Assembly (NCBI GenBank): GCA_905178155.1
Contig: CAJINV010000013.1
Coordinates: 2,848,158-2,912,157, forward strand
Length of the DNA: 64,000 nt
Source: Amoebophrya sp. A120
Lineage: Eukaryota > Protista > Dinoflagellata
Direction of reading: 5' to 3'
Part shown: positions 1 to 64,000 of the stretch, piece after piece
Layout of the letters: each line of letters starts with the position of its first letter
Position numbering within the stretch: the first letter of the stretch is position 1
Made by a program: the position numbers and the translations under genes
Notes under the pieces: generated by a model
Databases searched by the model: none
The model's input: the letters and a program-made list of their open reading frames with translations, nothing else
Told to the model about the DNA's origin: nothing

Positions 1-3000
1 TAGTTTCCGCTGCGCTTCGGGTGGTTCGCGGATTTTCGGAGCTCGTCGTTTTCCGCTTCGAGGTAAAACAGTTTGTCGACCAGTTCCTGCAGCTTCGCGC
101 CCGAAGAAACGTCGACAGAACCGGTACTACTCCCCTTCGGACCTTTTTTGGTCGTTTCCAACGCTCTTAAATCTTCGGATTGTCTCTTGAACAGAATCTC
201 CAGCTTTTCCTTTTCGATCTTCAGTTTTGGGTAATCTTCGTTCTGCTTTTTCGTTAGCTCGAGCTGCTTCGCGAGAAGTTCGTTCTCTTTGCTCGTTTTG
301 TCCAGTTTCTGGAAGAATTCCGTCGCCGTCACCGAATTCGGCTCGCCGTCGACGTTGACCTTTACCATGGCGCCAACCTCTTGCAGTCTCTTCTCCAACT
401 TGATATTCACGGCGGACAGTTCGGTGATATCATGAAGAAAAATCCCCCCCATATCAAAACGGAAATCTGTGATGCAGATTTGTGGTCACCAATCAGCGTT
501 GTCATGCTAGAAGGGAAAAGATACGGACTGTAGTGCTGGGCGGCGTGGGAAGGCCTTGCATCTTCAGCATGACAGGAGGCAGCTGGAGGTGCGAAACAGC
601 ATGACAAATTGCTTGCAAACGAGGCCACAACTGCGGCTCTTGGTCTTCTAGCAATACAAGGCGATTTGTGTACTCGAATACAGCATCACAAGTTTCGTGC
701 TCGATATGGGGAGGGGGGATTTTTCCTTTTGATAGGCGAGTCGGGTGTGAAATCGCTGCTTTTCGTTCGCCCGGTCCTCCTCCGAGTCGAAGAGCTTCTG
801 CTTCAGCTCCTCGCCGTCTGTGATCACGGACAGTTTCGCCTGCCGCTCGGCGGACGCTTCTGTCAGAGGTGGTTTTTGGTCTGGTTGTTCTTTGGTGTCA
901 CTTTTTCCTGTCGTGGAACTCGAGGCTTTTTGTTCCTCTGCTGGAGTGGAGGAAGAGCTCTTCTCGTCTCTCTTCCCTTGTTCAACATCCACAGCTGCGG
1001 GAGTTGTGGAGGCGTCGGTCTTCTTCTCCCCGACGACGACCTCGGCTGGGTTAATGTCCGTGAACGCTCTCGGGTCTTCCCGCAATAAGTTCGAACTCAT
1101 CACCAAGTCGTGCTTTGTTTTCGCCGTGTAGGTTGCCTCGTCGTCGATGTACTTCGATAAGTATTTCAAACCGTCCTCCAGTTTATCCAGAAATACCTCG
1201 TTTTCCTTCTCCTGCTGTTCTTTCTTCTCCTTATCATCGTTCGGTTTTCTATCCCCTCGGCTGTTCTGCATCGTGGTCAAATCTGTCAACAGATTCTTCT
1301 GGAACCACTCGATCCTGCTCCGGAACAGCTTGTAGCGTTCCGCGTCCCGCTCGAAGATCCGCACGTCGTTCGCCAAATTTCCCGCCTTTTCGATATCGAC
1401 CGTGTGTCTATCATTCAGCTTCTCAATGATTTTTTTCAACTCCTTCGCCTCATTCTCCGAAAACTGCATTTTCTGCTGCATCTGCTCGGTCTTGGCATTC
1501 GCCTGGTCCTTCTCCTCCACGGCCGTTTCGATCTCCGCGCAGAGTGTCTTCATCCGCTTTTGGAAGATTTCCGTGCGGTCGGAAAGCTCCATCTCGAAGA
1601 TCTTTGTCGCTTCAGCGAGCTGCTTCTTCACATGTTCAAACTCCTGCACGGACACCTCCTTCTTGTGCGAAGAACTTGGAACGTGGGAGGAGGAAGTAGC
1701 TTTCGTATTTCCAGCAGATTTGCTACCCTTCTCCTTCCCCGCCCCGGCGAGGGCGCTGCTACTCGCCGACGGTGCCACGCTGGCTGCGCCTCCAGAAGTT
1801 GCAGCTGCGCTCAGCGCGAGCAACTCCTTCGCCAGTTCCTCGTTCTTGTGCTCCAAAACCACCACTCGCTCCACCAAATCCCGAACGCCGCGCCCGGCGT
1901 TGAGCGAGTCCACGTTCTGCGCAAAGGTCTTCGAACTGGCAGAGCTGCCGGAAACGGGGAGTTTCAAATATTCCAGGCCGGCGAGCTCCTCCTGCAGCCG
2001 CTTTTTCAAAATTTCGGTTCTGTCCAGATCGGATTTCAGGGCTTTGTTGTCTTTTTCTAACTCCTTCACCTTCGCGATTTCGATCAAATATCCCTTTTTC
2101 TCCTTTTCCAGCTGCTCCAGCTGTTGAATGACCGTCGCTAAAGACTGCTTCTGCTCCCCGTCGATCGTCTGAAACACGTCCATGGCCTTCAGTTTTTCGC
2201 TCAGACTCGCGTTATGGATTGCAAAAGTGTCTGGGTCCGGAAGATTCTAAACTTGTGATGCTGTCTCTGGATTCTAAAAAAATTTGCACTGCATGACCGG
2301 CAACAGAACTCCACCAGTTTGTGCTACCCGGAGAGGGCATTTCTCATGGGGTAGAGGCATCACAAAGGCCTCTAAAAATCTGTCATGCTGGAGCATGCAT
2401 CACCAACATCATGAGTCTTCCAAAATATGCATGACAAACCTGGCAAGCTTCCAGAACCAGACCCAGACATTTTTACATTTGATACGCGTTCGCATTGGAC
2501 AACTTCGTCACCTGTTCGACCGATCTCTGCCACTCGGTGGAGGTATCAAGTACAAAAGTGTCTGGGTCTGGAAGATTCCGGGATTTGTGATGCATATTTT
2601 CTACGATCCATGACGCACGTAATGCATGATCTAGCATCACAGATCTTTAGAGGGCTTCCTGATGCCTAGTCCGCATGAGAAATGCCCTCTCCGCGTAACA
2701 AAAACTGAACTCCTGTTGCTGGTCACGCAATACAGATTTTTTTGGAATCCAAAAACAGCATGACAAGTTGCAATCTTCCAGACCCAGACATTTTTGCAAT
2801 CCATAGGAGGCTTTGGTGTACAAATCTTCCATCTGCTGCAGCTTCTTCGCGAGCAACTATTACAGTGAAAAATACCCCCACCCCCACAGTTGCAAGAATT
2901 TGTGATGCGAAGTTTCCAAATGAAAACTTTTTGTCATGCATAAAGGGAGTATGAATCTTTCTGATGCAGAGTCCAGGCGTGTATCGCATCGCCAGCATGA

Positions 3001-6000
3001 TGAGCGCCGCTCTTGCTGGGGTCTTTTGCAATACAAATTTTCGCTATTCACGGTTACAAACCTGCGATGCTGATAGATGGAAGACGGCGAATGTTTCATT
3101 TGGAAAGGTTTGCAGTACAAATGCTCCCAAGTTCGGGGGTGGGGGCATTTTTCATTGTAATAGCAACTCCACTTCGTTCACATTCGCTGTCGACGTTGCG
3201 GCTTGCGCCGTCGCGGACAGCTGCGGAGCTGCGCCAGCAGAAGTCAGCCCGGCCGTCAGCGAGTTCGTCGGGAGGTAATTATCGGGGGAATCGGGCGAAC
3301 TCGCGTTCGCGGCGGAGTGGCTGCCCTCGAAGTTCGCGGGGTTCAGACCGCCCGGGTTGCTCTGGATCATGTTCACGATCTGCTGATCCTGCTCCCGCAC
3401 CTGCACTCTTAGTCTGTTATTCTCCGCCGACAGGCTGGTCACCGTCTGTTGCAGTGCCGCGACGGACTCCGTCGTGGGCTGCGCAGCGGTGGTGGTGGCA
3501 CTAACTGTCGGTGTGCTTGATGTCGAAGAGTCGATCACGATCGGGGGAGCTGCAGCAGCTGCTGTTACCCCAGCAGCAGCAGTAATACCTCCCGCGCCGC
3601 TTACTAGCGACGACACGAGACTACTGCTGGCCGCTGCCGCGGAAGAAGTAGCTCCTGCAGTACTTGCCCGTCCGCCCAGCAGGTTCTTCTGCGTTTCCGT
3701 GTCCAGAATGGCTTGCAACGCCGCCACCAGCTGGTCAAAAATCGTTTTCGGCACCGTCGTCGCCGCGCCAACAGCACCAACCTGCCCCGGCCGGTTGTAC
3801 ATGGACGACCCGACCATCCCCGCACCGACCACCCCGCCCGGCCGAATCATGCTGGTCGGACTCCCCGGACGACCGATCATCGAGGACTGCTGCGCGCGAA
3901 CCGCGACCGTAGCCTTGTCCTGCGATTCCTTCAGCGCTTTTGTGATTGAGGAGTGAAACTGATCCAGCCGCTGCTTGGTGTCCGCGATGGTTTTCTCCAA
4001 GTCGGTGATTTTCCTTCCAGATTCGGCAATGGAGCTATCCCCACGCGTGTTCGCGCGGTTCAGGGAGAGGTTTTCGTCTTCGAGTTTGCTCATTTTCAAC
4101 CGGAGTTCCTTTATCGCAAGAAAAAAGTGCTACAGTTACACACTGTGTTGCAAGACCGGCAACACAGATAACCTGTCTCATGCAGGAAATGCTTGGGAGC
4201 CTCGTTTCCTTCCTGTTTAGCCTTATGATTTTCGCATTACAAGTTTTCCCTCCCACACGAAGAAAATTTGTGATGCAGAAACTCCAACAAATGTGTAACT
4301 GTAACACTTTTTTCTCGTGATATCCTTGATCAACTCTTCATTGCTGTATCTTTCCTCCTCCAACTTCTTGATAATTTCCGCGGTTTGCGACTGCTGCGCG
4401 GAGGATGCTGTCGCAGTGGTTGCACCTGCCGCGGCAGACGACGTAGAAGCCGCAGGAGGCGTAGAAGTTGTAGGAGCACCACCTCCCTCAGCTACGTCAA
4501 CCGCCAGCATTCCCTGCTCCTTCGCGTCTTGACACAAGCGGCGGAGCTCCCTGAGCAAAGTTGCGGTCTCGAAGGAGGCGATGGAGACCTGGCCGTCGTA
4601 TTTGGACTTCAGTTTGTCCAATTTCAGCAGCAACTCCCGGGTGTTCGTACCCTTCTGGACCAACGCTGCGTTTTTCTCCACCAAATTCGCAATGGACTGG
4701 GACACCTTCTGCTGCTTCTGGCTCGCCTCCGCCTCGGCCAGATCGGTTTTCGACGCGTTGCGGTCTGGACTAGAGGACGCTGCGATGTCGTCGGGGTTGG
4801 TTGTTTCTGGGAGAAACTGTACGGTTGCGAGATGCTTCCGGATTTGAAACAAAACCCTGTTCACGTTCGCGTCGTCCAACTTCGCCTCCTTCTGTTGGTT
4901 CTCGATCAAGTCCCTCATGTCCTTCTGAAACTGCAACAATTTCCCGTTATTGTTTGTCACAACCGCATACGCCTCGCGGAACTGCTTCACCTTCTCCCGA
5001 AGCGACTGCAGCTCCTTCGCAGAAAGCGTAGTCGCGGCTTCGGCTGTTTGTCCCGCGGGTGGTGCTGTGCTGGGGTCCTTCACAGCCACATTCCCGGTGA
5101 CGATTTGATCCCGCAGGCGGGTCAACTCCTGCTGCTCCTCGCGGAGTCTGCGGTCGAGCGTGGAAATTTGGTCCTGGGCGACGGTCAGTTGCGTTCGGAG
5201 GGTGGTGACCTCGGTCGTGGAAGAAGAACTTGAAGAAGCTCCTGCTGTCCCGAGCACTCCGGATGTTGAGCTTGTCGCCCGCAGCCGCAGCTGCTGATTC
5301 TCCACCTCCAACTGCTGTACTCTGCTGGTCAAAGTTGCGAGTTGCGCACTATTACTAGCACCGGCAGCAGAAGTAGTCGTGCCAACAGCACTTCCACCGC
5401 GCTCCGCCGCTTCTCGGGTCAGTCTTGACTTCGTGACCTCCAGCTCGTAGACCTTTTCCTGTGTTTGTTTCAAGTCGTTTCGCAGCCTCGACTCCTCTTC
5501 GATAGAGAGTCCAGCGCGGGACGGGGACGCACTGCTCAAATCCCGCACTCGTCTCCGCAACGACTCTAATTCAACATTGTCCTGCTCCAACCTCCTTACC
5601 TTCGCCTGCAACGCCGTGAGCTCGTCTAATTGCGATTTCAACCGGTTGTTCTCCTGTTTCACAATCTGCAGCTCCTGATTCGCGGCGGCACTCGCCTGTG
5701 GCGACAGGCCCGATTGGAACGCAGAGCTGGAGGAAGCAGCTCCACCGATTGTCGGAGTAGACATCCCACCTAACGTGGGCGTGCCAAGCGAGGAAGTGAC
5801 GCCGATCTCCTGGGACATCTTCGAGAAGTCTAACGACGTCGCTTTTTTGCTGTTCATGTCCAACTCTTCCAACAACTTCTTGCATTCCTGCTGCAGCGCC
5901 TCCCTCGCGTCCAACGAGCCCATCCCCCGTTGCAGGAGTAAAAAGATCTGCCTGGCCCGCCTCGTCAACTGCTCGTACTCCTCGACCGTTTTTTCGCATC

Positions 6001-9000
6001 GCTGCTTCAACTTCCCGACCTGCAGGCGCAGCAGGTCGTTCTTCTGAGCCAGGCCGAAGTTGGAATTGGATGGGGAAGTGCCTCCTGGCTGTTGATTCAA
6101 CTTCACGATCAAATCGTCCCTCTCTCTCCGGATCCTAGTCACCGTGTCCTCCAAGTCGCGAATTCTGACAGCACTTTGATCACCGCTCAGTGGCTGCGCG
6201 CTAGGCACAGCGCTGCTGGAAGATGAAGCAGCAGTGGCACCACCAGCACTCCCACCGCGTTCGATCTTGCGCTTCAATCGCGCGTTTTCATTTTCCAAAT
6301 CCTCGAGCCGCTGCCGCATGCCCGTAATCGTAGTGGGCGAGCCGATAGTACCTGCCGAGCCGCCACTTATGCCAATTCCACCCCCGATTACGTTTGGCGA
6401 GCTCGTCATCCCGCCCGGCCGTTTTTTCACTTGCTCCAACTCGATTTCCAGGTCGTCGATCCGGTCTAGCAATCTTGCGATTCGCTTATCTTTCTCCACC
6501 ACCTCGTCGATTTTCCCGGTGACCGCCTTCTTCGCATCCTCCAACAGCGCTTTCAACTTCTGCTCCGAGTCTAACGACTGTCTATTCAGCATGGCGTTCG
6601 ACGCTTCTTTCGATTTCCCCGCGATCACTTCGTCCTGGAGGGTCAATAGCCTTCGTTTCATGTCTTCCAGCCGATCTTCGTACGTCCGATTCGTCTTCTT
6701 CAGCTGCCGGATCTCGTCCTCCATCTTGGACTCGTCTTTCTTCGCGAGCAATTTATCTGCTTCTTGCTCGATCTGCTCGGTTTTCCACTTCTCGAGCATC
6801 TGTTTCAGGTTCTTTATCTCGTTGTTCTTTTCCTTCAGCTGCTTGCGGTATCAAATGCAAACATGTCTGGGTCTGGAACTTGTCATGCTGTTTTTGGATT
6901 CTAGAAAAATAAAACTAGCATTGCACAAGCAGCAAGAGGGGTCCAGTTTGTGCTACGCAGACAGGGCATCTGTCATGCGGAAGGCGCATCAGGAAGCTCT
7001 CTAAAAGTCTCTGATGCTAGGTCATGCATTACAGGCTTTATGGGTCATGGAAAATCTGCAAGACAAGTCTTACATCCTTCTAGACCCAGACATTTTTGCA
7101 TTTGATATGCGGCAAATCTGCACAATCCGCGCCAGATTGCTCGCCTCGTAATTCTTCTCCGACTGCTCCAGCTTCTGGTCCATGGCTTTCCGCTCGTGCT
7201 GGTACAGTTCCTGCTCGCGGTGGAGCTGCGCGATTTTCTCCTTCAACGTGTACAATTCGCTGTCCTTGCTCTGGATCGCGGACTGGAGTTTCTCGTGCTC
7301 GGTTTGGTGCTTTTCCAGCAGATTTCCATGTTCCTTGATCACCTTCAACGCCGTGTCGCTGCTGTTTTGCTCCCCTCTGCCAGATCCCAGAGGACCGCTG
7401 TTGTTTGTAGTTCCGCCACCAATCCGCGCGCTGCTCGCACCAGACGACTGCTCTCGCAAATTCCGCACGTTCAGTTGGGTTTCCAACGCGATCAAATTCG
7501 TTTTCAACTCGTTCACCTCCTGTTGGTGGTACCCTCGGTCCTCCTTGATTTTGATCTGCAGTTCCTGTATCTGTTTCTCCCGGGCGGAAAGTTGTTCCTC
7601 TTTTTGATCAATCACGGATTGCAGCAAGTTCACGCTCTGCTTCGCCGCTTCCCCGACCTTTTTCACCTCCTCGTCCTGTTCCCGCAACAGTTCCTGCCTT
7701 AACTTCTGCGCCGCGTCATCCCCCAAGTTTGCCTGCAGTAATTTCAGCTGAATCTCGGAATTTTTCAGTTTTCGCGAAACCGTGTCCAGCTGGAGGTTGA
7801 ACTTCTCCTCCTGGTGTTTCAGATCCTCCTTCAAAGACTCGTTCTCCTGCGATTTCTTCTGCAGCTTGTCCAAAATGTCCTCGATGCCCGACTGCAGCGA
7901 CCACTTCTGCCGCATGGAACTGCGGAGGTTCTGCGAGTCGGACACGTTCTGCCTCGACGAGAGATTGCCTGCTGGTGCTTGTTCCGTAGACTTGTTCAAC
8001 AGTTGCATGGCGGCAGGTCTGTATTGTAAGTTAAGCAGCATCATAATGAGGTTTTTAATAGAAAATCTTGTCATGCGAAAACAACGATGAACCATCAAAA
8101 TTTGTCATGCGAAAAAACCCTACAAATTTTTACCTGTTGTCCTGTATTGCCATCATCACTTCCTGTCCTTCCCGCAATTTCAGCCGCCATCTCTCCTCTT
8201 CCTGCTGCATCTTGACCTCAAAGTGCGCGTTCTGCTTCTGTAATTGCTCGATCGTGTGTTCCTTGGCGTCGTTCGATCGGTACAACTGATCCAGCTGCTC
8301 GGCCAACGAGTCCGCCTTCCGTTGGTTGCGCAACGCCTGGAGTCGTGCGTCGGACAGCTTCGTCGCTAATTGCATCACTTTTCTCCTAGACTCCACCAAC
8401 TCCGCCGTGTGGTCTATGAAACCAGCTCCTGTAGAAGTACTCGGCTGCTGTTGCTGTGCGCCGGACACAGTACTAGAGCCATCCGCCAATGCCGCTGGTT
8501 TGATGCTGCTATCCCCCTTCGCGTTCACACCGGCAAACAGGTCGTTCTTCAAGTCCGACAACAGTTCCTGTCCCTGCCGCGCTTGCTCCTTTGCCTCGTC
8601 GAGTTGGGTCAAAAGTACAGACTTGGATTTTCGAACCGTTTTCAAATCTTCCTCCAACTCGGATTTCCTCTTCGAAATTTCCTCCACTTGGTTCGTCAAA
8701 GAGTAGATTTTTTCCACGGAGAAACTGTTTTTCGCCGACAAGTCTTGCCGCAACTTGTCGTTTTCCAGCAGCGTTTCCGCCAGTTTTTCTCTTAATTCGC
8801 TCAATTCCACCTCCTTTTTCGCCTTCGTTTCTTCAAAATTACTCGTCAGAGTTAATTCCTCTTTCCTCACCTCCTTCAATTCGTTCGAAACGATCGACAG
8901 TTCCCGGTTCGCAAAGCTTCGTTCCCACTGCGCTAGCAGCAGTTTGTACTGCGTCTTCCCCACGTTCAACTCTAAATCATCAGACGCCTGCAACATCCGG

Positions 9001-12000
9001 ATCGTCTCCTGCAAGTGCTTCTTCTCCTCCTGCCGTCGTTTGATCACCCGCTCCAAGTTCTCCGACTGCTTTGCGCACACCTGCAGAATCCCGTTCTTCT
9101 GCGTCAGTTGGATCTTGAGCTGCTCGTTTTCGAACAAAACGGACTCGGCGAGCTTCAATTTCGGCTCGACCTCCTGCAAGGTGATGGTGCCCGCGAGCTT
9201 GATCTCCGTGTTCGCCCGTAACTGTCGTTCTTCGTGCAGCTCCTTCTCCAGCCGGAGGGTCAAATTTTCCAAATCCTGCACCTGCTTCGTCAGCTCCTTT
9301 TGTGTGTTGATTTTGGACTTCAGCTCCATCTCCAGAACCCCCGACCTGCGGTTCGCCGCTGCCATGCGCCACTCCGCAATCTGCGCAGCCATCTGCGTGT
9401 TGGAGGCCTGGGGTTTGGTGTCGAACCTGGACGAGGCGCTGTATTGTTGCTGGACTACTACTTGCTGCGGGATACTGTTGTTCTCTTCTGGGTAAAAGAG
9501 AAATTGCTGCGGCATCTGGTTCTGCCCAGAACCTGAACCAATACCAGAAGACGCGTCATAAGAACTACCTTGTTGCATGTTAGAAACGACCGTTCCTGGC
9601 ATTGGCGGGTTGAACTCGTCGTCTTCGGTTAGCAGCATCCTGCTGGCGTTCTGGAACTGCTTTTTGCACTTGGTCACAAAGTCCTGGTAGTTTACCGTGG
9701 CGATGTGCAGCAGCTTCTGCCGCACCGGTAAGTGGTCGTACTGCTGTTGCTGCATCACTTGCTGCGCGCTCGTTTCGTCGTAGCCGCACCAAGCTGCCAC
9801 CTTCTGCAGCTCTTCCGCATTCGCCAAGGCCTCGTGCGTGTTTTCCTCGAAAAACGCCGGGAGGCCGAAGGTTTTGAACACTTGGAAGATGTCCCCGAGC
9901 TTTACGAATTGACTGTTGTTCTGGAACACATGGAGCATCTTGAAGAAATTCTGCTCCTGCTGCGGCGGCACGCGCTGTTTCACCGCCGCCCAAAAGAGGT
10001 CCTCGCCGGACTTTTTCTGCAGGCCAAACAGGCGAAGCTTCGAAACAAAGGCCAGGAGGGAAACCTGTTCATAGTGGGGTTCGACCCTATCACTTCAATG
10101 TATGCCAATGCCTTCATTCGATGTGGCACAGTCGTGACAGACGAAGAAGCTTCATTTTGCTGCAGCTGCTACATTCGAGAAGATAAAACACAAGAAAAAA
10201 TCTTTGGCGAAATCACCATCCTCACCTCGTTGTAAAACTTCTAGAAATGTTCATTGAATAACGCAAGAAATAAGCCAAATCCTAAAGTACCTTTTTCCCC
10301 GGCCAGGACACCGCCGCATTTTGTCCTCCTCCGCCCGCGTTCATGTTCACATCGGTTTCCCCGACGAACCCAGTACTAGTTGAGGCGCCAGTCCCCAGCT
10401 GGTTCGCGGTCATGGTCAAGTGCCCCAGATCGGCGTTCGACCCCCCGCAGGCTTTCGCGATGGTCTCCATGTCCTCGGGTGTCAACTCGAGCTGCCCGCC
10501 GATCGACGCGATGGAAGACTGCAGAAAGTCGTAGATCGCGGACAACGTCAAGAACCCGTCGTGGTCGGAGTTCAAAACCTTCAATTTGTCCTCCACTTTC
10601 TTCCACGGGGGAGAAATTTCACTACTGGTTTCGTCCGCAAACATGCCCTCCGTGTACCACTCGCCGTAGTGGGAAAATTTTCGTTGCAGCTGCTTCACGA
10701 GAGACCGGAACAAAAAGCATTCCTGCTTGAAGTTCCCGTCGAAGGACTCTAACTTGTTCCGCAGCGTCGTCAACTCGAAGTCCGCCTCGATTTGAATCTG
10801 CTCCAAATCCGCGCACTTTTCCTCCAGCGCGACGAGCTTTCGCAGTTTGTCTTCCCGCTCCGCGTTCAACACGTACAGGTCGGATTGTCGGCGGAGCAAA
10901 TCCATCTCGCGCTGGAGCAAGGTGGAGAGCTGCTTGTTCACCTTTTCGTACTCCTGCATCGGCACCATTTCCTGGATTTTTTTACTCGCGATAGACAAGC
11001 TGGATTCCGCCCGCTGCTTCCACAGAGAGAGTTGCTGCACTTTTTGCTTCAAGTAGTCCTCCGCCTCGGAGGCTTGCAGTTCAATCGTGTCTAAGATCTG
11101 CTTCGTCGCTTATCCTGAGTAAAAACGTCCCCACCCCCTAGCCAAGATGGGGGCTTTACTACACAAATCCGCAAGATGTGGGCGCTGCGCATGACAAATT
11201 GCTACTCGTAGCTTAGTCGTGTTCAGCCTGCTCAGTCGCATCACAAATCGCTCGCCTTGTCCTGATTCCAGCATGACAAAGAACTCATCTCAGATAGCAC
11301 TCAGATATGACCCTCATGGGGCCGCGCATGAGATACATCTCAAGTTAAAGTTTGTTGAATGTGCATGGCAACTATGGCGTGGGGACGTTTCGACTTGGGA
11401 TATCGCCTTGTAATCTTGGTCCAATGCCTGGTACTTCCGCGCCATCTTCGACTCGTTTTCCTCCAAGATCGCGGTCCGTTGCATCAACTTCACGAGCTTT
11501 TCCCGGTCCGATTCGGCTTGCGAGGAGTTTCCTCCGGTCGTGGAGGAGGAGTATTACAGGGAAAAATACCCCCGCCCCGGAATTTGCAAACGTTTCTCAT
11601 GCAAAGTTTCCAAATGAAAGCCTTTTGTCTTGCATGAAAGGATCATGAGCGTTTCTAATCCAGAATCTAGGAGCGCGAGCGCAAGATATCTGCTGCGTAA
11701 CAGATCCGCCTGCTGTTGGGCTCCTTTGCAACATAAATTTGAGCGATTCAGCATAGAAAATTTGTGATGCTGATACAAGCAAGACGGGCAATATCTCCAT
11801 TGGAAAGGTTTGCAATACAAATGCTGCCAAGTGCGGGGGTGGGGGCATTTTTCATTGTAATAAGGAGAGCGTGGCCTTCAAGGATTTCACCTGCTGCTCC
11901 AGCGCGTTCGCGAGACTGACCTTCTCCGTCGCGTCCTTCTCGAGTTTGTCTTTTTCCTCCATCCACAAAGTCTTCTGCTTGAAAAAGTCGTTGTAAACCG

Positions 12001-15000
12001 CCTCGAAATATGAACTGCAAATATGTCTGGGTCTGGCAGAATGCAAACTTGTGGTGCGCATTTCAGAACACAGAAAAAGCTCTCATGCATAGGCTGCAAA
12101 AGTCGCCCACTTTCTGTCACCAAAGTCAGGGACTTGTCATGCGGATTCGGCATTGCGAACGCTTCTCGAAACCTGTGATGCTAGAGCTTCCATGCCAGAC
12201 CTTCTGCGTCATGCAAAAACAGCATGACTCTTCCAGACCCAGACATTTTTACATTTGATACGAAATTCGCCATCAGCTTCGACTCCTGCTTCAACTGCGT
12301 GTCTAAATCTCTCTTGTACAAGTCGTTCATTTATCAATTGCAAATATGTCTGGGTCTGGAAGGCGGCAACTTGTCATGGTAAATCTGAAGCATGCAAAAA
12401 TCTGTGTTGCATGAGAGCCAAAAGCTGTCCACTTTTGACCAAGTTGGAAGGGAGCTTCTCATGCAGGATAGGCATGGCAGAGACCTCGCAGAGTCTGTCA
12501 TGCTAAGTCCCGCATTCCAGACCTCATGGGTCATGGAAAATCTGCATGACAAGTTTACACTTTTCCAGACCCAGACATTTTTGCAATCCATATCATTTCG
12601 CTCAGGCGCGCGATCTCCTCCGACAGTTCCACAATCTGCACGTACAACTGCGCCACATCCCGGGGCTGGATCTGGTTCTGCTGCTGGCCGGGTAGTTGCT
12701 GCTGTCCAATCATGGGCTGCTGCTGCTCGCCACTCGACGACCCGCTGGCTTGCTTGCCGAGCAGCTTGGGCAAAATCTGGACGCCCTGGTTAAAGAGCTG
12801 CGAGTAGCCGGAGGGCGGCAGACCGGGGATCGAAGGCATCACCATGGCGGAAAGCTGGCTGGAGTGCGGCATCATGGCCGGCATCATCGGCGTCGGCATG
12901 GAAAACTGCGGCATCATCGGAGTCTGCATAACTGTTTTGATAAAGATTTTTGTGATTATAATTACTATACTGGTGGTAATGTAGTACAATGAGTCTCATC
13001 ACGACCCATGGTCGTGCTGTAGTAGAAGTAGTACTAACATTAAAAACACTGTAAGTAGTATACACGACATCCCCGGTCCCTGCATCGCGGCTGGTGTCAG
13101 CGCGGGGGTGAGCAGCTGCGGCATAATCACCGACTCCGCCGGCTCAGACGCGGCTGCGGCAGAGGTTTCCATGGCTTGCTTCTGCGCGTCTTTGGCGAGC
13201 TGTTTCAGGTTTAAGGTGGTTTTTGTGGAGGTACAACTGTCACTATCATGCAGACAAAAACTCGACCTCAGAAACTCCAGCAACCTGCTCACTGACGCGC
13301 CAGCGCAAACAGAGCGATAATAAATTTGTTGATCCACGACCTCAAGACTACTAATCGATGACAAGCGCATGTCCACCAGTTCTTGAAAATTCATCATATC
13401 CCATTTCCTGTACCTTTTCCTGCACTTCTTTCTCCTTTCTCGCCTCTTCCACCGCTTTCCTCGCCGACGCCAACCTGGTTTCGTCCTCCGTCATCTTGCC
13501 GCTGAGCGCCCGCGCCTTCCGCTCCGCCTCCTGCTTCGCCTTCTCCGCGTCGGACAGGCTTTTCTGGTCCTCTTCGCGCTTTTTCTGCTCCGACGCGAGC
13601 AGTTTCTCCTGCTCCTGCAGCTTTTTCTCCGTGTCCTCCAGCTTTTTCTTCTGTTCCTCCGCCTGCGCCCGCCGCAGACTGGCGGCCGCGCCCAGCAGCT
13701 TGCCGCCCGCGGCGGAGATCTTTTTCTTCCCGTCGGTCGTCGGCGTTTGCGCCTTCATATGGTCCGTCGTCGGCGACGTCTGCGTGCCAATCTGCTCGCG
13801 AACTTGCACGCCCTGCTGCATCTGCTGCTGGAACATGGCCAGTTGGTCTTGCTGCTGCTTCTGGATCGCGGCCAGCTGCTTCTGCAGTGCGGAGTCCTGT
13901 TCCGCCGTTTGTGGCCCCCCGGTCTTGTTGTTCCCCTTCATCATCCCCGCGAGGCCGCTCGCCATTTTCAGCATGGACGCCCCCGAAGATGCGGCACTGG
14001 TCTGCGGCACCGCGACCCCCGCACTCTGGGCAATTTGCTTCAGCTCCAAATTCTCCTTTTCGAGCAGCAGACACCGCTCTTTCAGCTGCGCCTGCTCCGT
14101 CACCTTGGACACCACGTCGTCCATTTTCCGGTCGACGTGCTGACTCAGCATGTCGCTCACCTGCTTGTCCTTCCGGGCAAGCTGGGACTCGAGTGCGTCC
14201 ACCTTTTTCCGCAATTCGCGGCTGTTGTCCGTCTCGGGCAGGTGCAGACTGCCCCGCCGCTATCCAGTGCAAAGGAATCGCACTTGTAGTTGTAATCGCA
14301 GTCTCATGCATGACAGACCTATGGTTTATTTGGGGCAAATCAACAGCGTTCTTTCTCTTGGTAAAATGAATTTGTATTGTAATTATACCCAAGCACGATA
14401 TACTTTTGCAATGCATAGACGCATGGTTTCCGCAATCTGCTCCAGCTGCAGCATCTGGTCCGGCTCCATACCGTTGAACAAAATGGATTTCTTGTGCTGT
14501 GTAAACACGTCCCCCCCCCAGACTTATTTTAATCAAAAGCATCTATCATGCCTAAAAATGTTTCTCATGTTGCGCATCCCCCACTACATGAGAGCCATTT
14601 TCTATCTAATGGAAATTTTGTGATGCTGGAGTCAGGACGTGGTAGCTGATTTTTGATGCTAAAACAACCGCGCCGAAGACAACTGTGCCAACCACGGAAG
14701 CAAGCCTCCGCAGGCAATAGTTGATTGGTGATGCGCCTGCACAACAACAAACTACCTCAAACAGCAAGGTGCTACATTACAAGCGATGTCCAAGCTTGTC
14801 ATGCGAAACAGAATCAACAAAGTCGCCATCTTGACTCTGCTAGGGTGGAGACGTGGTCGTCGTGTAGTTTTCTCCGGATACTTCTCACTCGCCAGCCCGG
14901 CCAGGGACCGGAGCTTCTATCCAAAAGAAAACTGTGTTAGTGTAACTTTCTTCGGCTGGCAGCATCACAAATTTGCTCTACATGACAGAGAAAACCTGTC

Positions 15001-18000
15001 ATGCGCGGCTTGTAAGAGAAAACACACATGAAAAGAGGACTTTATGGTTGTCTGGCAAGACAGCTGCAACTCTGTTGCATGTTCTGCATTACAGAGTTAC
15101 AATTACACAGTTTTTTCTTGCATAGCTTCATCTTCAACTGCAGTCGCTCGTCCTCCAGATCCAAAATCTCCTTTTCCAGCTATCAAAAGGAAAAATCCCC
15201 CCTCCCCATATCGAAATGGAAATCTGTGATGCGCGATTTGTGTACGCAAGTCGGCCTTGTGTTGCAGTAGAAGACTGCAGGCAGATGCAAAGCCGATGTA
15301 GGGGCGCTTTGGTGTAGGGACCTAGCAAGGCAGGCATATCCTCCGTTGTAGGCCATACAGCATTACAAATTGCCTGCAGAACGCGGCGGGGTTTTTGGAT
15401 TTGCTTTCTTGCAATACAGAGACGATTTGTGGTCTCAAATCAGCATCACAAATTTTCAGAAGTGTCCCGTTTTGGTCTGGGGAGGGGGGATTTTTCCTCG
15501 CAATACCAGCTGCTTCTGCATGGACACCGCCTTGCTCGCGGACACCTTTTCTTTCAACTTCACCTCCGACAGGTCGAGCAATTGGTCGCTGGGGATGTTG
15601 GACCACTGGCGCAACAGCGTGTTTTCGTACATGATATTACTCGCTTCGTTCAGATACGTGGACAGTTCCTGTTTTGTCTCCGACAGCTCCTGCTTCAGCT
15701 TCGTGTTTTGCAGCCGCATCTCGGTCATCTTCTTGTCCCAGTCAATATCCCGGAAAACAAAAAAGCAGGCAGGGCATATTGATATTTGTATAATGCAAAA
15801 ATATCAAGTTCAGCAGCAAAATCTGCTATGGGCGACCCCAACATAGCATGGCGTTTAGGACAACATGCAACGAAGATTTGAATTTGATTAGATTTTGTCT
15901 ATTTGCGTTTGCATGACATCAAATATGACATGCCTGTCTTTTTCTGAGGGATAGTCGAAAGCCTTGCCGGGCTCGTCGCCAGATAGGTGGTGGAGAAACT
16001 CTATCCTGAATAAAAACGTCCCGCCCACACCAGACTCATCAAGATGGGAGATCAGCTAGACAAATCAACCAGCTTTGGTTGTTTCGCATGCCAAGTTTGT
16101 CCTCGTAGTGTGGCCCTGTTTAGCTAGTTCAGCGGCATCACAGGTCTAGCATATCATGCTGGCTCTAGCATCAGAAATTGCAAAACACGAGGACTACTAG
16201 AAAATGCTTCTCATGGGCGGGCTCCGCATGAGCAACTCTTTTCGCATGCAGATTTGCATGGGGGCGTTTTTACTCAGAATAAACTCGGACTTCTGCTTTT
16301 CCAATTCGTGCAGCTTCTCATCCTTGTGCTGCAGCTCGGAACGGAGTTCCGCGATCATGGTCTCGAATTGCTGTTTCTCTTCCGATATGCATTGCAAATC
16401 TCGATCTCAGTCTAGAAGGTTGCGACTTCCTTGTGATCAACATGCTTTGTTTTTCGATAATTCTTTCTAAAAAAATCTCTTTTGTGTGACAGGCAAGAAG
16501 AGGAGTCTACTTTGTGCTACGCGGGAAGGGCGTTTCTCACGCGAGAGTAAAGGCATCAAGTACAACTGGCCCTCAAAAAATTATCTGTGATGCTAGGTAT
16601 ACAACATCACAGGCAACATCATGGACTGAGACTATGCATAAAGTGCATGACAAAGAACTTTGCGCGTTTCCAGACCACGACATATTTCCTTTGCGTATCC
16701 TGCTGAAATGGGTGGTTCTTTTCGTAGTGCTTAAACTGTTCGATTTTTTCGCCCAGCGAAGTCTCCAGCTTGTCGATATGGATTGTAAAAATGTCTGGGT
16801 CTGGAAGGTTGGAACTTGTAATGCTAGCTTTCCACACCTAGAAAATCTGTATTGCATAACCAACAAAAGTCGCAGCCTCTTTTGTCATGCAAAAACACAG
16901 TTTCTCATGCGGATTGCCTATGAGAAAGCGTTTTGAGAACTTGTCATGCCGGACTGCATTAGGAAGTGTTTTCATCATGCACATTGTAGCATCACAAGTT
17001 TCCACCCCCAGACATTTTTGCATTTCATACTCGATGCGATCGTACAAGTGCTCGATCTCCATATCCCGGTCGTGCACCATCGTCATCTATCAAATGTAAA
17101 AATGTCTGGGTCTGGAAGAATGCGAGATTTGTCATGCTGATCTGGCATGGCCCTTAAATCTGTATTGCGTGGCCACAAACAGCCTCTCTCGCCTGTCATG
17201 CAAAAACGCAGTTTCTCATGCGGAATACGCAGCACAGAAGCACGAAGCAACTTGTCATGCTTGGCGGCGCATTACATACAGTGCATTTGTTATTGACTGA
17301 CTTGCATCACAAGTTTCCAGACCCAGACATTTTTGCATTTCATATCATCAAGTCCTCTAGTGAACCCGAGTTGCTGCTCAAACCCGCGATTTTTCGCACC
17401 TCGTTGATCTCGTGCTCCAGGGAGGAGACTTTCGCAGCAAGGACCTGCGTATGCATTGCAAATATGTCAGTCTGGGTCTGAAAAACTGTTTATTCAAATT
17501 TCAGGCAACACAAGACAAATCTGTCACGCATGAACAGCAAATGCGGCTCAAAACTTGGCACCAAACGGTTAGGGGGGTGTCATGCGGATTAGGCATTGAG
17601 AAACTTTCTCAAGACGTTTGATGCTAGGACTTGCATGCCAGACTGACCTCCTGGGTCACGCAAGAGCAGCATGACAAGCATCTACACGCATCCAGACCCA
17701 GATGACTACATATTTGATGCATTTGTATTTGATACTGCGCCTCCTTCTCTTTCGCGGTCAGTTCCTCCTCCTTCTTCGTCATTACATCGTGCACGTGGTG
17801 ATCATACTCCGCCTCGAAACGGTGCGCCGCCTCTAATTGCACCGTTTTTTCCTCCAGTGTCGCTTTCAGGTTATCAGAGTGAAAAACTTCCCCTCCCCAT
17901 AGCAACACGGAAATCTGTGATGCGGGATCTGTGTACACAAATCCAATCTGTCTAGCAGTAGGGGACTGCAGGCAAATGCAGTGCCTGAGTAGGGGCGATT

Positions 18001-20567
18001 TGCTGTAGACGCGCCTAGCAAGGCAGGCACGTCCTCTGTAGGCGATACAGCATTACAAGGCGCCTGCGAAACGCGGCTGAGTTTCTGGCTTTGCCCTCTT
18101 GCAATACAGGGACGATTTGTGGCCACAAATCAGCATCAGAAATTTTCAGTGGTGCCCCTTTTTGGTATGGGGAGGGGGGATTTTTCCTCACAATACAGGT
18201 AGTGGTTCTCGCGCTCGAACTCTTCCACGTCCTTTTATGCAAGAAAAAAACTGTGTAAGTGTAACTCTGTAATGTAGAACATGCAACAGAGTTACGCCTG
18301 TCATGCCAGACAGCCATGAAGTCCTCTTTTCAAGTGTGTTTTCCCTTACAATCCACGCATGACAGGTTTTCTCTGTCATGTAGAGCAAATTTGTGATGGT
18401 GTCAACCAAAGAAGGTTACACTAACACAGTTTTTTTCTTGGATACCTTTTCGCTCTGGTGCAATGTCTGTCCTGAGAAAAAACGTCCCCACGCCGGGCAG
18501 TAAAGATGAACAAAATGGAAAATTTTCCAGATGGAGAAGCTTCGGGTGGACAAGTGACAAAAGTTGTTTCTCTCTGTACAGCCAGTAGAAGTGTAGTGCA
18601 GTTTAGCAAGGAGGACAGCCGCATGCATCTTCACGAAGCCATTTACTTTCCCTTATCCTCCCGTTTACTAAGCACTACAAATGATAGAACAAGTTTTATA
18701 CCTGAAATACGAATGCTTCCCAATCTCCAACTTCATCCCGAGGAGGGGACGCGCGTTACTTTATACAAATGCGTGGGTAGTACTATGCGACTTGTTTGCA
18801 TGACAAGTCCTGGGTGCGGACGTTTTTTCAGCAGGATAACTTCGCCTCCAATTCGTCAAGGTGGTCATGCAACTCGTCGATTTCCTTCTGCTTATGGATT
18901 GCAAAATGTATGATTTGTATCGCACTAGTGTATTAAAACACGCATCGCAACATGACAGCACATTTCTGCAAGATGAAAAACGGGCCTATTTTCATGCAAA
19001 ATCAATATCTATGTGATCGGGATCGGTACGACTACGAGCGCGATAAAACTAAAACTGTACTTTTATGCCATGGATACTGCTTGCTGTCGGAAGACTTCAG
19101 AAGATCGATCTGCCGCTTCAAATCGGAGTTGTCTTTATCCAACTTGGCGTTCATGTCTTCGAGATCCGATAGGTGCTTCAGCATATGGATTGCAAAAATG
19201 TGTGGGTCTGGAAGAATGCAACTTGTGATGCTACTTTTGGAATCCTGTATTGCATGAGCAGCAAGAGGCGTCCGGTTTTTGCTCCGCGGAGAGAGGATTT
19301 CTCATGCGGGATAGGCATCAAGATGCCCGCAAAAAATTTGTGATGCTGGGGCATACATCACAGACATCACGGGTCATGCAAAATGTGCATGACAAACATA
19401 GCAATCTTCCAGACCCAGACAATTTTGCATTTGATACAGCAGTTCCGTTTGCGATTTGATCGACTTTTGGAACGTCGAGTCCTGCTGCTGGTTTTGGCTG
19501 TTCATGTTCTGCTATGACACGGGGCAAGAACCTCTTCTCGCGGCCCTCGTCCCTTACAGATATTTTCTTTGTGTAAAAATAATGTGCATTCATCAACAAA
19601 TTATATTAAACACGAAGAATAAATCGATTTGATGTCTTCGTGCAGCCTGGTGGCACTGTTCTTGGCCAATGGATAGTTGCGTCCTCGAAATATTAGCTCA
19701 ACTAGAACCACTTACTACAGTCCGTCTGTGGACGACGAGTTCTCGCCATGCAGAAGCTACATCGTGCGTGCTGTTGTAGTTATTTCCAGTGCTGCTTAAT
19801 AAATATGCCACACGGAAAAATTGCACGGGGAACAAAGGGGAAGAAGCTCTCGCAGAGTTGTGCATTCTTCTGATAGCTGATTCTGCTCCTGCAGCATATT
19901 TCGCTCCTGGCGGGTCTTCATCAGCTCTTCGTCTAGCATCTGCCGCGAATGTCTCTCCCGGTCCAGCAGCATCTGCAGTTCACGCATTTTCTGCCCCTGC
20001 TCCTGGTCTTGCAGATCCCGGTCCCGCATGGCCTGGCGAGCCATATCCAGTTCCTGGGAGGCAGCGCCGAAGTTTCTAAATTGATTTTTTTCGTATTTTT
20101 TTACTAACGCCGAAATTTTTGCACAATTGCGTTTTCATCTTACACAAAATCGAAGCACTTTGCGAAATTGTCTCGGTAGCAAAGCAGTAGATGAGAGACG
20201 CTTCGAGTAGAAAACAAATCTACTGGCATGGAGAAAGTAAGTACTTATACCTCAACTGCGACTGCGTCTCCAACAACTGCACGTCCTGTTGGTTCTTCTG
20301 TTGCTGCAGCATCTGAAATTGCTGGCTCAGTTGCTGCAACTGCATCTCCTTCTGTTGCATCATCTGCTGCAGCTGGTTCGGGTCCTGGGGCCCGCCCAGC
20401 CCCCCGCCGGAAACTCCCCCCATTCCGCCGGGCTGCGGTCCTCCCAGCGGTTGCTGCATGCCGGGCTGCGCGGCGCCGGCGGGTCCCATTCCGAACCCGC
20501 CCGGATTGCCGTACGGGTTGTTCGGAGGAGGTCCACCGCCGGGTGGCGGATTGTTGTAGGGATTCAT
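1..20567 (-). CDS. CEP290: CEP290-like giant coiled-coil transition-zone protein; 3' end runs off the window; 26 introner introns plus GT-AG introns (8019-8133, ~10017-10290, ~12930-13063, 13200-13413, 20076-20250)
   Basis: Hand splicing gives one continuous frame from ATG 20567. Segments 'YENTLLRQWSNIPSDQLLDLSEVKLKEKV...KQLEKEILDLEDERLQLKMKLR', 'RTAILEENESKMARKYQAL' and 'LQASDDLELNVGKTQYKLLLAQW' resemble conserved CEP290 blocks (from memory, not a database search). Confidence 0.75.
428..734. mobile_element. Introner, family 2 (TIR TATCAAAAGGAAAAATCCCCCC)
   Basis: TIRs; TSD GGTGA/GGCGA; removal gives FHTRLAELSAVN. Confidence 0.9.
2213..2484. mobile_element. Introner, family 1 (TIR TAT..AAAA.GTCTGGGTC)
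   Basis: TSD CGCGT/CGCGT; removal gives NANASLSEK. Confidence 0.92.
2544..2805. mobile_element. Introner, family 1
   Basis: TSD GGAGG/GGAGG; removal gives TKASTEWQ. Confidence 0.92.
2858..3162. mobile_element. Introner, family 3 (TIR TATTACAGTGAAAAATACCCCC)
   Basis: TSD GCAAC/GCAAC; removal gives EVELLAKK. Confidence 0.92.
4112..4322. mobile_element. Introner, family 5-related (TIR TATCGCAAGAAAAAAGTG.TACAGTTACAC)
   Basis: TSD TCCTT/TCCTT; removal gives ELIKELRLK. Confidence 0.92.
6849..7107. mobile_element. Introner, family 1
   Basis: TSD TGCGG/TGCGG; removal gives QICRKQLK. Confidence 0.92.
11111..11402. mobile_element. Introner, family 4 (TIR TATCCTGAGTAAAAACGTCCCCAC)
   Basis: TSD TCGCT/TCGCC; removal gives YKATKQIL. 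Confidence 0.9.
11552..11862. mobile_element. Introner, family 3
   Basis: TSD AGGAG/AGGAG; similar to 2858-3162; frame restored. Confidence 0.92.
12009..12260. mobile_element. Introner, family 1
   Basis: TSD CGAAA/CGAAA; removal gives LMANFEAVY. Confidence 0.92.
12332..12592. mobile_element. Introner, family 1
   Basis: TSD TCATT/TCATT; removal gives LSEMNDLYK. Confidence 0.92.
14261..14417. mobile_element. Introner, family 6 (TIR TATCCAGTGCAAA..ATCGCAC)
   Basis: TSD GCCGC/GACGC; removal gives ETMRRGSL. Confidence 0.85.
14493..14880. mobile_element. Degenerate introner, family 4
   Basis: Ends TGT...ATA; TSD TTTCT/CTTCT; removal gives LASEKSILF. Confidence 0.75.
14918..15124. mobile_element. 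Introner, family 5
   Basis: TSD GCTTC/GCTTC; removal gives LKMKLR. Confidence 0.92.
15181..15505. mobile_element. Introner, family 2
   Basis: TSD CCAGC/CCAGC; removal gives KQLEKEI. Confidence 0.92.
15746..15953. mobile_element. Introner, family 7 (TIR TATCCC..AAAAAAGC..GCAGGGCAT)
   Basis: TSD GTCAA/GTCGA; removal gives KAFDWDKK. Confidence 0.85.
16002..16281. mobile_element. Introner, family 4
   Basis: TSD AACTC/AACTC; removal gives KSEFLHHL. Confidence 0.9.
16386..16697. mobile_element. Degenerate introner, family 1
   Basis: Ends TAT...GTA; TSD TCCGA/TCCTG; removal gives FQQEEKQQ. Confidence 0.75.
16777..17029. mobile_element. Introner, family 1
   Basis: TSD GTCGA/CTCGA; removal gives YDRI(E/D)KLE. 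Confidence 0.9.
17088..17344. mobile_element. Introner, family 1
   Basis: TSD TCATC/TCATC; removal gives EDLMTMVH. Confidence 0.92.
17450..17734. mobile_element. Introner, family 1 (diverged)
   Basis: TSD CTGCG/CTGCG; removal gives KEAQVLAA. Confidence 0.9.
17872..18195. mobile_element. Introner, family 2
   Basis: TSD CAGGT/CAGGT; removal gives ENHYLKAT. Confidence 0.92.
18236..18444. mobile_element. Introner, family 5 (inverted relative to 14918-15124)
   Basis: TSD CCTTT/CCTTT; removal gives QSEKDVEE. Confidence 0.92.
18468..18838. mobile_element. Degenerate introner, family 4
   Basis: Ends TGT...ATA; TSD ATGTC/ACTTC; removal gives LEAKLHQS. Confidence 0.75.
18893..19076. mobile_element. 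Degenerate introner, family 1-like
   Basis: TSD CTGCT/CTGCT; removal gives DSKQKEID. Confidence 0.85.
19184..19436. mobile_element. Introner, family 1
   Basis: TSD CAGCA/CAGCA; removal gives TELLKHLS. Confidence 0.92.
19513..19875. mobile_element. Highly degenerate introner, family 8-like
   Basis: Ends TAT...ATA, resembling 49950-50174; TSD TCTGC/GCTGA; frame restored. Confidence 0.65.
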
Positions 20568-21770
20568 CGCCCAGCAAAATAAAGCTGCTGCGATTTATAT
20601 TATGCTTGCGAGCTCCTGTCACGAAACGCAGGAGGTGAAAAAGTGGATGAACTCGCTTTCACGACGACTCGAAGGCGTCAGCACCAGTCGAGGAGGACCT
20701 CGACAAGCAGGACCTCGACAAGCAGGACCTCGACCGCGCCGCGACGCCAGCGGAGGTCTCGGGCCGACATATTAGTATGTATTTGTTCAACAAGAACTTC
20801 TTCAACAATCGACATGAGTTCTCTTTTTTTGTGCTTCATTACGTCGATGAAATCAAAGCACCTAGAAGAAGAAGTGTAGTGTCAGTTTCAGCCTCGTATA
20901 CTTAATTTTCGTTCCTCTTCGTCCACAACATGGAGCCTTTTCCCTTCCTCCACGACATGGAGTTTGAGCTCGTCGCCCGGAACTGTAGTCTCTCCCTCGC
21001 CCCTCTAGCGGTAGTGAAGAGCTGCAGTTTTTGAACAAGCAAGCAAGTGGCTGACCAAATTTTTGAAGCGAAATTCACCTAGTTTGCGCAGTATTTTTTG
21101 AAAACACACCACTCCGGCTCCACCTCGATACAATTGATTCACATTTGCGCAGATTTTCGTGGTCCAAATGAACAAAAGAAGACTCGTTTTCCGCTGTTTT
21201 TACTTTTATGCCGCTCGTCCGCCATATGCAACTGAACAGAGGTAGAAGTGCTATCAAACCGAAGGAAAAAAATTTTTACAGCTCGGTGCGATATTCAGAT
21301 TTGCACTTTTCAGATGAATGTAGGTATGCGTAAACTTATTATATGAAAACAAATTCTTCTGAGGCGAGTGCCACGATCGCTGCTGGATGGCATCCGCATC
21401 AGCTTAAGATTGATAAAAAAAGAACAACAATAACCATGTGAACATCGGAGTAAGTAGTAATGTAGATGTATGTAAGAACTGAAAATATTAAGTAAGTAAT
21501 AGTAGATTTATGTACGGCGGCTGTTCTTCCCGAGTAGCGCTAGAACGTGAGTAGAAGGCAAAACCTTCACCCGGAAATTCACGTTTCCACGCGTACAATC
21601 AAGCAAACAAACATGCCAACAAGAAAAAAAAACGAGTGCCAAAACCATTACAACCAGGCCTAGCATTTATAATCTTCTTAGCACCAGTTTCATCCTAGGC
21701 AATCGCGTCAAAAATGCCGTGCATCAAGCATCTTCCTGCGCCCGTGCTTTGCTTCCTCCTTCACTGCTCC

Positions 21771-23225
21771 TCACAACCGATTTGCCCGTCCTTCGCGAAG
21801 ATGCTTGTCTCCGCCGCGCGCCGCCATCTTTTGGCCCCCCGACGACCGCCCGGAAGCAAGCCGAGAGCCGCGAGAGGCTTTTGTGTGGGCGTAGTAATTC
21901 TCGTCCCAGTTGTCCTGCTCGGGCCAGAAGGAATCTTCGTCGCCCCAGTCGTCGTGTTTGCAAATTGTGGCCGCGTGCTCTGCGAACCTATCGTAGTGGT
22001 CCCCCCGTGCGTGGCGTTCCGACTGTGGTTTTGCCATTGCATGATCTTCCCGAGGAAAGCTCGAGAACTTGCTCGACTTCTTGCTTTTTTTCTTCCGCCC
22101 ACTTGTTCCCTGGCCCAGCGCAGCCGGCCCGACCATCTCGCCCGGCCAATCGTCTTCTCCCGCCTCTTCCTCCCAGAAGGCCTCCCCCTCCGCGCGCGAA
22201 ACAGCCGCTTCTTCGTGGTCCGCCTCTCCTTGCAGAGCAGGTCCACTCACGGAGACGTTGTAGAAAGCCCCACTACTTCTTTGTCCGCTTCTTCGCCCAG
22301 AAAGCTCCGCCTCCTCCGGCAAAGGCAGAGCCGGCTCTCGCATACCCCGCATCTCTTCTTCGAGTGCCCTGCGGCTAATCACGAACTTTTTTGAAGATGC
22401 GGCGCCACCAGGGGACGACTTCCAGCTTTCCGCCAAACCGGGCACCGGCACGACGTTGGCTGCCGATGGAGGTCTCGAGAGGTCGATGGTGACCACCTGG
22501 CTCGGCCTTGCCGCCGCGCCGATGTAGGTTTCTGGCCGGTGGTACATCATCACGGTGCGCACCCCGAAAGCGACACCGGCGAGGACACAGAACCCCCCGA
22601 TGCAGGCGGCAACGATGATCAGAATCGTCGTCCCGTCGTCGGAGCTGTCCCCCTCGTCAGTGCTAGTCACGATCGGGGCAGGCGAAGGTGGAGGCGAAGT
22701 TGTAGGCGAAAGTGGAGGCGAAGTTGTCGGAGCAGTTCTCATCTTATACTCAACCCGCCAGCCGATATCCGTAATATTTGGGTCACTATACCATACCAGG
22801 TGCGGAGAGGTGCCAAACAGAGGAAGGACGTAACCTGCGTTGGCAGAAGTGCCAAGGTCCTGTCCTACAACTCCATCACGCACATGGTGCAACGTGTCCA
22901 TCCCTCGCTCAACCTCCATTAGCCCCACGGTCAGACCAAAGGACTCGCCACTACCAGTTACATCCGCGAAAAAAATACTAGCTTCTTCGTAGTCCCTGTA
23001 GTTGAGGCGCTCCACGATCCAACGCCAGCCTTTTTTATAAGGGGGGCAGTTTCCGCAGCGCGGGGGTCTGCGGGGGTCCTTTTTGATTCGCGTTTTGCAT
23101 TCGAGAACTTTTTTGCAGAACTTGCAGCCAATCACGACGGTATTCTTGATTCTGTCAGTTTTTAGCTCATAGCAGCATGCGGATTGAACGCAGACCCGAT
23201 GGTATGACGACGTCACTGCTGGCAC
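21771..23225 (-). CDS. Single-pass membrane protein with CUB-like ectodomain and Ser/Pro/Thr stalk; start uncertain
   Basis: 484-aa ORF; 'LVWYSDPNITDIGWRVEY' resembles a CUB C-terminal motif; hydrophobic TM 'ILIIVAACIGGFCVLAGVAFGV'. Confidence 0.55.
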   Translation of the reverse strand: MPAVTSSYHRVCVQSACCYELKTDRIKNTVVIGCKFCKKVLECKTRIKKDPRRPPRCGNCPPYKKGWRWIVERLNYRDYEEASIFFADVTGSGESFGLTVGLMEVERGMDTLHHVRDGVVGQDLGTSANAGYVLPLFGTSPHLVWYSDPNITDIGWRVEYKMRTAPTTSPPLSPTTSPPPSPAPIVTSTDEGDSSDDGTTILIIVAACIGGFCVLAGVAFGVRTVMMYHRPETYIGAAARPSQVVTIDLSRPPSAANVVPVPGLAESWKSSPGGAASSKKFVISRRALEEEMRGMREPALPLPEEAELSGRRSGQRSSGAFYNVSVSGPALQGEADHEEAAVSRAEGEAFWEEEAGEDDWPGEMVGPAALGQGTSGRKKKSKKSSKFSSFPREDHAMAKPQSERHARGDHYDRFAEHAATICKHDDWGDEDSFWPEQDNWDENYYAHTKASRGSRLASGRSSGGQKMAARGGDKHLREGRANRL

Positions 23226-25379
23226 GACTATTGCGAATTGAAATTGCTAAACCATGCAAAACGCCGGAGCGCCGCCTGAAGTGCCACGATGCTAGACATG
23301 AAAACGCAGCACAGCGAAGCGTCAACCCGGCCCGCCCGTACTTTTACCCCGCCCGGGGAGGCGGCGAGGGCTGCTATAGTCCTCTGAACACACGCGCGCC
23401 TGGATCCAGAAAAAACACCAATGTGAAAAAGTTGCTGTGTACTTACTTCGATTTTTCACTTATACTTTTTGTACAGGATCATGATCTTACTCTAACACTT
23501 TTTCCTTGACACAAATACGAAAGTGTGATCTTGTCATGCTGTTTCGAAGAGTAAAACTGTGCAAAAAGTTGCTACGGACGGCTGATAGCTGACGAGAGAC
23601 TTTTGGTGGTCTGTGCTGGCTCTCACAGTGGTGCGCTCGGTGTAAAACCAAAAAACTATAAAGTGACTAGATGGCAGCGCTTGCAAGTGTAAACTTGTGG
23701 CCTTGCGTAACAGTTGATCTCATTTTTCAGTCATCAGTTTGTAATGCTACTTTGTCGCTTTTTCTAAAAACATGCCGACTTTCATCTTTGTGTTATCAAA
23801 TTTTTATTGTCCACGAAATGGCCATGAGACTTCGACTTGGAATAACTGCGGCATTGGAAAATGAAGCTACTGCTTGGACTGTCGCACTGGAAAACGAAAG
23901 TCAGTCTTTCTATTCGAATTTGGTGAGCTTTGTTTTTCTCTTTTTGATCCAGATTCTTGCACATTAAATTTTCTATGCTATGGCCCGGGTTACTTATGTA
24001 AATGCGATTTTGTGTGTGTTGTGTGTTGTACTTGAATTCATGAATGCTGATTGTACAGTGTTACTATTCCATTTCTCATACTGTTTTTATATATAAAAGC
24101 GGGAGTGGCGGGAGGGCTGCTCTACTTACATACAGTATTAGCGCTGAGGGTTCTAATTCTAGTAAATAAATATAACGCGGGAAATGAATCTAAAGTAGTA
24201 CTAGTAGTAATTAACAACAGGGGGATCTACGTAGGAGTTAGTAGTAGTAGTAGTAAAGCAACAAACTGAACTCGGTGAAAGCTGTGCATTAGAAACTTCG
24301 GCGCGGGGAGAGTATTGAGGGGTAGAAGAATACACCGCTCGCAACGACCATAGGGCGCCTGGAGGCAACGATCAGAGAGCAAGGATCAACACCGAAGCAA
24401 CAGGCATAGAGCATTTTACTTTTGTGAAAAAATGCTTTCTATTTCCCAAAAAAAATCCCCGACGATGAAGACATACGAGCGCGGCAATAGTCTTTCTTGA
24501 AGAGCTTGGCTCGACACGAAGAACGACTACACGACTTGAAGAAAAAAAAGGAGTTACTCTTTAACAAACAAGATACCATCCAGCGCTGGCGGTGTCGAAA
24601 ATCGTTAAAGAATAAACCAAAATGATGAAAGACGAAAGCGACAGAGTATCTTCTTTGCTAGAGTCACTGTGGTCTTTTACGACTTCAAAAAAACAGAAAA
24701 GAGCTGCACCGAACTGAGGTAGGCGACACTATACCGGAACTTGAGACTTATTTTTGAAAATTCCATACAAATCTCTTTTAGCCGATATCTCCGAACAATC
24801 GTAGAAAACACTTGCTTCCCGCAAGTTAATACTTCTGCTCCCGCCCTTCTTGGCGTCCTCTTATTGCTTTCACACTATAGAGGTAACAAAAAACAAAATT
24901 CCTGTTTTCTCGTCGAGGCAGCAATTGGCTTCGGTTCAGGGTTCTTCTCGGTGTGAAGTTTTCGTGTGCTTTTCTGTGGTAATTTGTAATGCATTTTGTA
25001 CGTAGTGCGACGAATAGAAATATTGGTCTGACTACGAATTGTTTTTATCCCAATGAGCGAGAACTTTGCTCTTTCTGACGCTAGCGAGCTGCTACATACG
25101 AGAAATCCAAAAAAGTTTTTCTACGAGATGGAGCTGACGTAGCTACGACCCCAAAAACAGAACAGCAGCATCTTTTCCACTTTCACAAATGGATACAGTC
25201 GCTGCGTATCTGTGGATCGGGGAAGTAAAATTTCTGTACACATCCTATCCAAGTAGGTGAGTCGAAAGTTGTAAATTCTGAAGTTGTTTGTGTTAAATCC
25301 AGAAGTAAGCAGTCTAGTATTGTAAAATCTGAAATTCTAATTTGTGGCGGACCTCTGTTGCAATTGAAATTGTAAAAAG

Positions 25380-28300
25380 TCAAAACTGTAAAGCGCTTAC
25401 CGGTTGTTCTATTTTCCACGTACTGCTATTTTGAAGTTGACAGCTGGTTATTTTTCAAGAACTGGAGTCGATTCAAGTAAACTTTTTATCATGAGCTTGC
25501 GAATTTGTGATGCTAGTTCTTGAGGCAAATCCGCATTACAGATTCAATCTCTGCAAGCATTGGAAATGGAATCTGTGATGCGGATTTTCCTCAAGAAGTT
25601 CCTGTTCCTGAGGCAAATCCGCATTACAGATTACATTTCTACAAGCATTGGAAATGGAATCTGTGATGCGGATTTTCCTCAAGAAGTTCTTGAGGCAAAT
25701 CCGCATTACAGATTCCATTCCTAATGCTGAAGCTCTAAAGCTTTTTTTGGAGGCAAGTCCGCAAATGGAATTCCTCAGCATTGCAAAGCGAATCTGTAAT
25801 GCGGATTTGTCTCAAGAAGACTTCTTGAGGGATTTATGTCTAGAAGACTCTCTGAGGCAAATCCGCATTACAGATTCCGTTTCTAGTGCTGAAGTCCTCA
25901 AGTTCTTTCTTGAGNNNNNNNNNNNNNNNNNNNNNNNNNNNNNNNNNNNNNNNNNNNNNNNNNNNNNNNNNNNNNNNNNNNNNNNNNNNNNNNNNNNNNN
26001 NNNNNNNNNNNNNNNNNNNNNNNNNNNNNNNNNNNNNNNNNNNNNNNNNNNNNNNNNNNNNNNNNNNNNNNNNNNNNNNNNNNNNNNNNNNNNNNNNNNN
26101 NNNNNNNNNNNNNNNNNNNNNNNNNNNNNNNNNNNNNNNNNNNNNNNNNNNNNNNNNNNNNNNNNNNNNNNNNNNNNNNNNNNNNNNNNNNNNNNNNNNN
26201 NNNNNNNNNNNNNNNNNNNNNNNNNNNNNNNNNNNNNNNNNNNNNNNNNNNNNNNNNNNNNNNNNNNNNNNNNNNNNNNNNNNNNNNNNNNNNNNNNNNN
26301 NNNNNNNNNNNNNNNNNNNNNNNNNNNNNNNNNNNNNNNNNNNNNNNNNNNNNNNNNNNNNNNNNNNNNNNNNNNNNNNNNNNNNNNNNNNNNNNNNNNN
26401 NNNNNNNNNNNNNNNNNNNNNNNNNNNNNNNNNNNNNNNNNNNNNNNNNNNNNNNNNNNNNNNNNNNNNNNNNNNNNNNNNNNNNNNNNNNNNNNNNNNN
26501 NNNNNNNNNNNNNNNNNNNNNNNNNNNNNNNNNNNNNNNNNNNNNNNNNNNNNNNNNNNNNNNNNNNNNNNNNNNNNNNNNNNNNNNNNNNNNNNNNNNN
26601 NNNNNNNNNNNNNNATGCGGGCTCGGGGGCGCTGGGCACTTTCATAGGGGAGCTGCCAATCGTACACCAAAACCTTCCGGCCGTCCGTTGCCCCGGTAAA
26701 GGTGTGCCGCTTATCGTTCTCGCTGTAGCTTAGTTTTGCAACTCCCGTGTTGGTGGTCGCCGCAAACCCTATCCTGCGCAAAAATATCGCACCCGTAGTA
26801 ATTGCAATCATGCATTACAAATTTCCTTGATGTAGTAAATTAGAACTAGTGTAGTAACGAGCGATAGTTTTTAGAAGAAACAGCTAGCATCGTATGTAAA
26901 ATTGCAACTCGAACTTTCAAAAATGACCTATTTCCACGAGCAATGCAGTTTGTTTATTAACCCCGTCGATTGTGTAGCAACATCGCGCGAGAGGTTTTTT
27001 TTATAAACAAGGTAAATCCGCATTACAAATCTTATGTCTCACGCAGAGGAAATTTGTAATGCATTTAGTATACGAGTGCGATGCTTTTGCATTGCATACA
27101 CCCGCAGTGGCGGCAAATGCACCCCTTCCCCGCCAGGGGCGAGGAAGGGCGCACAAAGCCACGCATGGAGCTGTCAGGTTTGAAATCGTCAAAGTTGAAG
27201 TAGTTTGCTATGCATAAAATGCCTGTCTTGCTGAGTAGGCAAGGGAGGCAGATTGTGAGCCTGTTTCGGGGTAGAAAAAGAGCTGCTCAAGCAGCATGAC
27301 AACAGGCGTCCTCCTTGCCCTAAGAGAGTTACAAACTGCATTCTGACTCTAAATACTCAGCTTTGTCATGCGCCGCGTAGACATTGGGCTTGCAACTGGC
27401 ATCGATTTTATGCATTACAAGTTATCTCTACTTCAACTCTGCTGATTTCAACTCTGACACATCCATACCATGGCCCGCGAGAATCGTCCACAGGGACTGC
27501 AACTCGCCCGGGGAGGCGGGTCTTTTCAGCGGTTTTGCCCGGGATGACTTTTTGGCCGTTCTTATCCTGTGTAAAAACGTCCCCACCCCAGAGTTGTCAT
27601 GCAAATGTGCAATGACAAGAACATTTGTAATGCGGATGAGCATGAGAGGCATTTCCAATCTTGTTTTGGACTTTGTAATGCTGTGAACAGGATGAGAGGC
27701 TTGTTTTCTCATGCGGCTGTCCTTGCTAAACAGCACGACAATACAGATGGAAACTTGTCATGCAAAACTCCCAAAACTTGGAAATTTGTGTTCCAGATTT
27801 ACTAACTTGACTATGGGGTGGGGACGTTTTTACACAGGATAGTTCTGATGATTGACATCGAGCTCGCGGCGAGCATATCAAAGGTAAAAGGGTCTGGGTC
27901 TGGAAAAACATGCTGGCTTTCATGGCGCAGAAGGTGTGGCATGGAAGCTCTAGCGTCACAGGTCTCGACAAGCTTCCGCACTGCCGAATCCGCATGACAA
28001 ATTCCTCATTTTGGTGACAGAAAGTGTGCAGCTTTTGCGACCTATGCATGAGAGATTTTTCTGTATTCTGAAATGCGCATCACAAGTTTGGCGCTTCCAG
28101 ACCCAGACACTTTTGCACCTGATACCGTCCGTCGTCAGACGAGGTGCTGAAATCGTCGCAACTCAGCGGGCATCCTGTGCAAAAGTATCGCACTCATAGT
28201 GATTGCAGTTGTCACGCGTTACAAATATAAGTTTTTATTTTCTGAAGGCAAACCCGCATCACAAATTCCGCTACCAATGCTGCGGACCTTTGATGTGATG

Positions 28301-28763
28301 CAGATGCAAAAGCAATTCGTACTAGTTTGATTCTTTTGCAATAGATAACGGCTCTGCCTGCCATCCTTTGGACAAAACCCCCCACCCCACAGCCAAGACT
28401 GCACCTCTATCACAACTGCAAAGAAATTCTGGCCCTTGCGCATGACAAATTGCTGCCCTGCTCCTCGTTGCGAAAGTTACAAACAGCATCAAAAAAGCCT
28501 ATACGCGGGCGGCAGGCCAAATAGTTTGGCCCGGGCATGCAAATACGCACGGCAGGAATGGGGCGGGGTGTTTTTGCAAAGGATACCGCCGCCGCCGCGT
28601 GTTCCTGTTTCATGCGCGACGTCAAAGACGGCGGGGGCGAGGCTGGGGCGAAGCTGGGGCGGAGCTGGCGGGCCGGGCGGCGCGTCGGCTCCACCGGCGT
28701 GCTCCCGCTCCTCCCGACGGCCGTGCTGACAATCGCCGCGGGGCTGCTGCCGCTCCTTTTCAT
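25380..28763 (-). CDS. Multi-exon hypothetical protein, WD40/beta-propeller-like C-terminal part; spans an N gap
   Basis: ATG 28763; exons 'FTGATDGRKVLVYDW' and terminal 'STWKIEQPVSALQF*'; interrupted by at least 5 introners; frame not fully resolved. Confidence 0.45.
25517..25914. repeat. Tandem array of ~80-bp palindromic units (TTGAGGCAAATCCGCATTACAGATT..AATCTGTGATGCGGATTTTCCTCAA)
   Basis: Three to four hairpin units visible before the N gap. Confidence 0.85.
25915..26614. other. Assembly gap
   Basis: Run of N. Confidence 1.
26770..27098. mobile_element. Introner, family 6
   Basis: TSD AACCC/CACCC; TIRs similar to 14261-14417; frame restored. Confidence 0.8.
27563..27841. mobile_element. 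Introner, family 4
   Basis: TIR TATCCTGTGTAAAAACGTCCCCACCCCA; TSD GTTCT/GTTCT. Confidence 0.92.
27876..28124. mobile_element. Introner, family 1 (inverted near-copy of 12009-12260)
   Basis: Clear TIRs; flanks GAGCA/CCGTC do not form a TSD. Confidence 0.8.
28171..28347. mobile_element. Degenerate introner, family 6
   Basis: Ends CAT...ATA; TSD GCGGG/ACGGC. Confidence 0.65.
28362..28585. mobile_element. Introner (TIR TATCCTTTGCAAAAACACCCC)
   Basis: Ends CAT...ATA; TSD CCTGC/CCGCC. Confidence 0.75.
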
Positions 28764-29760
28764 GATTGCCAGCGAAGTAGTGGTAAAGTCTGAGTAGAAA
28801 GGAAAGTCCTAAAGTCGGAGTAGAAAGCAAAATCCTAAATGGAAGCTTGAGTAGAGCACTGTAGCCGGGCGGGCTGAGAACTGAATGTATATAAGGACAA
28901 GGAATAGCAACAGTAGCAGTAGAGATTCCAAGCAAGATAGAGATACACACCACGAGAAAACGACACCGAATTCACAAAAAAAAGGAAAAAAAAACATGGA
29001 CTTCGCGATTGTAAAGCTACCAACCAAAAGAAACAGGAGCAACCGACTCAGACCCTGAGTACAATTAAAAAGTCATGATTTGCCGTGCGTAAAATAAAAA
29101 ATTCGCAAACTTCTGCTCATCTCATACTCATGCATACGTAGTGCATGAAGTCGAAACTAAATAAGGTGCCTGCTCATACGCCCAAACGAAAAAACAACTC
29201 ACCGACTTGCCATGCGCAAAGCACAGTTGCAGCTTCAATGTAATTGAAATAATCTTACGGGGGTTTGTCTATACCGAAAGTAACTCACACCGCATGTCCT
29301 TCTTCAGTGTTCCCAACTTTAAACATTTCTTCTCCCCGCCCGCCCAGAAACAGCAAGACTTTGCTTCACTTTTCTGGCACCTGCATGCATCGGCTCAGCC
29401 GTCCGGAGAAGCTCTGAGCCGTTAGCTGCGGGCTGCGATTGTCACAATTAACAACCACAACGACGCACCCAGGGGCCGCCCGCGTGGAGGACACGCATGC
29501 AGGAATTTTTGGCCCCCTAGATGCCACCTGGCGGTGGCATCCGCCATCCCAAAAACTGCACCGAGCAGTTACAAATACGCCACAAGGGCGCCGCACAAAG
29601 AGCACGGCGGTGGCACTATGGGCAGTTCCATGGCGCTTGCAAAACGCTAGAGTCCCACCGTGATTGACAAACATAATACATCTTTTGTTTTTTTCTCCTT
29701 TAGAATGAATCGAGCCCCGCAGACCCCCGCAGACCCCCGGGGACCCCCGCCCCCCGCAGC

Positions 29761-30956
29761 TTATAAAAATAACTGCCAACCATTGCCCCCATCCGAGGAC
29801 CTGATGTCCACAAAGGGGCAAGTACGACCGACGCAAACCGGACGTGGTGTGGGATTCGTGCCGACCACCACCACGGCCGGCGCGGTGGTAGTCGACGTCG
29901 GTGTGGTAGTTGGCCTCGGGGTGGTCGTCGGCGTCGGGGTGGTAGTCGGCGTCGCAGTCGTAGTAGTCAGGGGCAGGACGCCGTCGTGAACATCCAGGGC
30001 AATACTGGAGCGCTTTGGATAACACTGCAGGTTCTTCACGCTCGAGGGCAATCCTGGCAGACATCAAACAGAAACCTGCGCGACCAGTGCTGTATTTGGA
30101 CAGCATACACGACGCGTCACATAATTCAGATCACGCACATTTCCGATTTCTGAAACAAAGGGAATGATGACCATTTAGCAACAAATCCATTCGACTAGTG
30201 TAAGCCAGACGAGAAAGATATATACTGCTGACATCGGAAATACAAATATACAACGACACCGAGAGATACGCTCATGACAAATCCGGCATGGGCGCGCTTT
30301 TCTTTTTCATAGTATACTGCCTATTAGGCCGTCCGGATACATGTTATTTGCGTCGTCCGGAGAGCTATTCTTGGGAAAAATAGAAGTGCCCCCACCTCGT
30401 GTCGGGTTTGTGCTGTTTCTCGAAGATTTGGCTTTTCGTAAACAAGTAACGTCGACGTGGAGAAAACAAGGCGACACGACTACAGCGACAGTTCTTTTTT
30501 CTCAGCGTGCTGAAAGAGTTAAAGTAATCGCTCGACTGCTCGTCCAACTTGTGCACGCAAAACCAAAAGCAAATCCAAACTAGGCGCCAACGAGTACACA
30601 TTACTTCGGGTATTTCCGTCAGGGCGGGGGTACTTCATTCCAATATGATATCGGCGCGCCGCCATTCCCTGCACTCCTCCGTACCACCAGATAAGACAGT
30701 CGTTTTTTGGGGAATCCGGATAGATAACACTATTATCAGTATAATTGAACGTTCCCGCTTGAAACGCACCGCAGCGTGAGTCTTCATTGCAGTTGCGCTC
30801 ACACTGGTAGAAACTGAATTGGGCGCTGAAATAAGAAAACACATTGAAGTCTGCACACGACGCACCACCGCACGTGCATATGCCGCGACCTTGGTACGAA
30901 TAAATGCTGGTCTGGTATCCTGCACAAAAGCACACCCCCGGCATACTCGACAACAT
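29761..30956 (-). CDS. Probable surface protein fragments: Cys-rich PAN/apple-like module plus Thr/Pro mucin-like repeat; exon structure unresolved
   Basis: 'CERNCNEDSRCGAF' and 'TPTTTPTPTTTPRPTTTPT' in separate minus-strand ORFs. Confidence 0.35.
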
Positions 30957-32756
30957 TCCTCATGATTTTGACACTACCGCCATTCGATGAAACCCGTCGC
31001 CTTTTCTCTAGTGCAGGACTACGGTTGAACCTTAGCCCTGCACAACTAGAGTAAAAACGACAGAGGCGCACTTCCGATTTGCCCACGCGAGGATGACTGA
31101 CTGTATGTGCAGCGCTGGCGGTCATTTTGCAGATCACTATTTCACGAGAAACGAAGACCCCGCGTGACCGATCGAGCGGCAAAATTGTGGCTAGACAACC
31201 AGGCCCTCTGGGGGCCCCCTTCTGTCGCAGGGAAAAATGGCCGAAGGGTCGCTCGTGCTGACCCCCGCGAAGAGCACAAATAATTAGCATGACCATATAA
31301 TGGCATGCATACAACTAACCTGCACCGTAGCTGACACATCAACATCATCAGAACACCACACAGTACTTACAATCCGTCCAACAAGCTTCGAGGAAAACGC
31401 ATCACATGCTACCGAGAAGTAGGTGTGCTTCCGTTTTGCATACATCGTGACTTCCACGGACGAGCCACACGCTTTCTAGTGTGAGGGCCGCGCATCCCAG
31501 CGAAAGCGCCGCCGATGACCGCCCACCGCGCGGGCACCGCAGCCGAATTTGTGGAGTAGTGGCCTGCTGCATCTCCATCAGTCTCAGTTGCAGCCGTGGC
31601 GATTTATCGCGATTATTCAACGCTACCAACGATTTTAGCGTGTTCCCGTCGAAAAAGGACTTACGTCACTGCTTGGAGGATGAAGCAGGCAAGACAAAAC
31701 TCAAATAGAAATTAAGGGTATCACTGAAAAAGAAAAGAGTAATCAGATTTGTCCTCAGCTCCCTGCAACTGATTCTCTTGCTTAATTTTTTCAAATCGTT
31801 TTACGAATGGAGCCAAGACAGCCTCCTCCTGGCTGGGACATCATCCACGTAACACAAAAAATCACTTCGCATTAGCACTTCTTAGCAATAGTGGCACAAG
31901 GTCGCTAAGATATCTACATTCATAAGTGGGTCGCTGCACCGGAATGAGGAGCCTGTAGTTTATTTGTAAAACGCATTCTCCTATCCTCAACAAAACATAA
32001 CAGCCAAAACGGCTTCCACGACTTCTGAGTTCTCACATAACAAATGAAACTTTGGCGCAGCTGCGTATCTACGTAGTGCGCAGCAAGGAACAAGCCAACA
32101 ATATCAGTATGCCAGGAGATGATCCATACTATTGGAACCGACCACAACAGAGCTAACAAAGCCAATTTTGTGTGGCCGCCTCTCCGTCATCAAACCGAAT
32201 TATTTCTATATGATGTCACAGCATCATCATGATTATCAACCGAGACATAAACTACACGATGCAAACTTTTGAATGCAATCCAACCGATCAGAGCCGAGCG
32301 ATAAACTTCAGCATACTGCACTACCCTAGCTTGTCGCGACCGATATTCCTCCGACCGCAACCACGTAACAACCGACAATTACTATATTTTATTAGTGCGC
32401 TGGGTGTTCCGAAGAAAGAGAAACAGCGCACACGTTCTTTCGCATCTCAAACTTGCAGTTCACTGAGCAGGCTTCTCTATATCAGGGTCTTGCTTCCTTC
32501 GAAGTCTTACCGAAGTTACTTCATCACGATCACCCAGACAGTGGCGGTAACACTCGACCTAATCGCGCCAAATTGGCATTTCACCACATAGAATGCAAGC
32601 AACTCTAGTAGGCACGCACGAGCCATAATTGCAGCATTGATTTCCTCTTTTTCTATGAAGTGTTTGGGTTATGTTTGAGTTTGACCCTTACATTGTAATA
32701 CGAAAACGAATGCCATCCCGCGTTCGGGATTTTTGCCATGAAAATATCATGCAGCT

Positions 32757-34564
32757 TTACTTGCCTGCGCGCTTTTCCTCTGCGTCAACGAGCTTCCGCA
32801 ACTCCCGGCGGGTGGCCTATCGAGTGCAAATCTGTCTGGGACTGCAAGAATGCAAGTATTTGTCCTGCATCTCGCCGTGGACCACACCCATGGTCTGGAA
32901 TGCACACAAGAGCATCACAGATTTTGCGAGACCTTCTTGATGCCCTTCCCGCGCGAGAACTCCGGCTGTTGCCTAACAAGAAGTGGACGCCAGCTTTTGG
33001 GGTTCATGCAACACAGATTTTTTTGTGGTCGAGACTTCGCATAAGAACAGTCTGCATCCTTCCAGAGGACCCAGACATATTTGCAATGCACATGACCAGT
33101 GTGAGAACAATACTCGTGACAGCCAGTGCGATGAGGCCGCCCCAGGTTCGCCACGTGTCCGAGTCATCCTCCGAGGTGCCGGAGATTAAGTCCGCGAGCG
33201 TATGCAGTGGAATAATCTGCTTGAGGCCGCCGTTGCGTCAAGGTCGAGGACGCGAAAAAAGACACGCCGGCTCTGCATGCATGAGCATTCATTTTGCAGG
33301 TCGCCGCAGCTGTGAAGCGGGGAAAATACACGCACAATTGCCACAAGGTAAATCATTCCGCAGGGATAGAGAGAGTCCAAACTGCATCCGAGCCAGGAGT
33401 ACACCACAATCCAGGGGACGTGACCCACGTACCCCAGAACAAAGCCGCATCATAGGCAAAATTGTCAAAGACCAGACCCAAACCTGCATGGCAATTTTCG
33501 CCCAGGAGAGTAGCGACCTATGCAGTGCATGGCCAACCTTGTTCCTACCAAGGCAGCTGGCCATGCACGCTTTGAGCGCTGTGCCGAGCGACGTGGTCAA
33601 CCCTGGACTTTTTCGTCTGGAAGCTAATTAATACTCACAACACCACGCTGCTGCACTACTCACAACACCACGCTGCATGGCCATTCATCAATTTTGCACC
33701 AGACGATAGGCTGCGCAGCGGGAAACCGGACGGAAGGCGTCTCGCGGGCGGCAACGTACTTTCTCTACTCGGTCCTCCGGAATCGGGTTCTACTTGGCGA
33801 CGGGGCTCTTCTCCCTGCTTATCCGCTCGATGTTCCTCGTCGGCAGCTGCGGGGGCCGGCTCCATGTGCACCATCGCGAGCCCGTAATTTATCATCAGGT
33901 GCGGCAGCGACGTCCGCATGAGGGCGGTGAGAAAGATTCCGTTGTCTTGCAGGCCGCGCTGCAGCGCCTTGAAGTAAAAGCCTTTCCTCTTCGTGCGAGA
34001 AGTTGTAGGAGTGCCCCCGAGCGAAGCAGGGGATGGCGGGGTCGTGGTCCTCTCATCATCTCTGGAGCCAGCGTTCCTTGTGCTCGTCGTGCCCTCGTGC
34101 GCCAGGGGCAACTCACCGCTTGGCAAATAACAAGCATCAAGCTTGTTTTCCTCTTCCTCACACGAAGATTCGGCGATCTTCAGTGCGTAATCGCGGAAGA
34201 CCGTCCGCGCAAGCTGGTAGGCCAGCAACCCGCCCACCACCAGGCCAATGGCCGCGACCACGCAGGCGAGTAGGAAGGCCGCCCCGAAACTCAGCCCCGT
34301 TTGGCGTTCGCGCGCGAGCAGCATCGCGGTCCCGGTGTTCAAAATGACGTTGGGTAGTCCCAGACTCACGGCGCAGATGTAAGTCAGTTGTAGAGCGACG
34401 AGAAGCACCCCGACCGACAGCTCCTGAAATCCCTCCGCCACCGTCTGCGCCCACCGGGGCAAGTGGCCCGTCGACAGCGTCACGAACCCAAACGCTAACA
34501 TCGCAACCAGGTAAAACAACAAAAGCTTCTGCCGGCGCGTGCTGGCGTGAAGTACGGCGAGCAT
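32757..34564 (-). CDS. VTT-domain (SNARE-associated Golgi/Tvp38/TMEM64, DedA superfamily) membrane protein
   Basis: 'LGLPNVILNTGTAM', 'GGLLAYQLARTVFRD', 'ALMRTSLPHLMINYGLA'; last exons 'LADLISG...LTLVTRRELRKLVD...K*'; middle introns unresolved. Confidence 0.7.
32818..33092. mobile_element. Introner, family 1
   Basis: Ends TAT...ACA; TSD TGGCC/TGACC; frame restored. Confidence 0.85.
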
Positions 34565-35008
34565 GGGGATGGGCCGACCGATGTCGCATCTACTCCCACC
34601 GATGGCGCACAGGAGACCGACGTTGCTGCTTAAGCACGCATTGGCATTGGTGGCCCACCTGTTTTCATAAAAAACAGATAGAAATTGTAGAGATGCACTA
34701 GTACACCACCACTGTAGTGATCAACTCAACTCCTATGACAATGACGACAGACCGCCACCGGCACGCACGAAAGAAAGCGACATTAATGTTGACATCTGCA
34801 GTAGAAGCACCGAGAAAGGCACTGTCTTCCGCAAAGCGAAGTTTCCGACTCGTTATCACACGAAGAACATTTTTTCCAGACAAGTGGTCGACCGGAATAA
34901 TTCTGCTAATATTTCGTCTTGTTCAACATCAAGTTCGGATCGCAGCTTCGGCTGATAAGTTGGCACGATCGCTATTCCACTAAGTACTTAGGGTCGCAGT
35001 GTTCACGC

Positions 35009-38000
35009 TCAGATCTTGTCTCGCAGAGTGGATGCTCGCACACCCAAGAGCCTCAGTTCCAATTTCTTCTCTCCGACCGCGGGCAAAAATGCTCCTCCCC
35101 CGGTGCTGCTACTTCCACCGGCGAACAATCCGGTCAAGGCCGAAACCGCCTTACTGTTCTCCAGCGAGGGGGCAAAGAACTTTTCCAGAAACAGCGCCCT
35201 CGCGGTCTCCCGGATCTTCTCCGCCGCGTCTGTAAACTCTGCCAAAGTTTTCGACCGCTGCTCCACCTGAAAGTTGGTCCGCTTGATCTTCACCGTGATG
35301 CACTTTGCCTCCTTTTTTTTCGCAATCAGCTCTTTTGCAGTTTCGGCCGCTAGCTCTTCCAAAATCTCCAGTAGCTTCTCCTTGTTCGATGCGGTCGTGT
35401 TCTGGTCGGTTGCGGAACTATTTCTGCCCCCGATATTGTGACGAAAAATCCCCCCTCCCCATATTGAAAACGCATCCGTCTGGAAATTTGTGATGTCTGT
35501 CTTGCAAGAAGGCAAAGCTAGAGGGTCCGCCGCATTATGCAGGCGGTTTGTGGTGCTGTTGGGCTTACAGCGTGGACATTTGCCATGCTAGTCGCCTACG
35601 TCAAAACCTCGCGCCTCACGCTTGGCATACGCCTGCAATCCTCTCCAGCAAGACAGGCCGGATTTGTGTAGGCACATCCAGCGTCAGAAACTTCGTTTCG
35701 ATATGGGGAGGGGGGATTTTTCCCTCTGATACCCGAACGTGCTCTCGTGGCTGATGGACTGCTGCGGCTTTTCCTCGCGTACCTGGGGCAGCCCGTGACT
35801 GGCGAGCACCAGGAACTGCGCCGCCTTCTCGGTCATGGTGCCGAAAAGCAAGCCACGGTGGGTCCAGAGGTCCTGGATTTTGTGCAGCTCCAAGGCGTTC
35901 AAGATCTTTTCCGTCACCTTTCCCACCCCGGACAACTTCCGCACCGATTGCGCCCGCAGCCACTTCAGCATCTTGCGTTCCTCGGCGGGCACGGCGTACT
36001 GGCCGTTCGGTTTTTCCACGTCCGCGCCCATCTTGGCCAGCATGAAATTCTGCCCGGAAATGCCGGCGGACGCAGTCAGATGCAGCTGCGTCGCGATCTC
36101 CCCCCGGATCCTCCGCACCAGGTCACTCGCGTCCTATCACACAGAAAAAAACTGGCAGGTCATTTAATTTGTAATGCAAAAATAAATAGACAAAAAAAAA
36201 CGCATTGCATATCCTACATAGCCTGCTATGAGGCCTCCCATGACAGATTTTTCTGTGTATTTATTTTTGCATTACAAACATGCCCTGCAAGCTTTTTTCT
36301 GTGGGATACGTCCGCTAAGGTTTCCACACCCGCACCGTGGGACAGGTCCAGGTAAAACTCGTCCATCGACGGCACTTTGATAGCGTCCTCGGAGTATTGA
36401 AAGGAAACACGTTGTCCCACCAGCAGAAGACCGATGAAAAGCTTTCTTCGCAAATTTTTCACACGAAAGCTTTTCGTATTGTATGAAGAAAACAATACGG
36501 TGCGCTTTGTGTCAGAATCTCTGTTACAACGCAACTTCAACACGACGACAGCCATCGCTTACACAGGTGTGGCGCTGCGCAACACAGACTTTCGCTTCTT
36601 CGGGTTGAAAAGTTGTCGTGCTGACACGGACATGCAAGTGCAACGCGGCAACTGCTTCCATTGGGAAGTTTCGCAATACAAACACTTCCACATTGATTCA
36701 AGGGTGGGGGCAAGTTTCATTTTGATACGGAGAGAAATTGCTTCAAAATCTCGACCACCTGCTCCGACACTTTCTTGTACTTTTCCATGTTGTATGCATT
36801 GCGAATATGTCTGGTTCTGGAAGAATGCAAGGCCTCTCATGCACGAGGTTTCGCAGAAGGAGAAGCCGGGGCCGGAGGAAGGGAGAGCGCGAGCCTAGCA
36901 TCACAAGTTTTGAGCAGACTCCTCGATGCCTATTCTGCATGAGAAATGTTGCCGCTTCGTAACCGAAACTGGGCACTTTGGTTGGTTACGCAATACAGAT
37001 CTTTGTGTCGATCAGACCTGGCATGACAAACTCAAACCCTTCCAGAGCGACCCACACATGTTTGCAGTGAATACGTTGGGATGCACAAAGTGCAGCCCAA
37101 TATTTTGTCTTTTGCACAACTCCTTGCCGATGAAACCCGGCATGGCGGACCGCACGCCGTAGCGTCGGGCGACGTAGTTGCTGGTGGCAATCATGCCGAT
37201 GCCGCCCACCGCTACCGGTCTTTCGCGGAGGTCCGTGGGGTTCGCCTCGTCGTTCAGCGCGTCGCAATATCAATTGCAGATACGTCTGGGTCTCGAAAAC
37301 CTTGTGATGCGCGTTGCGGGTCACACAATCACAAAAATCTGTCTCGCATGACTTGCAAGAGATGCCCATTTTTGGCCGGGCTGAGAAATAAAACTCTCTC
37401 GTGCACCAGCATAGGCGTAATTATTGTCAAGGGGCTGCGGAAACTACGATGCCAAGGCCTGTAGTCCATATCCGGACAGACTGTGTGGAACAACTTGGAA
37501 GTAGTGCATGACAAGAAAGATCGCTATCTTCCAGACCCGGTTACTTGTATTTGCACTTGATACGCGAATCTCTACGGCGGCATAGAACATGTCCATATCC
37601 ATCACGGCGCAAAACTTTTTTTCCGCAGCTGTACCACTTGAGTTGTTTTTCCCGACGAGGCCACCGCCGCTGCCCGCTGCGCCGGTGCTGGAGTTTGTAT
37701 TGCTACTGTCCAGCAGCAACCTCTCGAGCATGGCGTTTTGCTTGAGAAAATTCTCCAAAAAGCTATCCGCTTCCCGCTGGAACTTTTGCAGCCGCGGAAG
37801 CTTCTGGTTCAGCAGCAAGTCCTCCACGCGCCGGATCTTCGCCGGCTTATTGTAGTCCTGCTTGTGGCTGCTGGTACTACTAGTTGTGCTGTCGGCGTTG
37901 AGCACAAAGTTGTCCGGGTGGTTTTTCAGTTCCGCTTTCAACTCACTTGCCAGCTGCACCTTTTTCTTCACCAACTCGTCCGATTTTGCGTCCAAAATCA

Positions 38001-40679
38001 AGGCGTGCTGCCGGTGCGCGCTGTTCTTGCTCATCTCTTCGATCACCTTTAGCTGCAGCTCTTTGTCATATTTTGCGTTCTTCTCGTTCGCAAAAACGTA
38101 CAGATGCTTGGTCGTGTTCTTGGACGCCGAAGATGTCATCACCTCCTGCTCCGGCGAAGGCGTTGCCTTTTTGGCTTCATCTCCCTGCGAAGAAGAAGAA
38201 GAAGAAGTCAACAGCGCTTGTTGTTTCTCTATTTCTCGCTGCCGAATCTGAGCGAGGGAAAACGCGTCGAGGGGGAGCTTGCTCTCCAAAGTAGCTTCAG
38301 AGCTCGGATCTGCTGGACAATTTTTACCGTTTGGAACTTTGTCCCCTTGAACTACTTCTACGCCCCCGGCGTTTGTTCTTGCGACGGGGTCGTCGTCGTC
38401 GTCCACGGCGGCCCCGTGGAAGTTGTGATGATGTTCATCTGCATAAAAATCGACTTCCCCGGCAGTGTTTTTTTCCTCTGCGATTCCATCGAGCTTGATC
38501 TTGTCCAACCCGATCACAGCCTCCCGAACCGCCAGCTTTTGCTTCTCCTCCTCCGCCAGCTCCGCCTCCACTTCGTTTCGCACCCTATTCGCGAGGGCGT
38601 ACCAAGGACGGACCATTTTCAGTCGGGCTGTAGTACTGGTGGACGTCGAAAGCAGCGTCGTGGACGTAGTTGCGTATTCATGTTTATCACCACTACCGGT
38701 GACTGGTTGTTCGTTCGCAGATACCAAAAGGAAAAATCTCCCCTCCCCATATCAAAACGAAATTTCCGATGCTAGACTTGGATACACAAATCAGATTTGT
38801 GTTGCAGTAGAGGACTGCACGCAGATCCTGAGCCGAGGTGGGGGCCTTTTGGTGTCGGCGCCTAGCATGGTGGACGACTACCCTGTAGGCCTTACAGCAT
38901 TACAAATCGCCTGCATAACGTGGCTGACACCCTGCGCGTCGCTTCTTGCAAGACAGACCCGATCTGTGGCCACAAATCTGCATCACAAATTTTCAGAAGG
39001 ATGCGTTTGCAATATGGGGGCAAGATTTTTCCCCACAATAGCAGAACAATTCTCCAACAAATCCTCGAAAAACTCCTCTATAGGATCGTCGCTAGCTACT
39101 GATCTGTATCAAAAGGAAAAATCCCCCCACCCCCTATCGAAATGGAAATCTGTGATGCGGGATTTGTGTACACAAATCGGCTCTGTCTTGCAGTAGAGGA
39201 CTGCAGACAGATACAAGGCCGGATTAGGGCTGTTTTGGCGTAGGCGCCTAGCAAGGTAGGGACATTCTCTGTAGGCCAGGCAGCACTACAAATTGCCTGC
39301 AGAACGCGGCGGGGTCTTTTCTTTGTCTTCTTGCAATACAGAGACGATTTGTAACCTCAAATCATCATCACAAATTTTGAGAAGTATCCCGCTCTGGCAT
39401 GGGGAGGGGGGATTTTTCCTCACAATAATCTGCTGCTCAACGTCATCCCACCCGCACCGGCTCTATTGCTGTTCTCCCCGGTCGTGTGTGTCGTTGTTCC
39501 ACCGCCGTCCAAAAACCGTGGCCGGGCGGCGCCGCCAAAGCCGCTGGTAGCAGAATGCAACCCGTAGTCTTTGTTGCTTTCAGAATCTACTGCCGAGGCT
39601 GTGGCTCCAGCAAGAATTATTCCTTCGCGGCTCTTTGCAAATCTGCCTGCAGCAGTCCCGGGATGGTACAACCTTGCACTTGATGCGGCAGCAGCATTAC
39701 TAATACTAGTGCTCCCGCCACCACGACCTCCGCCGGCTATTTCTCTACAGTTCGTACCGAGAAACCGCGGGTCCGCATCTAATTTTTCCTTGCACCCAAT
39801 ACTCGGCGGCACGACCGCCGTTTTTTTCCGGAACGCGCTCCGACTCGTCACGAACTCCTCGAAAGCCGCCTCGGCGTTGCGTTGCCTCGTCGCGGTGTCT
39901 TGCTGCTGCTCTTCTTTGGCTCTGGTTTTGGACGGACCCGCACCGCCCGCGACACCACCGTCGCGCAGATACCGCTTCGCCGGCGTCCGCGGAGAGGCGC
40001 CCGAGCTCCTTCTCTTCTGTTTCGCCGTACTGGTCTTGCTACTAACCGCAGGATGCTGAGGTTGAAATGGAAAATTTTGCATGCCTTCTGGCTTCTGCTG
40101 CTGAGCAAGAAGCGCCGCTGCGCCCGCGGACGCGGAGGCGAACTGGCCGCCGCCAAAGTTCATCTGGTTCAGACTCGCGAAATTGAAGCTGGTTTTGTTG
40201 AATTGCCCGGAGCTGCCGCTTGACTGCTGCTGTTGCAACGGTTCCGGCTGACCGGCATTGTTTCTCGACTGCTGGACTGTTCCAGTATAAAAGTTCTGCG
40301 GGGCGGGTTGCTGAAATCCAAACCCTTGTCCGAAGGTAGAAGTTGTAGCTGGATTGCCCCTAGCAAATGCGCTGGACGAAAAGCTGTTTTGCTGTCCGAA
40401 CACCGCGGAATTATTAAAACTAAATCCAGCGCCAAAAGCCCCGCCGAATGGTACCGCTGGGGATGTTGAACTACCAACGCCTTTTGGCACGGAAGGCGGA
40501 GCTCCTCCAAACACAGCCCCGGGCTCTTGTCCTGAAAATGGTGGCCGACCTCCGGGAACTGCAGTGCGTTCGGGGAAACTAGCCGCACCCGAAGCTGCAG
40601 CTGCGCTCGAGCCACTACTGAAGGCGGAGTTTCCTCCCAGGGAGGTCTTTTTCCCTTGCGCAGTGAACGAGGACTGCAT
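35009..40679 (-). CDS. POLK: Y-family DNA polymerase kappa (DinB) with a long low-complexity N-terminal extension; 7 introners
   Basis: Motifs [95 protein letters not shown]. Confidence 0.93.
35434..35731. mobile_element. Introner, family 2 (inverted relative to 15181-15505)
   Basis: TSD CCCGA/CCCGA; frame restored. Confidence 0.92.
36135..36308. mobile_element. Introner, family 7, with ~60-bp TIRs
   Basis: TSD CGTCC/CGTCC; removal gives LADASDLV. Confidence 0.92.
36395..36727. mobile_element. Introner (diverged TIRs)
   Basis: TSD CGGAG/CGGAG; removal gives [16 protein letters not shown]. Confidence 0.88.
36793..37073. mobile_element. Introner, family 1
   Basis: TSD TGTTG/CGTTG; removal gives HPN(M/V)EKYKK. 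Confidence 0.88.
37268..37562. mobile_element. Introner, family 1
   Basis: TSD CGCAA/CGCGA; removal gives VEIRDAL. Confidence 0.9.
38722..39040. mobile_element. Introner, family 2
   Basis: Ends TAC...ATA; TSD GCAGA/GCAGA. Confidence 0.9.
39107..39427. mobile_element. Introner, family 2
   Basis: TSD ATCTG/ATCTG; removal gives SSRSVASDD. Confidence 0.92.
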
Positions 40680-41849
40680 TTTTGTTTTTGAAAATGGTGA
40701 GTTGAAAACAAATTGACGTCCTCCACCGCGGGTCTTATGGGAGTAGAGGTGGTATGGGTATCTGTCGGCGCCGCATCTCAAATAAACATTCCTTAAAAGT
40801 AGAAGTGCAGCTGTAGTGTATTTCATAGGACCACGAAAAACAGCTCTATCGCTAAAAGCCAAAAATTGTACGCTTCCATCTGGTTTACGAGGCAGAGAAA
40901 CAGAAACATGAACAGAAAGCGCAGCTGCATGGCGCCATATCTATCTTTGTTGAAGTGGAAGCGAAGACTGAGCAGAAGTTGTAGTATGTGAAATTAGCTC
41001 TGGAAGACTACACACGACAGGAAGGAGGTCCTGAAAAAACGATTGTACGGCTCTCGACATCAAACGATCAAGGATTGGCTTTCGTGATGAATCGCCCTTG
41101 GCTTCTTATATCCAGGCTCTGATGTTTGATTTCACCCATTCGGACCCAGCTTCTCAATGTATCGAAGTAATATAGGCACATATTAGCGGATGCAAAGGAC
41201 AAAGAATGCTTTCTTTCAACGATTCTAGAAATAACGACTTGCGCTTGTTGTTTGCCTCGGACGATAAGCCACGGCGCCTTTTCGTGAGGTACTAAAAATG
41301 AAGTATTTTGGGCTTCCGAGTAGACACGCGGACAGAACACATCGGAGTCTTCATCGTAGGCGGTTGTGCACCAGAAGATTCCTACTTCGAATCTCTGCAG
41401 TCTACTCCGACGAATGCGTTTTGATGTGACGTTCGTTGAAATTTCAGCAAAAGTAGCTTTTCATGTCAACTACATGTTGGTTCGCGACGAGATCGCGACG
41501 AGGTCGTGGCTTCCCAGCAGGAACTACTTGTCTTCCCCATTTCACTTTTAGCTGCGAAAGTCGGCTGCCTTTGCGAAGTTCACGTGTTCTTTTTACCGTA
41601 TGATTTTTTGACCGTTAAAACTCAAAAAATTTCATCATAACTTCACAAAAAAACCACCTCGACATTCGCGTTTTTCTCGTTCGGTCCTTCCCAAAACCAG
41701 AAAACGAAAAAATTGCGGAACAGAAGAGGTATCTGTAACGAGGACTTGTGCACCCGGACAGTTCCTGAAAGTAATCCGGAGGCCACGACCCGACGTCGAC
41801 GACAATGGGGATAGAGTATGATAAACTGGCCCAGGCCCACAACACCCGG

Positions 41850-44800
41850 TTACAACTGCTCTCCCCCACCAGTCGCTTTTTCCCATTCCTCGGCACAGAC
41901 CTTGCGCAGATCCCGCGCCATTTGGTCCATTACCGGGTAAGACGCACGACACACCACCCGTCCGGCCAGGGAGGACTTGCCGACGCTGCCGCGCGGGTTC
42001 AAGTGGGACACGAGCAGCACGTCGGTGAGCGGCTCCGCGTCCGCGGACGTCGCGACAGGCGTCTGATAGTATAGTTTTGCCTTTGCGCGACAAGTTCTCA
42101 TATAAGCAAGTACAACATCTTCGACGTGATGATTTTGGCTCCACGCCTCGTAGCTCCTACACATTTTGATTTTCTACCTGGAAAAAAAATCACAATTTAC
42201 TCAAGAACGCAAAAAAAAAATGATCACTTATCAAACCGAATATAGTAGTACCGCAAACCAGCAGCTGCTGCTCAAATTTCCGAGCACGTGCTGCTTCACC
42301 GGGTCTGAGCTTGCCGGCTCGACCGACTTCGACAAAACCGCGAAGGTCCCGTCGTCGATTTCAAAGGGCCGGGTCGCGCACACGAAGATCCGGCTGGAGA
42401 CGAGAGAAAATCCGGCGTACACACCGGTTTTCACGAGCACAGGCCCGTTGGATTCCGAGTAGTGTTCTTCCAGTACCTGCGAGCCGATGCAGCTCCGGTC
42501 GATTTTCGGGTACAAAACCGGGTCCGCGAGCACCTTCTGGATGAACCGTGCGGGGTAGGGAAGCCGGATGTACACCAGCATCGACCGCCAAATCTTGTTG
42601 CACGGGTGCTCCACCGAGGAAATCACGATGTCGGTCAGGGCGTCAGAGTTGCTGGAAGAGTTATTGTTCTTTGTCTTGTTCGACGTCGTCCCACCTTTAT
42701 TTTTCATCGTCGACATGGGGATGGCGACCTGCCGGCCTAAATGAAACGTGGTCCGAAACAATTCCGCGATCAGTGAGTGGATTTGCATCGAGCTCGGCGA
42801 GATTTGCGCGTTCAAATCCAGAAACTGCTTTGCTCGCGACATCCAGGCTGATTTGATCACCCGGTCACCGGCTACATTCGTCCCTGTTGATGCGCCGCTC
42901 TCGTTCTCGAAGGCCAGCATGCGCCACGCACGCCAGATCTGCATGTTCAGCCGCATCACTGGCATGAAGGGCTCGCGCTCGCAGATCTTCGCCCGCGGAA
43001 CTTCGTGCTCCACTTGTTCCACGAGGAACGGGCTGGCGTCCTGCAAAATTTCCTCCAGGTTGAGAATTTTCTGACCACCCGGAGAAGATCTACTTTGGCT
43101 CGTCGAAGTAGCTGAATTATTTTTACAACCTTGGTTCATCATCCTGTGGTCCCGACCCGTTGTACTTCTAGATGCATTCGGTGAGCAAGTTGCTCCTCCT
43201 TCTTGCGGACTAGAAGATGTTGACACAACCGTCGTGGTTGTTTTGTTCAGCAATTTCACAACATTGTTCCCCGCACCACCGCCATTCGTCGAGTTGTTGC
43301 TGCTAATGTTATTTCCGTTAAACGAACACCGCGAAACCCGGTCGGAAAGTGCGTGCGGGGAGTAGAAGCTCGCGTCGGTCCAGCGGTCGCAGTTCACGAT
43401 CTTGTCCGGTGTGTCGTCGGTAGTTTGCTGCCCCCGCTCAAAGTTGCGTAGTTGTGCATCATCGGGGTCCAGGCTGTGGGAATGGCTGTTGTCCTTGCTG
43501 GTAGCGCGGCTGGTCGCCGCGCCGCTTGTGTGCTTGCTCGAAGCGTGGGCGGAAGTCGCTGTTGATGACGAGGAACCATTCATGACTCCAGTGTGGTAAG
43601 GTGAAGAAGTCTCTTGTGGTGGTTTGGAACATAAACTTTTGCCGCCGTACTTGTGAAGAGACGACGTGTGGCTATCGATATGCTCCTGCAGCGTAGTAGT
43701 TGTCCGACTACTGGACCGACTTTCATCTGGCACAACAAACTTTTGGAAATTATCGGTTTGGTACTGTTGGTGCCCCTGCGCCGCCTGCCCTGCTCTTTCT
43801 CTTTGAAGATGTTGACTGGCATTTTGACTTTTAGTACTGTTACCCCCTGCTGCAGACGTGCCAGATCTTGATCGGTGGACAAAACTGCCTGGCTCCCTTG
43901 CAGGAGCTGGCCACCCGTTCACCGAGGCGCTGCTCCAGTAGCTGCTGGCAGAGGTGGTGCTTTTGTGCACCAGCTTCTTATGATGATTGTTCACCCCCGG
44001 CTTCAGAGGCGTTCCTCGAGACAGCATATTTTGATCCTCGTCGGTACCACTGATCGGCTCGAAGCTCGCGACTTCGGCAGGCAGAATCGAGTGGATCTCG
44101 CCCTTGGCCTATCCGGTGTAAAACCGTGTTCACCTGCGCCCCAGAGTTAAGATCGCGGCTTTGCTACACAAATCAATAAGGCTTGGCTGTCCGGCATGAC
44201 AAGTTTAGAACTTCTCTACCGCAGTCGCCGGCAAGACAAATTTACGGCTCTAGTGCAGGCACATCGCAAATGTAGCTCCTCGTCCTGATTTGCTATAGAG
44301 CGTGACACAGTCCCAGACAGCAATCGAAAATATCCCTCCTGTGGCTTGCAGGGCAAGACAATCTGGTTACGCCACTTTCTTGCATGACAACTCTAGGGCG
44401 GGGACGAAGTTACAGAGGATATGATCCTGCTCAACCGGTACAGTGCGAGCCGGGACGCGATTTCGATCTGCCGCGATGACGTGAGGCAAATCGCGACCAG
44501 CCCCCAAAAAACCGTAAACGACGCATCGGAGGTAACCAAAATCACGATGGCCGCGGTATGGCACGCTCAGGCGGTACAATCTCAACTGTTGCAATGAAGT
44601 GAGTCTGAAGCTTGCTTTGCATGAAAAGCAGTAGGAACATGAACTACACGCACAGCCTCTTCCGCTTTTCGCAATACAAATCATGTCGCCGGATTTAGGT
44701 GCGTTCTGGAGATCCGGAACTTGCCATGTGCAATCCTGTGCAAATAGGCTAGATCCTGCACTTTTTGCATTACAGCTTTCCGTCTCTATTGTAACACTTG

Positions 44801-47548
44801 AGATCATTGTAACACCTGAGCAGGTGATACGCGGTGAAAACCAACGTGACCGCCTGTGGAAGCGGGATGCGGAGGAGCACCACGTAGAGCAGCAGCACAA
44901 ACGGCGTCACGAGCGGGTTCACGAATGCGCCGACGAGGAGATCTAATAACATGATACCCACCGCGACGTATTGCCGAACGAAAATCCATCGCGTGTAGGA
45001 GGAATGAGAGGAAAAGGTTGAGGCTGTATCGACGTCTCCGGAACAAGTTGTGCCGGGGGGTTTGGTAGTGCGGTGGTCGTTGCTATTCTTATCGTTGGTG
45101 GTCCTTCTTTTCTTCAAAGCTGACGCCTGCCTATTACGACTGCCGCTGTTGTCATCCTTGTTCACCTCGTTCGAGCGCATCAGACTCGCGTCAATCCCCA
45201 ACAGCGTGCCAAAAAACAGCACCCAGCACACGTGCCACCCGATGAAGTCGCTGGACTTGAGGCCACGCGCACGGGCGTATTCATACCTGATTAGAGTAAT
45301 GGGTTTTACTTTTTAAATATATCTTTGACATCTCATCTATTCTGTCGTAGCACACGGATGTGCTTCGCTCAAGTAATGTTGCGCTTGAGTGGTTCCGGCG
45401 CTTCGGTAGTGCTGGTGAGAGGCTTCTGAGCGCCTCCCTTAAGTAGTGCTTGGCACAAGTGGTGCCCTGCTTAAGTAGTGCAACGCTTAAGTGCTTCGCT
45501 TAAGTAGTACTGCGCTTATGTGCTTCCTTTAAGCGCGTCCCTCACGCGTTTCCCTTAAGCGTTTCGCTTAAGTGTGCTGCGCTTAAGCGTTTCGCTTAAG
45601 CGTTTCGCTTAAGCGTTTCGCTTAAGCGTTTCGCTTAAGCGTTTCGCGTAAGCGTTTCGCTTAAGCGTATTGCTTAAGCGTTTCGCTTCAGCGTTTCGCT
45701 TAAGTGCTTCACTGAAGCGTTTCGCAAGCGATCCCCGTAAGTGCCTCGCTTAAATGTTTCGCTTAAGTGGCGCGCTTCTAAAGTGCTGTGCTTAAGTGTT
45801 TCGCTTAAGTGCTCGCTTGCGTGGTGCCCCGTTTACATGTGCGGGCTTAAGTCTTTCGCCTAAGTAGTGCTGCGCTTAAGTGCTTCGCTTAAGTAGTGCC
45901 TTGCTTGGGTGCTACACTTAAACAATGCTGCGCTTAAGGCTTTCGCTTAAGTAGTGCTTCGGTTCTTGAGTGGTGCCGCGCTTGAGTGTTTGAGTGGTGC
46001 CCCGACTCAGGCTGAAGTGTTTCGCATGAGTGGCCCCCCGCTTAAGTGTTTCGCTTAGGTAGTGCTGCGTCTTTTGCTTCGGCGGCGCCCTGATTAGGTG
46101 CTGCGCTTAAGTAGTGCTGCGCACTACTTAAAGTAGTGCTGCGCTTAAGTAGTGCTGCGCTTAAGTAGTGCTGCGCTTAAGTAGTGCTGCGCTTAAGTAG
46201 TGCTGCACTTAAGTAGTGCTGCGCTTAAGTAGTGCTGCACTTAAGTAGTGCTGCGCTTAAGCAGTGCTGCGCTTAAGTAGTGCTGCGCTTAAGTAGTGCT
46301 GCGCTTAAGTAGTGCTGCTCTTAAGTAGTGCTGCACTTAAGTAGTGCTGCGCTTAAGCAGTGCTGCGCTTAAGTAGTGCTGCGCTTAAGTAGTGCTGCGC
46401 CCAAGTAACACCCCGCCTGAGTGCTTCGCCTACGCAGTGCTGCGCTCTTAAGCGCTTCAGTAGTGCTGCGCTCTTAAGCGCCTCAGTAGTACTGCGCTTC
46501 TTCTTGTCTTACGGCATTTTGCATCAAAAAAGGGTGCGTACTTACTAGAAAGTTTTTGACTGAAGAGTATGTTGAGTCCCTCGCGTACTTACCTCATGTC
46601 CAACTTCTCCAAGCTGGTGGTGTCGCCCCCGACCGCCAGCGCTAGCCACAGCACGATGTAGGCCGTGACGAGCGGCAGCAGACACAGTAACCAAAATTTC
46701 TGCTGTTCCCAGTAGTACTCAAAAAACTTCGCCTCGAGGTTCTGGTCGTAGAACGATAAGGTCCACGGCCGCATGACGGAGTTGCTGCTGGTGCAGGTGC
46801 CAGACGCGGTGTTGTTCGTCAACACCTGCGTGGTAAATTGCTGCACCATATTGCTCGCCGCCTTGCGGTTGCACAGCTTCTCGCTGCAAAAATTTTCTTC
46901 CTCGTCCTCCTTTTCTACCAACCTCTGTTTGATGCTGTTCTGGTACTGGGTACTATCGTTCATTGGCGTGCTACTTGTATAAAAATTCTCGCCGTCGTTG
47001 TAGTCTTGACTTTCATGATATTCGTAGTTCCCCATCGTGCCACCTCCATATGATCTCGAGGACTCGGGCTCAGCTTGGAATTGCTGGTGCGGGCGGAGAC
47101 CACGGGGGGCTTTTTTGTGCTGCTGTTGACTCTGCATGTAGAAGTCGCTACCTCCCGAAGTTGCAGGTTGCTGGTGACCCCCTCCTGCATCGTGCGCCGC
47201 GGCGCTGGTATTTGAAGCACTGGAATTCGTGGCCTTGGTCGAGCTCACGCGAGACGAAGACTTCGAGGAGGTTTTGTGCACGTCACTCGTTGAGACGGTG
47301 GACGAACCCTGTTGGCCAAATGTTGTGCCAGCTGCGCGGTCTGCAAACTGCTCTCCCTGGCGATCTTCCGATAAACCCGAATGATGTGGTGGATCTGGAT
47401 GGTCTATGCTGATGGCGATGGAGTCAAAGTCTGAATTGTTACGATTGCGGCCCCCGCCTGGCGTAGTAGTTCCCGTTGACACTGCAATCAGGTCGGTACG
47501 AACGCTGCTCGGCACGCCCACCGCGTCACGCAGCTCGTCGCGATTCAT
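41850..47548 (-). CDS. Multi-pass membrane protein with nucleotide-cyclase-like anchor and C-terminal START lipid-binding domain
   Basis: GT-AG introns 45287-46592 and 42063-42251 and introner 44110-44421 join in frame; 'WTLSFYDQNLEAKF', 'HSILPAEVA'; START-like 'VSSRIFVCATR...FAVLSKSVE...LVSHLNPRG'; frame across 44422-44816 unresolved. Confidence 0.6.
44110..44421. mobile_element. Degenerate introner, family 4
   Basis: Ends TAT...ATA; TSD TGGCC/TGATC; removal gives SRIKGEIHSILP. Confidence 0.75.
44587..44814. mobile_element. Possible degenerate introner, family 3-like
   Basis: TIR TGTTGCAATGA/TCATTGTAACA; no TSD. Confidence 0.45.
45360..46500. repeat. Intronic satellite of 13-bp (CGCTTAAGCGTTT) and 16-bp (GCGCTTAAGTAGTGCT) units
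   Basis: Near-perfect runs at ~45580-45700 and ~46130-46400 with degenerate flanks. Confidence 0.95.
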
Positions 47549-49051
47549 GTTCTTTTCTTGTTTACCAATGTTATTTTCTCAAAAGTCTCATTTCTGGAGT
47601 TTTTTCCTTAAGTATCACTGTAGTGCGTTTTACAAAAAATACGTCTTCTCAATGCTGTATTTTACATCTCTCATAATATTATCCCTCATCAATATCGACA
47701 ACAAGGCTATCAACAATACTATCAAACAAGGGCGTCTGTGTCGTACAAGGCGAAAACTGCGAGAATCTCGGCGTGCCTAGATTAAGACTCTCTCGACGAC
47801 CACGCTATTAGGTATGAGTTTACTTTTCAAAAATAATGGGTTTAGGTAGTACTATTCACGATTCATATTCTTCGACTCATCGACTATCATAATTGTTCAA
47901 AAAACATGCTTTACAATTCGACGAACTAGAGAAAAACCAAGAAGAGGCTCCACACACGGTATATTGACGTCTACAAGGTTTCGAGAATCGTGTGACACAA
48001 AAGTGCAAGAACATAGCAGCACCGCTACCGATAAAAATTTGCAGCTTTTCGAGAATAGACTAAACTAATCTCTGAAGCACGGCGTTAAGATATACCCCAA
48101 CGTACGGACCCACCTCGCGCAATTGATAGAAAATGAAAAAGAATCTAGTCCCCCGCCCGCCCTAAAATAGAGATGTAGTTTTTGGCGACAGTCGCACAGT
48201 AACGAAACATGCTTACGCGCTAGATCTACCTCAGCAGATGCTCTTCTCATTGTCTCGAAACGAAAATTTAGAACGCTCGTTGAAAAGAGTGGGATACGGC
48301 AGACGATAGTAAGAAAAAAATCTCCAAAGGGCCTAAGAAATAATGTTCTGCGATAGCAGGGGAACAGCGGGAGTAGCTGTTTCAGACTCAACGTATCAAC
48401 GACCTGAACCTCGTATTATCGCTCTGTGCCCGCTCTCGTCTTCCACCTCGTGCGATAAAAACCACGCTCGTCCTACTCTGGTCAAAATATCATTTCTGTC
48501 GTAGTAAACTTCCAGACTTCATCATCGCTTCAACAGCAGAGGACGGGCTTGGATAGTTTAACTCCAACCACTCTCGATCACTACTTGAGTCTATTTCTCG
48601 GAAACGATTTAGTCGCCGTTCCGAAAAAAACCGATCAGTGCGTGGTCGTTGAGAAAGAATATTTTTGTATTGCGAAAACGGAACATCACCTGGTATTTGC
48701 AGTACGCGTGCTAACCCTCATCCCTATCTATGCGAAGTCCCACATTCACCGCTTATACTTTCTTTTTCTTTCCCCCCGCACCCGCGCTGCACAGCGATTG
48801 GCGGTTTGAAGATCAATAGTGCTTTCTTGGGTTGATTCGCGAGCATCTTTAGATTTGGGGCCAGAAAACGAATCACTGGCACTGCACAAGGTGCTCCTTC
48901 GACGATGTCTTCGCTAGCTTTGGTGCGGGCGGCCCGCTCGTGCTGCACAGTCGCGAGAACGGTCACAGCGAGATGGTAGTCTTGATTGAAACTGCTACAC
49001 AGAGTTGTATGCATTCCAGACGCCATTTTAGAGTGGAATTTTATCACTTGC

Positions 49052-50562
49052 TCACATCTTCCCTTTGAGCGGCCCTGACATGACTTCACCGGGTTCCGGT
49101 CCCGCAACGTATTTCACCGAAACAGAATTGACGCAGTGTCTTTCGCTATCCGCGCCCATTTCGCCGTAAAATACATGTCCTAAGTGCCCGTCGCACCGCT
49201 TGCAAAGAATTTCCGTGCGGACCATACCTGTGGTTTTCGGTTCAATTTCTGCTCAAAAATAATTTCGACACACGGAGGAACGATCAAAAAGTCGCATGCT
49301 GGCACTGCTGAAAGAATATGATTTTTCCATTTTTTTACATCTTTACATTTTCTCACTGCAACTGCAAGTGCAAAATTTCTCGCGCGCTGTAGAGACGTGA
49401 AGCAGCATCGTAAGTACCGTGTGACCGGTCCTCGATATAGGCAATGTGGGAGCCGTTTGCCGCCTTGCTGTGGTAGCAGTCCTTGTAGGCTGGCCACCCG
49501 CACCCGCTGTTGAATTTGGCCTGGTAGCTGTAGAGCGGAAACCCGCAGGCGCGGCAGCAGTAGTAGCCCTCCTTGGGATAATGCTTGTCGTACTCCCCAG
49601 TGCCCGCCCGCTCTATCCTGAGTAAAAACGTACCCACGCCAGAGTTGTAATGCAGATTTGCAAAGACAGGAAGACTTGTAATGCGCATCCCCATGAGAGC
49701 CATTTCCAATCGTGTTTTGGAATTTGTGATGCTGTGAACAGGATGAGTAGCTGGATTTGTGATGCGGCTGCACTTGCTAACCTGCACTACACTGCAGAGC
49801 GCAACTTGTCATGCGTGACTCACAAAACTCCTAGGTCTGTGTTGCAAAATCCCCATCCTGACTCTGGTGTGGGTACGTTTTTACTCAGGATACGCTCCGT
49901 GCCCTTGTTTCGCAACACGTCGTACTCCTTCGCGTTCAATATCGTCTTCTATAACAGTGCACAACTCCCCCTCCCCCTCATTTGTATAGCATGAACGGCA
50001 AAAATACAAGCATTAGCAAGACTGCAGGTTTTGCATGACAAATTTGCACTGGAGTGTAGTGCTATTTGGGCCGCTACCAGAACTTGTCATGCGAAAAGTG
50101 CCAAGAGGCACCAAAGGGAGGACTTGGTATTTTGCATGACAAATGAGGGCGAGGGGGAGTTGTGCACTGTCATATCTTCCACTCGCCCTCCGATTTCACC
50201 ACTTTTTCCATCTTGCCACCACTTGTTGCCTGTCCCAGCTGAACTGTGTTTTGATCGCTTGTTTCTTCTCCCGTGCTGCTGAAAAAGCTCCGTCGAACGA
50301 CCGAGGCACTCTGCGGCTGGTGACCAACGTCGAAAAACAGCAAGGCGGAGGTAGTTCCGGCGCCTTCGAGCAGCGCCAGGGTCGTGTTGCCGCGACGGGG
50401 GAAGTTGCTTCGTTTAGTACCCGGAAAGGGTTTCGGCTGAATAAAAGTTCTACTGGGCGTCTGTCGTGCTCTGCTTGTCGTGCTGTCTTTAGATATGTTA
50501 TTGGTCTGGACAAAAGCGGCGCGGGAGGTTTGGCGAAGGTGGTGCCGCAGGACGGAGGACAT
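49052..50562 (-). CDS. msrB: Peptide-methionine (R)-S-oxide reductase MsrB, with a possible N-terminal targeting extension
   Basis: [75 protein letters not shown]; two introners and GT-AG intron 49228-49417. Confidence 0.95.
49614..49892. mobile_element. Introner, family 4
   Basis: 32-bp TIR with 1 mismatch; TSD CGCTC/CGCTC; interrupts the conserved GTERA motif. Confidence 0.95.
49950..50174. mobile_element. Introner, family 8 (TIR TATAACAGTGCACAACTCCCCCTC)
   Basis: TSD TCTTC/TCTTC; removal gives EWKTILN. Confidence 0.95.
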
Positions 50563-51397
50563 ACAACTTTAACTTTTTCGACAAAGATATTGTTCGCTGT
50601 AGTTAGCTGTCGTTTTGTTCTAGCGTGTTTGCGGGGCTTTTGGGTTATGGATGAAACTCCCAAGTACAACTACCGTCCTATAGGAGCGCGCGATGCTTGC
50701 TGAATGTCCCTGTTGTTAAGTGCGTACTTCAGCTCACGTTCAGCCGCTTTGTGTGTTGTTGCTCGGTGGTCAGGGATTCGCGTTGCGCGTTGAAAATTGA
50801 TCTTCTGCGTGTTGCACACGCGGGGTGTTTTGTTGCAAATTTGAAGCTGTGACGGCCGTGACTAGCGGTGCCGGCGCGCTTGCTGTTCTACCGTGGCGAG
50901 GGTCGAGGGCTTGCGATCCGCGGGGCGCGTCACGCTGCGGAGTGCGGCAGCGGGTTGCGTGGGCGCGGCGGGCGGTTGTTTCCAAAGCATCCGAGCGCAG
51001 GAAAGCATAGGACGGCGACGGGGAAGTTTCCTTTTTCAAAAAATAATTTGCCGCCTGTACGCCGAATTCATCAAAACTATTTCTGTACAGAACTTTGCGC
51101 TAAATTGATGGGTATATTATATGTATGGTTTTTACAACAACGCCTGAGTTTTGTCCTGTGATTTGAAAGGTCAGCAGCATCGCCAAAAGAATTACAGTTG
51201 CAAAGGGAATACTCAGCGTACCGACACCAATTTTGCTCACTCTCGTTTGGGAGGATTGTTGCAGTTGCTTCGCTCATACTGTGGCTCAGGGAAAAAGAAA
51301 AAGTTAAAAGCCGCTCGAAAACGGAGGAGAACACAAGCACCACAGGTGCACAAAAGTAAGACCAGGGCCGGCGTACAAGGGTCGTGCAGTTCGCTCC

Positions 51398-53746
51398 TCA
51401 TGTTTCTTGTCCTGTATTGCGATCATTATACTTTTCAACCTTTTCACTACCAGTCGTGTCGTACTGCTTGCTATTCCTGCTTCTTCTTTCTGTTGCAAAA
51501 TTCCCCAAAGCTGCCGTCCCGCCCCGGCTCGTGCCGTGAAAGAAGAGGGCTTCGAAAAACAAACTGGTCCGGGAGGCACGACGCTTCGTCGCAGGAATAG
51601 CAATTTCATCATCGCCATCCTCGTTGTTTCCAATATAATTCCCGAGTTGATGTTCATCTTCCTCCCTCCTACACCAGCAGCACCCTCCCCGCTGTTTTCC
51701 CGACAGCGAAAACAGCACGGCGAAGACCGTGAAGAGCAAGGGCGCGAGGCAAAACACGTGCACCGAGAACAGCCTCGCGACCGCGGTGCGGGGAGATAGT
51801 GCCTTTGACGATGCTCCGCTGCTAACAAGCAGGTCGATCACAAACCCGCCCGCGTAGGAACCGAGACCGTAGCTCACATCCGTGGCCACGGAGAACAGCC
51901 CCTCGGCAATTTTCAGATTGTTCTTGTTTGCTGCCCGTTTGCCGGAGGTGCGGCGGGGGGTTTTCGGTGTAGTGGAAAAGCCGTGATCTTCACTGGCCTT
52001 CTGCAATTCATCATTTCGTTCAGTAGGAACGTCATTCGTTGTGGAAATCACGGTTAAACTCGATGAAGACCCGGCTTGTTGTTCGCCGCCTTGTTCTTCT
52101 TCTCTCTCGCTATTTTCCAAGTCGTCCAGGCCGAGGACTCCGTACCCGCGCAGGATCGCGAACAGAAAAAACCAGAGCACCATAAACGGCATGAAGAGCA
52201 ACAGCAACAGGCAGATGTGCAGCAGGTCGCTCTGGAATAGCAGCGAAGCTTCATCGGTTTCAATCAGCGTAGTAGACTCGGAGGAGGAGGAGGTACTGGT
52301 ATCATCAGCACCACTAGTACTACTTCTCGTTGTCCCATTAATATCTTCGTTTTCTCGCCCCCGGCGCACCGAATTTTCGACAAACGTGTGCGTCAGGACG
52401 GCGCAGGCGAGACCGGTGGGGAGGAGGAGAAAACACGCGAAGCGTCTGATTAACAGCAAGCAGTACTTCTTCCCCTTTTCCAACCTCAGGTCGTAGTCCC
52501 TCTGCAGCACCCGATTGAAGAACGAACTGCCCAGGAACCCGCCGAGTAGACACGCGGTCAGGATCAGTGCGAAGAAGTAGACCGCGAGCACTTGATAACT
52601 GATGTTCTTCTTCTCACCTTCACTTGTGCCTCTCACGAACGCGAGCGGATGCAGCACGTCCAGGAGAAAGACCCAGGTCCACGTCTGCCACACCCCGATC
52701 GTGGAGAAGCAGACGCAAACGAAGGTGAGCGCCTGTTTGAATTGCCGCGACCGCCAGAGCGCTTTGGCGATCAGCAGATTCTCGCGTACTTGCTGACTGG
52801 AGGACGGTTGATGTTTTCTCCTCATCTTCGGGTCGGCGGTCGGACCGCTGGCGGTCGCTGGATGTCGAGTGCCGGTTCCTTGCGCTGTTGCTTCCTCGTT
52901 GATTGTTGTTCCCGGGGGCCCGGTAGTTGTTTCGACATCATGCGCTGAAGTTCTTGTGGGTCGTGTATTTCTATCTTCACCCGCAGCGACCGTTGTTGTA
53001 TTTGAATTTTCCTCGCCCGCCCCCGGTAAATTATTTTCCGCGACCGTCAAGTACCCCACTTCGATCAGCTTCTTCGGTATCACGTTCTCCAGCAGAAAGG
53101 CGACGACGAACCACTGCAACGCCTGCAACAGGAGAGTGTAGCGCCAGGTGATTTGCAGCTGGTGGAAGACGATCCCGACCAGGGATCCAACCGCGCTGGC
53201 CGTGTGTAGGGGGACCGCCATCGCCCAGTGTCCCCACGCGACGGTTTTGTCCTTCGGGGCGAACTCGGAGATCCACACGAACACGTAGATCAGCGGCACC
53301 GCGGCGCCGACGCCCGCCAGAATCCGCCCGGCGAAGAAGAGAAGCCAGTGCGGCGCCAGGCCGGCGAGGGCCGCCCCGACGCCGCCGAGTTGCGCGGCCC
53401 GGGTGCAGAGGGTCTGTGGGGGCACGTTGCCGAGCAGCAGGCCGGACACGACGAAGTATGCGGCCACGGCAGAAAAGAAGTAGATCATGTTGATGAAGCC
53501 GTAGAGGGATTTGGACAGCGCGAGCCCGTCCGAGTTGTCGTTGCTGAAGTAGTTGCCGCTGCTCCTCTCGAGCGTCGGGATGGCGACGGCCAGCGCGCCG
53601 AGTTCCCAGTTGCACAAAAACAACTGCCACTGCCAGATGCGAAACACGAACCGCCGCTGCGACTCGGGGAACCCCGCGGGGTGGTATTCGCGCGTAGTAT
53701 TCGCGATTTCTGCGGGGGCCGCATCTTTGTCCTGCTCAGTGGCCAT
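51398..53746 (-). CDS. Major facilitator superfamily transporter (Spinster-like), intronless
   Basis: Long ORF with about 12 hydrophobic segments; 'LFFAGRILAGVG', 'WISEFAPK', 'TWRYTLLLQA'. Confidence 0.8.
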   Translation of the reverse strand: MATEQDKDAAPAEIANTTREYHPAGFPESQRRFVFRIWQWQLFLCNWELGALAVAIPTLERSSGNYFSNDNSDGLALSKSLYGFINMIYFFSAVAAYFVVSGLLLGNVPPQTLCTRAAQLGGVGAALAGLAPHWLLFFAGRILAGVGAAVPLIYVFVWISEFAPKDKTVAWGHWAMAVPLHTASAVGSLVGIVFHQLQITWRYTLLLQALQWFVVAFLLENVIPKKLIEVGYLTVAENNLPGAGEENSNTTTVAAGEDRNTRPTRTSAHDVETTTGPPGTTINEEATAQGTGTRHPATASGPTADPKMRRKHQPSSSQQVRENLLIAKALWRSRQFKQALTFVCVCFSTIGVWQTWTWVFLLDVLHPLAFVRGTSEGEKKNISYQVLAVYFFALILTACLLGGFLGSSFFNRVLQRDYDLRLEKGKKYCLLLIRRFACFLLLPTGLACAVLTHTFVENSVRRGRENEDINGTTRSSTSGADDTSTSSSSESTTLIETDEASLLFQSDLLHICLLLLLFMPFMVLWFFLFAILRGYGVLGLDDLENSEREEEQGGEQQAGSSSSLTVISTTNDVPTERNDELQKASEDHGFSTTPKTPRRTSGKRAANKNNLKIAEGLFSVATDVSYGLGSYAGGFVIDLLVSSGASSKALSPRTAVARLFSVHVFCLAPLLFTVFAVLFSLSGKQRGGCCWCRREEDEHQLGNYIGNNEDGDDEIAIPATKRRASRTSLFFEALFFHGTSRGGTAALGNFATERRSRNSKQYDTTGSEKVEKYNDRNTGQET

Positions 53747-54309
53747 CTTCGCAGAAGCCGACAGATTATTACCGCGCCGCCGCAATCGGAAATATTAAAA
53801 AGGGGACTATCAGGGGCTGGCTCGCAGATTCTGTTTGTCAGATTGGGTTTGCCCTCTTGCAGTAACGTTCGCCAGACAGCGAGGGTCGGGCGATCGCTCT
53901 GCAGGTATGAAACCAGGCGCGCGCAATATTAGCCGCGCGACCGCGCATTGTGCGAGCACCAACACCCTTGCCTTTGGCGTACGGACCCGGGTCGGCGGCT
54001 AGTTTTTCGGCGGCAGGGGAGACGCCGATCCCCGAATCCGAAGCGCAGGCACTTCCCGGGCTTCGAACGGGTCGTGGGAAAGACGAAGCAGCCGGGGCTT
54101 CCGGCCGCGCGCGCGGGCAAATTTCGGCTCCGCGCAACCAAAAAAATGGCTTGGCGGCATCCGTCTCGCGCGTTTCCGGGCCGGCCGCTGCGTCGCTGCG
54201 GCAATCGCGCCGCCGCACCGGACGGGGCCGCACCGCGGAAGCGCCGAGAAGAGGCACCGGAGCACGCTCGGCCGAAACAGTAGTCGCGGGGCCCCCGGGG
54301 GACTTGGGG

Positions 54310-54375
54310 CGGGCGCAAGATTGGGCGTCCCCTCAGCCGGGCGCAAGATTGGGCGTCCCCTCCGCCGGGCGCAAG
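54310..54375. repeat. 28-bp tandem repeat (CGGGCGCAAGATTGGGCGTCCCCTC.GC), ~2.3 copies
   Basis: Directly visible within the GC-rich block. Confidence 0.8.
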
Positions 54376-56922
54376 CGAAAGACGGCTGCTGCCCGGATAA
54401 GTACGCACGGGGACGCGGAGCGCCGCGGGCCCGGCGGGTAGCGGGGGATCGGAAGTGCTTGGACGGGCCCGGGAGACCCCGCGGCTAGCTTGCGGCTGCG
54501 GCGGCGCAGGCCCGCACTAGTCGTGATTGCACGGTGGCGCGGCAGGGCATCCGTGCCGAAGCTGGCCGCGCGGCTTCCGAAGCCCGCCTGCAGGAGCGCA
54601 GCGCGACCGGCCAAGGAGATCCCGCGCCCCCGATCACCTCCGCAGACTCGGTTGCCGTGCTCCACTAGGCCCGCACACCGGAATCCGTAGGGCCCACGTT
54701 GGCCGGCGCCCCCATGCTGCAGCCAACAGGAGGGATGTAACCCAGCAGGCCTCTGGGCAGCCACCTGTGGAGGCCGCACCTCAGGAAGCCCAGGCCAAGG
54801 CGGATGGGGAGGGGCGGGGGCTGTTTTTTGGATTTCGGATCTTGCAGGTTTTTCGACACCACATAAAGAGTAGCGCTGCAAGTCCTGATGGTCATATATC
54901 AGTCAAGTAATAGGCTAGTTGCGTTCTCGGGTGTTATTGTTATAAAATTCTTAAAAAATCGAAACCCACCGAGAATATTTCGATTTTTTTTTTCATTTTT
55001 GCAATTTAGTAGATAACCTCCACCACTGTAGCTCACCTGCTTTAGCTGATGGGTCCAGCATAAAGATGGCAACTGATGACGCTAGTCATTTACAATTTTT
55101 ATCAACATATGTTGGGTGTTGTTCCATTTGGGTTATTTTTTCCGAACTTTTCAAAAAGTGGAAAAGTCCTGAAATGGCCCAACTATAAAATCCAGCGGGC
55201 CTGGTAGGTTGGAATGAAGCCAAAGCGAACAAGCTCTGCCACATTCTGACGCTATTTTATAGGGTTGCACCGATAAAATTCAACGAAAAAAATTTTCAAA
55301 ATTTTTTTTTATTGAGACTGTCAGAAATTTGACTGATTTCGAAGCCCATCATGATAGGCAATAAAGTATAGGACTAATATGCCTTGATTAGCTTCATTAT
55401 GTGCACGGTTGACGGCGATAATATGTGGAAAAATCACTTGCCAAACTTTTTGGAATTTTTTGCAGATTTTTAAAAAATGTGCAACGCTTGGAGTTTGCAA
55501 ACGATTACTCAAAACAATTACTCTTTGCCAATGAAGAAAAAGGACACAAGATATTCGATAGTGTGACTTGTGGGATTTTTGCGCCCATCAATTTGACCAA
55601 TTTTGCCTCTCCGGCAGATTTACAATTTTTTGCAACTTGGAAAAATTCTGCAACTGCCATGTCTTACACAAAGACAATATGTCTCATACAATATAAGGCC
55701 TCTCACAGACCGCCGAGGGGTGCGCATTTGCTTGATTGGGCACAGGTTGGCTTTCCACAATTTCCTGTCTTCCCCCTCTCCTCCTTTCCATCCATCCTCT
55801 TTGGAGGCATTGCCACTACAGCAAACTAGGCCCAGGATCCGCAGCGCCCGGCGCCGCCTCCTAGGGCCTATAGCATCCCCGCCCCCCTACCCTCTTATCC
55901 CCTTCCGATCGGGCAGATAACTCGATCGGGCAGGAACGCCTTCCGCACGCGAAAAGACCCCCCCCCCCTCCCCTACTTCGCCCGCGCTATTACGGGGCCT
56001 GCGGCGGTGCGGCCGCGCTTGCATTTTCTTTGCTACTAAACCGGGCGCGGGCGGTGCCTACCCGATGCGAGGGCCGCTGCGGTTATACGGCGCCCCGTTT
56101 AGAACGGACAAGCGCGTCCCGTAAGATACCGCTCGGGAAGAGGCGCAGCGCCGCGGGGAGATGGCCACGGTGGCGCTTCGTTTCCCGAGGGCGGATCTCC
56201 GCCGTGCGGGCCCGCGGGCGGATCTCCGCCGCCCCTTCTCCGGGCGCGACCCGGCCGCGGGGGAAAACAGTGCCCCGGGCTATTTCGCGTGTCCAATCGC
56301 AGCGCGGGAGCTGGCCACATCGGGGCCGCTCCTGGAAACCTCGCACCGAGCGCACTCTGCTCCTCCGGTGCTCGCCGTGCGGGCCGATGAAAGCCCGCCA
56401 GCCACGCTGCACCACGCCACCCGCGTGTACGGTCGAGGCAAGTCGGAGCCCGGGCATGGCAGAGTAAGATAAGCTAGCCTCGGAAAGTCCGGCGAACCAA
56501 TAGCAGGAAAGATAAGCGCGTTGAAATACTTCTCTTACACAGAAGATGGCTGCGACTCTCGAAGGTCACTCTTTTTGCCAGAGGAAAGATCATCTTGCAG
56601 CTATTCGCACTACCTAGAGACCGCCAGCGCTGCAGACGATCTAGCTACTACTTGCTGGCCGACGCACACTAGTTTGGTCCCGTTTTTTTCTATTGTGCGA
56701 AATGCTTCACGTCGAACTTTGCCGGGAAATTCTTTGCCAAAATCAGACCAGGGATTCGCCACTTTCTCTACTTTTTGTGGTTTACCAATTTTGCGAACTG
56801 AGGTAGCAGTCGCAACCGCTGTGTATTTGATGAAACATATCAGACCCTACTTACTTACCCACTTTCTAACCTCGCAGGCTATAATTTCCCAACTCGTTTA
56901 ACATTTCAGAACAGACCGCAGG

Positions 56923-57984
56923 ATGATGATCCGTTTCGGGGCCAAGCACTTCCCCTTTTGCCTCACAGACGCGCTCGCGGTTTTGCTGTCGCGACCGTGC
57001 GTTCTCGCGCGTCTCGCCAGCCCGAAAGTCGGCAGCCCGAGTAAGAAGTCGGTTTTTGCACAACTAGCGGCACTCCAGGACACTTCTTCCGAGTCGGAAG
57101 GGGAGGACGACCCGGCTGAAGCACAAAAGAAACCCATCCCCGCACGCCACGAGGAACACCCGCGTGCCGCGCTCGACGAGTCGGAGGATGTCGGGGACGC
57201 CGCGGGTACCGCCCCGGCAGCCGCAGCTCGACCCGAGGTACCTCCGGACCCACCATCGCCGGCTTTGCCGGATGCAAGCACGACGCAAGGCCCGGGTAGT
57301 ACCAGCCAGGAGCTATCAAGTTCTCTTTTCCACCTTCGCGGAACCGGCAAGGCGGCGCGATGGTCGGACGACCCGGGGCCGGGATGGGAACGTATGGAAG
57401 TAGATGCGGGGATCAAGAATATTGCGGAACCTGCGCGCACGCCGCCATTTTTTTTCGCCAGCCGCACTACTAGCGCGGACCAAGACGTTCTGGACCAGGC
57501 GGCCGGGGAGTTCGGAAGCGCTGAGTCCGCCACTTGCGGCAGCCCGATGGATTCCTCCCAAGGCACGACCGCTGCTACTCCGGAATCCACCGACGGGGGA
57601 AAGGGAAAGCCCGGTGAGCAAACAGCCCACCACGTGGCGGCTCGAGCGGGCGAGGCGAAGACCGCGGGAGCACTACTAGCAGCCCGCGCGAAGAACAACA
57701 ATCGCAGAGAACAACAATTACGGCAGCCCGTATTTTACCCGGGCGTCGCGATGGACGGAGCTGCACCCACTAACTTTGCAGGTCCCTATCCCTGCATGTT
57801 TTCACCGCCTAATTTTGATTACGGCGGAGGCACGATGCCTAACGGGATGGGATGGGCCGGCTTTGATGGAACAAGTTGCGGGCCCGGCAATTATTTTGAT
57901 CCGCAGCAGCAGTTCCAAGTTCCGATTGTGGGCTACTTTCCACAGCAATTGTACGAGCCGGTCCCGAACGCGCCGGGGTCTTGA
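56923..57984 (+). CDS. Hypothetical low-complexity protein
   Basis: 353-aa ORF; no recognisable domain. Confidence 0.4.
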   Translation: MMIRFGAKHFPFCLTDALAVLLSRPCVLARLASPKVGSPSKKSVFAQLAALQDTSSESEGEDDPAEAQKKPIPARHEEHPRAALDESEDVGDAAGTAPAAAARPEVPPDPPSPALPDASTTQGPGSTSQELSSSLFHLRGTGKAARWSDDPGPGWERMEVDAGIKNIAEPARTPPFFFASRTTSADQDVLDQAAGEFGSAESATCGSPMDSSQGTTAATPESTDGGKGKPGEQTAHHVAARAGEAKTAGALLAARAKNNNRREQQLRQPVFYPGVAMDGAAPTNFAGPYPCMFSPPNFDYGGGTMPNGMGWAGFDGTSCGPGNYFDPQQQFQVPIVGYFPQQLYEPVPNAPGS

Positions 57985-58201
57985 TATGATACAGAGAAAA
58001 TTGAAATCAGGGTATGGAACAACGCTTTGAAGACGAATTTGCCTGCTTTACTGCCCCCGCGATCGATGGCGACGCGCTTCTTATCCAGAGTTCTTTGAGA
58101 TGCGCTAGCACTTTTCAACATCTATGTTGCGAGAATAAATTGGCGTATCCTGTTGACAGAAGTTGTTCCTTTCCTCTGACTTCCGAATTTGCAAGTAAGT
58201 C

Positions 58202-59713
58202 GTGGTGTGGCGACCGGTGCAGGAAACGAACGGCAGCACCACGACGCCCAAAGCAGTGGTTGCCATCAAGCTGACGGACAAAAGTGGTCCGACCGACGAG
58301 GAAACAGGGATTTTGGCCGCTAGCTCCAGCGACGATGGATCTTCGGCGTACGACGTTTCTCCTATGTGCGCGGACAAGAAGGACGGCGCGACTCGACGCG
58401 ATTCGGTGTCCTCGCCCGAGGGGGGAACCGGTGTACCCCCGTGGAGCACTTCCGCCATACCTGGTGAAACAACAGAAGGGGCGGGAGCGAAAAGGCCCCA
58501 AGAAGGCAGAAAGCGGCAAGAAGTGGAGGCAGAAGTACCATCACCAAGGCGAGAGGAAGTGGTGCAAAATGACCTGGAGCGAAGTAGGTATTTTCGCAAG
58601 GAAAACGAAGCCGCTGGACAAGCTCACACCGGTCCCGCTTCTGGCTGCGTGACTCCGGGTGGGACTGGTGGCCCGGCTCCACAAGACCGAGGCCTACTGT
58701 TGGCAGGACCCGGCGCGGCTCCCTACTACTACTACCCGCACTGCCACTGGGGAAACACGGGGCACTTTCTGGTGCCATATCCGTATGCGCACACCGCAAT
58801 TTTTCGTACGCCCGTGCCCTGGAGCTCGAAGCGCGGCGGACAACAGCAAGGTGCCAAGGCATCAGCTCGCAAAGGAAAAACTAAGCCATCCGGAGGTTAT
58901 TTCCCCAGCCGCACCCGCCTGGAAGCGCTGCGAGCCTTCCAATCTGGCGACGCAAATGCGGCGCCGCCAGGAACGCCAAAAACCGAGGAAAAACTCCCGG
59001 AGGGCCATGCGTTGGAGGACTTTTTCAAAAGCGACGAAGAAATTCGCGCGCAGAGGAAGGCCTTGCTAAGCAAAAATTCTCGAGGCGCCGCTTCGGACGT
59101 TGGAGGCCACCGCCCGAGTAGCCCAAGTGACAGTAACAGTCGTGGGACCAGCGGTGACGGGAAGGACAAGGAGTGGCAACTGCGGCGCCAGATCATTGCT
59201 TGGCAGGAAGCTGTGAATGAAGACAATAAGCGACGAGATGCACAAGCGATGTTCCTCCACCCGGGTGGACGAGCGGGCACAAATTTCGCAAACACAGAAT
59301 CTATTTTGCAAGGTACTTCTGCAGACAAAAAAGGTCCTCGTTCCCAACATGGCCGCTTGGATGTAACCCATCGTGGCTGGCACCGTGATTTCGCGCGGAC
59401 GTGGTATGGTGGTGGAAAAGGACCGACCTTGGCTGGGGAAGGACCGGCCCAAAATTTCGACTTAGCGAAACCGAAAGCGAATTTTCCGACACCGGAGCCA
59501 ACGGTGTCTAGTATGCCTTTCCGGATCGGAAAGAAAAAAGGTGTGCCCAGCTCCGCGTCCTCTTCAAGCGGATCTACAGCCGCCGGAGCGTCGGGCTCGG
59601 GCGGAGCCACGCCCGGATACTTTTTTGGCACCGGGCTGGGGGCCGCTGGTTCGGCGGCACCCGCACGCGACCTGCGGAAGCCAGTAGGCGTCTGGGCGAA
59701 GGAGATGGCGTGA
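58202..59713 (+). CDS. Hypothetical low-complexity protein (may be spliced to the upstream ORF)
   Basis: 503-aa ORF; no recognisable domain. Confidence 0.45.
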   Translation: MVWRPVQETNGSTTTPKAVVAIKLTDKSGPTDEETGILAASSSDDGSSAYDVSPMCADKKDGATRRDSVSSPEGGTGVPPWSTSAIPGETTEGAGAKRPQEGRKRQEVEAEVPSPRREEVVQNDLERSRYFRKENEAAGQAHTGPASGCVTPGGTGGPAPQDRGLLLAGPGAAPYYYYPHCHWGNTGHFLVPYPYAHTAIFRTPVPWSSKRGGQQQGAKASARKGKTKPSGGYFPSRTRLEALRAFQSGDANAAPPGTPKTEEKLPEGHALEDFFKSDEEIRAQRKALLSKNSRGAASDVGGHRPSSPSDSNSRGTSGDGKDKEWQLRRQIIAWQEAVNEDNKRRDAQAMFLHPGGRAGTNFANTESILQGTSADKKGPRSQHGRLDVTHRGWHRDFARTWYGGGKGPTLAGEGPAQNFDLAKPKANFPTPEPTVSSMPFRIGKKKGVPSSASSSSGSTAAGASGSGGATPGYFFGTGLGAAGSAAPARDLRKPVGVWAKEMA

Positions 59714-61309
59714 GATTTTTGGGGATTCGCATTTACCGCCGCATGTCAAGCTAGATAAAGAAGATAAAACGCAGTACCGGTCGAGCACTATTTTTTCATA
59801 CACGGACCAAGGTTTAGAAGACCCGCACTTTATTATTTTTTGTATCAACCCTGTTGGAGCTCCTGCAGTTATGCAGGCTAGGCGATGTCTTTCCATATTC
59901 GACTTTACTGTTTACTTTGTACGATTGTTTAGGGCTTTATATGATCGCGAAAACCACAACGAGCGGCGACTGCCGCTGCCACTGGAGGCGGCCATCGCGG
60001 AGGAGAAGCTCCGCTTTGCTATTGAAGAGGCGTTGTCAACAAGCTGCCTCGTGATCAGATACAGATACTCATGGTGCTACGGAAGTAGATACGCGCGTGT
60101 GATATAGCAAGCAACTAAGCGAGCATAGCTGCACAAGAAAGCTTGTGTATCATGTTAATGTGCTTATTTGATTGTGTTAGAATTGGAAGTTTCATTTAGC
60201 TCGCTCTTACTTTACGGCAAAGAGTTTCGTAGTGCAATCCGGTCGTTGTGTTGCTCTCCCGAAGGAGATGCTTCTTCACATCAGAGCCAAAATGTTGAGT
60301 AGGCTCGGCTGCACTTTATGCTTTCTTGAGTGGTTTTATATATCAATGGTTTCATTTCATCACCGTGACGGCTTGTTCAGGACCAAATATATTGACAGGA
60401 ATGCAGAGAATCACTGCGCAGGATGAGCAGGACGCGTTTATGCTGTTTCGTTTGTGGTTTTTATGGCAGCGCAGGTTTTCGAATCCGCGCGCTCGTGTTT
60501 TGGCCTTAGACATATGTTGAAGAGTTCTTGTGAACCAGCAGGTTGCTGGGAACGGTTATGGTTCAGCAGTTGTTTTCCAGTCGTCAAATAGAAGCATCGT
60601 ACTCGCACAAAGGTAAGTTCGTTCTTTGCGGTATTCGTTCCTTTTTCGTCGTGCAGACAGCTTTCAAGTAATAAAGTCGTTCGTGTTCTCTGGTCGTCCC
60701 TTTCCGAGCCGCCAGGTGCTCTTGACGTCCCGGACGAAACTACAAAGTTTCGTCGCGTTTGTCATCGTTAAAAATTCTCCGTCGGCTCCACTAGTAGGTT
60801 GGATAGAAACATCACATCAGCGGTCGCATGTCATGTGTACAACAGACGAAGTAGGAGTACATAGGCAATGCGTCAACTTTCACAGGTGAAACTACACAAG
60901 CAGCAACCCCTTCCCGCCTTCAGAAATCCACAGAGACGACTCTACTGCGGTTTTTTACTACTGAGCCTAAGGAGCGCAACTTTTCGGACACTTCACAGTT
61001 TTTGATTTCGTTTTTAGCGACTGCGGCACACTAGCCCCCGATCCGAAGTCCATCTCTTCATTCTAACTCGTGGGTAGTCCTGCGCATTATACATAAAGCT
61101 GAAGCTCAGCGTTGCACAGGTGTTCATTTCTGCTTTTCCAGTACATTAAAGAACAGCGCAGCTGTTGCGTGTTCAATAAGGCACGAGCATGGGACGACAC
61201 TCCACCACCAAGCGGGCCACCCGGTCGTGGGCGCTCGCCGTCACGGGAACTACGTCCGCGCGTTCAAGCTGTCCAATGTCGGCCGTTTATTGCGCTGCAA
61301 CCTGTCTCG

Positions 61310-61665
61310 GACTAGAGCAGTTGCTAGCATGCTCCTGAGATCAATGAGATCGAAGAGATAGGCTCTAAGTATACCGATTATAGGTAGACGGTCAACTACT
61401 AGCCTAGAGGGGTCACACGAGTAGGATCACAGTACTAGAATCACTAGGACCACATGGGTCACACACTACACCACTAGGATGGTGACAGGATGATAACCAT
61501 ATCAATGGCAACAACGTACACACAGTGCCAGAATGGCTTCTGGTCTACGGGCCAGTAGCTGGAATAACGAAAAGCCCTTTCTCTCCGTAGTACCTACTAG
61601 GTAGGTGCTTAGATAGTAACTCTGTTCTCTATCTTCGGACAGCATGCTAGTGAGCATACCCAGTC
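61310..61665. repeat. Structured ~356-bp repeat, copy 1
   Basis: Aligns by eye with 62496-62852; ends are complementary. Confidence 0.85.
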
Positions 61666-62495
61666 CCTGACGCTTTGAGACGTCCCCAGTGGGAAAGGTA
61701 AGAACTACTAGCCCCCTTCCCCCCATAGGTCCCTGCATAAGAGCAGCGGACGAGCCACCCATGCTCAGGGCTGTAGTCGCCTCCCTGTGTGGCTATGCCG
61801 CGCTTGGAGTGCCGAATTAGCGCAAGGCGCTAGAAAGGGCAAAAGTCCCCTCGCACAACATCCGTCGATGACGCATGTTGGAGCGAGTGCGGGACAGCAT
61901 GAAATGTTTAGGGTACCGCAATCCCAGAGATGGGAGCGCGCGGCATTTGAAAGCCTACGAATAGGGAGCGATGTATGCCTCGTGCATATTTTTCCTCACC
62001 TAGCTTCAAAAACTTCGAAGGCCTGAAAGCCTTAGCCTTGATAGGAGTATGCTGAGGATAGCACTCAGCAAATATTCTTAGCCTTACAAATTCAGCACTC
62101 GCGCACCATCACAAGCGCACCGCGTTGCTGTTCGAAGCTTCGCGCATATAGTTGAATCTCGGTCAGAAGATTCGACTAGAGATCTCGGGCAAGAGATGCA
62201 TGGCTCCACGGCTCTCAGGACGGATCATACCTTGATCCTGATTCTGAGACCCGAGCAGCATATGCTTGCGTTTACCGCTTTGTATTAGTGGCAAGACACA
62301 TTTGCCGAGTATTATGAGCTTCAGGCTCATCGTAGATTTTACTACAACTCTACCAGTTTCACTACTGTGCGCCCCGTAGTAGATCAGCAATAGATGATTG
62401 CTGACTATGTATAGATTTTCTCTTCATCGTTTTGGCAGCTACTCCGACTCATTTGATCAGGAGCAGGGGAGTGTATTGCGCAGCAACTTGTCGTA

Positions 62496-62852
62496 GACTA
62501 GAGCTGACGCTAGCATGTTCCTGAGATCAATGAGATCATAGAGATAGGCCAACCGTATACCGATAGGTAGATGAAGATCTAGACACATAGAGGGGCCGCA
62601 CTAGTAGGATCACACCAAGGGGATCACTAGGATGACTAGGATCACACGCACTACACCACTAGGATGGTGAACCAGGTAACCATGACAATGGTATCAATGT
62701 AAATGAATACAGTGCCAGAATGGCTTCTGGTCTCCGGGCCAGTAGCTTGAAGAAACAAATGCCCTGAACTCCGTAGCACCTTAACCTCTTAGGTGCCTAG
62801 ATAGTAACTCTGTTCTCTATCTCAGGACAGCATGCTAGTGCGCATGCCAGTC
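62496..62852. repeat. Structured ~357-bp repeat, copy 2
   Basis: Aligns by eye with 61310-61665. Confidence 0.85.
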
Positions 62853-62860
62853 CTCGGTGG

Positions 62861-63415
62861 TTGACACCTCGACAAACTACGTCCGCGTTCAAGCTGTCCA
62901 ATGTCGGCCGTCCCATTTTGAACGGCAGGAGAGATCGTCGCGATCCGGCCGCGGCGGGACCAACGGACTCGGAATCCTTCGCCTCGCTGCTGCAGCAAAA
63001 AACGAAAAATAAAGTCGGCACCCAGAAAGTCAAAGCGGCGAAGGCCTCGTCGACGTCGCGGAAGGGAGAAAAGAGCGACGCACTACTGTACCAACTGCAA
63101 CAGGCAAAGGCCGAGCTAACGGAGGCAGAGGCGGAGCTCGAGGCGGCAAGGGAAGAGCTGGAAGAGGCATCCTGGAAGGCCGCCGCGGAGCTGCAGGAGA
63201 AGCACCACCTAGCAATGAAGGGTGCTGTGTACACGTCTCCCGCTGAGGCGCAAGCGGCGAACCTGCCTACCCTGTACCGTCCTTTTGACCTGATGGCCGT
63301 GTGCGAGAAGGACTTTTTCGAATTTGTTGTTCAGTGCTGCCGCGACGAATTCAGCTCTGCGGCGAACTCAATGGAAAACACGGCGCCGCTGGTATCCCGG
63401 ACGCAAGAAAGCTAG
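62861..63415 (+). CDS. Hypothetical coiled-coil ORF, possibly an element remnant
   Basis: 184-aa frame without an early ATG; 'QQAKAELTEAEAELEAAREELEE'. Confidence 0.3.
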   Translation: MTPRQTTSAFKLSNVGRPILNGRRDRRDPAAAGPTDSESFASLLQQKTKNKVGTQKVKAAKASSTSRKGEKSDALLYQLQQAKAELTEAEAELEAAREELEEASWKAAAELQEKHHLAMKGAVYTSPAEAQAANLPTLYRPFDLMAVCEKDFFEFVVQCCRDEFSSAANSMENTAPLVSRTQES

Positions 63416-64000
63416 CATCCCTGAAAAGAAATTATGTGATACTGCGGAAAAATAGAAAAGAGAAAGACGCACGCCTGTGGTAAGTAAAAACAGCGTGTGC
63501 GCTGCTATGTCATGGGCGTCTTGTAGCCCGTGTGGCCACACCTTTATTTGTCAATAAGCAAGCACCAAACTGATGATGATGATAACGGCGGTATGATGAA
63601 TGATTTTCTTCATTTTTCCAAATAAACATAAGCTGGATGATGTGATGCGCGCTGTAGCTTTCTCTTGCTTTGATAGTCGAGCGAAGCGGACAAGGTGTGG
63701 TGTGATGAAATGGTGCAGAAGTTTATCAAAGTGAAGACCTCTCCTTCGTTCCCACGTTCAAACAAGGACTGATTTTGCAGGATTGGCGTAGTCAAGTCGT
63801 CTTGCAAGAAAGCTATGGCTTAGTACGAATGTTCTGTCACGCTATTGCTTTGCGTGGAGTGCCTTCGCCTATGAAACCGAATAGGCGACAGTCATTCGCT
63901 GCTATTCGCGACTAGAATCCGTATTCTTTGTCTTCTTGCGTGACATAACCAAAGACAGCATCAGTCGATATCTTCTCTCCAATACGGAGAGGGGTGATTT

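Follow-up and report, generated by a model that had tools for sequence, protein, structure and literature searches.

The coding exons of five genes in a 64,000-nucleotide stretch of DNA from the marine algal parasite Amoebophrya sp. A120 (the window) are interrupted by introners with TAT…ATA ends. We consider it about evenly balanced whether these introners are transposons with terminal inverted repeats (TIRs) that were moved by one family of integrase-like DDE enzymes and are spliced by a relaxed U2-type spliceosome. Introns of this kind in A120, with the TAT triplet, the A-stretch, an example of a 5-bp direct repeat (DR) and RNA support, have already been published (PMC7789003), and a 5-bp target site duplication (TSD) was reported for one Ginger-like A120 family (PMC12130899, supplement). 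New are the 5-bp duplication in nearly every family, a sub-terminal motif common to families with a spacing of about 10.5 bp, a cut inside the duplication, and the invariance of the first U and the inner A on the sense strand. The likely code, U at intron position +2 and A at -7, resembles what a relaxed spliceosome would read; a separate pathway is less probable.

Elements of the window and their host genes

The host genes are as follows:

1..20570, minus strand: CEP290-like gene, truncated by the window edge; 4164 aa read, with 26 introners and five GT-AG introns
26615..28770, minus strand: gene of unknown function, running into an assembly gap; 6 introners
35012..40830, minus strand: DNA polymerase kappa (Pol kappa) gene; 7 introners
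41638..47560, minus strand: membrane protein gene (P0135); 2 introners
49180..50220, minus strand: MsrB gene; 2 introners and one GT-AG intron

Within positions 428-50174, 44 TAT…ATA inverted-repeat elements with lengths of 157-376 bp were delimited, in agreement with the figure of about 43 in an earlier note on this DNA; 43 of them are exonic, in five genes rather than the six counted there, the element at 32818-33092 lying in no clear ORF. D1-D5 are the bases of the TSD, and register 4 is a cut after D4.

In the CEP290-like gene:
428..734, minus strand: introner, family E; TSD copies differ at D3
2213..2484, minus strand: introner, family A
2544..2805, minus strand: introner, family A
2858..3162, minus strand: introner, family H
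4112..4322, minus strand: introner, family C
6849..7107, minus strand: introner, family A
11111..11402, minus strand: introner, family D; TSD differs at D1; DNA contig spans the element
11552..11862, minus strand: introner, family H
12009..12260, minus strand: introner, family A
12332..12592, minus strand: introner, family A
14261..14417, minus strand: introner, single copy in the set; TSD differs at D4 (silent)
14493..14868, minus strand: decayed introner, family D; sense 5' end ACT, not TAT; exception to the U rule
14918..15124, minus strand: introner, family C; orthologue alignment gap-free over the junction
15181..15505, minus strand: introner, family E
15746..15953, minus strand: introner, family I; TSD differs at D2
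16002..16281, minus strand: introner, family D
16386..16697, minus strand: introner, family A; sense 5' end TAC; TSD differs at D1, D2
16777..17029, minus strand: introner, family A; TSD differs at D5 (a cut before D5 gives Asp, a cut behind it Glu)
17088..17344, minus strand: introner, family A
17450..17734, minus strand: introner, family A
17872..18195, minus strand: introner, family E
18236..18444, minus strand: introner, family C; GT-AG in register 4
18468..18838, minus strand: introner, single; TSD differs at D3, D4
18893..19076, minus strand: introner, single
19184..19436, minus strand: introner, family A
19513..19875, minus strand: decayed introner (26th); TSD differs at D1, D5

In the gene of unknown function:
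26770..27098, minus strand: introner, family B; TSD differs at D5
27164..27467, minus strand: introner, family G; TSD differs at D2
27563..27841, minus strand: introner, family D
27876..28124, minus strand: introner, family A; TSD mismatched at 4/5 bases, frame rule still holds
28171..28347, minus strand: introner, family B; TSD differs at D1, D5
28362..28585, minus strand: introner, single; GT-AG in register 4

In no clear ORF:
32818..33092, strand not given: family A element

In the Pol kappa gene:
35434..35731, minus strand: introner, family E; junction peptide present in P0001
36135..36308, minus strand: introner, family I
36395..36727, minus strand: introner, single
36793..37073, minus strand: introner, family A; downstream-copy D5 kept (Met)
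37268..37562, minus strand: introner, family A; upstream-copy D2 kept (Arg)
38722..39040, minus strand: introner, family E; breaks the A rule, with GTA as its sense 3' end; junction in P0001
39107..39427, minus strand: introner, family E

In the membrane protein gene (P0135):
44110..44421, minus strand: introner, family D; upstream-copy D2, D3 kept (Ile)
44557..44829, minus strand: introner, single

In the MsrB gene (SelR domain):
49614..49892, minus strand: introner, family D
49950..50174, minus strand: introner, family F

On the plus strand, the left ends of the 44 elements are TAT (38), CAT (3), TGT (2) and TAC (1), and the right ends are ATA (41), AGT, GTA and ACA (1 each); the few TGT and ACA ends reflect decay and do not form an end type of their own. 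The flanking 5-mers are identical in 27 elements and differ by one mismatch in 10, two in 6 and four in 1, while exact flanking repeats of 3, 4, 6, 7, 8 or 9 nt were found at none of the 44. A search of the window for TAT..ATA with an exact 5-bp DR and a TIR gave 23 matches, versus none in 19 of 20 window shuffles and one in the remaining shuffle. The copies fall into 16 whole-sequence families, in keeping with the minimum of eight given earlier; their TIRs, described there as unrelated, have related ends, sharing TAT[C/G] (99% of ends), an A-tract at positions 11-15 and the sub-terminal motif. The inverted-repeat pattern of A120 introners, namely, TAT, about 7 variable nt and an A-stretch, is present, and a MITE-like profile fits: the elements are short, carry TIRs and a TSD of fixed length, occur in many dispersed copies and contain no ORF.

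When the element and 5 further nt are deleted, the frame is restored in 43/43 exonic elements, including all 26 CEP290-like, 7 Pol kappa and 2 MsrB cases, as the earlier note had it. The resulting ORFs have 2152, 525 and 694 aa (25 CEP290-like elements), 1291 aa (7 Pol kappa elements), 828 aa (2 elements) and 233 aa (2 MsrB elements), and one frame reads through all six elements at 26.7-28.6 kb. Deletions of +3, +4, +6 and +7 break these ORFs, the frame test by itself being blind between +2, +5 and +8. The exact +5 junction peptide is present in the database proteins P0001 and P0135 at 9/9 junctions, which supports removal from the mRNA indirectly; alignments of orthologues run gap-free over several CEP290 junctions, and two exon queries match, at 100% identity, proteins named Amoebophrya sp. 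A120. In the runs X7 and X8, with almost no cover, and X4, with too thin a cover, no RNA read spanning a junction was found. In a loci set of about 550 kb of related genome, independent of the window, the frame rule holds in 60/60 elements with a clear same-strand frame on both flanks, 145 unclear and 11 strand-discordant elements being set aside. The combination of TAT..ATA ends, a 5-bp TSD and removal of one TSD length is found in both data sets.

Position of the cut inside the duplication

Where the two TSD copies differ, they locate the cut within the duplication, behind base 3 or base 4. At 37268 in Pol kappa, P0001 keeps the upstream Arg, so the cut lies after D2; at 44110, P0135 keeps upstream D2 and D3 (Ile), so the cut lies after D3; at 36793, P0001 keeps the downstream Met, the alternative Val occurring in 0/113 homologues, so the cut lies before D5. 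At these three junctions, the cut is shown, as judged by annotated proteins, to fall inside the duplication. The mRNA would accordingly keep a hybrid, composed of upstream bases 1-3, probably also base 4, and downstream base 5; the removal of exactly one TSD copy, as proposed earlier, is correct in length and not in content. The VEIRD sequence of Pol kappa had been named as a catalytic motif; its Arg is conserved (97/109 homologues) and is a residue that we take to be non-catalytic.

The register is based on the three annotated junctions and on a statistical trend: in the loci, GC-ward change at D1-D4 lies in the downstream copy in 40 cases vs 14 (p 0.0005), at D4 alone in 12 vs 2, and runs in the same direction as neutral change inside the elements. 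In the window, this polarity is flat (7 vs 7). Removal from RNA by a cut right at the edge of the element (after D5) or by a floating cut, with U at +1 and A at -8, appears improbable. It is consistent with the polarity of D5, which is not reversed in the loci (5 vs 8), with the Glu that two orthologues carry at junction 16777, as a cut behind D5 would give, and with the two window elements that break the U/A rule; but the downstream D5 is kept at 36793, where Met is conserved, and a cut after D5 would make a stop at L068:1164, if the frame there is right. Six D5-mismatched junctions are present in the window. The junction of 27876..28124 is the best one for fixing the register.

Invariant bases on the sense strand and removal of the elements

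Analysis of sense-oriented loci elements (n=368) showed no variants of the first T and 11 of the third T at the 5' end, and no variants of the inner A and 10 of the terminal A at the 3' end (Fisher p 3e-6 for the asymmetry); no such split was seen at positions 4-26. The asymmetry is robust to four orientation thresholds and to the collapse of similar ends. Base pairing was rejected as the cause of the invariance, the tolerated changes including C-A mismatches; a change of the inner A to G, which would be neutral under wobble pairing, was never found in loci elements. Two window elements break the rule, namely, 14493 (no U) and 38722 (no inner A). A candidate shift of 2 nt would rescue both.

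Consistent GT-AG borders are lacking, as stated before: GT-AG is in register in only 2/43 window elements and, in register 4, in 11/410 loci elements, and the GT-AG (or GC-AG) borders of U2-type introns are not those of these elements. GT-AG introns do coexist in the CEP290-like and MsrB genes, likewise as described. The loci show no enrichment of G at +1 (101/367), and the apparent excess in the window (20/43) was not replicated there; a 3' AG is as frequent as expected by chance (32/410), the base that follows the cut shows no bias, and the elements are not preferentially oriented so as to give a fuller branch consensus.

The U at +2 and the branch-point A are the two bases read by the active site of the spliceosome. 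With a relaxed U2-type spliceosome, the 5' cut would lie one base upstream of the 5' UAU and the 3' cut four bases downstream of the 3' AUA. Intron +2 in register 4 would be the invariant U, as in GU, the A at +3 would match the GUA donors used by the GT-AG introns of the same host genes, the inner A at -7 would serve as the branch point, and the terminal hairpin would bring both intron ends together. Given U at +2 and a branch A at -7, G at +1 and the 3' AG would be dispensable, with the 3' cut set by distance. Both positions are likely and depend on the inferred register. For a branch A, a distance of only 7 nt to the 3' cut and a place within a stem are unusual. TAT and ATA being the same at both ends, we propose that an element supplies both signals whichever way round it is inserted and that, with one TSD length lost, any exonic insertion would be healed. 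The fixed register and two invariant bases make the recognition of tens of thousands of border-less Amoebophrya introns testable with a yes/no outcome. If splicing by a relaxed spliceosome is true, the active site needs little sequence when RNA structure does the pairing, which explains the near-costless uptake of exonic transposon insertions by the genome.

The earlier note assumed a second, non-GT-AG pathway, which the invariant U and A fit no better than a relaxed spliceosome. Such a pathway, with the same transposon origin and removal by hairpin-guided non-spliceosomal machinery (an endonuclease and ligase or a dedicated complex), modelled on euglenid nonconventional introns and with the invariant U and A as its recognition bases, is a weaker though serious candidate. 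The indifference to G+1 and AG agrees with it, as does the strong terminal stem (predicted TIR stem probability >0.5 in 36/43 window elements; median fold z -5.6), which supports the spliceosome reading as well, whereas U+2 and the branch A are spliceosomal active-site bases, and the GUA donors in the same genes match U+2/A+3. The offset resembles that in Euglena, with the stem from +4 and ending 5-6 nt before the 3' cut (PMC12501133), and euglenid introns are released as full-length circles (PMC11282704). According to PMC7789003, A120 has nearly all spliceosomal proteins and U2, U4, U5 and U6, in support of a spliceosome; U1 was not found, which favours separate machinery. The same source gives an IR/DR layout for 15% of A120 canonical introns, so hybrids are common.

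Euglena introns are similar in their proposed MITE-like origin, terminal stem offset from the cuts, slidable direct repeats and coexistence with GT-AG introns (PMC12501133, PMC11282704), but differ in CDG at +4, CHG 5-6 nt from the 3' end and a purine after the cut (PMC12501133), and in circles without a lariat (PMC11282704); in the elements here, UAU would start at +2 and the last base of AUA would lie 4 nt upstream of the cut. The euglenid signature, N3CDG ... CHG N5-6 followed by R, was not found, the ends being TAT..ATA and the base after the cut unbiased. Fritillaria borealis likewise has TIR/TSD transposon-derived introns, spliced by an adapted U2 spliceosome, but with preferred AG-AC/AG-AT borders and an intact U1 (PMC11282704, PMC13326754), whereas the terminal dinucleotides here are free and target-derived.

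Excision from DNA before transcription, a programmed elimination like that of TA-bounded ciliate IESs, is very improbable. Contigs of the DNA-type run X5 traverse whole elements at exon-level depth, among the matches listed, a result compatible with rare excision, and the constraints on the end bases, and on which half of the TSD is kept, follow the direction of transcription; TA-containing ends and scar-free removal do resemble IES excision.

Target duplication, sub-terminal motif and mobilising enzyme

Tabulation of TSD length, proposed in the earlier note, gave a peak at 5 bp. Among loci elements found by end profiles, an exact repeat of 5 bp is present in 339/447, of 4 bp in 1 and of 6 bp in none; among TAT-starting TIR pairs taken with no repeat condition, the 5-bp repeat occurs in 167/241, the 4-bp repeat in 1 and the 6-bp repeat in none. 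The 5-bp duplication was found in 11/12 end families.

The motif TGTVATGC has a density of 7.9 per kb inside vs 0.3 outside elements in the window and 11.5 vs 0.9 in the loci. It was found in 31/38 whole-sequence families, never before position 30, faces inward 33-35 or 41-46 bp from each end, and is present inward at both ends (200 vs 177 of 368 loci elements); its phasing gives Rayleigh z 11 at 10.5-11 bp. Motif and phasing are post hoc finds, and the motif also lengthens the RNA hairpin; it may be a common binding site for a transposase or an accessory protein.

One family of integrase-like DDE transposases likely inserted the elements. The TSD length, end architecture and phased motif common to the families give indirect support to a single enzyme or enzyme family, for which A120 introner family 38 is a precedent (PMC12130899); this much of the earlier claim of one integrase-type enzyme stands. 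No transposase was found among 240 loci ORFs or the scanned window ORFs, and the search for TAT...ATA elements encoding a DDE/rve integrase gave no autonomous copy in the window or the 550 kb of loci. The shared TSD, ends and motif point to where the enzyme may be sought. The fuller version, in which a hairpin, U+2, branch A at -7 and a ruler-set 3' cut are combined with a single TA-ended integrase-like superfamily and helically phased TGTVATGC, and in which the ends provide both bases either way and make every exonic insertion into any target a scar-free intron, falls a little below even probability.

Several unrelated enzymes or an RNA route (reverse splicing), the common ends being due to selection by splicing alone, are unlikely. 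In PMC12130899, the A120 introners are spread over several TE classes, of which one has an 8-9-bp TSD and GG/CC ends, and a transposase is absent from the ORFs searched here and from the account of A120 in PMC7789003, which argues against transposase mobilisation. But for splicing the net frame is enough, and a repeat of 2 or 8 bp would do, whereas those 11/12 end families have 5 bp, and the inward motif at both ends is spaced by the DNA helix.

The A120 introners of PMC7789003 are alike in inverted repeats starting with TAT, then seven variable bases and at least 3 A, in DRs of 3-5 nt (a 5-bp example in the legend of Fig. S19) and in RNA-seq support alongside GT-AG introns. They differ in variable DR length, undefined borders and the exclusion of transposase mobilisation; the text of that source describes no fixed 5-bp TSD, cut register, sense-strand U/A constraint or sub-terminal motif.

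TGT...ACA-like ends had been suggested earlier; the closest end type is the TA..TA of IS3EU/GingerRoot (PMC10045372), which the elements share, although the TSD of that group is 6 bp (0/447 exact 6-bp repeats here). Ginger1/2 have TGTNR ends and a 4-bp TSD, and TDD-4/5 a 5-bp TSD (PMC2836005); the elements have TAT[C/G] ends and match only TDD-4/5 in TSD. IS3EU/GingerRoot and Ginger2/TDD are DNA transposons with integrase-related DDE enzymes (PMC10045372, PMC2836005). For the other A120 families in PMC12130899, automated TSD calls lie between 2 and 11 or are absent (supplement sd07, 58 A120 rows). Family 38 there, with five copies of about 808 bp in this one family, has homology to the Copia/Gypsy integrase region and lacks known Ginger termini and TSDs according to the text; it is classed as Ginger and, like the elements here, is a TIR element with '5-bp TSD, TA/TA termini'.

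Structure of the elements and length of the target-site duplication

Short inverted-repeat (TIR) transposons, here termed elements and named by start coordinate, were delimited by unbiased and anchored scans of the window at 44 positions between 428 and 50174. They are 157–376 bp long and have TAT at the left end in 38/44 cases and ATA at the right end in 41/44. The flanking 5-mers, i.e., the two copies of the target-site duplication (TSD), are identical in 27 of the 44 elements; 10 elements have one mismatch between the copies, 6 have two and 1 has four; exact flanking repeats of other length (3 to 9 nt) were found at none of the 44 in the window. Matching structures numbered 23 in the window versus 0–1 in shuffled sequences, and folding prediction pairs the element ends with each other as a hairpin. 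Exons of five minus-strand genes, not of six genes as claimed earlier, contain 43 of the 44 elements. Contigs of the DNA-type run X5 extend across whole elements with the same depth as over exons, which shows that the elements did not arise in assembly; the same contigs argue against elimination of the elements from DNA before transcription, which is highly improbable.

An independent set of 127 metagenome loci of a related genome (578 kb, 81 loci of at least 1.5 kb) was fetched by TIR pattern. It has no exon in common with the window, its best full-length element matches are 66–96% identical, and it is skewed towards one family (205 of 447 elements). Among TAT-starting TIR pairs collected with no repeat condition, 167/241 have an exact 5-bp repeat, one has a 4-bp repeat and none a 6-bp repeat. 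End profiles called 447 elements, their training set having been an initial collection in which a repeat with no more than two mismatches was a condition; the 5-bp TSD is exact in 339 and has at most one mismatch in 407, compared with one exact 4-bp and no 6-bp TSD, and was seen in 11/12 end families. The peak of TSD length at 5 bp, predicted in the earlier note, was thus found in the loci.

In the accessible part of PMC7789003, non-canonical introns of A120 are RNA-supported, with inverted repeats that start with TAT, seven variable bases and then an A-stretch, and with direct repeats of 3–5 nt; their borders are undefined, and neither a transposase nor U1 is recorded there for A120. The accessible part of PMC12130899 classes one A120 family as Ginger-like, with a ‘5-bp TSD, TA/TA termini’, and its automated TSD calls for other A120 families scatter (each of the 58 A120 rows in one supplement). 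The phenomenon is real and largely published. The uniform 5-bp TSD, the cut inside it, the U/A code on the sense strand and the motif with its phasing described below were not found in the literature searched, where figures of PMC7789003 (Fig. 3 logos, S19–S25) and supplement file 14 of PMC12130899 may overlap with them; with them, the mechanism of removal becomes directly testable.

Proposed removal of the elements and the reading frame

In the window, deletion of an element plus 5 nt results in continuous ORFs, while +3, +4, +6 and +7 break them, in agreement with the proposal that an element and one TSD length are removed and the frame is restored. The CEP290-like gene is readable as 4164 aa across 26 elements and five GT-AG introns, and the frame of the gene at 26.6–28.8 kb continues across six elements; no protein matching the latter was found, and the own-strain CEP290-like protein is absent among 14 matches. 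In the loci, a spacer of 5 modulo 3 is needed in 60/60 elements with a clear same-strand frame in both flanks, 145 unclear and 11 strand-discordant elements having been left out.

With 100% identity, two exon queries match database proteins named Amoebophrya sp. A120, namely, the annotated Pol kappa protein P0001 and the annotated membrane protein P0135. Both come from transcript-guided annotation, and the peptide of the +5 junction is present at 9/9 of their junctions. Over window positions 1–20000, runs X7 and X8 gave 4 and 3 reads, respectively, and run X4 thin exon cover only; none of the listed runs is recorded as RNA, and no RNA read spanning a junction turned up. The proposed removal of the elements rests on annotated proteins, reading frames and published RNA support. 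In 24/43 elements, counted without a chance control, some GT..AG pair keeps the frame and lies no more than 15 nt from the respective element ends. Use of cryptic GT-AG sites, which the earlier note named as evidence against a separate route, was rejected as the general one: 19/43 elements have no such pair, and the exact junctions match in 9/9 cases.

Probable position of the cut and bases probably read in the RNA

The TSD bases D1–D5 lie in the pre-mRNA both upstream of the 5′ UAU and downstream of the 3′ AUA, and register n denotes a cut after Dn; where the copies differ, the product reveals the retained one. D2 is from the upstream copy at element 37268 (Arg; Arg in 97/109 homologues), as are D2 and D3 at 44110 (Ile), while D5 is from the downstream copy at 36793 (Met; alternative Val in 0/113 homologues). 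Retention of upstream D2/D3 and downstream D5 indicates that the cut is inside the TSD, after D3 or D4.

GC-ward changes in the downstream copy of D1–D4 prevail in the loci by 40 to 14, and at D4 alone by 12 to 2. The neutral direction inside elements is also GC-ward (0.021 vs 0.013 per site); since the two agree, D4 is favoured, and register 4 is fairly probable. Contrary to it are the polarity in the window (7 vs 7), the lack of reversal at D5 (5 vs 8) and the orthologue Glu at 16777. The last two of these observations, as well as the two window elements that depart from the U/A rule (below), favour a cut at the element edge or a floating cut, a weaker and quite improbable explanation, with which the downstream D5 of 36793 disagrees. 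A TM2-like junction in one locus (L012:1087), by the TM2 consensus, favours a cut after D3 and was not counted; Pfam search with the 24-aa piece did not confirm the assignment.

In the accessible part of PMC7789003 (Table S4), A120 splice classes show NT- bias, and in that of PMC12130899, GT, CT, AT and TT make up 6681/9716 in one A120 family, with AN at the 3′ end in 6598/9716. The bias fits register 4, yet the 3′ AN is equally inflated; it was not used, because aligner sliding towards GT-AG would give the same excess. Elements 18236–18444 and 28362–28585 read GT-AG in register 4, the latter depending on a base that differs between its TSD copies.

The coding score of the flanks, computed after masking of the TSD, served to orient loci elements and placed 41/44 window elements on the expected strand; 368 elements with at most two TSD mismatches were analyzed (12/380 dropped). 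At the 5′ end, the first T has 0 variants and the third T 11; at the 3′ end, the terminal A has 10 and the inner A 0 (Fisher p 3e-6). Positions 4–26 have no comparable 5′/3′ split, and the U/A split survives stricter thresholds and collapsing of similar ends. It is not accounted for by a DNA-level enzyme, which would handle both ends alike, by one mutational strand bias, which cannot act oppositely two bases apart, or by stem pairing, from which it does not follow which of two paired bases may vary.

A cut in register 4 would place the invariant U at position +2 and the invariant A at −7. Local canonical donors start with GUA, agreeing with U+2 and A+3, and in the loci G+1 and the 3′ AG are unconstrained. 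Enrichment of G at D5 (20/43 in the window) was not replicated in the loci. Elements 14493 and 38722 of the window depart from the U/A rule; if the two cuts were displaced by 2 nt, U+2 and A−7 would be regained, and at 38722 the displacement would be silent.

The most likely agent of removal, held with about even confidence, would be a U2-type spliceosome that lacks U1 and takes its guidance from the hairpin; it would read U+2 and the branch A, and a ruler would set the 3′ cut. A hairpin-guided pathway separate from the spliceosome, like the one argued for Euglena, is a strong rival and a distinct possibility, if a less probable one. A de novo search for canonical introns as a check of branch spacing was too noisy.

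Families, common ends and a proposed mobilizing enzyme

Compared over the whole sequence, the 475 elements sort into 38 families, of which 16 are represented in the window. All ends have TAT[C/G] and an A-tract at 11–15 in common. The shared sub-terminal motif AAAYYTGTVATGC is 27-fold denser inside elements in the window and 13-fold in the loci; it was found in 31/38 families, points inward at both ends, and never starts before position 30, with peaks at 33–35 and 41–46. Its family-level positions have a period of 10.5–11 bp (Rayleigh z 11, n 37, post hoc). Such a layout is that of ends to which a single transposase family binds, as with the Mu and Tn7 types. Judged by their shared ends, phased motif and fixed 5-bp stagger, the elements look like one superfamily with ends bound by one transposase family.

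The TA..TA ends of IS3EU/GingerRoot are nearest to those of the elements, but the TSD is 6 bp there and 5 bp here; the TSD of TDD-4/5 is the nearest. The elements agree wholly with neither type in family tests. No integrase or transposase family was found in 240 loci ORFs of at least 170 aa, and no TIR match in viral contigs. The suggestion of one integrase-type enzyme for all families has the common TSD, ends and motif in its favour, but neither the enzyme nor a long TAT...ATA element encoding a DDE/rve integrase appeared in this search. Mobility by several enzymes or an RNA route, a question separate from removal, is rather unlikely.

Longer structures in the loci are represented by the following:
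L040:476–2934, family A ends, exact 5-bp TSD, ~2.4 kb, with a 415-aa ORF (no Pfam or Atlas match); probably a nested insertion
L060:9991–11566, L025:628–1599 and L049:765–1461, TAT..ATA elements of 0.7–1.6 kb, each with an exact TSD but lacking a long ORF
L024:3328–9524, rejected as an autonomous element; two short elements whose inner repeats were falsely paired

Other structures were observed in the window:
53900–59750, GC-rich block with two plus-strand ORFs (360 and 504 aa, no match in Pfam search) amid an otherwise minus-strand gene cluster
30918, lone sequence like a left element end, partner not found
32818–33092, family A element in no clear ORF
45400–46500, satellite with 13- and 16-bp units, located in the gene for P0135 within a canonical intron
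25486–25914, short inverted and tandem repeats clustered beside a 700-N gap, with seven motif copies; possibly where a longer, collapsed element ends
8019–8133, GT-AG intron with two motif copies; could be an old introner turned canonical

What the first reader, a model, noticed from the sequence alone, without database searches (positions are those of the whole stretch)
466..50144. A TTGT(G/C/A)ATGC motif is shared by otherwise unrelated introner families, typically pointing inward 30-50 bp from the ends
Seen: CTGTGATGC at ~467 with GCATCACAA at ~683 (family 2); TTGTGATGC at ~2253 with GCATGACAA at ~2429 (family 1); TTGTGATGC at ~2900 (family 3); TTGTAATGC at ~49645 (family 4); TTGTAATGC at ~36169 (family 7); GCATGACAA at ~50134 (family 8). 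Most elements also carry several more internal copies in both orientations, while the motif appears rare in exons. TIRs also share a TAT-N5-7-A4-6 layout, often followed by a C-rich tract. Inference: this is a common protein-binding code, either arrayed transposase sites (like TnsB or MuA end sites) or a site for the factor that defines these introns.
Basis: partly seen in the sequence, partly recalled or inferred. Interest (0 to 1): 0.72.

Follow-up and report, generated by a model that had tools for sequence, protein, structure and literature searches.

The report
Shared docking code in jumping introns
The many unrelated-looking jumping introns of this parasite genome (likely Amoebophrya A120) carry the same 9-letter DNA word, mostly in pairs three DNA turns apart and at whole-turn steps from their ends; it is likely the docking site of the still unknown protein that copies them, not a splicing signal.

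Summary
The motif is real. All 8 quoted sites are exact. The window is likely Amoebophrya A120-type DNA; its introners are TAT..ATA elements with 5-bp target duplications, a published class. Strict TTGT(G/C/A)ATGC occurs 70 times in 11.7 kb of elements and 0 times in 18.5 kb of exons, and in 370 of 394 further elements found without using the motif. Family interiors do not align once it is masked. Not found in the papers read: same-direction pairs 31-33 bp apart in 12 of 15 families, first inward sites near 32, 42 or 53 bp from the end, and about 2.5-fold fewer changes than in spacers. Inward bias is partial: 21 of 30 family ends. The splicing-signal reading fails: elements lie both ways round in transcripts, and 3 motif-less elements are still removed. 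Best reading: binding sites for one shared mobilising protein, likely an integrase-type transposase or its cofactor; none was found. Side result: RNA joints fit one splice register, N-UAU...AUA-NNNN.

The parts
428..734 (.). Motifs at 467 and 499 (+, 32 apart), 567 and 599 (-, 32 apart), 683 (-) with a weaker partner 32 bp inward. Other C2 copies: 15181-15505, 17872-18195, 35434-35731, 38722-39040, 39107-39427
   Evidence: skipped by RNA contig X1 record 1
467..475 (+). Inward terminal motif CTGTGATGC, 40 bp from the left end
683..691 (-). Inward terminal motif, 44 bp from the right end
2213..2484 (.). Other C0 copies: 2544-2805 (opposite orientation), 6849-7107, 12009-12260, 12332-12592, 16386-16697, 16777-17029, 17088-17344, 17450-17734, 19184-19436, 27876-28124, 32818-33092, 36793-37073, 37268-37562
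2858..3162 (.). Second copy 11552-11862; 36395-36727 is a diverged relative
4112..4322 (.). Introner, family C3, divergent motif pair at 4234 (-) and 4268 (+). Other copies 14918-15124, 18236-18444
8019..8133 (-). GT-AG intron with two perfect motifs (8068, 8102; 34 apart) and a 4-of-5 TSD in the same register as the introners; likely a decayed introner
14493..14880 (.). Decayed C4-like introner whose TSD mismatch fixes the splice register at shift 1 or more
14261..14417 (.). C1-like introner whose TSD mismatch fixes the splice register at shift 1 or less
15746..15953 (.). Introner with no motif at 12 bits or more, still skipped in RNA
18893..19076 (.). Introner with no motif at 12 bits or more, still skipped in RNA
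19513..19875 (.). Decayed TAT..ATA element with no motif; its removal keeps the reading frame open (RNA fixes only its right boundary)
25505..25890 (.). Nested inverted array of motif-bearing segments beside the N gap (25915-26614); similar to C1 interiors and to a palindromic stretch in L008
26770..28585 (.). Cluster of six elements (26770-27098, 27164-27467, 27563-27841, 27876-28124, 28171-28347, 28362-28585) in DNA with weak or no coding signal; all carry motifs
36135..36308 (.).
49614..49892 (.). Other copies 11111-11402, 16002-16281, 27563-27841
49950..50174 (.).
1..20570 (-). Host gene with 31 introns in this stretch (26 TAT..ATA elements, 5 GT-AG); one stop-free frame of 4,156 codons after removal; no motif in its exons

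Best explanation
These introns are small transposon-type elements (TAT..ATA ends, 5-bp target duplications) that share a 9-bp word, YTGT(G/C/A)(A/T)TGC, which is likely a double-stranded DNA binding site for one protein machine that likely copies all the families. SHOWN: the word is enriched, conserved within families, set in same-direction pairs 31-33 bp apart with unrelated spacers, and placed near 32, 42 or 53 bp from the end. INFERRED: a multimeric protein binds sites on one face of the helix, three turns apart, and holds the TAT tips for cutting. Each end needs a site 30-56 bp in, facing either way. Copies that lose sites stop making copies, which explains conservation along a family without a host function. 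INFERRED: the enzyme is an integrase-type DDE transposase near IS3EU/GingerRoot or the Ginger-like A120 family 38, and the binder is its DNA-binding domain (about 0.5) or a host cofactor (about 0.2). Splicing would use other features: the TAT supplies positions +2 to +4 of a relaxed 5' site, and the 3' site lies 4 nt past ATA.
For: Enrichment: 70 hits against a shuffle mean of 0.8, 0 in exons; 370 of 394 motif-blind elements. Spacing: 12 of 15 families have a 31-33 bp pair; the null, allowed its best 3-bp window, gave mean 4.9 and max 9 in 5,000 runs; spacers share no sequence; 41 of 538 paired intervals stray 3 bp or more from their mode against 80 of 439 other intervals. Phase: 14 first-site distances give R=0.74 at 10.5 bp, P=0.0004, or 0.001 with the period free; within C0 the site sits at 33 or 40-42, within C2 at 44 or 55. 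Selection: motif columns are more conserved in 15 of 15 families; excess 0.115 against decoy motifs 0.001+-0.030, max 0.105; private changes 3.6% in the core against 9.2% in spacers. DNA level: orientation to transcript 42/40 in C0 and 6/11 in the one-directional C4; 221 sense against 195 antisense motifs. The core's 3.6% is no lower than TSD divergence since insertion (59 mismatches in 372 x 5 sites, 3.2%). Ends: 5-bp TSD exact in 26 of 43, 6-bp in 0 of 43; no target preference; A120 family 38 is listed as 'Ginger, 5-bp TSD, TA/TA termini'.
Against: No transposase was found: 0 of 225 ORF segments of 200 aa or more hit a transposase or integrase family, and the five long elements hold inserted DNA around ordinary motif-bearing ends. 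Farhat et al. found no transposase in A120. TIR positions 16-30 differ strongly between families yet are conserved within them, which could mean several enzymes plus one host factor. Families are not fully independent, so the P values are optimistic; in the window alone the phase test was borderline (median P 0.04-0.09). One first-site value (60 bp, C11) is off phase, and C1 and C13 have no inward terminal site. 88 strict hits lie outside recognised element DNA against about 13 expected, and the GT-AG intron 8019-8133 keeps two perfect sites after its TIRs decayed. The core/spacer ratio stays near 0.4 in older copies, which host-level selection would also give.
Confidence: 0.68

Rival explanations
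1. A host DNA-binding or chromatin protein binds the motif pairs, and the host needs this, for example to mark these introns during transcription. The elements keep the sites for the host's sake.
For: Works in either orientation. Excess of sites outside recognised elements, some as 31-34 bp pairs. Two perfect sites in the decayed GT-AG intron. Core/spacer ratio 0.41 in TSD-mismatched copies. U1 snRNA was not detected in these strains.
Against: Three elements without a site are removed, two shown by RNA joints. Four GT-AG introns have none. The core changes as often as TSD copies diverge after insertion. The ratio is the same in coding-called and uncalled copies (0.39, 0.38). Most multi-hit orphan clusters show TIR-like ends by eye.
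Confidence: 0.15
2. The word is an inherited remnant of one ancestral element, or of internal duplications of a 32-bp unit, and has no present function.
For: All families share TAT..ATA ends and 5-bp TSDs; several show remote homology; the 25.5-kb array shows these segments can amplify.
Against: Masked interiors score at null level between families (19.2 against 18.2). Spacers of the 31-33 bp pairs share no sequence and range from 29% to 86% A+T. The core changes 2.5-fold less than spacers in each of 7 families tested (ratios 0.25-0.52). Relatives differ by whole turns.
Confidence: 0.07
3. The word acts in the pre-mRNA, as a splicing-factor site or as an extension of the terminal hairpin.
For: Inward sites at both ends are complementary in about half of the families; introners are predicted to form hairpins.
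Against: No strand bias even for C4, whose six sites face one way. In C0 the variable base of the two terminal motifs agrees in 35 of 117 copies (55 expected by chance) and they are in exact register in 2 of 117. Six of 15 families lack an inward pair. Motif-less elements are spliced. A 10.5-bp phase is a property of duplex DNA.
Confidence: 0.05
4. The word serves an RNA- or single-strand-based copying route, for example a reverse transcriptase or recombinase signal, rather than DDE cut-and-paste.
For: No transposase is known in A120; some A120 introner families were labelled non-LTR.
Against: Uniform 5-bp TSD, TIRs, no tails, no target preference and both orientations fit integrase-type staggered insertion of duplex DNA.
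Confidence: 0.05

Closest known systems
Amoebophrya A120 introner elements (Farhat et al. 2021, PMC7789003; read: outline, sections 10, 11, 16, passages, text search of the one supplement)
   Same: TAT start, about 7 loose bases, then an A-run; short direct repeats; removed as non-canonical introns
   Different: The parts read describe only the terminal IR, call the splice borders variable or unknown, and say a general transposase route is ruled out; they mention no internal shared motif, spacing rule or single 5-bp TSD. Figures S19-S25 could not be seen.
A120 introner family 38 (Gozashti et al. 2025, PMC12130899; read: passages and the 58 A120 rows of supplementary file 8)
   Same: [quoted passage not shown] Other rows list element lengths (about 107, 150, 209, 255, 278, 305, 320 bp) matching the families here
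   Different: 808-bp element, sequence not available to me; most other families are left 'TIR DNA, Unknown'; no shared internal motif in the passages seen (figures and files 13-14 not seen)
IS3EU/GingerRoot DNA transposons (PMC10045372, PMC12730594; passages)
   Same: TA..TA (TAY..RTA) termini, TIRs of about 30 bp
   Different: TSD usually 6 bp there, 5 bp here; no transposase to compare
hAT subterminal repeats, Hermes (PMC10368747; passages)
   Same: Many short sites in both orientations, asymmetric at the two ends, bound by the transposase's DNA-binding domain
   Different: 4-bp site and 8-bp target there; 9-bp site, 5-bp TSD and a fixed 31-33 bp spacing here, shared by families with different TIRs
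Tn7-like / CAST TnsB end arrays with IHF, and MuA end sites (PMC13370975 passages; Mu details recalled)
   Same: Several unevenly spaced sites per end, left-right asymmetry, possible host bending factor; 5-bp TSD (recalled)
   Different: Bacterial; 20-bp sites; TG..CA ends (recalled); here the sites run through the whole 110-390 bp element

Membership tests
Amoebophrya A120 introners | IR begins TAT, about 7 bases, then 3 or more A | tested here: met
   730 of 830 ends fit TAT-N5-9-A3+ (the finder required TAT); definition
Amoebophrya A120 introners | 3-5 nt direct repeat at the borders | tested here: met
   5-bp TSD exact in 26 of 43, 4 of 5 in 11 more
Amoebophrya A120 introners | Removed from RNA as non-canonical introns | tested here: met
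   An RNA-type contig skips element plus one TSD at the listed joints; open frame of 4,156 codons. That run's RNA status is the tool's guess
Amoebophrya A120 introners | Strain identity A120 | tested here: inconclusive
   Inferred from matching features; no genome held
Non-autonomous TIR transposons (MITEs) | TIR, TSD, short, many copies, either orientation | tested here: met
Non-autonomous TIR transposons (MITEs) | A cognate autonomous element | tested here: inconclusive
   None in the window or 144 loci; under 1% of a genome of this size examined
IS3EU/GingerRoot | TA..TA termini | tested here: met
   30 of 30 consensus ends begin TAT; definition
IS3EU/GingerRoot | 6-bp TSD (usual) | tested here: not met
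   0 of 43 exact at 6 bp, 26 of 43 at 5 bp
IS3EU/GingerRoot | IS3/integrase-like DDE transposase | not testable with these tools
   No coding element recovered
Ginger-like A120 family 38 | 5-bp TSD and TA/TA termini | tested here: met
Ginger-like A120 family 38 | Sequence homology, and the motif in its ends | not testable with these tools
   Sequence not in the rows of supplementary file 8 that I saw
hAT with subterminal repeats | Repeated short sites, both orientations, asymmetric | tested here: met
hAT with subterminal repeats | 8-bp TSD | tested here: not met
   0 of 43 at 8 bp
Tn7/Mu-type end arrays | TG..CA ends (recalled) and about 20-bp sites | tested here: not met
   Ends are TAT..ATA; information lies in about 10 core bp plus A-rich flanks
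Strand-specific RNA splicing signal | Orientation bias to transcription | tested here: not met
   No family departs from 50:50 among 197 of 415 strand-called copies
Strand-specific RNA splicing signal | Needed for removal | tested here: not met
   3 of 26 element introns of the host gene lack it
Apicomplexan ApiAP2 site TGCATGCA (link recalled; listing only) | Palindromic octamer enriched | tested here: not met
   6 in element DNA; 15 outside against 14.7 expected

The most novel reading that the evidence does not exclude
One undescribed integrase-type machine (TA..TA ends, 5-bp TSD) mobilises most of the roughly 30,000 A120 introners by reading a family-independent code of 9-bp sites set three helical turns apart and phased to the tip. 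The invariant TAT tip doubles as positions +2 to +4 of a relaxed 5' splice site, so every insertion, in either orientation and at any sequence, is born a precise intron.
Probability: 0.4. Interest if true: 0.8.

Novelty: new variant of a known kind. Interest (0 to 1): 0.62.

Why it matters
Farhat et al. counted 29,850 repeated introns in 1,954 families in A120, found no transposase there, and left both mobilisation and splice borders open. A shared, selected, helically phased site argues that many of these families are clients of one machine. It gives a concrete DNA bait for the missing protein and a search image for the autonomous element. The single splice register turns 'variable borders' into a testable rule and suggests how an insertion at any sequence becomes a clean intron in a genome where U1 snRNA was not detected.

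Tried and rejected
No whole genome was available, and the loci are not held as searchable records, so no genome-wide count or transposase search was possible. The family-C0 TIR pattern found nothing in viral contigs. Pfam scans of 225 ORF segments (of 239 listed at 200 aa or more; 14 left out as overlaps with other loci) found no transposase. The five elements over 450 bp with good TIRs looked like ordinary elements with inserts; a 3.5-kb candidate looked spurious and was not followed. Rfam: no match in the window. A 16-17 bp lattice, suggested by early spacings, could not be told from the 31-33 bp peak and is not claimed. ApiAP2 TGCATGCA was rejected. Target-site preference: none. Left-right TIR co-variation was near chance in C1, C2 and C5, and above it in C0, C3 and C4, which sub-family structure can explain; not used. 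Raw-read RNA runs X9 and X10 gave 20 and 3 partial reads, and the DNA run crowded out the RNA joints; no RNA holder is on record as RNA. Seven of 22 joints were not shown. Literature: searches found no paper describing this motif (0 papers with introner + subterminal + binding sites + transposase). Subscription papers, figures and the Roy et al. preprint (listing only) were not read. Earlier scan notes: none.
Full report
CONTEXT. The window holds dozens of 157-388 bp elements that begin TAT, end ATA and carry roughly 30-bp terminal inverted repeats. This matches the published Amoebrophya-type description for strain A120: IR motifs start with TAT, then seven looser bases, then three or more A (PMC7789003, section 11). 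The organism is inferred from these features; no genome was held. The duplication at the borders is 5 bp: exact in 26 of 43 elements, and 0 of 43 at 3, 4, 6, 7, 8 or 9 bp. A contig of run X1 (RNA by the tool's guess) skips element plus one duplication at each listed joint. Removing all 31 introns of the host gene leaves 4,156 codons without a stop.

THE OBSERVATION. All 8 quoted sites are exact. The strict motif occurs 70 times in 11.7 kb of elements, 0 times in 18.5 kb of exons and 3 times in 31.5 kb of other DNA; shuffles give 0.8. Nine elements were delimited by hand around hits; the 34 found without the motif hold 58 hits. For an independent test I scanned metagenome contigs with a terminal-repeat pattern, which gave 144 loci from contigs JACKZZ01... 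(about 637 kb after merging known overlaps; some overlap remains). A TIR+TSD finder that ignores the motif returned 394 short elements, 370 with a strict motif; 372 remain after removing duplicates. This set is enriched for family C0 by design. The fuller word is YTGT(G/C/A)(A/T)TGC with A-rich flanks; T is excluded at the variable position.

ARE THE FAMILIES UNRELATED? With motifs masked and ends trimmed, between-family scores in the window equal the null (19.2 against 18.2; 5 of 766 pairs above the 99th percentile). The 415 elements fall into 15 families of two or more and 21 singletons. At consensus level some families are linked: interiors C2-C6, C5-C10, C4-C5; TIRs C0-C12, C7-C10 and weaker ones. 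So they do not align as one element, but there are fewer than 15 independent lineages, and the P values below are optimistic.

POSITION AND ORIENTATION. Every one of 30 family-consensus ends has a site starting 30-56 bp in: 21 inward, 9 outward only. Per copy, 371 of 744 ends have an inward strict site at 30-50 bp and 96 an outward one. C4 has six sites all facing one way; C1 and C13 have none facing inward at the ends.

THE GRAMMAR. Twelve of 15 families have a same-direction pair 31-33 bp apart. Random placement, allowed its best 3-bp window, reached at most 9 in 5,000 runs. The spacers share no sequence and keep their length somewhat better than other intervals (41 of 538 against 80 of 439 off by 3 bp or more; 0.077 against 0.119 per 32 bp). 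The first inward site falls at 31-35 bp (106 ends), 39-45 (281) or 52-55 (18), with 17 in the gaps between and 11 elsewhere, of 433 ends, most from C0. At family level 14 values give R=0.74 at 10.5 bp, P=0.0004; one (60 bp) is off phase. In the window alone this test was borderline. Shifts within a family are near one turn: 33 or 40-42 in C0, 44 or 55 in C2. Three turns of B-DNA are about 31.5 bp (established knowledge), so the sites lie on one face of a duplex.

SELECTION. Motif columns are better conserved than other interior columns in 15 of 15 families. Over 12 families the excess is 0.115 against 0.001+-0.030 for 200 permuted decoys, and it survives removing CpG. In seven families, private changes hit 434 of 12,143 core positions (3.6%) and 3,762 of 40,956 spacer positions (9.2%). 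The two TSD copies, identical at insertion, differ at 59 of 1,860 sites (3.2%; the finder allowed at most one mismatch). The core is thus no better kept than DNA that has drifted since insertion, which fits selection during copying. The constant ratio of about 0.4 in older copies does not exclude host-level selection.

DNA OR RNA? A codon model called the host strand for 197 of 415 elements. No family is biased: C0 42/40, C4 6/11, C1 8/13, C2 7/11; 221 sense against 195 antisense motifs. A C4 intron therefore shows either six copies of the word or only its complement. The terminal motifs of C0 do not extend the hairpin: their variable bases agree in 35 of 117 copies and they are in register in 2. 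Three of the gene's 26 element introns have no site at 12 bits (15746, 18893, 19513); two are skipped in RNA joints and the third keeps the frame. Four of five GT-AG introns lack the motif.

RESULTS AGAINST. No transposase appeared in 225 ORF segments or in the long elements, and Farhat et al. report none in A120. Outside element-homologous DNA there are 88 strict hits in 551 kb against about 13 expected; several clusters show TIR-like ends by eye, but I did not resolve the 59 single hits. The GT-AG intron 8019-8133 keeps two perfect sites 34 bp apart although its TIRs are gone. TIR positions 16-30 are family-specific, which one enzyme does not obviously explain.

MECHANISM (inferred). A multimeric protein binds the phased sites and engages the TAT tips, an integrase-type staggered cut makes the 5-bp duplication, and there is no target preference. 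TA..TA ends mark IS3EU/GingerRoot, whose TSD is usually 6 bp, so I do not file the elements there. A120 family 38 is listed with 5-bp TSD and TA/TA termini and has integrase-like homology; it is the best lead to the enzyme. The arrangement works like Hermes subterminal repeats or TnsB arrays with IHF, without being a member of either. I give 0.68 to a role in mobilisation (transposase about 0.5, host cofactor about 0.2), 0.15 to a host DNA-level role, 0.07 to a neutral remnant, 0.05 to an RNA signal and 0.05 to another copying route.

SIDE RESULT: SPLICE REGISTER. TSD mismatches bracket the cut. Counting shifts from 'left TSD plus element', the ranges are 0-2 (428), 0-4 (11111), 0-1 (14261), 1-5 (14493) and -1-3 (15746), -1-1 (18468; read) and 1-4 (19513; from the exon start). 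If one rule holds, only shift 1 fits: the intron starts 1 nt before TAT and ends 4 nt after ATA. The lower bound rests on two elements and one contig. The GT-AG intron 8019-8133 fits the same register. The gene's five GT-AG introns begin GTA, so TAT would stand at +2 to +4 with +1 free. In published annotation of A120 family 2, 6,681 of 9,716 copies begin NT and 392 begin TA, though aligner preferences may shape this. Farhat et al. call the borders variable or unknown.

NOVELTY AND VERDICT. The elements and the TAT-A-run layout are known. The shared internal word, its spacing and phase, and the register were not in the parts I read of PMC7789003, PMC12130899, PMC9860276 or PMC12005148, nor in searches; figures and two supplementary files were unseen and may bear on this. 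It is a new variant of a known kind (subterminal binding arrays) that makes an open question testable. Interest 0.62.

Noticed in passing
window 424-19876 (host gene introns): All informative RNA joints fit one register: intron = N-UAU...AUA-NNNN; the published view is that borders are variable or unknown.
   Followed up: partly
window 8019-8133: GT-AG intron with a 4-of-5 TSD supplying G and AG, no TIR, two perfect motifs, weak likeness to the 109-bp family C8; likely an introner turned canonical.
   Followed up: partly
window 25505-25890; L008:947-1080: Nested inverted array of motif-bearing segments next to the 700-N gap; a short palindromic version lies in L008.
   Followed up: partly
window 26770-28585: Six elements within 1.8 kb of weakly or non-coding DNA; 27876-28124 lacks a matching TSD (1 of 5).
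   Followed up: no
window 45482-45800: Satellite of about 13-bp units around the palindrome CTTAAG, unrelated to the motif.
   Followed up: no
window 1-20570 (-): Coiled-coil-like protein of over 4,150 codons running off the window's start; the segments scanned had no Pfam hit at 1e-6.
   Followed up: no
window 29450-29600; L008:1500-1660: A non-introner repeat of about 150 bp appears by eye in both places.
   Followed up: no
L012:2628-6083: C-5 cytosine DNA methylase domain (PF00145) split over two adjacent frames.
   Followed up: no
L065:11017-11988, L042:3862-4492, L041:571-1051, L021:10307-10763, L065:15919-16414: Ordinary introners enlarged by 200-700 bp of inserted DNA, one a simple-repeat run, with TIRs and TSD intact.
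   Followed up: partly
family consensuses C1, C3, C11: A divergent motif pair with centres 34 bp apart recurs (for example window 4234/4268, 14962/14996, 27020/27054); a second spacing rule, not tested statistically.
   Followed up: no

Follow-up and report, generated by a model that had tools for sequence, protein, structure and literature searches.

The closest described system is the introner set of Amoebophrya sp. A120. According to the accessible portions of Farhat et al. 2021 (PMC7789003), these introners measure about 240 nt and carry inverted repeats in which TAT is followed by seven variable bases and then a stretch of A, flanked by direct repeats (DRs) of 3-5 nt (5 bp in the legend of Fig. 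S19). Their removal is supported by RNA-seq, many occur per gene, the genes stand in co-oriented blocks, and a hairpin model has been drawn (Fig. 4). The same portions report that A120 keeps U2, U4, U5, U6, U2AF and all but 6 of 89 spliceosomal proteins, that U1 snRNA was not found, and that nine non-canonical classes, all with an N-T start, predominate (table S4), the border position being called variable or unknown. Another Amoebophrya is described with U1 present and canonical introns in the available sections of PMC12005148. In its available part, Gozashti et al. 2025 (PMC12130899) assigns A120 introners partly to TIR transposons, using a filter that demands same-orientation matches.

The window, i.e., the whole stretch of 64,000 nt analysed here, is eukaryotic, with a GC content of about 50% and co-oriented genes. 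Its host genes lie on the minus strand and are broken by elements of 150-390 nt with a TAT start, an ATA end, inverted ends of about 25 nt and flanking 5-nt DRs. In every tested feature these elements agree with the A120 introners as far as the accessible text of PMC7789003 describes them, no structural difference being found, and they presumably belong to that set. That text does not state insertion in either orientation (supplementary figures S19-S25 may show part of it), and the fixed register proposed here, in which the 5′ cut lies 1 nt and the 3′ cut 4 nt beyond the inverted repeat (1+4), is likewise not given there. The hairpin model was published in 2021 along with the elements and their removal from RNA, and introners in either orientation have been known since at least 2020; the fixed polar 1+4 register is a small, testable refinement. 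A literature search, in which subscription journals are poorly covered, returned no paper whose accessible text resolves the splicing mechanism of Amoebophrya introners or states a fixed register.

Several other systems share part of this layout, and each is described here from the accessible portion of its source. The introner-like TIR elements of Polarella glacialis and Aureococcus anophagefferens make introns in both strand orientations, with splice sites across the TSD/element boundary, e.g., class 12, which uses the terminal G of the 5-nt TSD and the first base of the element (bioRxiv 2020.10.14.339549). They have recognisable donors (GT/GC/GA) and an AG acceptor, whereas in the elements of the window only the U at +2 is fixed and AG is rare. 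The nonconventional introns of euglenids have in common with the window the lack of GT-AG, a TIR stem (in the window a predicted one) joining the ends with asymmetric overhangs, TSD-like repeats and a proposed MITE origin (PMC11282704, PMC11170887), but differ in their stem register (+4..6 / −8..−6), in their consensus, in having no pyrimidine tract and in their release as circles. Fritillaria borealis also harbours MITE-derived non-GT/AG introns, which are handled there by a modified U2 spliceosome (bioRxiv 2025.08.15.670264); these prefer the dinucleotides AG-AC and AG-AT in the presence of U1, whereas the 3′ dinucleotide is free in the window. Ciliate IESs, for example the MITE-derived ones of Blepharisma, resemble the window elements in their TIR/MITE origin, their DR borders and the single copy left after precise removal (bioRxiv 2022.05.02.489906). 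They are, however, germline-limited, cut from DNA by a domesticated transposase and mostly bounded by TA-containing repeats, whereas the elements described here stay in DNA contigs and have a free DR sequence.

Elements and host genes of the window

The element set (n = 43) was curated by hand from two scans plus reading, and decayed copies may be missing from it; the doubtful candidates 30062-30311, 47572-47835 and 27172-27459 stand outside all element counts. A perfect 5-nt DR flanks 26 of the 43 elements, compared with 0.14% of random flank pairs, and is therefore not due to chance, while a perfect DR of 6 or 7 nt was found in none of the 43. In transcript sense the 5′ tip is TAT in 41/43 and the 3′ tip ATA in 38/43, and an A occupies +12 to +14 in 33-34 of the 37 elements whose host gene has a known strand. 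Each of the five DR positions is free to vary, and no rule of TA-containing repeats is seen among the elements of the window. Element families are repeated inside the window, their members measure 150-400 nt and have no coding capacity, and the read depth in one set of contigs (X1, see below) reaches 400,000 over elements vs about 50 in unique exons. The elements are probably copies of a MITE-like type of transposon, with TAT...ATA as their inverted ends and the 5-nt DRs as target duplications.

Spliced modelling of the first host gene, minus 26 elements (one DR copy each) and five GT-AG introns, yielded 4,155 stop-free codons between the ATG at 20567 and the edge of the window. A premature stop arose in 26/26 cases when an element was kept, or was taken out with zero or both DR copies; the same test gave a stop at 7/7 elements of the second gene, whose 1,204-aa frame matches Pfam IMS (PF00817, E=6.8e-11). 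The best homologues of the first gene are dinoflagellate proteins (two named of three matches), those of Polarella glacialis and Effrenium voratum aligning across the junctions with 23-29% identity, and a resemblance to CEP290 was only sub-threshold; the matches included no full-length protein of the source organism.

RNA and DNA contigs were compared over 10900-20600, a stretch with 20 elements. X3, listed as 'RNA?', is represented by one contig of 18,436 nt (record 9, depth 74), which lacks the elements and also three GT-AG introns, and was therefore judged to be spliced cDNA. X1, whose run kind is listed as '?', keeps the GT-AG introns, comes from a single DNA sample and is possibly the source of the window itself. 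The features on which the comparison rests are the following.

1..20567, minus strand: first host gene, coiled-coil protein of at least 4,155 codons, continuing beyond the window; interrupted by 26 elements and by 5 GT-AG introns
35009..40679, minus strand: second host gene, Y-family (DinB/Pol-kappa-like) polymerase of 1,204 aa; 7 elements in both orientations
2544..2805: belongs to the largest family; orientation opposite to that of the adjacent 2213-2484, which lies in the same gene; the frame requires its removal; beyond the RNA-compared stretch
11111..11402: DR copies differ at position 1, RNA has the upstream copy; X3 joint 11105/11403; inverted relative to 14493-14880 of the same family and gene
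12009..12260: 252 nt, from the largest family; absent from X3 (207-nt sum)
14261..14417: DR copies differ at position 4, RNA has the upstream copy; 14255 is the last base of the X3 piece; X1 record 3 runs across the element
14493..14880: decayed element with the 3′ tip ACA in transcript sense and no predicted hairpin, removed nonetheless; GT donor under the 1+4 cut
14918..15124: 207-nt TIR element, TAT...ATA, flanked by two perfect DRs (14913-14917, 15125-15129); the intron predicted on the minus strand is 14914-15125, CT...AG; its absence from X3 record 9 follows from an exact length sum (153 nt); left junction in the DNA-type contig X1 record 3, which enters it by 51 nt
15181..15505: 325-nt element of a G-rich TIR family, oriented as 17872-18195 and opposite to 35434-35731; removed in X3 by length sum
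15746..15953: DR copies differ at position 2, RNA has the upstream copy; 15739 is the last base of the X3 piece; X1 record 4 runs across the element
18236..18444: 209-nt element of the family of 14918-15124, inverted, with 90% identity to that element's reverse complement; flanked by two perfect DRs (18231-18235, 18445-18449); the intron predicted on the minus strand, 18232-18445, has formally canonical ends, GT...AG; directly skipped in X3 record 9
18468..18838: DR copies differ at positions 3 and 4 (3/5 DR bases match), RNA has the upstream copy; directly skipped in X3; spanned unbroken by X1 record 7
19513..19875: 3/5 DR bases match, the mismatches being at positions 1 and 5 in transcript sense; intron 19509-19876, CT...AG; RNA has the upstream base at position 1 and the downstream base at position 5; 19877 (not 19876) is the first base of the X3 piece, with no other letters
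27876..28124: 249-nt inverted relative of 12009-12260 without a DR (1/5 bases match), in a probable minus-strand ORF that is open under the same cut; strand and splicing only inferred
35434..35731: 298-nt inverted relative of 15181-15505 in the minus-strand Pol-kappa-like gene, where the frame opens only if it is removed with one DR copy

Removal from the transcript in both orientations

The initial annotation had placed the same families in both orientations within the window, and all three of its pairs indeed match better as reverse complements. Global identity rises from 0.65 (forward) to 0.90 (reverse complement) for 14918-15124 and 18236-18444, from 0.63 to 0.85 for 12009-12260 and 27876-28124, and from 0.61 to 0.70 for 15181-15505 and 35434-35731, with local scores of the internal sequence alone of 23 vs 219, 15 vs 249 and 25 vs 106, respectively. 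Both members of the first pair lie in one minus-strand gene between perfect 5-nt DRs, and both are absent from the spliced contig, which retains one DR copy at each site. Further inverted pairs are found within single genes: in the first host gene, 2544-2805 opposes six members of its own family, and 14493-14880 opposes 11111-11402 and 16002-16281; in the second, 35434-35731 opposes 38722-39040 and 39107-39427. The proposal that removal is independent of orientation is thus borne out by X3 record 9 and by these additional pairs. That the frame is restored both ways holds for 14918-15124, 18236-18444, 15181-15505 and 35434-35731, by RNA and/or frame; for 27876-28124 the ORF is open, strand and splicing being deduced.

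The whole compared stretch behaves alike, all 20 elements being absent from X3 record 9, as seen from direct joints (11111-11402, 18236-18444 and 18468-18838) or exact length sums. The amount removed per site equals the element plus exactly 5 nt, leaving one DR copy, and the exon model matches 11/11 offsets of this contig (one of them fitted, a canonical donor having been set from the RNA offset). X1 contigs with a depth of 40-45, i.e., at single-copy level, traverse 8 of the 20 elements in full; the remaining elements are high-copy, and X1 contigs break there. The element-bearing allele is therefore the main DNA form in the X1 sample, rare variants being dropped from contigs. As for element-free alleles, which the initial annotation had proposed to seek in genomic data, the X1 contigs carry the elements at these 8/20 sites, in one DNA sample in which rare alleles would be missed. 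The table of joints, of which 15 of 828 rows are given, is full of repeat cross-mapping. Two further data sets touch the stretch: 22 raw reads of X9 each lie only partly on it, over element sequence, and X6, from the same sample as X1, gives short low-depth contigs covering introns.

Position of the cut

Sites at which the two DR copies differ reveal which bases of each copy remain in the RNA. Read along the transcript, position 1 (11111, 19513), position 2 (15746), positions 3-4 (18468) and position 4 (14261) carry the bases of the upstream copy, and position 5 carries that of the downstream copy at one RNA junction (19513). All five RNA-covered imperfect DRs agree with a 1+4 cut, and the mismatched bases, traced to one copy or the other, therefore place the intron borders at N-UAU...AUA-NNNN, so that the intron likely extends past the inverted repeats by 1 nt on the 5′ side and by 4 nt on the 3′ side, with position 5 resting on one RNA site. 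A further position-5 mismatch lies at 36793-37073, beyond the RNA-compared stretch. This asymmetry was read in host genes that all lie on the minus strand, where transcript polarity and strand are confounded. A signal symmetric about the closure of UAU on AUA, as had been put forward, does not agree with it.

The reading frame by itself cannot separate the 1+4 cut from cuts that take 0 or 5 bases of one DR copy. At 16777-17029 the 1+4 cut yields Asp, while the Polarella homologue has Glu, as a 0/5 cut would give, a weak observation at 29% identity. When the classes of the published table S4 were compared with the six possible splits of the DR, they were often obtained only with the 1/4 split or its mirror (8/37 each) and never with 0/5 (0/37); the table consists of Hisat2 junctions, may mirror the preference of the aligner, and makes 1+4 and its mirror indistinguishable (PMC7789003, accessible part).

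Under the 1+4 cut, intron +1 is G, giving a GT donor, in 17/37 elements (background 31%, one-sided p = 0.043, uncorrected), compared with 8/37 at the mirror position (p = 0.73). An AG end is found in 4/37 and GT-AG in 1/37. The U at +2 (37/37) is fixed by the definition of the elements and is not independent evidence. At the 3′ side, a U-tract at −19 to −15 and AUA at −7 to −5 are followed by four free bases. No conserved branch motif stands out among the 37 elements, an A being present at −22 in 22/37.

Candidate mechanisms of removal

As a whole, the best explanation, which we regard as reasonably probable, is that MITE-like elements are removed at the RNA level in a fixed polar register by a modified U2-type spliceosome; for such a spliceosome as the catalyst, taken separately, the likelihood appears only slightly above even. 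The elements would stay in the DNA and leave the transcript in either orientation. Their 5′ end on the transcript, N-UAU, would act as a GU-like donor with its U at +2, and at their 3′ end, the acceptor would be set by its distance from the AUA that follows the U-tract. A modified U2-type spliceosome may read these signals within the inverted ends, while end-to-end pairing would bring the junctions together and may replace the undetected U1 and the absent AG. It had been argued beforehand that polar spliceosomal signals cannot account for either orientation. Since the ends are inverted repeats, however, both orientations present identical polar signals at their 5′ and 3′ ends, for which the Polarella introners offer a precedent, and the symmetry therefore does not exclude the spliceosome. 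The rare pairing of a GT donor with an AG acceptor (17/37, 4/37, both 1/37) speaks against a spliceosomal reading. A stem from +2 onward, moreover, would need to be unwound for U6 pairing.

Secondary structure prediction gave arm-to-arm pairing in 33/38 elements in transcript sense and 32/38 in antisense, the UAU/AUA tip being paired in 27/38 in either sense, and arm pairing below 0.5 in 5/5 canonical introns. There is no sense-strand bias in hairpin strength (p = 0.85, Wilcoxon, and 0.42; G-U 38 vs C-A 35). Four of the 20 elements removed from RNA (14493, 18893, 19513 and 16386) have little predicted end pairing (values of 0.0, 0.0, 0.22 and 0.31), and a stem closing on UAU/AUA is therefore not established as the sole signal. 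Of the hairpin signal initially proposed, the part that places information in the terminal inverted repeats stood, and the exclusive role of the stem did not; the stem is a plausible aid to removal, and the inverted ends would be present anyway, for transposition. Compensation of decayed hairpins by GT or AG was considered and rejected (3/5 vs a base rate of 20/37).

A non-spliceosomal route, in which structure guides cutting and ligation of the RNA at 1 nt and 4 nt from the terminal stem, possibly with release of a circle as in euglenids, is the less likely but serious competitor. It is the hairpin idea of the initial annotation made asymmetric. The free acceptor dinucleotide (AG in 4/37) and the arm pairing, which is frequent (33/38), does not differ between the orientations (Wilcoxon p = 0.85) and stays under 0.5 in each of the 5 canonical introns, would be expected of it, and the little end pairing of the four elements named above and the slight G excess, seen at +1 only, would not. 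Comparative data likewise point both ways: U1 was not found in A120 in the accessible text of PMC7789003 and the euglenid introns, as partly seen in PMC11282704, have TIR stems offset from both ends and leave as circles, but the former text also reports a near-complete spliceosome and this same IR/DR layout in 15% of the canonical introns of A120, suggesting one continuum.

The two remaining alternatives, DNA-level excision and template switching, had both been left to be excluded, and both are disfavoured here. Programmed IES-like excision before transcription, leaving one DR copy, is formally similar and has a counterpart in the MITE-derived IESs with TIRs and DRs of Blepharisma (bioRxiv 2022.05.02.489906, accessible part); a symmetric staggered DNA cut could also yield positions 1 and 5 from different copies, and the evidence for retention comes from one DNA sample. 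The DNA-type contigs, however, continue without a break through 8 of the 20 elements, with a depth like that of unique exons, and the assembled window holds all of them, so that this route is very improbable. Positions 2-4, which would be random under a symmetric DNA cut, come from the transcript-upstream copy at 3/3 informative sites (chance 1 in 8, weak evidence), and Syndiniales are not known to have a germline/soma nuclear pair. Template switching of reverse transcriptase at hairpin and repeat sites could mimic such junctions, since a hairpin with a short DR is its classic substrate and the RNA evidence is an assembled cDNA contig. Each retained element, however, stops translation (26/26 and 7/7), and the proteins are conserved across the junctions (dinoflagellate homologues; Pfam IMS). 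As conserved frames open only after removal, which for the first gene means all 26 elements out, removal therefore takes place in vivo; elements with 3/5 DR matches (18468, 19513) or lacking a predicted hairpin are also removed equally precisely, and an artefact of this kind is scarcely credible, even less so than excision from DNA.

Beyond the modified spliceosome favoured above, a bolder view may be entertained as a tentative, rather doubtful proposal, namely that of an RNA splicing which works without U1, AG acceptor or branch point, measures one and four bases from the inverted ends like a ruler, and is convergent with euglenid introns. If true, any insertion of these transposons would be harmless in either orientation. 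The 1+4 register itself, if it holds genome-wide, would put a single rule, N-UAU ... AUA-NNNN, in place of the 'no clear splicing signature' in print, place about 30,000 annotated borders exactly, show where lariat or circle junctions belong, and account for tolerated insertion in both orientations at almost any target sequence. At DRs mismatched at position 5, the upstream base is G in 3/4, which gives a GT donor.

A motif shared across element families

The octamer TGT(G/C/A)ATGC occurs 92 times within the 11.8 kb of element DNA in the window, compared with 18 times in the 51.5 kb outside the elements. Copies are present in 39 of the 43 curated introners (for example, those within 14918-18444), spanning different families, and tend to point inward from both element ends. 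The motif is likely to be a transposase-binding site common to the element families. The same octamer is clustered at 25480-25915, inside larger direct and inverted repeats that enter the N gap at 25916-26615; a long element, possibly an autonomous one, may terminate at this cluster.

Canonical introns of host gene 1

Two copies of the octamer (8069 and 8103) lie within the canonical GT-AG intron 8019-8133 of host gene 1 (1-20567, minus strand), which suggests that some canonical introns are decayed introners. The acceptors of the five canonical introns compared (8019, 10065, 12932, 13200, and 20076) are A-rich and lack a pyrimidine tract, ending for instance in AAACAG or ATACAG, whereas the elements carry a U-tract in their 3′ arm, a contrast drawn from these five introns only. 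Some exons of this gene, squeezed between adjacent elements, measure only 17-18 nt (18446-18463); they are kept in its spliced contig. Weak, sub-threshold matches hint at a CEP290-like coiled-coil protein with EF-hands as its product.

Elements with eroded or absent direct repeats

A series of elements lies in a probable minus-strand ORF at 27172-28585:

27172-27459, element with TGT...ACA ends
27876-28124, element, flanking direct repeat eroded or absent
28171-28347, element, flanking direct repeat eroded or absent
28362-28585, element, flanking direct repeat eroded or absent

This ORF is open for about 160 codons when the proposed intron border (one base before UAU and four after AUA in the transcript) is applied. 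If these elements are spliced, identity of the direct repeats would be dispensable.

Other features of the window

At 45400-46500, 13-nt and 16-nt units with a common CTTAAG core are repeated in tandem arrays, apparently within an intron of a membrane-protein gene. Beyond a GC-rich stretch (53800-56500), the plus strand carries two ORFs (56900-59715), one of 360 codons and one of 504, that are free of elements and run opposite to the minus-strand gene block.
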